The notes below the pieces were generated by a model, which did not search any database, was not told the DNA's origin, and worked only from the letters and a program-made list of their open reading frames with translations. A program made the translations under genes and the position numbers. From Geosiphon pyriformis uo1 (taxonomy: Eukaryota > Fungi > Glomeromycota): a stretch of 64,000 bases of DNA. This document shows, piece after piece, positions 1 to 64,000 of the stretch (its first letter is position 1; every line of letters begins with the position of its first letter). The stretch is from positions 124,001 through 188,000 of the forward strand of contig JAAOMT010000594.1 in assembly GCA_016748015.1 (NCBI GenBank), read 5' to 3'.

Positions 1-657
1 CAGTTGAGGTGGCAGTGATTGAAATCCTAATGGCATCAGCAATTGAGATTTAAATTCTTCAAAATACTCATTGTATAGTTCTAATAGATCTTCTTTCCTT
101 TGTTTACTTTGGAATGGGAAATGTCCAAATACTGATGTTGCATTTGATGTGGACACATCTGTTGATGATATATTGATGGCACTTCCAGGGGTATAGTGGT
201 AAGATGGGTTGTTTGGAGACTTAACTCTAGTTTTCTTCCAAGTGGGTGGTTGTATCCTTTGAGGTGTTACTGCTGGTGTTTGTAGTTTTTTTTTGCCTTT
301 ATTTGTGTAAGTAATTGGGTATCTTTGCTGTGTGTGGTGTTTAATTTCTTTGTTGATTTTAGTGATGATGGATGCAAAATTATGATTTGTGAGTAGGCTG
401 GTGTTTTGAATTAATTCATTGTAAAAAGTTTCTTTTACTGATTCAATATTTACAGATGTTCCCAACAGATAGGCAATTTTTTCATTAACGTAGAAATTGA
501 AAGCTGATTCTGCTGATATGTGATTATGGATTAATTCCAAATGTTGACAGTAATGTTAAAAAAAGAATTTCGCAAATTCTAGATGATTTGCTCTGACGTT
601 TTCTGATTCTGTCACTTTTGGATGGGGTTGTTGGTACTGGTTCTCTGTAAGATTATA
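1..657 (-). mobile_element. Degenerate LTR retrotransposon internal region (gag-leader/gag-like), continuing off the left edge
   Basis: Interrupted minus-strand frame ...ANHLEFAKFFF*HYCQHL...SAESAFNFYVNEKIAYLLG...QRYPITYTNKGK...QTPAVTPQRIQPPTWKKTRV lies directly downstream of a PBS and an LTR. Confidence 0.75.
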
Positions 658-674
658 CCTCATAGGAAGCACCA
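658..674 (-). promoter_or_regulatory. Primer binding site (PBS)
   Basis: Minus strand reads TGGTGCTTCCTATGAGG 2 nt after the LTR end, complementary to a tRNA 3' end ...CCUCAUAGGAAGCACCA (tRNA identity not determined). Confidence 0.75.
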
Positions 675-676
675 AA

Positions 677-1524
677 TGTTATAGGTGACTATTTCTGGTG
701 TTGGATTAAATAACAAAACCTGTAACTTGGTGCTAAAAGTTATTCACATTGATGTTAATAATTTGAAGGTTTTGTATCTGAAAGTTTTGGTTTGAGTTCT
801 TTGTATAATGAACAGAAATTCAATAGTTGTTTTATTCATAGCTTCCCAGAATCGCAATTTTGTTAATTTTTCTTTTGGCGTGATGGCCAGCAATCCTCTA
901 GTAAGTATTCTGTATCTTCTGTACATGTCCTACCCTCTCACAAGGGTCTTTTACCAGACAATCCTTGACATTAGTAATCTAGCACTTTATTCAACCAATT
1001 AGTGCACAACAATAAAATCAAAAATCAAAATAAAGAAAAGAAATAAAAAAAAATAATGAATAAGCCAAGGCAGTTTTGCAAGTTAGTATCCTGTCGATAG
1101 CCATGATCAAGAGCTATTGTTCTAGTGTGTTTAAGTATCAATTACTATCAACATGAAGTGTTGATAGTGGAATTAGGTTTGAGATACCAAATGGTTATTT
1201 ATTGTGTTTGAAAGGTTGTCTAGATGAAATCTAAACTGGAAGGTCTATCTTTTTAGCTTTTAATCCTACTGCTATATATACATAATTGAGATTCCTCAAT
1301 TCCTCAATTCTTCACAACAGGAATCCTGAGATTCCTGGAATTCTGTAATTTCTTTGAGAGGAATCCTGGAATTCTGGAATTCTGCAATTCCTTGTGAGAA
1401 TCCTATAATTTCTGGAATCTTGCAATTTCTAAGAGAAATCCTGGAATTCCACATTTTACTATGTCTATTTCTGATTGGTTAATAACTATGCTAATATATA
1501 TTTCCTATATTTCTATGAGTAACA
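677..1524 (-). repeat. 5' LTR (848 bp) of the left-edge LTR retrotransposon
   Basis: Ends are TGTTA(677)...TAACA(1524); it abuts the PBS, and LINE ORF1 sequence starts abruptly at 1525. Confidence 0.75.
1286..1450. repeat. Degenerate tandem GGAATTCT/GAATCCTG motif array inside the LTR
   Basis: Repeated ggaatcctg, ggaattctg and caattcct units. Confidence 0.7.
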
Positions 1525-2305
1525 CTGACAAAATCATATGAGAGAAAGAACTACCAGCAACCTGGGCCCAAGTTTTCCCACCAAAAGAAACTGGACAAAC
1601 AATTGGCACCTGTTTTTTTTATATATATTGGCCAAATAGATCTGATCCTGAGAAGTTACCACCCACTTACCATAAGCACCAGAATTCTTACCCAAAAAAC
1701 ACACTGTAGAGATATAACCAAACTGTTTACAATAAGCACAATAGGTTAAAGAAAAACCAGCCCAGCATAAATTCACACTCTTAAACACTGGAGTAGAATC
1801 AATAGCAGTCAATTTAGATGTTTCATCAACAAAGCACACAATCACACATCTATCATGCACATATAAACTGGGATTATGTCCAATGAAACAGGTTTTCCCA
1901 CCATATGATTCAAACAAATTAGAGAGATCATGAGCTGTAGTACCAGCTGGAAGAGTATAAAGTAAAGCCCAATGTAAATCTCTAGAAACCCATGATTGTT
2001 TATTATCAATGGCCTTTGTTACATGAACAGAATTCTTTTCCATAAAAACAGACCATCTAGCTGTGACCAAATTAGTTATTTCAGATGATTCATAATTAAC
2101 CAATGCTTTCTGCCACAAACCAATCAATTGTATCTTGATTGATACAATCTTGCTAAATTTAGAAAAAACAGATTCTACAACCAATTTGAAAAGATTGACT
2201 GAAATCTTCTTGACAACAATTTCCCAATCCAAACAACTGCTTGGCTTCCTAACATTATTGTTTACCAAAAATTTTTCACAGATTACCATTTCTTTAGTCT
2301 TATTT
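1525..2305 (-). mobile_element. LINE B, downstream part of ORF1 (RRM-like domains + CCHC knuckle), truncated by the LTR element
   Basis: ORF 1534-2289 contains IVVKKISVN...IQLIGLWQKALV, ALLYTLP and CAYCKQFGYISTVC. It continues the frame that ends ...ELSLNKTK at about 9115. Confidence 0.85.
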
Positions 2306-5300
2306 TTTTTTTTATTTCGTTTAACGAGTGCAGCCCAACCACTATCTAGTATACAAATACAAGGTAAGTGAATCTAACTAAATGTGGCTCATGCATTTGC
2401 TACATGTAACTAGCCACTCAGGCCAATTTAGACAACACTATACACTTATGTAAACTTTGACACTATCACAAATACCAGAAAAAAAAGGCTAGCCTTGCAC
2501 AAACCAAAACTGATGGCAAACGCTTCATCAATTCCAAGAAGACAAACAATTCCACCAGACAAATGTTTAATAGAGTCAGCTGAAAGACCAACAGGAATTT
2601 CTAAAGCACAAACCAAACCACAATGTTCTATGTCCACTCTAAACTTAGTCCTGAGTAATCACAAACCACACTGGTGTTTTTCTGCCAGGCGTCGAACAAA
2701 ATCAGCCACCATCAAAACAGTCCAATTACAATTCTTAAAATGTGCAGTAGCTTCATCAACCTATTCTCTTAGTACAAAGCCTTTACACAATTGCATATAC
2801 ACTCCTGAATTATGACAACTAGCAAGCAGAGTATGCAACATAGAAGAGGATGCCAAAGAACAGTTCACTAGCAATGACTTCCACAAAATGGTCCCACCCA
2901 ACAAAATATCAGCATGCACAGCTGCCTCACTTTGACAAGTAAACACATGATTTGACAATTCAACATCACCACACATCAAACAGAGAACCCCAGGATAACA
3001 TTTATCATACAACTTTTTATGAATGGCAACTGGTAACTTCCTATGGACCACCTTCATTAAGTAGATACAAAGAACAGCTGAAGCTTGGCTTGTAAAGCCC
3101 AACAGCATGTGGGAGTTCAAGTGCCAAACTGAAGCTGTACACTTCCAATCAACCCTCACAATCAAATTTTTATTGATCACCACAGAGCCAGGACCAGCCT
3201 TCCATTGAACATGACAGATAGACCTATAAATATCCCAAACAAAATATCGAGCATTGCCTGAAACAACCTGATCACAAGCCATAACGTACTTTTCCCAAAC
3301 ACTCATAGGAAGAAACAAATTGGAGTGAGTGGCGCGTCCAGCCAAAGCATTGGTCTTGTCATTGTAAGCATCACCTGAATGGCCTTTCACTTTCACCCAC
3401 CCAATAGAAAGGTCCTTATCCTCAATCAACTTGCGAATATAATGCCTCTCCACCCAAAATTTGTTCTTGAAATTAGGAGCAATTAAACCCAATTCTGAAG
3501 CACACACATTAATAGTAGCTTGACTATTAGTGTTAATAACAACCAAACACAAAAAAGGAACACATTCTAGTGCCAAGACAACAGCATGAAGTTCAGCCAT
3601 AGTAGAAGAAAGCAACCCACTAACCTTAATGCCAATACTCATACCAGCATCGGGAAAATAAGCTGCAGCCCCACCCACAACCTTGGCAGTGCCCAAATGA
3701 GACAGAAAACCATCAATATATACTGCGAAGGCATCAGACCAGGATTTATGTAAATGTTCCTGAACAACCAAATATCTTTCCAAATCAAAAAAGTTTGAGC
3801 CACCAGAAACTGTGGACAGACCACCAGGAATGAAATGGTGACCATCCATGTATGCAGAAACTTTGAAGTACCACAAGGGTACAGAACCTCTGGAACTTAG
3901 TCTTTTCCAGTGGCAAAAAGTCTTCTAACTGAGAACTGATCCATCTTTGCCCAATAACCTGTCACCAAAGGCAACACCAAAACACTTTAAAGAAGGAACC
4001 ACACCAAAATAAAAAGAGCTACCCAAGATTGTCAACACAAGGAAACGACCAGCACCACAAAAAGCACAAAGCAAATTGTTGGCCAGATATATATCATTGT
4101 CCAAAAAAATTCTAACCATACCAGTGAGAAAATTGTTAAAGAGACTAACCCTCAACTTAACAGAATGTCGCAAAGGGTTTAACGGAGCCCATCCTAATAT
4201 TTGTAGATCCAAAAAATAGTGTTTAAACAAATGTCCCAGAATATCAGATGCATTTAAGAACCAAACCAATAAAGCCACCTTCTCCTCAGCCTGGATCTGT
4301 TCAAAAGTCCTTACACCATAAAGGGAGGGATGATGTAAAGCCTCACTGGAAAAATCCCGAGACAAATTCACTTTAGATTTGAGACTCTTCCTCAGCATAA
4401 CATCTCATTTCAAGCAGACATTCTTAGAAACAAAGCTGAATTGTGTGCAATAGCTGACAATAGGTTGCAGGACCAAAGACACCAAGTACACAAATTGTTT
4501 ATCCGTCAAAGCTTTCTTGAGAACCATATTGGAAAAGAACCTGATATCCAATTAAGCTTTGGCTAAACTGGGCTTAGACAACCTGTTTGTTGACAAAAAA
4601 ATGCTCAGATATCTATGAGCCTCACCCTGTTTAGCAATAGAGATAAATAGTCCATTAATATGCAAAGATGCATCCAAAACCCTTTTGTTGATAGGAATTG
4701 CCATAGTCTTTTCACTGTTAATTGCGATATCATTGATTTCAAAAAATTTGCCTGCAATATCCAATATATGTTGCATTGATGCTTGACCATTACCAATCCA
4801 GATAGTATTATCCACAAATACACCTGCTGCAAAAAATAAAAACTGACCATCACTAGACTCAATATAGCCAGATTTTGCTACAAAGTTGGTATTAATTCTG
4901 TAACCATATAAATGTTTATGATTCTTAATCTTACACAACAAAGGGTCATAAAAAATCCTCCACAAGAGAGGAAAGAAGACTTCTCCTTAATCTAAACCAT
5001 CCAGCACACAGTATCTATCTGAAAGGCCAAAATCAGTTATCACTCTATTAATCCTGCCCACATATAAGTTTCCAAAAAATGACACAAATCTGTTACACAT
5101 TTTGATCCACTTCAAACTGGCTTTCAACTGCTGCCACTCAACAGAATTATAGGCCTTATGCATATTCTACAACACCAACCAAACCTTCCTATTTTTCTCC
5201 AGAGCATCTTCCATGATCGAACCAACAGCAAAAACTGGAGATTAAGTGGAAGTACCCTTCAGGACTGAGAAATTGTCATCCCGGAGAACACCAAATCTGG

Positions 5301-8300
5301 AACAGACTGAAGAAATATAGTTAGACAATAATTTAGAGAGTATCTTTCTGGCTGTCTCAATTAACACAATGGGCTTTGTATTTGTAAGAATGCCATTCCA
5401 TTCATATGGTTTGGGGATCATAGAAACCCAAGCTTTTTTCCAAAGGGCTAAAACCTCACCAATATTTAGGCAAGAATTTAAGAGACTCAAAAAACATTCA
5501 AGCATATTATCACCACAATGTTTCCATAGCTCATTAGAGATACCAGACAGGCCAGCTGCTTTGCCATCAGATAGATCCAAAATCACATTTACCAATTCAC
5601 TGAAATGAATGTTATTCATAACATCAGAAAAGGCATCATCTTTTACATAATCCAAAGGCGCGTATTAGTGGGCCCATCTGGAAGGCATCACTAAAGGTGA
5701 AATACACTCCCTCGTCCAATTAACCATGATACTGTTAACCCTGCTTTTCACCTCAATTGGATCCAAAACCAGTTTATTGCCTATGACCAAATGGTCCAAA
5801 ACAATCTTATGAAAAGACCGCTCCAAAATACTCCTAATCATGCCACCTTTGTTAGAACTGAAATTTTTCATGTGTTTATTGATGGCACTCTAGATCACTG
5901 TATCTTTTGTCACTCTGGATTCATAATACTTAGACTTCCTATAACACTTTTTAATCTGAGACAGATACTTGAACACCTTCACCAAATCAGTCCCATTTTG
6001 AACCAAAAAATCAAACTTGAAAGTCTCTTTATAATCAACCAGAAATCACTTCTTGATTAGATGATCACACTTATCACCTGTATTCAAACTCTTGACGACC
6101 TTAGCCACCAACAACTCAAGTCCAAGGAACCTCGATGAATGTCTGTTTTTTGAACAGTCAAATTTGCTAAACCAGCACCTAGAAAATATAGTATTAGCAG
6201 CTCTTACCATAACTTTACACAATATGTCCCACATCTCATCCAGATTACTGAGAACCTTAGCACTCAGAAAACTGCCTATGATCAAGGAAAGAGCAGCAGA
6301 CACATTATCCCTAAACTGTAACCATTTAGAAGGGTCAGCATCCTTAAAGTCAAACTTCCATCTGTCTCTGTTGGCCTGTTTGTGAATACTGTTTAGCTAA
6401 GCATCAAGAAGACCCCCCAATCCAATTGAAACTGAAATCATCTTATAATCCATGTTGAAAAACTCCGTAACCATGCCAATGTCCCACTTTATCAGAGCAG
6501 AAACTAAGTTTTCACTGGCAAAAATATAATCAATAACTTTTTTCACACCTCTGGAGTTGTTCCACATAGGTGAACTAGCCAAAAAATGTCCTTTGAAAGA
6601 GTTAACAAGACTTAGATCTGTGCATTTTCTGAGACTAGCACTTTTCTTGATATTTAATTCATTGAAGTCCCCACCCAAAATGACAAAAGAGCTTGAGTTG
6701 ATAGCACTAGCAATCAAAAAGTTGACAGCAAGAGCCTGACCAAATTGCACACCAGCAGACGCATTTGCATAGATACCCAAGATTGTAACCGAAAGTTTGC
6801 CCTTAAACAAAAGCCTAATTGAAATCAACCAACTAGGAATTTCATTGATCTTTGAAACATGCCAAGCCACAGAAAAGTTCATAATAACAGCCACACCAGC
6901 ACCAGAAGAATCTGTATCAAGCCTTGATGTGAAAATACGAACACCAGGAAACTTATTCATGATCCATGGCTTAACGCCAGATTTTAACTTTGTTTCTGTA
7001 ATGATAAAAATGTGATTTTCAGAGTCCATGTGCCATCTAACTACATCATCCTGTTTGGCAGGAATGTTCACACCCCTCACATTATATGTCGCAATTCTCC
7101 AAACTAAACTGTTTATTGAGATAAAGAAGAGACCACAGAACCTGAACCAGCACACATCTGATCTAACTTCTCCAATACCAAACAAACCAAAGCTTTGAGA
7201 GCCATCAACTTTGACTCCAAACAGCCCATTTTTGAAGTTAAAATTTTTGAACCACTCGAACCCAAATTCGAGACACCAGAGGAAACCGAAGAGGGAGAAG
7301 AAACCACAGGCTTAGAATCATCCAGAACTATATCTGAACCAAATTCCACATTTGCTATAACAGAGATAATCAAGGGCTGAGAAAAGGAGATGAAAGTCAT
7401 GGGCACCAGGTTTAAATCATTAAGTTTGTGTACAATACCAGACACCTTATCTGTAAGAAGTTCCAAAGAACGCTCCAAAAAAATGAGACGAGTCTCCAAA
7501 ATTGAATAAACAGAAACTACAAAAGACAAGTGACCAATCACACCTGAGGCACCAGAAGAGGAGCCAAAACCAGACCCAGAACTAAAGTGAAGACCATTAG
7601 ATAAAGATATCAGAGAAACAACCTGGGCCCATGATTTGCTGCCAAAAGCAGCCAGTCGAGAAATAGGCACACTCTTTTTTACACACAGCTTGGCCAACTG
7701 AAAGTGGTTCTCATCAGAGACAACCCTTTTAAATGACTTGGACAGTTTAGGAGGAGTTGAGATTTCAGCATTACACTCTAGAACAGAATGACCAAGTTTC
7801 CCACATTGTTCATACCAAACTAAGTCCAATCTAGCCCAAGAAAGTCTCACTCCACCAAAAATAGGCTCCATACGAAATGCAGACTCCAATACCTTGTCAT
7901 TCTCAAAACAAACCACAGCACAATGAACTCTATTACCAGTGTCTAAAGATCAATTTATGACACAAGTTTTCTCACCAGCTCCTGCCAAAAAATTACCAAG
8001 ATTATGAGCTGTTGTTCCCACCAGCAAAGTAAACAAAAGCGCCTTATACTGATCTCTAGATGCCCATGTTTTATAATCCCCCACAGTCTTGGTCACACAC
8101 ACTGAATCTTTCCTGATCAAGAAAGACCACTTAGCTGCCAACTGATCTGCCTGACTCGATTTGGTAAACTCCATTACAGTCTTCTGCCACAGCCCAATAA
8201 GTTGCAATTGGATTGACACCACTTGACCAAACTTAAATACTGCAGCAACAATCATGTCATTAGGCATATCCATGGGAATTTCTTTGATTACCACAGCCTG

Positions 8301-9111
8301 ATCTGAGTGAAGTCCTTGTTTTTTTACATTGTTGTTCACAATGATCCCTTCTTTTTTGGCCAATGATGCAGCTTTTCTCATGTTCTTTTCAGAAGTAAAC
8401 ATTAATCGAATGATTCCTTCAAATTTTGAGGGGGTAGTGGCCCCCCCAAAACCATTGATTTTCGAAAATAATTTTCTGATGACCTGAGTTTTGGCCGTAG
8501 CCAATTTGCCTTCCACAGCTGAGAGATTAATGTTCAGAGCAAAAGATTTTTTCACAGCAACTTCCATCTGAGTTTTGACTATTTTGGAATCTAACCACTT
8601 TTTTTTCAAAGAAATATCAAGAAGGGGAGAGAGAAAACCACCATCATTGTCATCCATGTCATAATCCAGAAAACCAAGAGGGGAACCACAAACCAAATCA
8701 TTTTTAACTCTCTTTGTCTTAGGAGTTGTAGCAGCTGAACTGAGAAAAGACTTATTACTACTACTGATCAGGACGTCATCAACAATACCACTATTAAAAT
8801 CACTTTCCATATCAGAGTACATGCCCCCATTAGAATGAGGTTTGGCCAAAAAAACACCACTTTTAACACCAGAATGCTTAATATTACAAAGAGAAACCCT
8901 TTTTTTTTGTGAAAAAAAGCCACCAACAGGACCAAAAAAAGCACTTAAGGGGGCTTTTGAACCTGATGAACTGCCACTAGAGACAGCCTTCATATTCACA
9001 ACAAATGGGTTGTGTATAAAAGAAATAGTGAAATAAAACAGATAGAAAAAACAAAAAACTTTTTTCAAAATTGTGATCTTCAGGAAATTTGGGATGTATG
9101 AGAGAAAGAAG
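2306..9111 (-). mobile_element. LINE A: full-length, mutationally inactivated non-LTR retrotransposon (ORF1 RRM/CCHC; ORF2 APE endonuclease-RT-RNase H-CCHC)
   Basis: Motifs: APE (TYNVRG, ETKL, LGGDFN, IDYIF), RT (GKAAG, PIVLIE, FVDNT), RNase H (YIDG, AELHAV, VKGHSG..N), CLMC..H...C. Poly(A) at about 2303-2313; 17-bp TSD at 2289-2305 / 9112-9128 with one C/T mismatch. Confidence 0.95.
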
Positions 9112-9967
9112 TTTTTTTAGTCTTATTTAAGCTTAATTCTGAAGTAAAAGAAGATCTGATGATTCCTGAAAATTTTAAGAAAGCAGAAGCTCTCCCAAAA
9201 CCATCAACCTGATAAAAAATTTTTTTAATTAAAATTAACTTGACATTAACAGTTTTTCCAAAAATAGCCAAAAGCTTAACATCTAATGTGAATGATTTTA
9301 CTGGCTCGAAACACCTCTTTTTCAGAACACATGACTTGCTACTTGGCAGCTAATTGAAATCTTTGAATTTAAGAGAAAGAAGCTTCAGAATGTCATTGAT
9401 GTTACTTGTATTATTGAAGGAAGGTTTCTTTGGCAGATGTTCTAACACATATGTTCTCGTCCATGTTTTTCTTAAAGTCATGTCATTAACCATATTATTA
9501 GTTTCGGAGTTATTGGAATTCACATAACTTATTTCCTCTGCCATTATGTTGTTCATGTTTTCTATGTTAGACACTTTATTAATACTAGCATTCTTGTTTT
9601 TCACTTTACTATCCCAAGACATCTTGTGTTTCAGATTGCTAGTATGTAGAATGTCATCAGGAATAAGACCAGCCAACAAATTCATTACACCACTAGAAGT
9701 TCCAGGATTTTTAGACTTCTTGTATAAAAAACCACAAGAGTATACACTTTCAACACATGTCTTTTTTTTATTATTAGACTGGGTTCCCAACCCAGCCAAA
9801 ATAGAGCTCAAATCACCAGCAGATAAGCCCACTGGTTCCATTGTAACAAAGAAAAGAAAGTCGGAAGAAATAATTAGAAAGAAAACCAAAGAAAAAAGGA
9901 AAAGACAAATTAAATTTCAACAAAATATTGCTCTTATTATGGTTAGGGAATTGACAAGAGAAAAAAG
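9112..9967 (-). mobile_element. LINE B, 5' UTR and upstream part of ORF1
   Basis: ORFs 9350-9889 (MEPVG...KKKTCVESVYS) and 9080-9271 are homologous to LINE D ORF1; shares the 5' hairpin with D. Confidence 0.85.
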
Positions 9968-9999
9968 TTTTTGTCTTTTTTTTTCAATCATAAAATTTT

Positions 10000-10791
10000 A
10001 TAATAATTAAATTATAATTTTAATATAAATTATTTTAATTTTAATTTTAATAATAATATTAAATATTAAAATAAATATTACTTATTTAAAAAAATTTTAA
10101 TAATTAATAAATGTTTTTTAAATATAATTAAAAACAATAATATTTTTTAATTAAGCAATATTATTATGTAATTAATTAAAATTATGTGTTAAAATTAATT
10201 GTTTTAAAACTGGTAATGATTAACCGAAATTATTTATATTAAATAATTTAGCCAAAAAATAAATATAATAAACATATTGTTTTTTTACTGCATTAATTTT
10301 TTTGGCCATTTAAGTAATAATAATAAAAAGCATTAAAAAAATAATAATTTGTTACTTGTTTGTAGTTAAAAGTTCTTGAATTTTTAATAATAATAGTAAT
10401 AACACTAAAATTATTCTTAATAAACTGTTTTAAAAAAAATTAAAAAGAAAAAAACTTTTAACCAAAAACAATAATAGTGTTTTTTTAGCTACTAAACTGT
10501 TTAATTTTTTTATTATTTAAAAAATGTGTTTTTGTAAAGCAGTATTTAGTTGTTTTTATAATTTAATTTTTTTTGGATAGTTGCATTATTAAAAACAATA
10601 ATAAAAGTGATAATTGCTTTTTTTTTTACTTTAGTTGTAATCATATATTTATACTAAATATTCATAAAAAGTTTTTTATAACTTTTAATAATTTGTTTTT
10701 AAAAAAATTATTTTTATTATAAATAATATAAATTTATAAATTATTAATCATTTTAATAAAATTAGAAAATCTAACAAAATATAAAAATTAA

Positions 10792-10878
<87 letters not shown>

Positions 10879-11150
10879 AAATAGAAATTTTATTTTTATA
10901 ATTTGTAATTTATTTATATAAATTTATTATATATCTAATAAAAATTTTAAAATAATAAAGTTTATATTTTTTTTATGCATACGGTGCTATTTAAATACAG
11001 TTCATAATTGCGTTATTAAATAAGAAATGCCATTATATACATTAATAACAAATAAAAAAATAAAAAAAATAATTGTTTTAAAGCTAAAAAATAATGCTAA
11101 AATAAAAACTTATAATTAAACATGAAATTTTTTGTATATTAATTGTTGTC
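10000..11150. other. Extremely AT-rich block, probably a fully decayed transposon relic
   Basis: Almost no G/C and no ORF; same texture as the recognisable relic at 29.3-34.9 kb. Confidence 0.45.
10795..10877. repeat. (AAT)n microsatellite
   Basis: Uninterrupted taa/aat run of about 27 units. Confidence 0.97.
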
Positions 11151-11259
11151 TAAACTTTATTGGATAACAAATGTTTCCTGCCACTTTACCATTTTTGATA
11201 CATATTTTTAAATCCTCTGTTAGCTCTAATTCAATTCTTTTTTAAACCAATTTCTCCAT

Positions 11260-12085
11260 ATGCTCTCAGAAACCGCTGCAATTTTCGTTAATGAACCAAA
11301 GTATCGTGATCTGTTACAAATTGTTAAAGGATTTCGAAATGGCGCTGTATACGGTGCAAAAGTACGGTTTCCTCATGCTTTGGTGATGGCTTTTCTATTT
11401 CGAGAGGGCAGGTGCGTTGAAATTAATAATTAAAAGGTTTCAACTCCTTGAGAGCTTTGTTAATGGCCTTATCTTAGACTATTTTAAAATTTATCAATCG
11501 AGAATATTTTCTCGCTGACCCATTTACCTCCCGTCTGCTGATTATGCGGACAGCATAAAAGAAAAAATCATATGGATCTTTCGTGCTACAAAACAACATT
11601 CTCGCAATCTCGCTTTATTTGTCACAATATATAAGATGACGATGTACATGCAAAAGAAACTTTCTGGTGACAAAGAATACAGTTCTCATGCATTTTTAGC
11701 CGGACTTATTGGAGGGTATTTCGTTTTTGGGGAGAATAATAATATCAATCAACAAGTAAGTACTTTTCATTTTTATTTGATTTTGTCATCAATTCTTCTA
11801 TCCAAGTTTTTTTACATTTTTTTGGTGAATCCACCATAGATTGTCCTATATGTTTTTGCTCGGATTATGATTGGTCTTGCTAAGTTACCAGTAGCCCGCA
11901 AGATCATTGATGAACCAAGAAACACTTTTCCAATTTTCGCCTCCCTTACGTGGGGGACTGTAATGTGGCTCTTTCGTCATGAACGGAATGTTCTTCAACC
12001 TTCCTTGCAAGCTTCCATGCAATATTTATACTTAGATTCGAATAACTGGAGCTCGATCAAGAATCTTTTGTGGCACAATAAATAG
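11260..12085 (+). CDS. PXMP4: Peroxisomal membrane protein 4 (PMP24; Tim17/22/23/Pmp24 family); exons 11260-11411, 11554-11755, 11840-12085
   Basis: Spliced GT-AG frame gives KGFRNGAVYGAKVRFPHALVMAFLF, ATKQHSRNLALFV, AFLAGLIGGYFVFG, LQPSLQASMQYLY and LLWHNK. Confidence 0.93.
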
Positions 12086-12357
12086 AATAGTAAATAATAT
12101 AGATTTTGGGCAATTTTTCTCCGAACTTATCCATTTATGGAACTTCTACAGGGTTTATGTTCGCCCAATAACATATATTCTAGATTAACATTTTATAGGG
12201 AAATATGATTGAATCCTTTTAAAAACGAAACATCCAAACGAAATTTTTGGGTCTGCTAAAAGCACAACATATAAACAAGTCTGGCACCATTGACAAGAAA
12301 TTGGGAATGAAAGTTTGAAGAATGACACCAAATAGACACCCAGAAGAGCTTGATTTC

Positions 12358-13186
12358 TCATTTTGATTTATTATCGAGATTGTTTTTATGCGTTTCCAAA
12401 GCTTTTAATAAATTTTGTGGATTTTGGGAAAGCAATCTCACCATCTTCATGGCGGGAGAACTCATGACTCCTACCAATTCCTTTTGCAAGTGATGAAGCG
12501 CTGGCAACCTTGATGCCCGTTCAATACCTTCAAAATTTAACAAATTTGAATCCAACTTTCCGCCAAGAAGTAATAATTTTTTGTTCTTGTTAATTACGGA
12601 TAGCAAATCTGCAAGCAACGTAGGGTTTTCATCAATTGTACTACAGGTGATAATGCAAGTCGGCCCCGTAATCAAAGGCTTTAAATTAATGAAGGTGACG
12701 GAAAGTTTTAATATTGCTCGGAATATTCCGAGGCGAATGTAAAGAAGTTTTGCTTCCAGCCTCCCTAAAGCATTACGAAGTTCGACTTGTTCGGCTACTG
12801 TGAGGTTATTGTGCTGAAGTATAAGGACAAGCCGGTTGCAATGTAATTCGGCATAATATAGATTATGAAGATAATTACGTCTTGGAGGAAATGGCTTTCC
12901 CCAATTAGTGGTTGCTGGTCTTGGGATTACAATTGATTTAATTTCTTTTAAAGATCCGGCTGCTGTTCTTGGAAAAAAAAATTATCAGGATTAAGATTCC
13001 TCTGATACAAAGCATCATTTAAAGATTATGCATACAGCTTCTCTGATAGGCGTATGGGAGATATGTGAGTGGTACTTCCAAATTTGAGACTCTTCTGGTA
13101 GAAAAGTTTATTGTCTTGATTTTCAGTCCATAAGATTCACAAGAGGTGTGCCTCCGAACAAAAAATATACTTCTTTGAAGCAACAT
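12358..13186 (-). CDS. MRPL11: Mitochondrial large-subunit ribosomal protein uL10m (yeast Mrpl11-like); exons 13186-13036, 12962-12358
   Basis: Basic N-terminal presequence, LILQHNNLT...ELRNAL, GPTCI, LLLLGGKLD, LPAL..LQKELVGVMSSP. Confidence 0.85.
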
Positions 13187-15078
13187 TACATTTATTATGA
13201 AAAGTATAACATTTTAGGCGGTAAAAAAAAGTTTGGTGATCAGGATCGCCTGATTGTTTGCATGATTTACATGCTGCGCCCCTTTTTAAAGATCAGTTAG
13301 AGAATACATTCAATGCAAATCGCTTACTGTGAGAGGTGAATATTTCTGTTATTAACGCCTGGGGCAAGCATTATGGATCCTCCCTAGTTAAGCGCAAGCT
13401 CAACTTCGACGATATGGGTACCGATCCTTCTTTGGTCTTTTGAGGTCTGTTTTTTCTTTTAATTCTGCGTGCTCTTCGTGGTGAGAAAAACCTCAAGCGG
13501 TCACATATAGCCCATTTTGTGAAGCGAGGGCACTTTTGTGCTGCCTGAGTTACGAATTGCGTGTTAATTGTTGTTTTCTGGGAATTTTACTGCTTCTTTT
13601 TTCAGTTCATCTAAGATCTTGCAGCATCGTTGGCTGACCGCAGTTCTTTTTTATTCATAGTCACTGTTTTACAGGGATTAACGCAGAAATGCGTATGGAC
13701 TCACTGATTTGTACAAGCTATCAAGATTATAAAGAACAAATACAATTCTGAGCAACCACCGAATGTTTTCATAGGCGGAGCAAGGCAATTTTTCGCTGTC
13801 GCTCTCAATATTTTCGTTCATCAAGTTTGAGCAAACGTTTTAAATTTTCTTGGTGTCAACGTTTTGCTGTATATGAAACTGGATGTGTTCTGCTCCTGAA
13901 ATTCTTGGATAGGATTCATGACGTTCTTGATATCTTTCATTTGATCTTGCGTATAAAGGTGGGGTTAATAGTAAAACTATTTTCGATCACTTATATCCAC
14001 TTGTTTAAATTTCATCCCTTTCACTTTTTCAGGCGCTCTTGTTACAATCGAAGCAAATCCTCGAGGCTTTGATTAGGGAGGCGATACCATTGAGCTCTCT
14101 CAACACCCTACGCGCTCAGTCGGAGTCATGGACCATCACAGACTCGAGGACGTCCAGAATAACTAAAAGGCCAAACCGAAGGATTATAGTCGGAAGTTGT
14201 GTGATGGAGGGTGTGCAAACCGATTTATCCTTTCTGAAAACCAAATGACGAGGAAACGATCTTTTGGATAGCAAAGACTCTTTCAGAAGTCATTACAGTG
14301 TTTCAATGATAGAAGATTATCTGTATGAAGGATGAAAGAAAAATTGTTTGCATGTTTTGACACCAAAAAAAGATTATTAAAATGAGTGGCAAAAATAATA
14401 AAATTTTCAAACGAAAACAAAATTAGAAAAAAAACAAATATTTTATTCATAAAAAAAAGTAAAAAACATGCTGAATTTTAATGCTTAAATATAATTAAAA
14501 AAGTTTAAAAATAATACAAATTACATTATAATTTATATTTAATTACTAAATTTTGAATATATATATTTAAAGTTGTTTATTACATTTAATATTTTCAATA
14601 AAACTTTATTGTTTTTGCTTGTTAAATATTTAAATATAATATATATATAAATTTAAAAATTATAAAGTATTTGATTATTATAAATAATTTTTAAAATTAT
14701 AAATAAATATTTTTACAAATATATGTTATTAAAAAATTTCAAGTATTGAAATACTTTTACAATAATATTTATTTTTAAATTCAAAAAATTCAAAAAATTT
14801 AGTTTGGTTGATTAAAATAGAAAATAGAAAATAATATATAATAATAATTTTAAAAATTAAAAAAAAAATTTCAAGTTTGTTTTGGAGTAAGCGCTCCAAT
14901 TTTTACTTTTATGGGAATGGTAATCAAAATGTAAATCAGACGTAAAAAACTCCCATCATATTCACCAATGAAAAATGAGCAATTTTTTACCCCAGCATAT
15001 CTCAATTGAACCCATCTTTCGAATAGATTTAAAAACTAGTCAGCTTAAAAGAAGCGCTGACATCCATCCATCCACTCC

Positions 15079-16887
15079 ATGACTTCTGTTGCCTCTCGTA
15101 ACCTCTTCGACCTCCTCGACGATGAGGCCGAGGATGTCGATATTATTGTCGAGGACAAGCAAGAAACGAATGAGACAATTGCTGCAAAGCCAAAGGTGGA
15201 TAGGTCTCGTGCTAGCCGCACTGAGGCCAGAATTCGGCATGAATATCCTCAACGCGGAGGCTTTAAAGCTACTATTGGTCCTAATGCTGCTCATTCTACC
15301 AGGACTGATCAGGAGGCAAGATCTGGTATGTTTCTCTCGAGCTCTTTCAGACACAAGTACCGTAGTAAACCAGATTTTTTCAACATTTGACATCACTATC
15401 CGGCAATGCTTTTGAGGGCGTTGATCCAAAAAACGATAACTAAACTTCAATTCATATATCCATTCGTGAGTGAGCTTAAACTGCTTGGATTTAGTTTGAA
15501 TTTATATTTCAAAACCTTATTTGCAACGACACTGGGCCTTTATTCAAAACCTGCCCTCTAACATAAGGTTCCACCGAGGTTAAACTTTATTAAGGCTTTA
15601 CATTGTTTGAACTATCCTGATACTTCAAAAATTTTCGATTTATGAATGAATCTCAGTACCTCGTGATCGTAATGTTGGTCCTCGACTTTCAGTTCGTCGT
15701 GATCGCGGTGAAGAAGGTGGTGCTAATGAATTTCCAGCAAGAACTCCACGTGGTGCACGCGCAGGAGAACGCTCTCGCGGAAGTTTACGAGGAAATCGGC
15801 GTGGACATGAATTTGACCGTCACAGCGGAACCGGTAGGAAGTATGTATCTTGCTTATAATTTTAATTGATAGATGATCCACAAAGAACTTGTTTTTAAAT
15901 CTCAAATTTGATTCTGCAATTTTCGATATATTAAATCTTTATTTTCCACAAATAATTTTTAAAGTGATAGTGAGAAGAAAGAAACTCGAGGCTGGGGGGA
16001 TGCAACTAACTCTTACAATGAAAAAAATGAACCTGAAAATTGGACTAATGAAGAAAATACCGATGGAAATTCGTCGTCTTGGCAAACTGGTGATACTAAT
16101 ACCAGCGCTACTGTCAAGGGTAGCGGAGAAATAGTAGCTGATACGGCAAATGCAACTAGCTGGGGATCGACCGATGAAATTGCTCCCGATGCTGCGGAAC
16201 CCAGCTCTAATTGGAAAACTGATGATCCCTCTGAAGAAGAGCCTGCTAAATGGAATGAGCCCAAAATCGATGAAGAGGCACCAAAAGAATCTGTTACTGC
16301 TGAATCTGTACCTCCAATTAACGAAGAGGAACAACAAAAAACCTTGGAAGAGTACCTTGCCGAAAAAGCACAAAAAGCTCTCAACATTTCTCTTCCTGAA
16401 ATTAGAAAGCCAAACGAAGGCATTGAAAATGAGCAGTGGAAGGATGCAGTTCCACTTCAAAAAGAAGATGACGAAGATTATCTTTTTACCGGAAAGGTAT
16501 TTATATAATTAACTTTTAAATTAAATTTTAAAAATTCATTGTGATTGTTAAGCTGGCACTTTTGATATCTAGGAGCAATCAATTAAACTCAAAGCTAAAA
16601 GATCTTTGAAAGCTAAGACTTTGCTTGATATTGATCAAACTTTTGTCGAGAGACCTGGTGGAGGATTTCAACGTGGCCGTGGGCGTGGTCGTGGTGGCAG
16701 AGGTGGTCGAGGTGGTGGTCGTGATAGCCGTGAAGGAGGAGGTGGTGATCACTTCCGTGAACGACGTGACGAAAGACGTGAAGATAGACGTGAAGGTTGG
16801 AATGCCGATAATCGTCGTGGTGGTGGCGGCCGTAATGCCGTCAATCTCGACGATGTTAGTGATTTTCCAAGTCTTGGGTCTAGTTAA
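15079..16887 (+). CDS. STM1: STM1/SERBP1 (HABP4/PAI-RBP1 family) ribosome-hibernation/RNA-binding protein; exons 15079-15325, 15657-15840, 15965-16496, 16573-16887
   Basis: N-terminal SRNLFDLL, HEFDRHSGTG, GWG, KTLEEYLAE, RKPNEG, RGG box and C-terminal DFPSLG. Confidence 0.9.
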
Positions 16888-17487
16888 AGAAAAAGCTATG
16901 CTGAGAGGGAAGTCTTTCCAAAGAACAATTTATCAATTCCCTAAATTTTCAATGGGACAATTATTTTTCTGCTTTTAAAACTTCTTCGAATAGATAAGGT
17001 CTCAAATGAATTATATTATACTTTGCCTTTCTCATCTGCAACTCGAAAAATATAAATCACAGTAACTGTACTATTCACAATAATACTAAGACAGGAAATA
17101 TATTATCATGATTTTGGTTTACTTTATTTCCTTGATCATTAATTATGCCGAGAAAATTTACTCTTGCCTCCAACCTGTCACTCATCTCCGTTAAAAGCTA
17201 ATACCATGATACGTAAAGAATCATCAGGAACCCAACTTTATGATACCAGGTAATTGATTCCCACGTTGCACAAAAATCTGTTATCATGAAAATCGGCAAC
17301 AGATTTTCTCAATTACCCATTTCTGGTATTCCTGGCATACTAAGTTCCATCACAACATTGTCTTAAACCTCAACATCACAAGTTTTAACACTCAGACTTC
17401 AGCCTTCCAAATTACATCGTAAAAAACACCAAGTGTTATTTCACAAGTCCTTAAGTTTACTTGGGATCTCCTTTGCATCACTCACTG

Positions 17488-20400
17488 ATGCAGCAAAAAC
17501 CTTCTGAAACTGGCAACTGCTTCGAGCCAGGAAACGGCCCACATGCGAAAAAGCCTCTTTTCACAGGAAATATGGCCCCTTCGACGACGTTTTCGTCAGC
17601 TTTGCAAACGCATCTGAAACCGCTGGTCAGCCCTTCGCTTCTACGACCTCGGGCTACTTTAGCTTCAGATCGTGCTTTTGTTAACACTCAGACTACAGCT
17701 CGCAGGAATAGTAATAAAAGGTCGAGAACCGACACTTTCAACAAAGCCGATAGCCCTGTTGGGTAAGCAAGAACTTCCCAATTCCATTGTGAGTGGCCTG
17801 TAGTAAAGCTAACCTATTTAATATGACCAGTTTCTTTTGCTTTCTATGAACCTTTATTTTCAAATTTACCAAAAAGTCTAAAGCTAAACATTTCAACCTT
17901 ATTTATGGCCATCATCGCAGCCGGGATATCCGCGTCCTTATTGACGAATCCATAGTATTGGCCATCATGGAATGTGCTTATTCAGATTCAAATCACCAAG
18001 TTTTGGGATACTTGGGTGGAATTTATAAAACGGATGTTGTGGCGAAGGATGCTATGGTTTGTCATATTACTCAATTTGTCTCATCTCAAAGGTATGTGGT
18101 GAAGATACCAAGAATGAATTAGTTAATATACGCTTAATTGTTCGCTGCAGTAACTAATCAAAGAGAATTTTCTTATAGAGCAATACCTTCGCTGTTAACC
18201 GATATAGTACGCGAAATCGATACAGCTCTATCAGTCGCAGTTCAAACATTCACTGATTTTGGTTGTGAGTTAGTTGGCTGGTATCGAAGGTAGAGTCGAA
18301 GTAAATCTATGGCAGAAGTAAATACTGTTTCAAAGTCTCTGAAGCTTCATTTTATATCATTTTTTGTACAGCCATCCTTCATCAAATTTTATATCAGCTC
18401 CAAATGGTTCTGATATAACGAGGCAAAGAGAATTTCAGTCAAAAGTAAACGATTAAAATTTTGGTGAACTTTGAGTCCTTTTATTATGTTATTCACTTAA
18501 TGAGTAATGGTTTTAGTTTCCAAATAGTACCGGCATAATTATCTCCGTAACTACGGCCTCTCGTCCGATCATTGGATTGAGGACTCGAAACACTAATGAT
18601 GCGATGAACGAAATTTTTGTTTTTCGGACGACATCGTCCCCTAATTCGGGTTCACTTGATAAACTACCTCTGCCGCAGCCTGTTGAGGTTGGAAATCCAA
18701 AAATATGGAAAGGAAAGGGGAAAGAGACCCCAAACTATCACAAAGTGGCTTTCAGTATACAATATAGATTGTACATTTGCCCAAAAGTCATCCAGCAACT
18801 CACTTGTGCTCTTTTGGTATTTGAGACCGTTTATCCACAAAGCTCAAGCTCGCTCACTCGTTCTTATTTTCATTTTGACTTACATCAAAGGATATCTTAA
18901 TATTTTCAACAAAATTAGGCAATTTTACGTGAAACAAAAGAAGCCTATTCTGGGCAAGTAATAGATTGCCAAAATAGAAGGGGGCAAAGGATATTTGTCG
19001 ACTCCGAGTATGAATCTTTCTTAATGAACTTCCTCAAAAAAAGTGTTCTACAGGTGACTAAATATTTGATCAAATCATTTTTGCAAATAAATCCGGTATT
19101 AAAACTAGTGTTCACTTTTTTTCACAGTTTGATAAATCAATAGACCAAGATTTTCGAATCCTTGCCATGGCGAAACACCATACTAAGACACTCATTGCAA
19201 ACCGGTTTAATGAAATTTTAACAGCATGGCAGAAATACAGCCTTGTCGATGAAAATGAAGTCTTTGAGAGACGCCGACGGCTAAAAGACTTGGTAGAAAA
19301 GGTAATTCCCCTTAAATTTTATCATTTGCGCTATTTCAAGGCCTAAAATAATAACTTAAGATCAAATTATAAATATTTAAATGTTTGAAAGTTGCTTGCA
19401 CAGAGTATTGATAAACATGAAATTGATTTCTTCAAACACGAAGTAATTCAATGGGGAAATGAGAATATGTCTCACCAAAATAAGGAATTTCTCCGAAACG
19501 CATATTCTGCACAATATCCAATAAAAATGCTCCCACCATTATTGGAATCTCCTGTTGCATTTATTAATACATCGATTGATTCGATGTCTGAATCTAAAGG
19601 TACTGCAGCCAAGAAGGAATCTCCAACCGCGAAAAATTTCAAAGTCTCTTCCCTACCTTATAAATCCCAAAATAGTTGTACTGAATTAGACAATATTCAA
19701 GTTGAGGGATTAAGAAATTGTGGAAATTCTACTGAATCAATGATGGAATTTGAACCTTTTGACCGGCCAAATACCGATTTAAAGACGATGGCTGAAGATC
19801 AACCATTAATATCAAAGAAGCGTAGGTTAAAAGGTTCTCTTAATGAAAAATATAATATTATTTAAAAGTTCAATTAATCAGGATTTCTTCCGTTTGATCT
19901 CCGCTTTGAAAATGCACAATTTCAATGTGATAGAACCAGTTATCCCAGATCAAGATACTGAAGTCATAGAAGATTCTCCCTCAAAATCTAAAATAAATAA
20001 TTTGAGCACATCCTCCGAGTCTACACCGCTAACGATAATATCAAGCCGCTCATTGAACACCTCACATATTCTCCCACCTCAGCCTGACAACCAACTCCGA
20101 CCATCATCTAGTGCTCATTCATATGTTTCACCTACCATTATAGCCACGGGATACCGATCAATGCTGAATAGTCCCGAAAGCTTGCCGGCCGGCTTGTCCC
20201 CTCCTGTACCTTCCAATGAAAATACTCCAATAAACATGGAAGGTTCGCGGATACATTTACCCAGTATTCAAGGATTGCTCGATTTAACAAGTAGTCCACC
20301 AATAATGCCGCGAACCACCAGCCCCCTTCTGAATGGTGCCATATTAGATCCTTCAACCTCGTCCTCAACATTTCATCACGCATCGTCCTTCACAAATTCC

Positions 20401-20739
20401 TCTTTTGCACCTTATCAAAATAATCAATTTTTTTTAGCTGGGACGTCAACAATTCCTCGACCACCTACCAATATCTCTTCCATTTCTTCACCAATACAAT
20501 CACATATCATTCCAAATAAGTCTCCATCACTTTCACAATCTCATTCTGGTTCCAACTCCTCAACGCGACACTACATCCCGATTGCGCCATCACCAAGTGT
20601 TACATCTACAAATATCTTGGGAATTTTGAAAACTCCTCCCCTCAATGCTACTACTATTTCATCCACAATCAACAATCCCTCTAGTTCTTCAAATAATACA
20701 CTTTTTTATCCTACATCAGATCATGAATATCGATGGTAA
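17488..20739 (+). CDS. JAB1/MPN-domain protein, BRCC36-like, with degenerate JAMM motif and long Ser/Pro-rich tail (5' exon structure uncertain)
   Basis: Spliced exons from about 17877 give VLIDESIVLAIMECAYSDSNHQVLGYLGG, LVGWYR|SHPSSNFISAPNGSDITRQREFQ, STGIIISV and AILRETKEAY...IFVDSEYESFL, then ORFs 19392-19865 and 19843-20739. Confidence 0.7.
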
Positions 20740-21582
20740 TTTTATATATGAAACGGCATCAAATCTAAATCATCTCTTCCTTACACCGACACCATTTTGG
20801 TTTGGCTCCCGTTCCAATTATTTGTAATCCCTTTGTAATATACTCTCTTTGTAATGTTAGAGTTCGTCAAGAGATCCTTCATTTGCAAATGCAGGCAAGA
20901 TGCAAATATTTTAGCTTAAATTTGAGCTACTAATCCAACCTGATAAAATAGTCTATCGTTTGTAATTTATCTTTTGAAATATGAAAAAAGCGATTTATAA
21001 TAAGCGTCTCATATTTCTTTTATCGTCCAACATTTGAATTGAAAAATAAAATCACCTGCTCACCATAGCAAATATCGGTGTTTCACCCATTAGAAATTCC
21101 GATTTTAAATAAAATTCCAGGATTGTTTTTTATTTTTTTTCCTTTGTTAAAAAAAAAAGGCTTAACTTTATAGTTAATATAAAAAATTATAGAAATTATC
21201 AACATTTTTTTTATTGCTTTAAAAAATAGCAAAAAACAAATAATATTACTATAAATAATATAATAACAAAAATTTTAAAAATACCAAAAAAATTCTAAAA
21301 AAACAAAAATTCTAAAAATATTAAAAATATTAAAAGTAACTGCAAAATAATTAAAAAATAGTTAAAATACTAAAATATCTATATTATTAAAAATAAATAA
21401 ATATATAAATAGTATTAATTAAAAAAAATTAAAAATTAAAAAAAACTATTTTTAAATTAACAATTATTTTAAAAATAAATATTATTGTTAAAACATATAA
21501 ATTTAAATTATTGTTATTACTTATTCTACTATTAACTAAATTACAGTAATAAATATTAAAAAAATAATTAAGAGATAAATAT

Positions 21583-24500
21583 TATTACTGAAAATTTTTG
21601 GGTCTTTTTTTTTGAATATTATAGATATTGTTTTTCTATTAATTTATAATTACTAAAAGTGATTGAATCTCTGATAACTGAATTTATCTTCAAATTATTT
21701 CTTATAATTTGAATTACTAAGTTTATGAATGAAATGGCCAATTCTGTACCAATTACTTATATAGTTATTTTATAGTAAAAGTTAATTTTTTTTAAGAAAT
21801 ACTTATCTAAAAGCTTATAAAAATATGTAGTTACTTTATTATAAAAGTCAACTTTTTTACAGAAATTTTGTCTATAAACTATTTTAATATATATAATAAT
21901 AAAAAAGAGAAAAACAAAAGAAATATAAACAAAAAAAAATTTTATTAAGGAAATTGTCTTTTGTTCAAACTTAAAATTACTAATAATTTACTAAAATTAA
22001 TAGCTAATTAATTTCAAAATATTAGTTAAAATTTGGGAAATTTCAAGTAAAATACTTATAAATTTTGTTGTTTTCAATATAGTTTTTAAGAAATAATTTG
22101 TATAGATACTAAAAAAGATATTTTTAGTGAAAATTATTTTAATTAAAATTGCAATTAAAATAAAATAAAAAAACTTCTTTCTCTTCTTCATCCAAAATTC
22201 CCAAAAAAGAGTCAAAAGTTTTTTCGAAAGAAGTTTTTTTACCATTCAGTATGATAAATCAAAACCATTTTTCGATTACAAGGCCACTGTTGGCTCTGTT
22301 ATTGCTGTTATGAAGAAGGCTGTCAAAGTTTCTGGTTCTGAGGATGGTTTTAAGACGGTTGTATCGAGGAAGAAGAGAAAAGGTGATGTATTGGCAGAGA
22401 GTGTTGATAATAAAGAGGTTGCTAATAAAGCTCTTGGTAGTCATTTATGGGGTTCTGAGGTGGGTGACACTACTGAATCTGAGAGTATTGACATGGAGGA
22501 GGAGTGCTTGGTTGAGGAAACCAGTGTTGACTATGATGAGAATGGTGCTTTCACAGGAGGGGATCCTAATCAAATGCCTAAAAGTTTGTGTGTAAAGACC
22601 AAGAAAGTGTTAGAGAAGCCTCTGGGTGTGATTGATTATGGTACTGTCAATGCAGAAGATGACATGTTAGACAGTTTCTTCCTTCTTCCACCCCCTTTAC
22701 CTATCAAACTGTTCATTCAAGTGTCTGTTCGCAAATCCTTTGCTTTGGATATTGATCTTGTGGCTGTTGCTGGGAAATCATCTCAGGAGAAATTGAACTT
22801 TGTCAAAAAAAATTTTTCAGATGTGAATGGTTTTGGGGGGGCCTTTACTCCCTCAAAATTTGGTGGAATCATCCGGGCATCTTTTACTTCCAAAAAAGTG
22901 ATGATGATGGCTGCTCAATTGGCAAATGATTATGGTGTTATAGTAAACACTGATCTTAAGCACCTCATCAACAATCGTATGAATTGGGCAATTGTGTTAA
23001 AAGAAATTCCTGTGGAAACTTCCATCGAGGCAGTGCGTGCAGCCATTTTTGAATTTGGGCTTATTAAGTCGATCAAAATGCAGTTGGTGGGTCTATGGCA
23101 AAAGGCAATCATTAAATTGGAGGATCAAATTCAGGCTGATCTCTTGGCAGCTAAGTGGTTCATCCTTATTGAAAAAGATGCAATGCATGTGGCCTGGGCC
23201 GATGTTGACAAACAGACATGGGATGCCAGAGATAAGTTTAGGGCTTTGCTTTACACTCTCCCTATGGACACCACCAGTCATGATCTTTGGGACTTTATTG
23301 GTTCAGTTGGTGGGAAAACATGTGTTATTGAATGCAGTTTTGTCAGTTATGTCTGAGCACGCTGTGCCACTGTGTGCTTTGATTCTAAGGGTAGCCTTAT
23401 TCAGACAATGGCAAACACTCCTGTTATAAAAGGCGTTGGTCTCCAATGGTCTCATTTAACCGCTGCACTGTGCTCAATTTGCAGAAATTTCAGTCATACT
23501 TCTCTTGCTTGTCATACTGCTAGTGTGTCCTTAAAACCTAGGAGCAAGAGAGTTCTTTTCTCAGCTCAGGATCAGCTCCATCTGGCTAAGATATATGAAA
23601 AAAAATCTGCCTCTGTTTTCTGTCCTTTGGCTTTCAGTGGAAAAACTTGGGCCTCTGTGGTTGATAAACCACTCCCGTTAGTGTCATTTAATGGTTCAGC
23701 TCAATCTGGTTCCGTATCTTATGGTAAACCTCTCCCAACTGTTAGTGGTGAATTGGAAGACCATTTGAAGAATATTGAGAGCAGTCTTGTCAGCCTTGCA
23801 GGACAAATTGGTGAGTTGGCTAAAAGGTTAGACTTATTCATGCCGGCAGTTTCCCAGTCTAGCCCTGGATGTCAGCTGCCAGTGACCCTCCTATCGCAGA
23901 ATCAAAGGGAAGATATAGTGATGGGAGTGGGTTCAAGTGATGCCACTAGTGACAAGACTGCTGCCATTCTTGGTTCAACTGTCTCACCTGAGGTTGTGAA
24001 ATTGGAAAACATGTTGGAAAGTCTCTCTGCTTCAGTTATGAGCCTATCGGCATGCTTGAATGGTTTGGCTTTGGCTGGTAGTGCTTTTCCTTTATCTTAT
24101 TTTCAATGAGTAGTCTGGTATGGAAAATTGCTATGTGTAATGTTTGTGGGTTGAACAATCCTGCGAAGCAAGATGATGTCATTCATTGGCACAGAAATAT
24201 AAACAATTTGGTTTCAATTGTTATTGAGACAAAGTTAAAAGATAGAGTTCGGCCTTAGATTGCTAATAAATTTGATGGTGTTCGGGTCTTCATTTCTGGT
24301 TTGGATTCTGGTTACTTTGGTTCTGATGTGACAATCATTATGAACAACACTCTGGTGAAACATGTATATAAAGTTGTTGAGGTTCCTGGACGACTTTTGT
24401 CTGTCAAGTTGCTCTTTAGAAATAAGCTCTCGGTGTCAATTCTGGGTTTGTATGTGGGTGCTTCAGTGTCTGCGCACTTCTCACAAGTGGATGAGATAAA

Positions 24501-27500
24501 CTCTTTGATTGCTAAAGCTGTTAATAAGTCATCTTTTGTGATATTGGGCAGTGATTTCAATGAAGATGGCTCTCACAGGTGTGCTAGTTTCAGGAAATGT
24601 TTTGATTTGGGTTTGGTCAATACCTTGGGAGGAAGTTCGTTTGGGAGGAATGTGACTTGGACCAATTCTCAAGAGGTGGCCAAAGTTATTGATTACATGT
24701 TCGTGTTATCGAGCTTGGTTAATGCAATTTTAGATTGAAGTGTAGCTGGAGTTGATGAATATTTTGATACTGATCATAGGGCTGTTGCTGTTTCCATGGG
24801 CCTGAGTGGTCTTTTGGACATTAATTTGATGTCCTTTCGCAAGCAGGCGAATAAGGATTGATGGAAGTTCAATTTTAAGAATGCTACGGCTGCCAAATGG
24901 GCTGCATTCAAGGAATCTTCTGCTGCCACCACAGTAATGTTTAAGTGTAAGTTTGATGCTGTTCTATTGTTTCTAGATCTGGATGCTATGTGGGACATCG
25001 TTCACAAAATTGTGTGCTTATTAGCAAATGATATTTTCAAAAAAAAATGGTTCAAGGGTTATGATAATGTGTTTACTAAGGAATTTTCTAAGTTTCACAA
25101 GCTAGAACTTTTGGTGTCAAAACTAGTTAAAGCATCATGTTTGGTTTCTTCTGAAGAATTTGTTGCACTACTGAGTACGTGGAATTTGTTGAATGCTACA
25201 AATGCTTCTGTGGTGGAGTCTCTTTTTCTTTCAAGTCACGTTTTGAGATCATAAGATCTGTCTTGTTCAGAGTCAGAAAGTTGTATTATTCCTCTAAATT
25301 GTCCAAGTCAAAGCGTGCTGAAGAATCTCGTATCAAATCAGCAGTTAGTAAGAGGATGGAAAGTTTTGAAATGGATAAGGGTTATACAATTAAGAATGTG
25401 CTAGAGTGCCCCTTTCACAAGGTGGTAATGGATCATTTGGTTGTTGATGATGAACTGGTTTTGGATCCTAGTTTGGTTAAATCTAAGGTGGATGTTATCA
25501 TGGAAGGCTGGACCAGAAAATGCGAGTTGGTTGCTGATGTCTCTGCTGATGGGTGTCGCCAGTACCAACCCTTGGAGTATGTATTTGATGAGGCATTTTT
25601 GAGAATAATGGACCTTATTAGTTCTGTTGAGTTGCTTGGTATTGTGTCAGACTTGCCTAATGATAAAGCTGCTGGTTTGTCTGGTATTTCAAACAAGCTT
25701 TGAAAGCATTGTGACGAATCAGTTCTGAATATGTTGTTGGTGCTCTTGAACTCTTGTTTGCTCCATGAGTCAGTTCCTGGCCCTTGGAAGAAAGCTTGGA
25801 TGTCTATAATCCCCAAATCTTATGAGTGGAAGGGAGTTCTTATGAACACCCAACCCATTGCTTTGATTAAAACTGCTTGTAAGATCCTTTCAAAGATCTT
25901 CTCAGACAGGATTTCTTTGGCATGTAGTACTCACAATGTTCTCCGTAAGGACAATTTTTTTGTTTTGAAGGGCACAACAACACAGTCTCTTATCTTTGCT
26001 GTCGGCTCTGTGGTTGAGAATGCTTTGGAAAAAAACTGTGAGCTTTGGCTGGTATTGCAGAACATGGAGAAGGCCTATGATTCTGTTGGCTGGGAGCATT
26101 TGAAGAGGAGTCTAATTAGGATTAAGATGTGTGGCAGGTTCATTTGATTTTTTGGTAGCATTCACAATAACTGAGTCAACCGAGTAATGACTGACTTTGG
26201 CTTAACTAATGATTATCAAGTCCATAATAGTCTTGATCAAGGGGAAGTGTTCTTACCTTTTCTCTGGCATATATTTTATGATTCTCTTTTGTGTGAAGTC
26301 AAAAGGCAAGAAGAATTTTGTGGATATAGGTTGAATTCTTATTTCATTGCTAAGACTGGCCGTGTTGAACCTCAAGCTGGTTTTTCTTCTTTCTTTGCAG
26401 CTGGTGCTTTTGTGAATGATACAATTTGGGTTGGCAGCAGTCAGACTGCAACACAACACATTCTCAATGTTGCTAGTGAATTTTTTAGAATTAATGATAT
26501 TTCAATTAACAATGACAAAATGGTGGCAATTCCCATTAACTGTAGGGTTGTGAGCCCCTTTCTGACAATCAGTGGTTCACCAATTTTTATTGTTAAGAAA
26601 GAGGAACCTCACCAGTATTTGGGCATCTTTCTGTCTATAGATGGTTTGTTAAAACCCAGTTTGGCCAAGGCGTATTCGGATGTTCAGTTTTTTACCAATC
26701 TCATCCTGAAAAAAGCCATCTCTGATAAGCAGTTCTTGTATTTGGTTTCAGTGGTTCTGCACCCCATTGTCAGTTATAGAACGCAGTTTAGTTTTGTTCC
26801 ACTTAGTGTTTGCTGTAAATGGGATGCTCTGATTTGTAAAGGCTTCAAATCCAAGGTGGATCTTCCTTTGGACTTTCCCAATGATGCTCTTCATCATCCA
26901 TCCCTTTACAGCTTAAAGACTTTTAAGCAGATTCAGACTGAGAGTAAGTTAACATCCATAGTGTGTTTTGCCAATGCTGTTGGAATCCTGGGTTGGTTGT
27001 TTTTCCATAGGTTTCATGACTTACAGACTTTAAGCTGGCATCCTGTACACCTTTTGGTCTCTCCGGTTCATTTAAAATTAAATTCCTCAAACAATTTTCT
27101 GGTGGGTGTGGTTCATATTTTTGCCAACTGCAGCTTATCCTTTAGTAGTCCTGGCCCCAGTGCATTCTGATTCTCTCATGAAACTCCTATGTCTTTGGTT
27201 CTTGGGGAGGTGAAATTTTCTAGGTGTTTCTCCTCACTTCGGCGGTATGGAATTGCTTTTATAGAACAATTGTGTCAATGCAATGGTGGTGTTTTTGACT
27301 GGAAAACTTTCAAGTGTTGGAAAAGGCTGGATTCACGTGGCCCCATTCCTGATTGGTTTGGTGTTTCTGTTGGTTATCTTGGTGGTGTGAGTTCATTTTT
27401 TTCTGTTCATGGCTGTTCGGTAAGCATTTCTTCTGTTCTTAGTGTCTTGGAATCCACTGATTTTGATTTGGTTTGTAATCGTTTATTGGGATTGGGTGCT

Positions 27501-29326
27501 GATAGTCTTTTGGTCTATACCGATGGATCCTTGGCTGGTTTGGGCACTGTCAGTGTTAAATCAGGTGTGGTGGTTTTTTTTGATGATATTAATATGGGTT
27601 TAGGTGTTAAGGTCTCAGGTTTGTTGTCATCTACTTTGGCAGAATTGCAAGCTATTGCACTTGCTCTCGAGTGTGTTTCTGCAGTTAGCAAAGTTAGCTT
27701 ATTTTCAGATAGTCAGGCCACATTGGACGCTTGCAGATCGGAATTGGGTTTTGTGCATCTGGATTTTCAGAATAGTTGTTGGGTGGAGCGCTATCATATT
27801 GCTGGTCTTGTTTGTGCTAAGAGATTGGATGTCAGCTGGTGTAAGGTTAAAAGACATTCTGGTGTTGTAGGTAATGACCAGGCTGATGATCTGGCTGGCT
27901 ATGCGGCTCTTTCTGATTTTGTTCTTCCCCCCTGGCTGGATGAGCAGTTTATCCTGGCTGGTAGTAATCTGGTTTTGGGTAATTCTAGGCATTTTGTGCA
28001 TGACATTTATCGATCCATTCATCGTTCATGTTGGGGTTTCAGTTCGGGTAATAGGGTTGTCGCTGGCAAATTGCTCACAGATATCAATTGCCGCAGGTCC
28101 TCTTCTGTTTGGCATCCCAATTCACACATGGCTGTTGGCTTCACCAGTATTCAGACTGCTGGCTTGTGCATGTATTTTATGAAAGCTCTGCATCATAGGC
28201 TTCCTGTGACTGTTCGCAAACGCCTTTATGATAGGAGTTACCCTAGTGTGGTTTGCTTGTTTTGTGGAAGTGTGGAGGTCTCGGACCATGTTTTTTCTTG
28301 TGATTCTGACTTTGCTAATCATAATCGGCTGTTTGGTGATTTTGCAGTTAAATAGGAGGGCATTTCTGGCCTTCATGGCCCTTCTTTTCACATGCTGCGA
28401 ACTCTTTCTTTATGTATTTTTGACACCTTAGTCTGTGTTGCTCTATGCAAAGGCTTTGTTTTTAATGATTGGTTTTTTGAGGCGGATTCTGTTTTTGGTG
28501 ACCTGAAACTTGCTGGTGCAAAAATTGTGGACTTTATCTGTGATTTTTGTCTAGCTTTTAGAGATGAGGTTTGATTGGTCCATGTTAAACATTGTGCCTT
28601 TATGGAAAAGCATGGATTAATTCCTCGAAACGGTTCTGTGCCAGTTTCTATTTCTGGTCTGTCTTCCCTGTATTCAGTTGGAGTTGTCAGATTGTTGGGT
28701 ATTGATAATGCATTGGGCATTAGGTTTGGTTTGTGCAAATTTAGTTTGTTTGTTTCAGGCACTTTAGATGTGGTTTCTGTTTATATAGGTGCATAGTGTT
28801 GTTCTGATTGGCCTGAGTGGCTAGTCACGTGTAGAAAGTGCATGATTTATGCCTAATTTAGATCAATTTTTTGATGTATAGTTTTAGGTTGTGTTTGGAC
28901 TTCACTTAATAAACGTATATAAAAAAAAATTGCAATTCTCTGATAAAATACATTTTTTCAAAGAAAAAAGCTCTTTTTTTATACAATTTGTTGTAATACT
29001 AGTTTTTAAACTTGCACTTTTTTTTTTGCTATTATTTTGACAAATTAAAAATACATTTTAATAAATTATAAATTGTTTTTATAAACTATTAACTATTTTA
29101 GTAAACTATTAAATTATTTTATGAAATTCTACAAATTTTGACAAATTTTTAAATGTTATAAAGTTTAGGGTATTATATAATCTGATTATTATATTTGTGT
29201 ATTATACAAATTAGGTGATTAATTAAATAATAAGTAATAATTGAAATAATAATAATATGTTAATTAAAAATACAAAATTATAAGAGTAATTTTATGTTAA
29301 TTATTGATTAAATTCTATTAGTAACA
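21583..29326. repeat. Probable solo LTR 1 (21583-22156 + 28938-29326), split by LINE C
   Basis: Both halves align with LTR 34921-35888 (gaatctc...aatttatcttcaaattat; aacttgcactttt; taagagtaattttatg). Ends are tattactg...tagtaaca; TSD ambiguous (tat/tat). Confidence 0.75.
22174..28929 (+). mobile_element. LINE C: full-length inactivated non-LTR retrotransposon (ORF1 22310-24109; ORF2 24106-28796)
   Basis: APE, RT (KAYDSVGW, FVNDT), RNase H (YTDGS, AELQAI, SDSQ), CLFC..H...C, poly(A); 12-bp TSD AAAATTGCAATT at 22145-22156 / 28926-28937. Confidence 0.95.
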
Positions 29327-32300
29327 TATTAAAATTAAGTCTTATTAAAGTCCAAATACTATCTATAATATCTAAATAGTAATTCAGTATTATTAAAATA
29401 ATTTGGTCTAAAAATTGTTAAAATTTTAGTTTTGTAAATTTGTTAATATATTGAATCTTTATTGGTTAAAATATTAGATTTTGTAAAACGTTTTTACAAA
29501 TATTAAATAAGTTATAAAGTTTAAAAGCTGCTTTAAGTTTGTATTGTATATTTGTTGGTTCAGTTGTTATTTAAAATTTGTGATGTATTTTTTTTTGTAT
29601 AGCTTTAGAAATAAAATTGGCTGCTTTAAGTTCTAATTTCTATTAATATAATGTTTTTTTAATTTGAAAATATTGATAAATAGGAGTATATTTACTGTTT
29701 TTATTAAAACACAGTTGAAGTTTTTGTTATATTGTAACATTTAAAGAAATGTTTATAAGAATAAACAATAAGTTTTTTTTTAAAGCTTGTTTCAAAAGTT
29801 TTGGTAAATAAATTCCAAAAAAACTTCTTGTTTTTTTTCTATAAGAATAGTAATTCTAAAAATTATTTATTATTAAAATTGTAGTTTTTTTCTAAATGTA
29901 ATTAATTTGACTTTTATTAATTGTTATAGATAAGTTAAGAAGTAACAGTTTTTTTAAATTGTAATAAGTAATAATTTAACTAAATTAATACTAACTCTAT
30001 TAAAAGACTGTTTAACTTTGATTAAATTTAAAGATTTAGTAAGAAAAATTCCTTTTTTCTTTAATAATTATTATAATATTTTACATATTGTCAAATATTT
30101 TTTACAAGTATAACTAAAAATAATGTTCAAGTGTTTTTTAAATAATACTATTTTTTCATAAATATGATAATAAAAAATTAATATATATATTATATAAAAT
30201 TGGTTTTTTTTTGATTTATTGTATTAAACTAAATAAATTGTTTGAGTTTTGGCAATTTTAATAATAAATTTTGTTGTAATATAGAAAATATTGTTTTGCT
30301 TAGTGTTATAATTGGTGTTTTTTAACTAAAAACCAATTTTTTGACATGATAAGAGTCTTTAAATAGTTTTAATATTGTTTTAATTTTCAGAATATATTTT
30401 TTATTAATTGTTGTTATTGAGTTAGTAAGTTGTTGGTATTAATTTTAATCTTATCTTATTTTTAAAAAACTATCTACATTGATATGTAATTTTTTTGGTT
30501 TGTAGTAAACAATATATTTATAGTTAATTAAAAAATTAGTTTATTAAAATTGTTTGATACTAAGTTTTGAATTCTTTTTATTAAGTCATTTGAAGCCAAT
30601 ATTGTTAATAATAATATCAAAAGTTTTTTTTCTTATAGATACTGTTAAAAGTATTTAAGAGTCCAAATAATAACTATTGTTTTCAATTTTGTGAAACCAT
30701 ATTTGAATTTTGTTGGGTTAAGTATTCTATTAGTATAAATAATTATTTGCTTATTATTATTATTATTTAATTGTAATAAAATAATATTAAAGACTATATA
30801 TAAAGTATTTATGACTAATTAAAACTGTTTATTAAAGTTTAGATAGATAAAAATTAGAACTGTTGTTAACTTTTTCTTAAAGATATTAAAAAAATTTTGT
30901 TGTGCTAAAGTTTATTAATATTTTATATTTTTATTGATTAAATAGTTAAGAAACTTTGCAATTTCACAATATTTTTTAATAAACTTTTTATAGTATAAGA
31001 CTAATTTATTAAATTTTCTCAATTCAATAATGTTTTAAAAAACTTTAAAGTTTTGTATAATATTGATCTTTTCTGAATTTGGCTTGATTTTATCTTTGTT
31101 GACTATATAATTTAAGAAAACCAAACTTATTTTTTCAAAGTAATATTTTGCAATATTTAATTTTAATCCTATTTTTTATAATTGTTAAAAAATTTCTTGT
31201 AAATAAATAAAATAAGCTTTAAAAGTTAGAAAGTAAACATTAATGTTGTTGAGATAAACAATTACTAATTATTATAGTAATATTTTATATACAATATTTA
31301 TAAAATGTTAAAATATTGTTAATATATTATAAAATTTAAAAAACATAATATTAAACTTATAATTTTTTTTGAATAGTAAAGACTGTTTTTAGGCAGTTTT
31401 TTAGATTTATTTTAACTTATTAGTATTTGTTTTTTAAGTCTAAAGTTAAAAAAAACTTGGCTTTTCTTAGAACATCTAATATATTGTTAATTTTTAATAA
31501 AGAATAAGTATTTTTAATTATAATACTATTCAATTGACAATAATTAACACAAAATATAATTTTGACATTTTTTTTGACCAAAACAACTAGTAAAGTTCAA
31601 AAGCTTTTTAATAATTAGATAAGACTATTTTTGAGTATTTGTTAACTTTTTTTCTTAATAAATTTGCAAGTAAAACTTAATATGCTTATTGGGATTTTAA
31701 TAAAGCATTTTTAGTATAAATCTGGTGCTAAATAATATCAGTTTTTTTTAGATTATTATTGTTTTTAGCAAATATATTAGCATATTCTGTAATAAGCTTT
31801 TTAAGTAGTCTTTGCTGTTAAGATTTCAAAAAATTCATGTTAATTTGCAATAATTTTTTCTGTGATGTAATAATTTTCAATATTGGTAGTAATATTAAAA
31901 TTGAAAAATAAAATATGTCTTACAATCTTAGTAAAATTAAAGACAGTTTGTAAGATTTTTTTTAGAAAATATTACTATGTATAATTCTGATTTCTAGTTT
32001 ATTTAATTAAATAATGAAGTAATTGTAAAAATTATAAAATATAACTTAAAACTTTTTTGTTTTCTTGGATATATAAATGTTTAATATAGAAATATTATGT
32101 TTTCTGTAAATTTGTTTATTAAATTTGAAAATTTGTTGTATAATAATAGATTTGGAACAAATATAGATTTTTTGATGTTTTTTAAAAGATTAGATAGTAA
32201 TTTGTTAAGAAAGTTAAAAAATCTGGTAAGATTTTTTTGTATATTAAAAACTATGTTTACTAGAATCATAAATTATCTAATTAAACCAAAATCTTGAATT

Positions 32301-34920
32301 TTTTTGTTATTTTTGCCTAATTGTTTTTTTTGATTAATTGATTACAAATCCAAAATAGAAATTAAGAATAAGTAAATAGCTTAAACAATTTTTTTACCAT
32401 GTTTAATTTTGAATAGTTTTTTGATTTTGTTTTGTAACATAATTTGATATTTTTTATATATTTTGTATCTATAACTTTTATTTTAACATTGATTTTTTTA
32501 CTAATTAAAGATAATTAAGAAGCAATTTAAATTATTGCTTTTGGTAAAATTTCAAAAGCTATTTTAAGATTAATTTTTGTTAAAAACTTTGGTTAAAAAA
32601 CCAAAATATTTTTGTCAAAATATTGTAGATCATATTTGTATTAATTTTGTGAACTTTTTCTGGTTTGATTTTTTGACTATTATTATTGAAGTACTTAAGT
32701 TGTATAACAGATTGATTTTTAATAAAGTAAACTAGAATAATTGGTAACTTTTTTTTTAGTTTTGTTTTACCAAATTCGATTTTATTTTCATTATCTTCAA
32801 TAAGTAATAGTATATTAAAAGCATAATATTCTGGATACTATTAATTATTACATAACATAACATATTATATTTTTTACACAATTGAATATTTATCTGTTCT
32901 AACTGTTAAATTTGGGTTTTTTTAAAAAGATAAATATAACTGATAATTAGGTAGTACTTTTCTACTTTATCTTTATAGTTATATTTAACAATTTCAAAAA
33001 TATACTTAATATATTTAGCTTCTTTTATTTGTCAGACATTTTCTTGAATTTTTTTATTAATTAAAATTATTGTTAGTTTATAGATTATTTTAGTATTATA
33101 AAGATAATAATATAGTTTGTTAAAAACACTGTTATATATTATATTAAATAAAATTTCTTTCTTAATATTTTTGGTAATTGATAAAACATATTAGTAAATT
33201 TGATTATATACTCTACTTTTTATTACAATATTGATCTAGTTATATTTATTTTAACAGTAATTTTTCATATGTAAAACAAAGTATATTGTCTTATTTTTTA
33301 TTTTGTTTTGAACTGCCAAATTATTTCTGGTAATAAACTTTACAGTAATAATAAATGTGAATTTTATATTTTTTTTCTGATAATATGTAAGCTCTTATAG
33401 ATGAAAGTTTTTATTGTAGTCTTTGTATTTAAATAGAATATAGAACAATTGCTTTTTTGGTTTTAGTTTTAAATATAGAACATATTAATTATTAACTAAT
33501 TTAATTGTAAAGATAAATTGTTGGTTAGTTTTTTCAAATTATAATAATATTAGTTGTAATATAAATGTCTTGAATAGCTGCTCAGTTTTTTCAGCCCAAT
33601 TAGATGTTAATTCAAAAGCCATGTAAAATTCAGTAATTGGTTTTTTTTTTCCTTTTTAAATTTAAATACAAAGATTTTTTTGATTATTTGTTGAAAATAA
33701 CATAAGTAACAGATATTTTAATGTATTGTTTTTGGTATAAAATTTTAAGTTTATGTATTTTCCAGTCTAAATTTGTATTGGTTTTGAAAAACCAATTATT
33801 TCTGACTAGAGCTTAATATTGAAATACATTTATAATTAAAATTTTAACTAAAATAGTAATTTTATTAATTATAAAGAAGAAATTGTCAATTTTTTATACT
33901 AAAATTTTTTTATATTATTAGCAATAACAATGACTGTTTAGGTTGGTCTGTTAATAGTTTGTTTAAACTGTTATATTAATTAATAAATAATAATGCTTTT
34001 GGCTAATTTATTGTTTAAAATTAAATAGTTTGGTTTTTTCTTTATTTTAACTTTAATATATATTACAGTAATTGTTTTTTGTTTTATAATAGCTGTATTT
34101 TTAAGCAAAAATGATAATTTATTTGCTTTAAATTTAAATAGAAAGATATCTTAAAGATTAATATTTTTGGCAATTTAAACTGGTAAAATAGTTTGAAAGT
34201 TATTAGAAAAATTTTGTTTAAGTGCTACAACTTTATCTTTAAAAAATAATTTATTAAAAATTCAATTTTTTTAATATTGTTAGATAACTAAATTAAATGT
34301 GATAATATATGAGTTTTTGTTGTAAATTGTTTTAAGGAATTAATTAGTTATTGGTATTAATTTTATTGCTATTAATTACAAAATAGTTTTACAATAAAAA
34401 TTGGTTTTGCTAAACCAATTTTCTTGTAAGTACTTGGTATTATTGAATAGATAATAATTATTGAAACTGTTATTGAATTAATTGTATAACAGATTTATAG
34501 TAATTGTATTAGTATTAGTATCTTGGAGAATAATAACTAGTAGTAAAAGTAGATAATAAGATTGCTGCAATTGGGAATAATATTAATTATTTTTTTGTTG
34601 TTAGTTTCTTTGTATTTTCTTACAAACTTATTTTCAATATCTTAAAATCTTATAATAGTAACAATTTTAAGATTGGTTGTTAAATGATAATAAAAAATTA
34701 TTTTGGTTTTATTATTGTAGTTGATATTTTTGTTATTACTATTGTTATTAATTGGTAAAATAGGTTTCAATTTTTTTGGTTAGTTAATCAATTTTTTTTT
34801 CAGCTATTAAGTTGGTTTTTTTAATAACTAAGTTAACAAGTTTGGTACAGTTGGCTTTTTTAATTACTATTTTATAGGTCTTAGCATATTGAATAATTGT
34901 AACTAGATCTTTTTAAACAT
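29327..34920 (-). mobile_element. Heavily AT-decayed Ty3/gypsy-type relic: gag 3' part, RT, and probably RNase H/integrase
   Basis: Minus strand near 31.2-31.4 kb reads YKFNIMF...VYLNNINVY (decayed YEFNVMPFG...VYLDD), followed by SLVFLNYIVNK. Gag-like KKANCTKLVNL at about 34.8 kb. Confidence 0.8.
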
Positions 34921-35888
34921 TGTTACCAGAGGTTTTTGGTCTCTTTTCTTGAATGTTGTTACTATTTGTCTATTGCTAATTTCACGTTTTTTGGAAGCAA
35001 TTGAATCTCCAATAACCAAATTTATCTTCAAATTATCTCCTATAATTTGAACTGCTGGGCTTATAAGTAAAATGGCCAATTCTGTGCCAGTTGCTTTATG
35101 TAGTTACGTTGTAGTAAACATCAACTTTTTCCCAGGAATTGCTCATCTGGAAGCTTACTAAAAATGTGTAGTTACTTTGCTGTAAAAGTCAACTCTTCTA
35201 CAGGAATCTTGTTTGTAGGCTACCTTAATGATTATGATAAGAAAAAGTAAAAGAAAAATAAAGAAATGTAAAAGAAAATAGAATTGTCAAGGAAAACGTT
35301 TTCTATCCAGGCCTGGAGTCACTAACAAATTACTGAAATTAGTAGCTAATCAATTTCGAAATGTTAGTTGTATTGAGGGAATTTCAAATGTAATAATCAA
35401 AGGATTTTGTTTTTCGAATATTTAATTTTTATTTGAGATGTTTTTAAAAGTGATTTGTTCTAATTAAGATGTTTAAAGTAAAATACTATGATAAAATACT
35501 ATGAGAAAATGCATTTTCTTGAAAAAAAAAGCTTTTTTTTTATACAACTTGTTGTAGTACTAGTCTTTGAACTTGCACTTTTCTTTTTGCTACAATTTGG
35601 GTGAACTAAAGATACATTTCGGCAAACTACAAGTTATTTCACTGAACTATTGATTATTTCGACCAATTTTCATTAATTTTGACGAATTTTGACTATGTTA
35701 AATGGTTCAGAGTATTGTGTAATTTGATCATCTTAATTTCTATAGTACAAATTGGATTATTAAAATAATATTTGATAATTTGATTAATAATAAGTGATAA
35801 TCAAAATAATAATAATATATGCTAATTAATAATAAAAATTATAAGAGTAATTTTATGCTAATTAATAGCTAAAATTCTACTGATAACA
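34921..35888. repeat. Solo LTR 2 (968 bp) inserted in the gag of the gypsy relic
   Basis: TGTTACCA...TGATAACA termini; perfect 4-bp TSD ACAT at 34917-34920 / 35889-35892; the gag frame continues across it. Confidence 0.85.
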
Positions 35889-35892
35889 ACAT

Positions 35893-36096
35893 ATAGACAA
35901 ACTTTTTTAATTAATTTATTCTTGAATTCAATAATAAATTGGTCTAAGATTTAAGCATTAGAATAATAATTATTGGTTTTCAATTGACAAATTTGTTAAA
36001 AAAATTTGTTGAATTTTCCAAAATAAATTATGACAGATTTAGAAAATTTTTGTTTAATGTTTTAGAATTAATTTTGAAAAGTAATAAAAATATTAT
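35893..36096 (-). mobile_element. Gag fragment of the same gypsy relic
   Basis: Reads ITFQN*F*NIKQ...NA*ILDQFIIEFKNKLIKKVCL and joins 34916 once LTR 2 is removed. Confidence 0.7.
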
Positions 36097-36114
36097 ATAA
36101 TAAAATTAAAACAA

Positions 36115-39100
36115 ATTTTTTTCTTGTCGATCCCCTGATCACGACAAGAGTTTTTATACTGCCGAAGTTATAGCTTTTCTTTTTTCCTTTCCCTTTGTTA
36201 CCTTTAATTATTTCTTTCTACATACCCAATTTTGTTATGATAGATCCAGTGGGCTCTTTTGCTGATGGTTCTGGTTCTGGCTCGGCTAAGTTGGAATTCC
36301 AGGCTGTTGCTAAAAAGAAAGCATGTGTTGAAAGTGTATACTCTCAGAATCTCTCTTACAAAAAATCAAAAAAACCTGATGTTACTAGTGTGGTGATAGA
36401 TTCATTGGCTGGATCTTTTTCTGGCCACGTTTTACAGAGTGATTGTGATGAACATAAAGTGTCTTGGGATAGTAAGGTGAAGAGTGAAGATGTTAGCATC
36501 AGTGGGGTATTTGACATTGAGAACATGAACAACATGGTGGCCAAAGAGACGAGTTACATGGACTCCAATGCCTCTGAGACTGATAACATAGTGGACAATG
36601 CGATTCCTAGAAAAATGCATATAAGAACCTATATCTTAGAATAGCTGCCAAAAGCACTATTTTTCAGAAATTTGAGTGATAACAATGCTGAAATAGTGCT
36701 TCCTGAGGCTAAATTTGTTGGGTCCAATCAGCTGTCACTTGTTGTGTCATGTGTTTTGGAAAAAAGAAGCTTTAAGCTAGTAAAATTGTTTGCATTGAAT
36801 GTTGAGTTATTTGCTGTGTCTGGAAAAACAAATAGTGATAAGTTAATTGCAATCAAAAAAATTTTCTATTGAATTGATAGTTTTGAAGGAGTGTCAACTC
36901 CCTCAAAATTTCCAGAGATCATCAGAGCTTTGTTTACATCTGAGTTTAATATGAAAAAGGCAAAGGAATTGGCAATCTGTAAGAAAATTATTGTCAATAA
37001 TGATCTAAAAAGATAAACAGCTGTTTAAATTGGAAGGTAATTGTTAAGGAAATCCCAATAAATCTTCTCAGATTGGTGATTGAGTCAGTGTTCTTTAAAT
37101 TTGGTCAGATGATTTCAATTAAAATGTAACTGATTGGGCTTTGGCAAAAAGCTTTAGTGGAATTTGAGTCATCAGATGTGGCTAGCTTGGTTGCTTCTAA
37201 ATAGTTGGTTCTTGTAGGTAAAAATTCTGTTCGTGTTGTATTGGCAGTGAATGACAAAAAATTGTGGGTAGTGAGAAATTGTCATTGGGCATTGCTTTAT
37301 ATTCTTTTTGTTAGTATGATGGCTTATGATCTTTCTGATTTGTTGGAATTATATGGTGGAAAGACACGCTTCATTGGCCATAATCCCAGCTTATATGTAC
37401 ATGATAAATATGCGATTGTGTGCTTTGTTGATAAGACTTCCAAATTGGTTGCTATTGGTTCTATTCTAGTGTTTAAAGGTGTGAATTTGTGCTGGGCTGG
37501 CCTTTCTTTGGCCCATTGTGCTCATTGCAAACAGTTTGGTCATATCTCTATAAGGTGTTCATTGAGTAGAAATTCTGGTGCTTGTAGTAAGCGGGTGGTA
37601 ACTCCTTAAGATTGGGTCTATTTGGCAAACATATATAAAAAGAAGCAAGCACCAATTGTTTGCCCAGTTTTTTTCAGTGGAAAAACTTGGGCTCAGGTGG
37701 CTAGTGATTCTTCTTTTCAGGTGGTTTTATTAAATTTTTCTGGTGTTGGCTCATCTTCAGGTGCAAAACCTGTTCTGTTGGTTTCTAACTTTCTTGATAA
37801 TTCCTGTTTGGTTGATCGATTGGCTTCTCTAGAGCACTCTTTGGAGCTTTTAGCAAACCAGGTTTCGGATATTTTGATTAAATTGAGTTTTGTGAAATTG
37901 GTGCCTTTGGCATCCAGTTCTCAAGTATTTTCTCTGGTTGTTGTTGTGTCTGTTACAGCTAATATGAATTCAGATATGGCTCTTAATAATACAATGGTAT
38001 CTCATTTTCTTCCTCTTTCAGTTGTTGCTGATTTAGTTGTTGACTTAAGTTCAAGTAGTTCTAAAGTTTTGACCACCAAGGTGGGTGGATTAGAGTCCAA
38101 GATAGTGGCTTTGAAGGTGTCAGTTGAATCTGTTTTGGAAAAATTGGATCATTTGTGCTCAGGCTTGGATTCATCAATTTTTCTTGCTTCCCAATAAGTG
38201 AATTCATGTGGAAATTTGTGACATGTAATATTTGTGGTATCAATGTCTCTGCCAAGCAGAAGAATATTATCTGTTGGCATAAAGATTCTGGAAATTTGGT
38301 TTTGATAATTACAGAAACTAAGCTGAAGTCTAGCAACAGGCTTTGGATTAAAGATAAGTTCAGTGATGTCAGAGTTTTTTCATCTGGATTGGACAAGGAC
38401 TTTCTTGGTGCTGGGGTCACAATTATTATGAACATTTTTCTAGCTCGTCATGTTAGTAAGATTTTTGAAGTGCCTGGTTGGCTCTTTTTAGTTAAGCTGT
38501 TATTCAAAAATAAACTTTCTGTGTCAATTTTGGGGCTTTATGCTGGGGTGTCTCTGGCTGTTTGTTTCTCTCAGTCTAATAATATCAATTCTATAATAGC
38601 TAAGGTGGTCAATGAATCTTCTTTTGTGGTTTTGGGTGGCAACTTCAATAAAGATGACTCCTGAAGGTGTGTTAGTTTCAAAAAATGTCTAGATCTTGGT
38701 TTGGTTAATTCTTTGAGTGGAAGTTCTTGTGTTAAAAAGTTTACATGGGCTAACTCTTGGAGTATGGCTAAGACTATTGATTTTTTGTTCATTTTTTCAA
38801 ACTTGGTCAATGCTGTAGTGGATCATGAGGTGTCTAATGTTGGTGAATTTTTTAATACTAATCATTAGGCTGTTTTTATGTTTGTGGGTTTGGGTGGACT
38901 TTTGGACAAGCAGTTGAATTTTCTTCACAAGCAAGTAAATAGAGATCAATGGAAGTTTGAGTTCAAAGGTGCTAATAAGGATAAATGGAACAATTTCAAA
39001 GGTGCTACATTAGCCAATGCTGCAATGTTCTCAAATGTGTTTCCCATCTTTGCTAGATTTTCAAATTTGAATGCAATATGGAATACCATTCGCAAAATAA

Positions 39101-42100
39101 TGGTTCTGTTGGCTAATAAGGTGTTTAAAAAAAATAGTTCAGAGGCTTTGATGATGTTTTTACCAAAGAATCTTCGAGATTTTACAGGTTGGAGCTTTTG
39201 GTTTCTAAGATTGTCAGGGCCTCTTATGAAGGAAGTATTGTGAATTTTAATTCTTTTATAAGATGTTGGATTTCTTTGGACAATGTTAAGGCTTCAGTTA
39301 TTCAGGATATTGTAAACTCTGGTGCTGGAGTTAATCGTGTTCATTCTGCTCTCTTTGGTGCTAGAAAGTCTTATTGTGCTGCCAAGCTTGTTAAATCTCT
39401 GAGAGCTAAGGAGGCGCACATTAGATCAGCTATTGATAGAAGAATGGAAAGCTTCAAAGTTGATAAAGGTCGTACAATCAGAAGTGTGCTAGAATATCCT
39501 TTTCACAAAGTGACACTTAATCATCTAGTGGTTGATAACAATTTGATTTTGGAATCTGATTTGGTTAAGACTAAAGTGGATGTGATCATGGAGAATTGGA
39601 CTAGAAAGTGTGAAGTGGTGGATGATATCTCTGGTAAATGGCACCATCAATATCAACCATTAGAGTATGTTTTTGATCAGGCTTTTTCTGAAGTTATGTG
39701 TTTAATTAAATTTGATAAGTTGGTTAATGTGGTTTTTGATCTACCTAATGGCAAAGCTGCTGGTCTCTCAGGTGTGTCAAATAAGCTTTGGAAACACTGT
39801 GATAAGTCAGTTTTAGATATGCTTTTGGTGCTTTTAAACTCCTGTTTGTCTAATGAATCTGTGTCCAGCCCTTGGAAGAAGACTTGAGTCTCAATGATTA
39901 TCAAACCATATGAGTGGAAGGGGTGTTCTAACAAATACTCATCCTATTGCTTTGATCAAGACAGCTTGTAAAATTTTTTCCAAGATATTATCTGACAGAA
40001 TTTTTTTGGCTTGCAGCACTTTTGATGTTCTTCGTAAAGACAATTTTTTGGTTTTGAAGGGTATGTCAACTTAGTCCCATTTTTGTTATTGGTTTGGTTA
40101 TTGAGAATGCTTTGGAAAAAGACCAGAAGCTTTGGCTGGTTTTGCAAAACATGCGGAAGACATACAATTTGGTTGGCTGGGAACATCTAGAAAAAAGTTT
40201 GGTCAGGATCAAAATGTGCAGCAAGTTCATTCATTTCTTTGGTGGTATTCATAGAGATCACACCAACAGGATTATGACAGATTTTAGTTTAACAGATGGC
40301 TATTGTGTACATGATGGTTTAGACCAAGAAGAGATGTTTTCTCCCCTTCTGTGACGCATATTTTATGACCCTTTATTGTGTGAAGTTAAGCATTAAAAGA
40401 GTATATGTAGGTATAGATTGAATTTTCATTTTATTTCCAAAAGTGGTTGTGCTGAGTTTCAGACTGGACTTTTTTCTTTTTTTGCTGCTGGTGCTTTTGT
40501 TGATACTACAATTTAGGTTGGTAGCAGTCAAAGGGCTACTCAATACATTCTTAATGTTGCTGGCAAATTCTTTTAAATTAATGACATTTCTATTAATAAT
40601 GACAAGACAATGACAATTCCCATTAACAGCAGAGCCAATGATCCTTCTCTTTTCATTAGAAGATCACTGATCTCCATTGCAAAAAAGAGTGAATTTCATC
40701 AGTATTTGGGTATTTTTCTCTCAACTGAGGGTCTCTCAAAGCCTAGTTTGGCTAAGGTGAATTTGGATGTTCATTTTTTTACCAATTTGGTTCTAAGAAA
40801 GACTATTTTGGATAAGCAGCTCCTGTATTTAGTTTCAGTGGTTCTTCATTCTATAGTCAGTTATAGGACACAATTCAGTTTTGTTTTTGTTGGTGTGTAC
40901 AACAAGTGGGATGCTATAATTCGAAAGGGCTTGAAGCTTAAATCTGGCTTACCACTTGACTTTCCTAGTAATATGATTCATTACTCTTTCTTTTATGATT
41001 TGAAGACTTTCTTTCAAGTCCAGTCTGAGGGCAAGGTGGCCTTTTTAGTTAGTTTTGCAAACTCTGATAGTATCTTGGATTGTCTATTCTCTTACAGATC
41101 TTATGACTTGCAAGTTCAGTGCTGGCACTCTATTCATTCATTAAGCTCACCTGTTTATATTTGTGTTAGTGCTTCCAATAATTTTCTGGCAGGTATGGTT
41201 CATATTCTTCTTGATTGTAATTTGTTCCTGGATGGCTCTTTGGCCAATTCCTTTTGGTTTCGTGGTGGAGTTTCTATGTTAGATGTTCTGAGTGAATCCC
41301 AATTTCTCAAGTTCTCTCCTTCTCTCTAGTAGTATAATATTGTCTTTGTAAATCAACTTTGTGATCATCATGGTTCTGTCTTTAATTGGCACACTTTTAA
41401 GTATTGGAAGAGATTAGACTCCCGTGGCCCTGTTCTTGAGTGGTTCAAGCTTTCTGTGGTGTTTTTCAATGTTGGAGGTTCCTCTTTTACTCATCCCTCA
41501 GTTTTGACCAGTGTTGGTTCTTTGAACATTCTTGAATCTCGTGATTTTGTTTCTGTCTGTGATTGTTTCTTGTAAGTGTGTGCTGACAATCTGTCAGTGT
41601 ATACTGATGGGTCTCTTAGTAATTTGGAAACAGTTGGATGTAGAGCTGGTGCTGCCATCTTTTTTGAAGATATTAATGTGATTTTGGCTATTGGTGTATC
41701 GGGTTTGATGTCATCAACTTTGGTAAAGTTGTAGGCTATTGTACTGGCTTTGAAGTGTGTTCCCTTACTGAGCTCTGTTAAATTGTTTTTGGATAATCAA
41801 TCTGCTCTGGATGTTTATAGGTCAAAGTTGGGTCTGACATGTTCTGACTTTTGTAATCAGTGTTGGATTGAATGTCATCATATTGTCAATATTATTCACA
41901 GTAAGAATTTAAGAGTTAGTTGGCATAAAGTTAAAGGTCACTCTAGTGTTTTAAAAAATGAGTGTGCAAATGTGATAGCTGGTGAAGCTTCTCTCTCTAG
42001 TTAGTATTTTCTTTCTTGTTTGGGTAAATGCTTTATGTCAGCTGATGGTAGTATTGTTTCTGGCAATTCCAGACATTTTTTTTGTGATATTTATCACTCA

Positions 42101-42999
42101 GTTTGTCATGCGTGTTGGAAGATTGGCTCTGGTTTCAAGTTTTTGGTGGGCAGTTTGCTTTCTGAGGTTGATTGGCTTCATTTATCTTTGATATGGCACT
42201 CTGACTTGCATATAACCACTGGTTTTACCAGCAACTTCTTGGCTAATGCACGTACTTATTTTATGAAAGCTTTGTACTACTGGCTGCTGGTTGCCATTCA
42301 GAAGCACCTTTATAATAAACTATATTCAAGTGTGTTGTGCTTATATTGCAGTGATGTAGAAGCATCAGATCATGTGTTTTCTTGCAGAATTGATGATTTC
42401 ATTCGATGTCAATTGCTGGAATTCTAGAAGATAGTTTCTGGTTTCACTCATTCTTCTTCAAGCATATTGCAATTGTTGTTGTTTTGTGCTTCTGACTTAT
42501 CTTTGTCTATGGCTCTTTATAAGGGTTTTGTTTTTGATGTTTGGTTTTGTGAAGCAGTTGCTGTCTTTCATAATCCCAAAGTTGCTGGCTTGGAGATTGT
42601 CAAATTTGTGTGCTCTCTTAGCCTTGCTTTTAGAAGTGATATCTGGTCAGTTCATACTAAACATCATGCTTATATAGAAAAATATGGGTTGATTCCACTT
42701 GATGGCTTGGTTCTTATCTCGGTTTTTGGTTTGGTTTCAGGTTTATTAGCTGGAATGGTTAAATTGCTTAGCATAACTGATGCTTTTGGTGTTTGTTTTG
42801 GCTTTTACAAATCTTGTTTATTTTTTTCAGGTGTAAATGACTCAGTTTTAGTTCACATAGCTGTATAGTGTTGTTCTGATCAGCCCAAGTGGCTGGTCAC
42901 ATGTAGAAAGTGCATGATTCATGCCTAGTTTAAATCATTTTTTTGATGTATAGTACTAGGTAGTATTTGAACTTCACTCGTAAAGCAAATAAAAAAAAA
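36115..42999 (+). mobile_element. LINE D: full-length inactivated non-LTR retrotransposon (ORF1 about 36237-38197; ORF2 about 38194-42868)
   Basis: Same APE-RT-RNase H-CCHC order with many stops, a 3' UTR and poly(A); imperfect TSD aaaaatattat at about 36086-36096 / 42995-43007. Confidence 0.93.
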
Positions 43000-43445
43000 T
43001 ATATTATTGTTTGTAAACTATTTTAAAAAAGCATTTTTAAATGCTTGCCAATTTTCAAATAGTTTATCTAATTTTTTGAACTATTTTTTTGCTGTTTTTA
43101 AAGAAAGTAGAAAATTGCTTTTAGTATTTTTATTGCTTTTATCTATTTGTATTTCTTGTTTTTAATACTTTGTTAAGACATTTTTAAAAGCTAGTGTTGA
43201 TATTTTCTTTGTAAATTCTGTAATCTTTACAATATAAGTTGTTGCTATTTTTTTTATGTTTTTATTTTTAGTAGTTTTTTTTTAGTAAATTCAGAAATGT
43301 TTTCATCATTGCTTATGTTGTTGAAATTATTACTCTGATTTTTTACTAAGTAATCAAGAAAATTTGTGTTGATAAAAATTTGTTTAGACTGTTGTGTTGA
43401 GTTTTTTGGTAAATTTTTACTGATAATACTTTTTTTAATAATTTT
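43000..43445 (-). mobile_element. Gag fragment of the gypsy relic between LINEs D and E
   Basis: Reads FENWQAFKNAFLK*FTNNN and joins the 36.09 kb fragment. Confidence 0.7.
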
Positions 43446-46400
43446 TTTTTTATTAAAGTTTAATGAGTGAAATCCAAATGCCACTTAGTGCTATATATCA
43501 TACAAATGATCTAAACTAAGCGTGAATTATGTCTTCACTACACGTGACCAGACACTTAGACTAATCAGAACAATACTATGCACTTATATGAACAGAAGTC
43601 ATGTTACCAACATCTGCATAAAACAAACAATGCTCATAATACCCAAACCTAATCACCCCAGCCAAAAGCCACATAGAAAAACCAGAAACAGTGACAGGAA
43701 TAGAACCATCATGTGGAATCAGCTTATTCTTCTCCATAATGGTCTGGTGTTTCACATGGACCAGCCAGATATCATCACAAAATACAAGACAAAACTCACA
43801 TACAAAATTCACAATATTAACCACTGTCACCTTAGGATTCTTGTAAACAGACACAGACTCATGATACCAATTGCCAAAAACAAAGCCCTTACACAGAGCC
43901 GTACTAACAGTCACATCTGAAATGCAAGTTGACAACAACTCCAATATGCACAAAGAAGAGTAAAACAGACCAGAATACACCTCCTAGACAGCTGCATAAG
44001 TGTCCAACAAACTGGTGCAATTATCAGCATCAGAAGAGCAAGAAAAGACATGGTCTGAGATTTCAACCTTACTACAGAATAAACAAACTATACTGGGATA
44101 GTCTCTATTATACAGATGCTTTCACACAGCAACAGAAAGGTGATGATGAAGGGCTTTCATAAAGTATGTACGAAAGCCAGCCATCTGAATACTAATAAAA
44201 CCAGTCACCATGTGAGAATCTAGGTGCCACACCAAAGAAGACCTCAACCAGTCAATATTAGCATGCAAACAACCAGGAACAAACCGGGAACCAGAACCAA
44301 CCTCCCAATGTGCGCAATAGATTGACTTGAATATGTCATGAACAAAATGCCTTGAATTACCAGAAACCGTACCAACACCAGCCTTCAAAAACCTTTTATT
44401 GACCAAGTGGGACAGGTGCCAGGCAGAAAAGGCAGCATTCTTAGCCAGCGCATTAGCACGCTCATTATCTAAAACACCCGAATGGCCCTTAATCTTAATC
44501 CAATTAACATCCAAATTTTTGCAATAAATGACATTGGCAATGTAATAATACTCAATCCAACAACAATTCCTGAAATCAGGGCCAACTGATAAAGACTCAA
44601 ACCTGCAAGCATCTATAGCTGCCTGGCTGTCTGAGAACAAGTCAACTGAATGAAAAGAAGGAACAGACTCAAGAGCTAAAGCAATGGCTTGCAACTCCAC
44701 CAAAGTAAAAAAAACCAAACCAGAAACTCCCACACCCAGACCCAAATTAATGTCTTCAAAGAAAACTACAGCACCAGCCAACATGTCAACAGTGCTCAAG
44801 TTACTCAGAGATCCATCTGTGTATACAGAGAAGTGGGCGGCACCAACATTCAACAGATCATTACAAATAACACCAAAACCAAGAGACTGACAGATGTCAG
44901 AAGAGTCACAAACACCCTTATAAGGAGAACAACCAGAAAGAGAAGCTACACCACCAAGAAAATGAACAGAGAGATCAAACCAGAAGGAGACCAGGCCATG
45001 GAAGTCCAGTTTTTTCCAATGCTTGAAAGTCTTCCAATCAAAAACAATGCCATTCCAGTCACAAAGCTGTTTTACAAAAACAATACCATAACACCTAAGG
45101 AAGAGACACATTTGAAGAAAATTGTCTCGCCTAGAACTAGAGACATAGAAGTATCACTCCGAAGACAAAAAGCACCAGCCAGAGAGCCACCCAAAGACAA
45201 ATCACACCCAGAAAAAACACAAACCACACCTGCCAAAAAGTTGTTTGAAGGGCTGACTTTAACACAAGCAGGAAACAACAAAGAGTGACAAAAATGCCAG
45301 CTAAGAACTTGCAGATCATAAGACTTATAAGAAAACAAGCGACCCAAAATACCAACTGAATTCACAAAAGCAATGACAGAAGCTGACTTGTTCTCAGCCT
45401 AAATTTGCTCAAAAGTTTTTAAATTGTACAAGGAAGGATAATAAAGTGCATCATTGGAAAAGTCCAGAGACAGCCCAGATTTGGATTTCAAGCCCTTGCA
45501 AATTAAAGCATCCCACTTATTACACATACTGAAAGGAATAAAACTGAACTGAGTTCTGTAGCTGACAATAGGAAGGAGAACTGAAAACACCAAATAAGCA
45601 AACTGTTTATCTGATATAACTTTTCTTAGAATGCGATTGACAAAAAACCAAACATCCAAATGCGTTTTAACCAAGCTGGACTTCAAAAGACATTCAGAAG
45701 ATAAAAAAATCCCCAGATAACAATGAGGTTCATCCCTTTTAGTGATGGAAATTGGCATACCACTGATAGTTAGATAAGGAGCAGTGACCTGACAGTTAAT
45801 AGAAATGACCAGTCTTGTTATTGTTTATCGAAATGTTATTTAAACAAAAGAAATCACTAGCAACATTGAGGATGTATTGTGTAGCAGCCTGGCTGCTACC
45901 AACCCAGATAGTATCATCAACAAAAGCACTAGCAGCCAGAAACAATGTCAGCCCAGCCTGAGATTCCACCCAGCCAGTCTTAGAAATGAAATGAAAAATC
46001 AACCTGTAACCACAAATGCTCTTCTGTCTCTTAACCTTATACAAAAGCAAGTCATAAAATATGCACCAGAAAAGTGGTGAAAAAACCTCCCTCTGATCCA
46101 ATCCATTATGAACATAATATCTATCAGTCAAACCAAAATCTGTCATCACTCTGTTAGTGTAACCATTATGAATGCTACCAAAAAATCTGATAAATTTGTT
46201 ACACATTTTGATTCTAACCAAACTCCTTTTGAGATGCTCCTAACCAACAGAATCATAAGCTTTGCACATATTCTGTAAAACCAGCCACAACTCTCAGTTC
46301 TTTTCCAAAGCATCTTCAACCACCGAACCAATAGCGAAAATAGGCAATTGAGTAGACATACCTTTCAAGACAAAGAAATTGTTCCCATGGAGTACATCAA

Positions 46401-49400
46401 AAGTGCTACAAGCCAGAGAGATCCAATCTGAAAGAATCTTGGAAAGGACCTTGCGAGCTGTCTCAACCAAAGCAATGGGGTGGGTATTTGTAAGAATCCC
46501 TTTCCACTCGTAAGGTTTAGGAATCATTGAGACTCAGGCTTCTCTCCAAGGTTCAGGCACTGACTCACAATTCAAACAAAAATTTAAGAGCACCAAAAGC
46601 ATATCCAAGATCGACTTGTCACAGTGTTTTCAAAGTTCATTAGTGATACCAGAAAAACCAGCTGCTTTCCTATCGGGCAAATTTGAAATAACACCAAACA
46701 TCTTATCAAAACCAATTGAATGCATTACATCAGAGAAGGCACCATCAAAAACATGATTCAAAGACTGAAATTGCCTTGCCCAATCACTAGAGATATCAGA
46801 AGCCACCACACATTTTCTAGTCCAACTCTCCATGATTCCATCCACCTTAAATTTAACTAACTCAGGCTCCAAGACCAACTCCCCACCATCCACCAAATGA
46901 TCCAACACCACTTTACAAAAAGAATGCTCCAAAACACTTCTAATGATGTAACTCTTATCCACCTCAAAACTCTCCATTCTCCTCTCAATAGCCTGTCTTA
47001 TACAAGATTCTTCAGCGTGCTTGGATTCCAATGACTTAGAAGAGCAGTAGGACTTCCTTGCTTTAGCCAGCCCAAAACGGATTGCATCAAAACTGGTGCC
47101 AGAGAGAAACAGAAATTTTATTGGCAAAGCACCCACAGAATCAAGCCTGTACCAAGTATCTAGCAATGAGGCAAAATCCCCACCAGAAACCAACCAAGAA
47201 GCCTTCACCAGTTTAGACACAAGTAGCTCCAGTTTATGAAACTGGAAAGACACCTTATTAAAAACACAATCAAAACCCTTAAACCACTTTTTCCTAAATG
47301 CTCTACCAGCCGAAAGAACCATAACCTTACGAACAATGTCCCACATTGCATCCAGATCAGAAAACTGCTTAGCTGCAACAAACTCATCCTAGAACATAAC
47401 AGCATTAGTGGCCATAACATTTCTGAATTCTGACTACTTAATCACACTGGTATTTTTGATATCATACTTTCAGTGATTTCTATTTGCCTGTTTGCACAGA
47501 GAGTTCAACTGGACATCGAGCAGACCACCCAGTCTCACAGAAACATAAACAGTCCTGTGATTGGTATCAAAATAGTCCTCAATGCCATCCACACCACAAT
47601 TCACTACCACACCAACCAAATTAGAAGAAATAAACATGTAGTTAAGTGTCTTAGTGATACCATGAAAATTGTACCAAGTAGGTGACTTCACAAAAGAACT
47701 CCCTTTCATAGAGTTAATCAAACCCAAATCAAAACATTTTTTGAAACTGGCACATTTGTGTGAACCATCTTCATTAAAATTACCACCAAGAATAACAAAA
47801 GAAGACTCATTAATGGCTCTAGCAATGAGAAAGTTGATTTCACCAGTCTAAGAAAACTGAACCACTGATGAAGCACCAGCATAGAGCCCCAAAATAGACA
47901 CTGAAAGTTTATTTTTGAAAAGCAACTTGATGGAAAGGAGCCAACCAGGCACTTTAGAGACCTTGCAGACATGTTTCGCTAAAGAAGAATTCACGACAAT
48001 TAACACCCCAGCACCCAAAAAACCAGAATCCAGACCAGAAGTAAAAACCCGAATACCATCAAATTTGTCAGCCAACCATGAGTGAACTTTTTCTTTAAGC
48101 TTTGACTCCATAAAAATAGAAACCAAATTGTTCATATCCTTGTGCCAATGAATGACATCATTTTGTTTTGCAGGATTGTTTAATCCACAAACATTACACA
48201 TAGCAATTTTCTATACCAGACTACTCATTGAAAAAGAGGTAGAGGAGGAGCACCACCTGCCAAAGCCAAACCATTCAAGCACACTGATAGGCTCATGACC
48301 AAAGCAGAGAGATCTTCTAACATGTTTTCCAATTTCACAACCTTAGGTAAGGCAGTTGAGCCTGAAACAGCAGCAGTCTTGTCACTAGTGGCATCACTTG
48401 AACCCACTTCCATCACTATATTCTCCTCTTGATTCTGCAATAGGAGAGTCACCAGCAGCTGACATCCAGGGCTAGGCTGGGAAACTGCTGGCACAAATGA
48501 TTCCAACCTCTTAGCCAACTCACCAATTTGTTCTATGAGGCTGACAAGACTGCTTTTAATGCTAACCAAATGTTTTTCCAAATTATTCACTACTGGAGGG
48601 AGAGGTTTACCATTTCTAATGGAACCAAGCTGAGAGTCATATCCATGAAACGTGCTTGAAGGAGGAAAGCCTACTACTGAAGCCCAAGTCTTACCACCAA
48701 AAGCCAGAGGACGGAAAATGGGAGCAGACTTTCTCTCATAAATCTTTGCCAATCTAAACCAATCCTGAGCCGAGAGAGGAGCTCTCTTGCTCTTAGAACC
48801 CAAAGATACATCATCTGACTTACAAACCAAAGACGTATAACCAAGAGAATTGCAAGAGGAACACAAGGCAGTAGATAAATGCGACCAGCAGAGACATATA
48901 TCTTTTATAACAGGCATGTTAACCATAGCCCACAATAGGACATCCTCAGACTCAAAACCCACAGAAGTGCAGTGTGCATGAGTGTAGTCAACAGGATTGC
49001 AATCAATGACGCAAGTTTTTCCACCCACCAAATCCAGAAAATCCCACAGATCATAAGTGTTTGTTCCTATGGGAAGAGTGTAAAGCAATGCCCTGAATCT
49101 GTCTCTAGAATCCCATGTTTGTTTATCCACGTCAGCTTTGGCTACACAAACTGCATTTTTTCTAATAAGAATAGATCATTTGTTTGCCAAGAGATCAGCC
49201 TGATTTTGATCTTCCATCTCGACAATCGCTTTCTGTCACAATCCCACCAACTGCATTCTGATCTTCTTAATAATCCCAAATTCGGATACAGCTGCATGCA
49301 CAGCTTTCATTAATGTTCTCACAAAAATCTCTTTTAACACAATATTCCAATTTGTATGAATGTTGCCAGGTCATTTGAGATTGGTGTTTACCACAACACC

Positions 49401-50160
49401 ACAATTATTTGCCAACTTTCCAGTAGCCATCATTGCCTTTTCCGAAGTAAAAGTCACATGAATAATTCCACCAAATTTTGAGGAAGTAGAAGCCCCCCCA
49501 AAATCATTCACACTTGAAAAAATTTTTCTGATAAAACTCAATTTTTCCTGAGAAGATTTCCCAGCAACGACCACAAGATCAATATCTAATGCAAAGGATT
49601 TGCGAACAGGCACTTGAACGAACAACTTGACAAGTAGAGGAGGCAGAAGAAGAAAGGAATTGTCCAACACATCATTATCTGTATTGACAGTACCATAATC
49701 AATCACACCCAGAGGCTTTTCTAATACCTTTTTGGTTTTTACACGCAAACCCTTTGGCGTTTGATTAGGATCCCCTTCTGTGAAAGCACCACTTTCACCA
49801 TAGTCAACACTGGTTTTCTCAACCAAGTACTTCTTCTCCATGTCAATACTCTCTGACTCAGTAGTGTCATCTGTCTCAGAACCTCATGAACAAGCACCAG
49901 GAGCTTCAGCAGCAACCCCTCTATTATTAATACCTTCTGCCAATACCCCTCCCTTCCTCTTCTTCTTCGACACAACCACCTTAAAACCACTCTCAGAACC
50001 AGAGACTTTAGTAGTCTTTTTCATAACAGCAATAACAGAGCCAACAGTGGCCTTGTAATTGAAGAACAGTTTTGATTTATCATACTGAATGATAAAAAAC
50101 TTCTTTTGAGAAAACTTTTGACTCTTTTTTTGGGAATTTTGAATGAAAAAGAGAAAGAAG
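43446..50160 (-). mobile_element. LINE E: full-length inactivated non-LTR retrotransposon (ORF1 about 50024-48225; ORF2 48228-43576), tail-to-tail with D
   Basis: 5' end CTTCTTTCTCT as in A and C; FVDDT RT motif, YTDGS RNase H, poly(A); TSD core TTAATAATTTT at 43435-43445 / 50167-50177. Confidence 0.95.
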
Positions 50161-52211
50161 TTTTTGTTAATAATTTTAAAGCATTTTTTTTCTTTATTTA
50201 ATAGTTTATTTTTTTTATATATATATTTAAATTAATTTTAGTATTTTTTACTTTCTTTAAAAATTTTAAAGTTTTTAATAATAAGCCAATTATTCTTATT
50301 ATTACTATTACAATTATTTTACAAATAATTAAAAGACCAAAAAATTCGAAAAACAATAATAGTTATTTTTGTTTACTATTATTATATTAAATATTTTTGT
50401 AATTTTAGATAAAATTTTAAAATAAAATTTTTGTAATAATAATTAGTTTTTTTTAATATAAACAATAACAATAATAATATATCTTTTATAATAAATTAAA
50501 TTTAATTATTATTATTTTTTTATTACCAGTTTTATGAATAAAGCCCAATATTAATTATTAGCTATTTTACTAAAAGTAGTATTTTTTAAAAATAAAACAA
50601 AACATGTTTTTAAATACTATTTTTACTTAATTAATTTATTAAATTATTTGATTTTAAGAATTGAACTGATTAAATAAAAACTGAATTAATATTTTTTTAT
50701 TTTTTGGTACAATTTTTAATAATGCTTAGAAAATAATTACTAATTATCAAAAATTTTTGAATAGATAGTTTTTATTTTAATGTTTAATTATATATTTAAA
50801 ATTAAATTGGCTTTTGTTAATTTTTTGTTTTATTTATTGTCTGGTTTTTTTAAATTCAAATTTATTTTAAATAATAATATTAAGTTGTTTTATGTAAATT
50901 TTGTTTTTAAAGTTTTTTTAATTATTATTATTAAAATTTTTATTGATAATTTTGTGTTTTTAATTATATTTAAAATTATAAAGTTTTTTGTAGTAACTTT
51001 TGTTTTTTTCTATTGTATTTTATAATGTTTTTTTTGGTATATTTTTTAATAACATTAAAAATATCTTAAATATTTTTGGTAATATTAATTAAAATTTGTA
51101 AGTTTATAATAATATGTTGTTATTTAATTTAAGAAAATTTTTTTTGTTGTTGTTTTTACTTGTTAATCTGTATTAATAAACAAACAATATTAAAAAAATT
51201 TTTATTTAATTAAAAAAAAATTTACTTTAAAAAACAGTTTTAAAACCAAATTAATCAATCTTTTTTTGGTTGTATAGTTTTTAAAATCAGTAATTTAATT
51301 TTTTAAGTTAGTAATTATATATGTTTTATTTTAAATTTTTATTGTTAATACTTTTTATTGTAATTTTTAAGTCTTTGAATATTATAAATCTTATTATTTT
51401 GAAAATTGGTATTTTATATAAGTATTTTATTTAGTAAAAACTTTTAAATATTATTATTATTACAATTTCAAGATTTAAATTATTTGGTTTTAAATTATAA
51501 AATGTTTTTATTTTTATTTTCTAAGTTTTTTATTAAATTTATTGGTGATTTCAAGTTTTTTAATTTGTTTTTTGTTGTTACAAAGTTTTATGTTAAAGCT
51601 TTTAACTTTTTAATTTTTATTATTATTATTTTTGGCTGTTTTTGTTATTAATTTTGTAATTAATTTTAAATTGAATTTTTTGGAATTTTAAATCTTTAAT
51701 TTGGCTGTATTAATTAAGTTTATTATTAAATTAAATGGTTTTTTGGTATTTTGGTTATTTTTTTTTGGCTAAAAATATATATAAAAATCTTAAAATAAAA
51801 AAAAATTAGTTATTAAGAATTTTACTATTTTTTTGGCTTGTTTATTTAAAAACTTTGCTAATTTAAAGTTAAAATAAATTTATTAACATAAATAATAATA
51901 ATTTAAATAATATTAAAATGTTTTTTTAAATAACTTAATTATTGAATATTTAATAGTACTATAATAAATATATAATTTTAATATTAAATATAGTATTAAT
52001 AAAACCAGATTGTTTTTAAATAAGTTTGTTTTTAATAATTAAAATTTAAATAGCTTTATAATAAACTTAATAAGTTAAGTTTATTTTTAGTTTTTTTTTA
52101 TTTTTACTTAATTTATGTTTTAATTAATTTAAATAGTTAATTATATATAAAAAATACATGATTTATATTTAATTTAAGATTTTTAATAAGTTATATTTTA
52201 TTAAATAGTAA
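50161..52211 (-). mobile_element. AT-decayed relic, probably the upstream gag region of the same gypsy element
   Basis: Continuous with 43445 via the LINE E TSD; extreme AT content, no clear motif. Confidence 0.5.
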
Positions 52212-53671
52212 TTTTTTTTTTAACAAGTAAGATCTAAACATTACTTAGTACAATACATCATATAAGTAATCTAAACTAGATATAAATCATGCTTTTTCTA
52301 GATATAACCAGTCATTCGGACCAATTAGAACAATACTATGCATCTACACAAACTAAAACTAAGTTTCCAATGCCAAAAAAAAACAGGCAAAACTTGTGCA
52401 AACCAAAACTAACACTAAATGTCTTAGTAATGCTAAGCAATCTAACCACACCAGCAAAAAGCACTAAAAACAGCCCAAAAACAGAAACAAAAGCTGAACT
52501 ATCATGAGAAATCAGCCTATTTTTTTTCATAAAGACATAATATTTAGCACAAACCAATCAAACCTCCTCCCTAAAAGCAAAACAAAATTCATGCACAAAG
52601 TTTACAATTTTCAGATCTGCAACTTTAGAATTACTGAAAACAGAAACAGTCTCTTGACACTAATCATTAAAAACAAAGCTCTTATAGAAAGCCATCTACA
52701 TCACAACATCAGAAACACAGAAGAGCATTGGCTAAAATACACATAAAAACAATGAAAAAGACTAGATAGTACTCTTTAAGCATCTGCATAGACATTTAAC
52801 AAATAATAGTGAACAGAATTGTTAAATATGCAAGAAAAAACATGGTCTGAGACCTCAATATTATCACAATACAAACATATTATACTGGGGTAGCACTTGT
52901 CATACAGGTACTTTTGAACAACAATAGGTAGCCAATAATGCAAAGCTTTTATAAAATAAGTATAAACATTAGCAGTAAATCTGCCAATAAAATCAGCAGT
53001 CATATGCAAATCTGAATGTTACACCAAAAATAAACTCAGCCAATCAATATCCAAAAGCAAACAATCAGTTAGAATCTTAGAACCAAAATCAACTTTTCAG
53101 AATATATAATAAACAAACTGAAAAATTTCATAAACAAAATATCTAGAATTACTAAAAACAACACGACTATCTACTTTAATATAATGTTCTTTTAACTGAA
53201 AGAAAAAAATTCCACTTAAAAAAAAATACAGTATTAGCAAATGTATCAACACATTTATTATCCAAAATACCCAAATAATCCCTCACTTTGTGCTAGCTAA
53301 CATTCAAATTTTTGTCATAAACAATGTTCATGATATGCCACTGTTCAATTTAATACTGATTCTGAAAATCTGGATATACCAAATTCAACTTAAATTTGTA
53401 TACAACCAAAACTGTTTAACTGTCCATAAATAATTAAACTGATCTGTAAGAAGGAATACACTCGAAAGCCAAAGCAATAGCTTGTAACTCTGCTAATATA
53501 GAAGATATCAAACCAGAAACTTTAACACCCAAATCCAAATTTATGTCCTTAAAAAAAACTGCTGTATCAGTCCTTATGTGAGTTGTTTTCAAGTCTTTTA
53601 AAGACTTATCCATATAGACAAACAGACTACCAATATTAATATCTAATAAATAGCCATAAACTAATTCAAAT
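52212..53671 (-). mobile_element. LINE F: 5'-truncated copy (RNase H, CCHC, 3' UTR, poly(A))
   Basis: ALHYWLP...CLYCDNIEVSDHVFSC and the family 3' UTR; TSD ATAGTAATT at 52205-52213 / 53672-53680. Confidence 0.88.
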
Positions 53672-53680
53672 ATAGTAATT

Positions 53681-55430
53681 AAATTATATTTTTTAAAACA
53701 TAATAAAAAAAATAACTAAAAAATAATTGAATATTTTAAAATATATTGTATTATTTTAAATAATTAAATAATCAAAGAATTAAAACTATTTTTATTTTTA
53801 TATTAATAATTATTTTAAGATATATAAATTTAAGTTATTGTTATTATTACTTAATTTATTATTAAATAATTATATTAATAAATATTAAAAACATAATTAT
53901 TATGCTTACTAATAACTTTTAATTATAGTTATTAATAAAATTAATTTTTTTCTATTTTATATTTTTTTGTTGTAAAATATTATTAAATTAATTAATTAAA
54001 AAATATAACATTAAAAATATAATATTATAAAACTAAAATTATTAAAATTAAATAATTTAGTATAAAAATAAAAAACACTAAAGTAAATCTGCTAAAAAAC
54101 AAAAAAAATTAGAAACTAAGTATTAAAAACTATTAAATTATTAAATTTTTGTTTTTTATACAAAAAATTTTATTAAAATCTTAAAATTTAGAAAATTTTT
54201 AAATTAATTAATTATAAAAACAACAAATTATAAAAATTATTTAAAAAAATTATTTATAATATTTAATGTTTTTTGTAAGATATAATTTAAAAAACAAAAT
54301 ATTATTAATAATAACAATTAAAATAACAAAACTAAAATATATTAAAAATTAACTACTTATTAAAAAAACAAAAACATTAAAATAAATTAATATTAAAAAA
54401 ACAAAACATTAAGTATTAAATATCATTAAATTTTCTATTTTTTATTTTTTATACAAAAAATTTTCGTTAAAAACTTTTAAATTTACCAAAATTTTTAGTT
54501 TATATTAAAAATTACAACATTAAATTATTAAATTTAACATATTAAATCTATTTATAACATTATAATATTAATTAAACTAGACTTAAAAATAAATATAAAT
54601 TTGATAATTTTTTAAAATTTTGAAAAAATAAAAGTTTTTAAAACTATTTACTAATAAAAGCATTTTTTTAATTATTCATACTTTTTTTATATAGTTTTTT
54701 TTAATAATTAATAAATTAATATTTAAAGCATAATAACTTTTAATTTCTTTTTAATAAATATAAAAACAAACCAATTTAACTTATATATAATAAAAATTTA
54801 TTTTAATAGTAAAATTATTATTTTATCAATATTTATTTTTAAAGTATTTGTTTAAAAGTTCAAAATTATTATTAATAAAACAATGATTAACTTCTTTTAA
54901 AAAATTTTTTGGTTATATTATAGTTATTAATTTTTACATAAAAAATTAATATTTTGCAAAATATTAGAAAATAAAAAAAAACAAAAACTTTTTTTAAAGA
55001 ATTGTAAATATAAAAAAAAATGAAAATTTTAAATTTTAATTATTATTATTATTTTTTTTATATAATATTAACAACATATTATTATCTATTTAATAATTTG
55101 TCAAATATTTAATTTGATATATATATTAAATTTTACTATTAATAAATATTATTGTTGTAATTTTTAAATTAATGTTTACTTTGCCATAATTATATTTATC
55201 TAATTGTTAAAAATATTTAAAAATTGCTTATTTTTTGTTATATTTATTTATTAATATATTATATCATTCTTTTAATTTCTTTTTTTATTACTTTTCAATA
55301 TTTTTTTTTAATATTCCTTTTTATTATTTTTCCAATATTTTTTTTTTCAATATATATTTTTTTTTTTTTTACTATCTTTTTTATTTCTTATTCTTTTTCT
55401 TTATTATCTTTCAATATTTTTCCATTTAGA
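53681..55430. other. Extremely AT-rich relic with a degenerate internal duplication (about 54118-54200 vs 54411-54496)
   Basis: aagtattaaa...tttttatacaaaaaatttt...ttaaaa recurs about 290 bp apart. Confidence 0.45.
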
Positions 55431-55630
55431 ATATTGTGAGGTTTTTTCAGACTGAATTCTCCATTAGATGTTTTTGATTGACATTTAGATTTTTATTTTT
55501 GCTTGGAAATAGTGGTATTTTTTCCAGTATTCGGATTAAGTACAAAGTAATTTGGTCGGATCACATGTCACGGGTTACTCTGACTTATTGGTCATAATAC
55601 CCAATGATATTTCCGAAATTGATATACACT

Positions 55631-55697
55631 ATACGTCATCACAAACGTTATACGTCACTTTTCACGTCTACGTCAAAAATGACCTAAAGACGTGACG
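55631..55697 (+). promoter_or_regulatory. Cluster of ACGT-core / TACGTCA (CRE/bZIP-like) motifs upstream of EME1
   Basis: TACGTCA three times plus AACGTT, CACGTC and GACGTG within about 70 bp, 35-100 bp before the ATG. Confidence 0.45.
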
Positions 55698-55731
55698 CTT
55701 GCTGTAGATATAGCTACTCTCTGCTTGAGAA

Positions 55732-57189
55732 ATGTCTGCACCATTAGCTTTAAATCCAAAGGAACCAGGAGGAAAAGATGCCGCCAAAAGGGCCAAAGAA
55801 GCCGAGAAATTAGAGAAGGTGAGATTTCCAAAGCAATTCTTTATCATTTTAAAACCTACCTCACACAATTTAGCTTTTATAGCAACGTCAAAAGGCAAAA
55901 CAGAATCTGCAACGTCAACAGGAAAAGGTTAGCAATCTTTTTAGGAAAGATTACGATAATCTGGAATTGAATATTTATTTAAACGACGCGTTTATTTTTA
56001 TTTCTCACCTTAGGAAGAACTAAAAGCAGAAAAACAACGAATTAAAGAATTAAATCAAGCAGAAAAGCAACGAATTAAAGAATTAAATCAAGCAAATAAA
56101 ATCAGAATTGACAAATTGGATATGACAAAGGAAATGATAATTGAGGTGGACAAGGAATTAATGGTACAACCATTAGGCGCCTTATTGCGAGAAAAGTTTG
56201 AAGCCAAACTGGTCACCATCAATTCTGTAAGTCACGATATACCACAAATATTTAGTTGGCGGCGTAAGGTGACCACGGATTGGAGTGAAGAAATAGGCGG
56301 CTTCATACCCGTTGAGGAAAGAATTCAAGAGGAAAATCATATTTTAGCTTATTTACAGATGGATGAACTCAGGGAATTAATTACAAATGAATCGTTGCAA
56401 ACTTTTCATAATAATTTACAAACAATATTTGTCGAAAAAAAAATCATCTATCTGATTGAAGGGCTTCAAGAATATTTTCGACGGAAAAAAGCGCAAAAAA
56501 ACCGTATATTTAACAATGCCGTGCGGTCTGCCATAGGAGAATCACCTGAAAACGTGAGAAAACCAAAAAAGAGAAATAACAATGATCAAGGCCCAGATCA
56601 AGAAAAAATTGAAGAGTCTCTAATCTGGTTACAGGTGGTCGCCAATTGTTTTATTGTACATACTAATAATCTGCAGGAATCCGCCGAGATGATCGGCATC
56701 CTCACTACTGATATTGCAAGGATCCCTTATAAGTGGGTTGATAGGTTGAATTTCTTTAGGTTTAATAACATAATAATCTTTTATCTGCTTTTCATCAGGA
56801 ATCGCAGCACAGAATTGAACTTTTGTATTGAAAACCAGATACGCGCAGGTGCTAATGCTAGTGATACGTGGTTTCGAATGCTTCAAGAAATTCAACTGGT
56901 TACTCAACCCGTTGCCAAAGCCATCGTGCGCGAATACCCGACCCTAAAAGTGTTATATTGCGCTTATGAAAATTGTCGCAGCCTCGAAGAGGCGGAGTCC
57001 TTATTGGCTCATGTGGAGGTATGAAGTAATTTGTCTTTTCTCCATGGATTTGATCCAACTCTAAATATTGAGGCGTTGTAGATCACGGGTACTGGATTGG
57101 GTCACCGTAATCGTTACATAAACAAGCCTCTTTCAAAGAGAATACACGATTTGTTCTTGGGTACGAATCCTGATATATTGATAACATAA
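55732..57189 (+). CDS. EME1: Crossover-junction endonuclease subunit EME1/MMS4 (ERCC4-like); exons about 55732-55818, 55883-55927, 56014-56732, 56799-57018, 57081-57189
   Basis: ANK...EMIIEVD, FSWRRKVT..W, IYLIEGL, IEESLIWLQV, DIARIPY, DTWFRMLQEI, AKAIVREYPTL..L..AY, LSKRIH. Confidence 0.88.
56024..56094 (+). repeat. 33-bp in-frame tandem duplication in EME1 (AEKQRIKELNQ x2)
   Basis: 56024-56056 and 56057-56089 differ at one position. Confidence 0.9.
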
Positions 57190-57288
57190 TCAAGGAATTT
57201 TGGTGTAAGTTGGAATTATATTAGAAATTATTTGCTTTATGATATTCTTCGTTCCAAACCAATTTATGATTCCGTGCATTGTATTCTA

Positions 57289-60200
57289 TTAAGGCTCTTC
57301 TCTAAAACTGACAAGATTTTGCTGTTCTTTTACTAAATCTCCAACTTTATAATATATTTTATCAATTATCCCAGGAAAGGGTGACTTTACAAGGTGCTAT
57401 AGTTTTTTGATTGAATGTTAATTATTTTTCGCTAAATAGGAGTCAAAACAAAAATGAACAATATTTTTACCTCCATCTTCATTGCCTCTAAAACCATGAG
57501 AGGTGTTCCTTTCTCTACCACTTGCCCAGGTGCTACCAATATCTGTTTTCATAAGAAATTTAGTTTTTATACTTAGGACATGACACGGTAATGGAAAGAA
57601 TTTTGAAATTGAGAAATAAGAATACCCGAGATATTTTACAAGGCATTGGAGTTTTCACGGACCCTGCTACTTCTGAGGCACTAGTGTAAAGATAAACAGG
57701 ATCAGGGATCCTCAAAACGGTTGTGTCGCGCTGGAATTTAATAATTTAAGTAGTTTGTCAAAAAAAAATCCAACTCGTTCAAATCCAACTCACCTGACCA
57801 ATCATAAACACCCTTTTATTATCATACTCTATGATTCGAGTGGAAAAGCTTTGGTCGCCAATCTGAGCATTAATCTTTTTCTCCATGATATCCCATTCGG
57901 CATTTACACTCGAAAATAAATTCGAGTTGCCTCCAGGCTTCCCGACTCTTATATCAAATGTGCCATCCTTGTTGTATTTTATACCAACATCTACCATGTT
58001 ATCTCCCGAGTCGATAAAAGAAATAAAACGAGTGTCTTGAGTGTTTAATCTGGTGGCAGTAAGCGTGTACCATGGTGAGTATGGATCTAATTTGGTAATC
58101 GCGGATATAAAATAATGGGGTGAAGAAAAACAGCATCAGAAAAGAAGTTTAATCACTAACCCAGGGTGCTACGGGCTTTGCTTTCTTCGTTCTTTATTTC
58201 TTTTAGTAAAAAGAATAAAGCAGCCTGAACAAAAACTTGAGCAGGAGGTTCGGTTTTAGATGGAATCAAATCCCCTTTGTATTTCTGCGTATTTCAAAAT
58301 TAGCCTTTAAGTACGAGTCATTTTGCCGAACAAATTTTGGTTTGACGTTCAAACCTCGATGAATCCAGTTTCCAGTTTTCCATCTATTAAAGCACGATGA
58401 GAAACCAAATTTTTCAGGAAATCTATGTTGGTATTCAAGCCAACAACCTAAAAGTAGTGAGTTGATTGTTCATATTTATTTTTTAAAAAGAATTTTGATT
58501 TTATGTATAAAAAAAACATAATTCAGTGACCTCATATTCATTTAGTGCCCTTCCCAGTACTCTCAATGCGTCATGGCGATTTGCTCCCTTGACTACTAAT
58601 TTAGAAATCATAGGATCATAATAGATGCTAATTTGGTCCCCTTGTTCAAAACCAGTCTCCAAACGAACATTAGAGGAGGTAGGAGGTGTGCGTATATGAT
58701 ATAGTAGTCCCGTATCTGGTAGGAAATCGCTGGTAAAAGATATGAAAAATAATTAATTTCAAGCAAGTAAAAGACCAAAATGGTATTTTTGTATAATCCC
58801 TACTTTTCAGGATTTTCTGCATATATACGCGCTTCAAAAGAGTGACCATCAATGTGCAATTCTTCTTGACTAAGTGGCAATTCATTCCCAGCAGCAACCT
58901 AGGCTCACCGTGAACACATTCTTTACCGAAATACTGAATTGGCCAAAAATATAGATTAAACGTTATATCACTAACCTCCAATTGCCAATGAACTAAATCG
59001 GTATGTGTTATCATTTCAGTGACCGGATGTTCTACTTGAAGACGGGTGTTCATCTCCATAAAATAGAATTTCTGAGTTTGATTGTCAAAGATAAATTCTA
59101 CTGTTCCAGCCCCAATATAATTTACGGCTTTAGCCGCCGCCACTGCTTTTTCTCCTAACTCAGATCTCAAGGTTTCACTTAACCCGGGGGCAGGTGCCTC
59201 TTCAAGAACTTTCTGATGTCTCCTTTGAATTGAACAATCTCTTTCAAATAAATATACGGCATTTCCGTGAGTATCAGTAAATATCTGCACTTCAATATGA
59301 CGAGATGTCGGCAAATATTTCTCAATAAGAACTTGATCATCTCCAAATGATTTAATAGCTTCGCGCTTCGACGATTCGAGTTGAAATTCAAATTCAGAAG
59401 GTTCGTTCACGATACGCATACCCTTTCCACCACCTCCTCTAACTGCTTTAATTAGAACAGGATATCCAATCTCCAAAGCTTTTTGTTTAAGGAATGTGAT
59501 TTCTTGGTTTTTTCCATGGTAACCGGGTATAACAGGAACTTGTGCATCAATCATGATTTCTTTGGATTCACTATTTATACCAATTATTAATTTATACGCA
59601 TCAATAATTAAATAAAAGTAAAAAAAATAAGTTCTCAACCTCTTTGAGCCCATAGCGATAATCGCTGATGTCGGTGGACCGATGAAGGTGATATTTTCTT
59701 CCGACAAACGTTGGGCAAACATTGAATTTTCCGAAAGGAACCCATAGCCGGGATGGATAGCCTATTTAATAAGGATTTAGCTTTTAAAAATAAACAGAGT
59801 GGAAAAAACTCGCACCAACTTTGTAATATCCAATAATTGGAATAATACCTGTGAACCACTAAGTTTAGCCACTGATATAATCTTTTCAATGTTCAAATAG
59901 CTTTCTGCAGAAGGTGCAGGCCCTATTAGAAAGGCTTCATCCGCCTATATAAAATGAAATATCAGCTATCTACAAAATGGGAAAGCCGCTCTTAATCGAA
60001 CATTAAATTTACCATTTTAACATGAAGGGCATTTTTGTCAGCCTCACTGTAAACGGCGACGGATTTTATTCCTAAAGATTTTGCTGTACGTATAACACGA
60101 CAGGCAATTTCCCCTCTAAATGCAAGAGGAATAATCCTGTATAAGCTGAACCAAAATTTATCAAAAATGCTAAATTTTCTTTACCGATTGGCTATCAAGA

Positions 60201-60423
60201 TTTTATCAAAAAGCGGCTTACGTTCTAAAGTAGATAAGTAAAAGAATAAGAGATACTAGAAAGATTTAAGTCAAGCTCAATACTCCATACCAAATTTTGA
60301 AAAATCTCTGGCAGATTTTTGGCGCAAAGAAAGCCAGAAAGGGGATGGTATCTTATGATTTAAATAATATAAATGCAAGCCAAAATGTGCATTTTTTGAG
60401 GACCGTCGCAATAGGCTGGACAT
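57289..60423 (-). CDS. MCCC1: 3-methylcrotonyl-CoA carboxylase biotin-containing (alpha) subunit, multi-exon
   Basis: Presequence, [78 protein letters not shown] and the biotinyl motif EAMKME. Confidence 0.92.
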
Positions 60424-61208
60424 CTTCAACGTCTTAGCTTAAGCAAGTATTATTAGTGATGACTTCCCTTTTCTTGAGGGTGAACTCAGAAACTCTATTG
60501 ATCATTCGCGGCTTAAAATATAACTACGAGTTACATGAACGAGAATGAAATGCCTTCAAAAAAACCCGGTAATTCTTTGCCCGAAATGGTAACTATTTAA
60601 AAATTAGATTCGATATTTGTTATTGTTGATTTAGTTAAAATTATTTATTTATCAATTTTTTGTTCACTTTTTTTTAGTTTATAATTTTAAAAGTCAAATA
60701 ATTTCATAGTTTTTTAAATTAAAAAAAAACAACAACGTTACATTTTTAGTTAACTTAATTAAAACAAACTTTTTTTCTAAAATTATTATAAATTGGTTTT
60801 TATTTTAATTTTATTATTTAAAAAAATGATATATAAAAATATCTTTAAAATTGATTTTTGAAAAATCCTTTGTTCTTGTGTCACACTACACCCATGATGA
60901 TGAGAATCTCGTACCAAAAGTTTCACAACTTGGTTCTACACGATAAAAGAAAAAAGGCTCGCGTTTAATCAATTTTTTCTTATTTAAAAGTGAAATTTAT
61001 CCTTATTTAAATTCTCAACAACTAAAAGTGTACTATACGAGTTAGTAATAGTGGATCAGTGTAAAAAACCTTTGATTTTTGATTGTGGTATAATCCCTAG
61101 AGAGCTGTAGCAAGTCCCATTCTATGCTGAGCAAGCCTTATTCAGGTACCTTTTCAAGTGAATCCTCTCATCCAGCTTTGAGAAAACAAGTTTAAATAAT
61201 TTTCCTGG

Positions 61209-63447
61209 ATGATGAACGGGGATTATGGAACATCGAACCCTTCTCGACCTAAAATTCAACGCCTTCCAAGCCACCGTAAACCAAGGGTTGCCAATTCAGC
61301 CAAACTCGATCTCTCACAAATAAAGCCACAGGTCTCAAAGAGTGATACTCTACCTCTAAACCCTGGCCTTCTTAGGGCTCCGGCTTTTCGGAGTAAGAGC
61401 CTTAACCAAATACAGCAAAAAGGGAGATCGAGATCTGATGATGGGTTCCATTCAGACTCCGATAAAGATAGTATTCATTCCAACAAAAGTGTACAAAGTA
61501 GTCAAAGTCATCTTAATAGAACTTCTTCCTTCACAAAGCTTGAGCCTGTTGCACGTGTGCGCCCTTCTTCTTTGAGCAATTTTTCGGAAACTCCGAAGCA
61601 AGATAGTTTTAATCTTGACTCTTTGACAGATAGTCGACAATACCAGACTGAAAACAAAGCGGCTGAAGCTAGACAAGAGAGAAAGGTAAGAATTAATGTA
61701 AAACCTACGATAGCCCCCTATAATTTGAATTTTCTAAACGAAATTAAAGTTTTTTGGACATCTCCTTTCATTTGAAATTTGAATTAAAATTATTTATCTC
61801 AAATATTATTATTTAACCACTTAGTTTGATGCTTTCCAACCTGCATGTCTTTTCTCAATCATAGATTCAAGACTTGGAAATCTCCATTAACTCATTAATG
61901 AATATAAATGCTGAATTAGATGCTGTCAACAAAAAACAAGCTGCGGAAATTCAAGATTTGAAAAAAAGGCTTCAAAGGTATCAATGAGGGTATCACTTTT
62001 TTGGAAAAAATATTAAATTAAAGCATATTTTTATTATAGAAATGACACTTTCATGTCAGGAATATCTTCATTAAACATAGAAAATGAAGATACCAACACG
62101 TCAACACCCTTGTCAGATGTAAGTTTACATAATGCTCTCCATATCTTTTAGCCTTAAGAAAATTGAAGGAACAACTTGAACTAGGCTAATACTCAATAAT
62201 CACTGCAACTACCTATTTGTTGGTTTATGGTGATACAATCAAACCGCACGAACTAGATGGAATTCTTAGAGCAGGAAAGAGACAATGACACCAGATTTCG
62301 TCAAATACTACTAGTAATAGATGAAATGATTCGTGATGGTAAAACAGCCATTGAATATACTCCCAAAATTAATGGTAGTCGAGTATTGAATAGTATTCAA
62401 TTAGGTAAATATTCATATAGTTTTATAATTTTTTGCTCAGTCTTATTTAATTTTTAATTTTTCCTAATAATAACCCTAGAAGAACCTCCAATACCAAAAG
62501 GGATATATCCCGAGATCATGGACTGTCCTTATAACAATATTGAGAGTGTTTCTCAAAATGGGCTTGACTCGGATGAAGAATTGGATATTTTCAAACTATC
62601 CGCAAATCAAAACGGATCAATACAAATAAGAGACAATTTATTATCGAAAAAGGAGAAGACTAAAAGTTCAAATGGTGAAATGATTACCCTATCCAATCAA
62701 TCAAGATCTTCGGAAAAAGAGGAGGCAAATCTGGAATCATTAGACACAAATCATCTCAGTAAGCTGAAACATGAAAGTGCTAGTGAAGCACTATGCCTCA
62801 ATGAAGAAAGGGTTCGAGCTGTAATTGATGAACTTTTGGTATTTGCTAAACAAAGCAATGCCAATATAATTTATGAGTTTCCAACAACACCGTCAGTTTC
62901 TGAAAGGAAAGGATTAGGATTGCTGTTGCCAATTCAAGAAGGGCCTTCATCATATACAGCTTCGGGGAGTATTATTATGGGAGAGGAGGAGGAAGAGGAG
63001 GAGGAAGAATATGCAACAAAATCATCACCTACTATAAAACTTTTATATGAACTCAAAGAATTACTCTTTGGGAATGTTCACCGTTCAATAAACTTGAGAA
63101 AATACAAGAGGATTTTACCAATGGTGGCCTCTAGCCGTATAGACTTGCAAGTTGTTTCACCAGATGGCAAAAAAGAAATCTTAGATGGAAATTTTCAATC
63201 TGCTGGAATTTCTGTACGGAACCATCGTCTATCTCCAAAAGGTCGAATTATACGTCGGCAATCTTCTCCCAATTTTCGAACTCTTGTACAACCCACACAC
63301 ACATCAAGTCACTCTGAGGGCAAAATCAATTTAGCCGATGATGGATATAAGAGCAAAATTACCAATGTTAAAGAAACCCCTGAAATAGCCAACCCCTCTT
63401 GGGTATCCTCTTTGGGTTTTCTGTCGCCTTGGAAGATCTCCCAATAA
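61209..63447 (+). CDS. Hypothetical low-complexity protein with coiled coil (multi-exon)
   Basis: Exon 61209-61685 spliced to 61865 gives EARQERK|IQDLEISINSLMNINAELDAVNKKQAAEIQDLKKRLQ; further exons at about 62040, 62257 and 62480-63447. Confidence 0.75.
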
Positions 63448-63822
63448 CTCTATTACTCTGATGGCTGCCATTTGATTTTCCGAGCCTTTGAACTCAATTT
63501 GCTGCTGAGTTTACCACTAATTATTCCTTGTGGGTTAAGCTTAAATTATGGATGGATAAACGGACAATATTGTGATTGCAAAATTTGTTTTTAACAGGCT
63601 AGGATACTCTTGATCGATAATAAATATTTTTGTTTTCAATACTTTTTGTTCATAATACAACGCGCTAAAATGTAGTCATAAAACCTAATTTTAATTCAAC
63701 AAGTCAATTTTTTTTCTAGCTGAGCTTTTAAATCAGATTTTATAATGTGTTTGAAAGTGACCTATCAGATAGCAGAATCACAATAAATTATCACTGGTCT
63801 TAAAAAAAAGACTCAAGACAAA

Positions 63823-64000
63823 ATGAACACTTTTCCTCGAAGAAGTGCTCGTGTTAAAGCATCAGCAGAAAAGCAAAAATTGCTAAGCCAAAGTAACAGT
63901 TCTGAAAAAATTTCTCCAAAAATAAGAAGTGAGCGAAGCGCTATCAAATCAACAGAAAGCAAGAAACTCTCTAATTCAACTCTTCATCTTGCTATAGCTT
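63823..64000 (+). CDS. Possible gene start running off the right edge (basic N-terminus)
   Basis: ATG at 63823 is open to the window end: MNTFPRRSARVKASAEKQK... Confidence 0.5.
   Translation, partial: MNTFPRRSARVKASAEKQKLLSQSNSSEKISPKIRSERSAIKSTESKKLSNSTLHLAIA

What the first reader, a model, noticed from the sequence alone, without database searches (positions are those of the whole stretch)
21140..55430. Repeat-targeted, cumulative C>T hypermutation: candidate RIP-like defence that is not CpA-focused
Seen: every transposon is ruined by transitions while genes a few hundred bp away keep abundant CpG and intact frames. Homologous copies show opposite-strand decay of one CpG (CCA at 22265 in C vs CTG at 50069-50067 in E). 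Non-CpG hits are also frequent (Trp TGG>TAG at about 24257, TGG>TGA at 25701). Load follows nesting order: the host gypsy relic is nearly GC-free (YLDD>YLNN at about 31245), while the LINEs and solo LTR 2 inserted into it retain much more GC. Surviving C in the relics is mostly followed by A or T (aCaa, aCt). Established: ascomycete RIP prefers CpA, and passive 5mCpG deamination should stall once CpGs are exhausted. Inference: a process acting first on CpG and then on nearly all C, repeatedly over time, in an early-diverging fungus.
Basis: partly seen in the sequence, partly recalled or inferred. Interest (0 to 1): 0.78.

Follow-up and report, generated by a model that had tools for sequence, protein, structure and literature searches.

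The report
All-context C-to-T erosion of Geosiphon transposons
Dead transposons in this stretch, likely from the mycorrhizal-type fungus Geosiphon, have lost cytosines to C-to-T changes on both strands, fastest at CpG but also at other cytosines, while neighbouring genes and introns keep theirs; this is likely the slow footprint of transposon-directed DNA methylation rather than classical RIP.

Summary
All 359 named homologues are Geosiphon pyriformis, so the window likely comes from that glomeromycete. About 86% of ancestral CpGs are gone from the LINEs. Across 239 LINE and 120 gypsy protein copies, non-CpG C>T/G>A replacements run at 7-14% per site, against about 0.4% per transversion route and about 1% for T>C. 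CpA and CpC are hit equally (14% and 13% in window DNA), with a mild 5'-T preference. Load follows nesting: LINE C 9-11%, E 13-14%, D 17-20%, F 30%, gypsy relic 56%. Introns (28% GC) and fourfold sites (33% GC) keep their CpG. Classical RIP fits poorly: no CpA focus, no per-copy strand bias, one broad load distribution. Best reading (0.55): continuous deamination of 5mC laid in CG and non-CG contexts on silenced repeats. An enzymatic, context-relaxed mutator is the main rival (0.22). There was no methylome and no age-matched unique DNA to test. This scan noted similar decay before, in Jimgerdemannia; I found no published account for Glomeromycotina.

The parts
21140..21580 (.). AT-rich stretch (10% GC, no CpG, TpC-depleted); origin not assigned
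21583..29326 (.). solo LTR1 (952 bp without the insert, 15.5% GC, 0 CpG), split by LINE C; 134 of 247 C/G sites of LTR2 are T/A here
   Evidence: contigs of run X1 bridge the empty site
22145..28929 (+). LINE C (ORF1, endonuclease-RT-RNase H ORF2, poly-A, 12-bp target duplication); C>T load 9-11% at conserved codon positions
29330..34915 (-). Ty3/gypsy gag-pol relic, 17% GC, CpG o/e 0.05; 45 of 81 conserved C/G sites in the gag/protease part are T/A
   Evidence: Pfam PF17919 E 1e-12; tblastn to gypsy proteins
34921..35888 (.). solo LTR2 inserted in the relic's gag, target duplication ACAT, 26% GC, 8 CpG
36090..43000 (+). LINE D (5' end approximate); C>T load 17-20%
43010..43440 (.). AT-rich stretch (20% GC, no CpG) between D and E; origin not assigned
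43443..50188 (-). LINE E, 71% identical to C; C>T load 13-14%
50190..52200 (+). heavily eroded relic (11% GC) with a gypsy gag-like match at about 50830-51340
   Evidence: tblastn E 1e-10
52212..53730 (-). LINE F, 3' fragment; C>T load 30%
53730..55430 (.). AT-rich stretch (9% GC); origin not assigned
11200..21130 (.). left gene block (control): 38% GC, CpG o/e 0.90, open frames
55440..64000 (.). right gene block (control; ERCC4/EME1-domain gene, biotin-carboxylase gene, others): 35% GC, CpG o/e 0.82
1..10000 (-). second transposon cluster outside the finding (gypsy gag 1-760, LINE A 2300-9100, LINE fragments) with the same signature

Best explanation
Inserted retrotransposons here have lost C:G pairs to T:A on both strands and in every 3' context, most in the oldest nested copies, likely because they are kept methylated at CG and at non-CG cytosines and the 5mC likely deaminates steadily. 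Shown: the spectrum (CpG about 7-10 times faster than other C; other C 20-30 times each transversion route), flat 3' context with a mild 5'-T preference, strand balance within copies, load rising with nesting age, sharp borders, and intact CpG in genes and introns. Inferred: DNMT1/DNMT5-type enzymes keep CG methylated and a DIM-2-type enzyme adds lower-level non-CG methylation in silenced chromatin; T:G mismatches become fixed a few at a time over many divisions; because the chromatin mark and not sequence identity guides it, erosion goes on after CpG is gone and heads for about 9-14% GC, where the oldest relics sit. Permanent inactivation of the elements would be the result, whether selected for or a by-product.
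For: LINE family, 239 proteins, 950 conserved columns: C>Y 173/2527, H>Y 406/3143 (CpA); G>D/E 576/7181, P>S 315/2336 (CpC); R>K 132/1280 (CpT where the codon is AGR); A>G/T>C routes 653/48751; transversion routes 366/86768 and 445/95348. Gypsy family, 120 proteins, the same picture. LTR1 against LTR2: CpA 50/89, CpC 17/33, CpT 48/96, CpG 11/16 changed. Run X1 contigs on 21500-29400: 1063 places C>T or G>A, 751 T>C or A>G, 321 transversions, with only 146 of 2887 C/G in a CpG. No per-copy strand bias (chi2 92.9 against a permuted 121 +/- 14, 147 copies); simulations with up to 50 strand-specific rounds per copy gave far larger values. Load is one broad distribution, 6-27%, and rises weakly with private non-deamination changes (rho 0.29, p 3e-4). 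AM fungi are reported to keep DNMT1, DNMT5, DIM-2 and RID and R. irregularis has 32.5-49.5% of C methylated (PMC8298701, passages); Phycomyces transposons carry CG and CHH methylation (PMC11258239, passages).
Against: No methylome or methyltransferase inventory for this organism was available. In Neurospora mitotic lines, methylated H3K9me3 domains show no excess of C>T (PMC10234303, passages). In Zymoseptoria the Dim2-dependent mutations fall at CpA although CG is the most methylated context, so methylation level and mutation can be uncoupled (PMC8016269, section 11). With all conserved columns, load did not correlate with other changes (rho 0.007); the correlation appears only in columns filtered for rare other changes. 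The strand statistic is lower than the permutation null, so that null is not perfectly calibrated. Protein counts are not independent (shared descent), exclude stop codons and miss the most eroded copies.
Confidence: 0.55

Rival explanations
1. An active, context-relaxed mutator: a DIM-2- or RID-type enzyme (or an unknown deaminase) converts C to T in repeats in many very small doses, mitotically as in Zymoseptoria or as very weak RIP rounds.
For: Non-CpG C>T is 20-30 times each transversion route, an extreme spectrum. A reproducible 5'-T preference (81/384 against 45/452 after G, p 2e-5; same rank) could be enzyme preference. RID and DIM-2 are reported in AM fungi (PMC8298701, passages). Dim2 raises the mitotic rate more than tenfold in Z. 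tritici (PMC8016269, section 11). None of the 216 copies scored is near pristine (lowest load 6%).
Against: No strand coordination, clustering or heavily hit outliers; CpG is the fastest class, as passive 5mC decay predicts; 3' context is flat, unlike the known enzymatic cases (CpA, TpCpG).
Confidence: 0.22
2. One reading: CG-only methylation decay plus a strongly AT-biased mutation spectrum acting genome-wide; introns, UTRs and synonymous sites stay at about 30% GC through selection or GC-biased conversion.
For: Short AT-rich islands between genes (14480-14880, 9% GC; 10000-11150, 11%) show relic-like composition and could not be tied firmly to any transposon. No age-matched unique neutral DNA could be tested.
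Against: 24 introns average 27.6% GC with TpC 1.03 and CpG 0.86, fourfold sites 32.8%, non-genic unique DNA near genes 32.8%; at equilibrium that means a GC-loss to GC-gain ratio of 2.0-2.6, against about 6-10 in the repeats (my arithmetic). Neurospora mitotic Ts/Tv is about 1.1, with A:T>G:C commoner than C:G>T:A (PMC10234303, passages).
Confidence: 0.13
3. CG methylation decay plus poor uracil repair in silent chromatin: unmethylated cytosines deaminate to U and are not excised in repeats.
For: Would give flat 3' context, strand symmetry and steady accumulation, all as seen.
Against: No fungal precedent turned up in my searches; a global loss of uracil repair would also erode introns, which are intact.
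Confidence: 0.08
4. Classical RIP (RID-dependent, premeiotic, episodic, CpA-directed).
For: C>T/G>A dominance confined to repeats with sharp borders; AT-rich end state.
Against: CpA equals CpC; CpA is over-, not under-represented in LINEs (1.34-1.38) and about neutral in relics; no strand bias; unimodal load.
Confidence: 0.02

Closest known systems
5mC-driven C>T decay of methylated transposons (CpG decay in Agaricomycotina, PMC3318451 passages; multi-context decay in plant transposons, recalled)
   Same: CpG fastest, both strands, cumulative, confined to silenced repeats
   Different: non-CpG C is also lost heavily, in CHG (52/334) and CHH (285/1603) alike, driving relics to 9-17% GC; PMC3318451 saw no elevation outside CpG in Agaricomycotina
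Dim2-dependent mitotic C>T mutator of Zymoseptoria tritici (PMC8016269, abstract and section 11)
   Same: C>T outside CpG in methylated repeats, no sexual cycle needed
   Different: there more than 98% of C>T are at CpA and CG is spared; here CpG is fastest and CpA, CpC, CpT are about equal
Repeat-induced point mutation (RIP) of Neurospora and other Pezizomycotina
   Same: repeat-confined C:G>T:A, AT-rich relics, sharp borders
   Different: no CpA preference, no strand coordination, no burst-like load; RID dependence and premeiotic timing untested
TpCpG hypermutation of Pucciniomycotina (PMC3318451, passages)
   Same: non-ascomycete, 5'-T influence
   Different: here the 5'-T effect is mild (about 1.6-2 times) and applies to non-CpG C; surviving CpG in the LINEs shows no TCG deficit
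Transposon C>T erosion noted by this scan in Jimgerdemannia (Endogonales); unchecked AI notes
   Same: CpG first, then non-CpG, genes untouched, Mucoromycota in the wide sense
   Different: those notes report CG, CA and CC with CpT spared; here CpT is hit as well

Membership tests
Classical RIP | C:G>T:A transitions confined to repeats | tested here: met
Classical RIP | CpA preference | tested here: not met
   CpA 67/483 against CpC 66/499; LTR pair CpA 0.56, CpC 0.52, CpT 0.50, CpG 0.69
Classical RIP | episodic, strand-polarised mutation within a copy (feature recalled) | tested here: not met
   no strand overdispersion or adjacent same-strand excess (0.608 against null 0.601); very many weak rounds are not excluded
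Classical RIP | RID dependence and premeiotic timing | not testable with these tools
   no genome held; RID reported for the AMF clade (PMC8298701, passage), not checked for this species
Classical RIP | needs long, highly similar duplicates | tested here: inconclusive
   the relic has lost 56% of conserved C, but copies may converge as they erode and copy number is high
5mC deamination decay of silenced transposons | CpG is the fastest-lost context, on both strands | tested here: met
5mC deamination decay of silenced transposons | load accumulates with residence time | tested here: met
   nesting order; rho 0.29 with private other changes, no correlation in unfiltered columns
5mC deamination decay of silenced transposons | mutated contexts are the methylated contexts | not testable with these tools
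   no methylome for this organism was available
Zymoseptoria-type Dim2 mitotic mutator | C>T almost only at CpA, CG spared | tested here: not met
Pucciniomycotina TpCpG hypermutation | TpCpG lost faster than VpCpG | tested here: not met
   by composition only: C/(C+T) before G in LINEs relative to genes is 0.30 after T, 0.28 after A, 0.25 after G, 0.19 after C
APOBEC-type editing of retroelement cDNA, or UV damage | one-strand G>A bias; dipyrimidine restriction with tandem CC>TT | tested here: not met
   sense-strand G>A 13.2% against C>T 12.5%; double changes 1.2% and 1.6%, as expected from single rates; purine-C-purine sites (C>Y) are hit at 6.9%

The most novel reading that the evidence does not exclude
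Glomeromycotina run an undescribed, enzyme-driven genome defence that deaminates cytosine in any 3' context with a 5'-T preference, on both strands and in small mitotic doses, and that has disabled the LINE and gypsy families of Geosiphon; the usual CpA-based RIP screens cannot see it.
Probability: 0.22. Interest if true: 0.8.

Novelty: new variant of a known kind. Interest (0 to 1): 0.5.

Why it matters
RIP-like mutagenesis is held to be essentially an ascomycete trait with CpA preference (PMC12543289, abstract and section 9; Geosiphon had 0 hits in the 12 of 19 supplementary files searched, while Gigaspora and Rhizophagus are listed), and RIP signatures were reported absent in Gigaspora and Mucoromycotina (10.1101/2021.03.30.436303, passage). 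Here a glomeromycete erases transposon cytosines in all contexts strongly enough to ruin every copy examined, and CpA-based indices miss it. It predicts substantial non-CG methylation, or a new mutator, in a lineage whose methylomes I saw analysed only by CpG calls or bulk 5mC; that is directly testable. It also means that divergence-based dating of these transposons is inflated by one mutation class, and that many annotated 'hypothetical proteins' in this genome are eroded transposons.

Tried and rejected
No whole genome is held for the window, so no DNA-level genome-wide consensus was possible; predicted proteins served instead. A scan of metagenome contigs with a LINE alignment found no relative. 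The run search listed 3 runs, 1 holding the stretch, and no RNA holder. No read data were obtained for the gene blocks, so introns were picked by eye from GT-AG ends (24 of 24 candidates snapped) and polymorphism in unique DNA is unmeasured. A four-copy DNA alignment gave the same trend but is noisy because the copies are 57-67% alike; its T>C values (6-11% for the four full copies) are inflated by shared CpG loss. Purine/pyrimidine-only alignment of the AT-rich islands against the window's transposons did not clearly beat shuffles and is uninformative. The idea that LTR1 and LTR2 are the two LTRs of the relic was rejected: LTR2 has its own duplication and gag-like matches on both sides, and no polypurine tract precedes LTR1. 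UV-type and APOBEC-type origins were rejected. A CHG against CHH difference was not found. Both long-protein searches returned only Geosiphon in the listed 120, so no comparison with other AM fungi was possible. Literature searches for RIP or hypermutation in Geosiphon/Glomeromycota showed no account of this pattern; the Geosiphon genome paper (seen only as a reference) and Clutterbuck's 2017 paper on CG deficiency in lower fungi (recalled) were not read and may bear on novelty.
Full report
Setting. No whole genome is held. The LINE and gypsy proteins of the window retrieved 120 listed hits in each of three searches; 359 of 359 named hits are Geosiphon pyriformis and one is the window's own protein. 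The window therefore likely comes from this glomeromycete or a very near relative (inference). Sliding composition shows CpG-rich gene blocks at about 11200-21130 and 55440-64000 and CpG-poor transposon clusters at 1-10000 and 21140-55430.

Anatomy. Self-comparison, ORFs and Pfam give LINEs C (22145-28929, +), D (about 36090-43000, +), E (50188-43443, -), a 3' fragment F (about 53730-52212, -) and A (9100-2300, -). A Ty3/gypsy relic lies on the minus strand at 29330-34915 (RNase H PF17919, E 1e-12; gag/protease matches). Two related solo LTRs are present: LTR1 (21583-29326), split by LINE C with a 12-bp duplication (empty-site contigs), and LTR2 (34921-35888) with an ACAT duplication inside the relic's gag. 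Three AT-rich stretches inside the finding could not be assigned.

Observation check. The quoted codons are all there. CpG loss is strong: in C against E, CG/CG 5, CG/TG or CA 62, TG/CA 96, which implies about 14% survival per copy if the copies are independent. YLNN can arise from CpG decay alone. The relic's surviving C's have CpA, CpC and CpT at 1.09, 1.03 and 1.10 of expectation, so their A/T neighbours reflect base composition.

Non-CpG loss. To polarise changes without a genome I used columns conserved across many predicted proteins of other copies. In 950 columns of 239 LINE proteins, replacements that need C>T or G>A in a codon-fixed CpA context occur at 6.9% (C>Y, 173/2527) and 12.9% (H>Y, 406/3143), in CpC at 8.0% (G>D/E, 576/7181) and 13.5% (P>S, 315/2336), and R>K at 10.3% (132/1280). 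A>G/T>C routes are at 1.3% (653/48751, median column 0) and transversion routes at 0.42% and 0.47% (a first pass on 120 proteins gave 0.73% for A>G/T>C). Some Lys, Asn and Tyr columns are invariant over 92-97 copies. The gypsy family, 120 proteins, repeats this. In the window's own DNA, codon-fixed CpA is 67/483 and CpC 66/499; after a 5' T the rate is 81/384, after A 62/471, after C 54/450, after G 45/452 (p 2e-5). The LTR pair gives 134 of 247 C/G changed to T/A, 18 transversions, and flat context. Contigs of run X1 laid on 21500-29400 show 1063 places of C>T/G>A, 751 of the reverse kind and 321 transversions; only 40 of 2135 rows were displayed, and of the 32 displayed C>T changes private to this copy 31 are outside CpG. 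Limits: shared descent makes cells non-independent, stop codons are invisible in proteins, and very eroded copies are not annotated.

Cumulative, not episodic. Load at conserved codon positions is 9-11% in C, 13-14% in E, 17-20% in D, 19-20% in A, 30% in F and 56% (45/81) in the relic. Across 216 copies with enough columns, of 239, it is unimodal from 6% to 27%. G>A and C>T on the sense strand are equal overall (13.2% and 12.5%) and balanced within copies: chi2 142 on 215 df, while simulations with 1 to 50 strand-specific rounds gave 5% quantiles of 248 or more; in 147 copies at stricter columns the value was 92.9 against a permutation null of 121 +/- 14. The observed value lies below even the 200-round simulation, so the null is imperfect, but there is no hint of polarity. 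Adjacent events share a strand no more than expected (0.608 against 0.601 +/- 0.006). Load correlates weakly with private non-deamination changes in filtered columns (rho 0.29) and not at all in unfiltered ones (rho 0.007), where subfamily differences dominate.

Is it restricted to repeats? Twenty-four introns picked by eye average 27.6% GC with CpG at 0.86; fourfold sites in 13 of 16 exon segments (3 dropped for ambiguous frame) are 32.8% GC; non-genic unique DNA near genes is 32.8%. The repeat spectrum predicts an equilibrium of about 9-14% GC (my arithmetic), matching the relics at 9-17%. So unique DNA near genes is not on the same path, unless selection or biased conversion holds it up. 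Against a clean conclusion: gene-flanking AT islands (14480-14880 and 10000-11150) have the relic signature and no firm transposon match (one weak hit at E 5e-5), so the target may be all unprotected non-genic DNA, and no age-matched unique sequence could be measured.

Mechanism. Shown: spectrum, context, symmetry, age order, borders. Inferred: the cause. CG-first, all-context, strand-symmetric, steady loss is what deamination of 5mC gives if non-CG cytosines are also methylated. AM fungi are reported to keep DNMT1, DNMT2, DNMT5, DIM-2 and RID, with 32.5-49.5% of C methylated in R. irregularis by LC-MS (PMC8298701, passages). Since only 14-17% of C in this window's gene blocks lie in CpG, such a level would need non-CG methylation if it carried over; this is a cross-species inference. 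DIM-2 methylates all CpN contexts (PMC13297926, passages) and Phycomyces transposons carry CG and CHH marks (PMC11258239, passages). Against: Neurospora heterochromatin shows no C>T excess in mitotic lines (PMC10234303, passages), and in Zymoseptoria the Dim2-linked mutations ignore the most methylated context (PMC8016269, abstract and section 11), so an enzymatic step cannot be excluded. I give 0.55 to passive all-context 5mC decay, 0.22 to a context-relaxed enzymatic mutator, 0.13 to genome-wide drift, 0.08 to poor uracil repair in silent chromatin and 0.02 to classical RIP.

Comparison and novelty. It works like methylation-driven transposon decay and ends like RIP (AT-rich relics), but fails the RIP tests that could be run. 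A kingdom-wide screen found RIP-like signatures only in ascomycetes (PMC12543289: abstract, passages, section 9); Geosiphon had no hit in the 12 of 19 supplementary files searched, and the 7 unsearched files may bear on this. RIP signatures were reported absent in Gigaspora and Mucoromycotina (10.1101/2021.03.30.436303, passages); a 2025 survey of AM fungal transposons has no occurrence of 'RIP' or 'deamination' (PMC11952901, passages); the Gigaspora methylation analysis I saw used CpG calls (PMC13443276, passages). PMC3318451 (passages) covers basidiomycetes; 10.1101/764753 was seen as abstract and outline only. Searches showed no description of this pattern for Glomeromycotina, but the Geosiphon genome paper and Clutterbuck 2017 (recalled) were not read. 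Earlier unchecked notes of this scan describe similar decay in Jimgerdemannia and CpG-only decay in Dimargaris. Verdict: a real, well-quantified new variant of a known kind, with the enzyme question open; interest 0.5.

Noticed in passing
window 14480-14880, 60590-60870, 10000-11150: Sharp AT-rich islands (9-11% GC in the two measured) between or upstream of genes, with relic-like TpC depletion and GpC excess; ancient relics or native promoter spacers is unresolved.
   Followed up: partly
   Followed up: partly
window 34921-35888: LTR2 keeps 8 CpGs (o/e 0.48), more than the LINEs (0.10-0.27), although it lies inside the most eroded relic; it may be the youngest insertion or partly escape methylation.
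   Followed up: partly
proteins P0002-P0360: 359 annotated 'hypothetical proteins' of Geosiphon pyriformis are eroded LINE or gypsy fragments, some fused with Argonaute/Piwi, dUTPase or LSM domains (P0139, P0133, P0273), which would inflate gene counts.
   Followed up: no
window 15326-15656: An unusually long (331 bp), 35% GC candidate intron with 9 CpGs in the HABP4/Stm1-like gene; it may host a small RNA.
   Followed up: no
window 12985-14470: 1.5 kb of 37% GC, CpG-intact sequence without an ORF of 110 aa upstream of the ribosomal L10-like gene; possibly a many-exon or non-coding gene.
   Followed up: no
window 28800-28930, 42870-43000, 43443-43570: The 3' UTR ends of LINEs C, D, E, F and A stay alike although the families are only 57-71% identical, suggesting a conserved recognition signal.
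   Followed up: no
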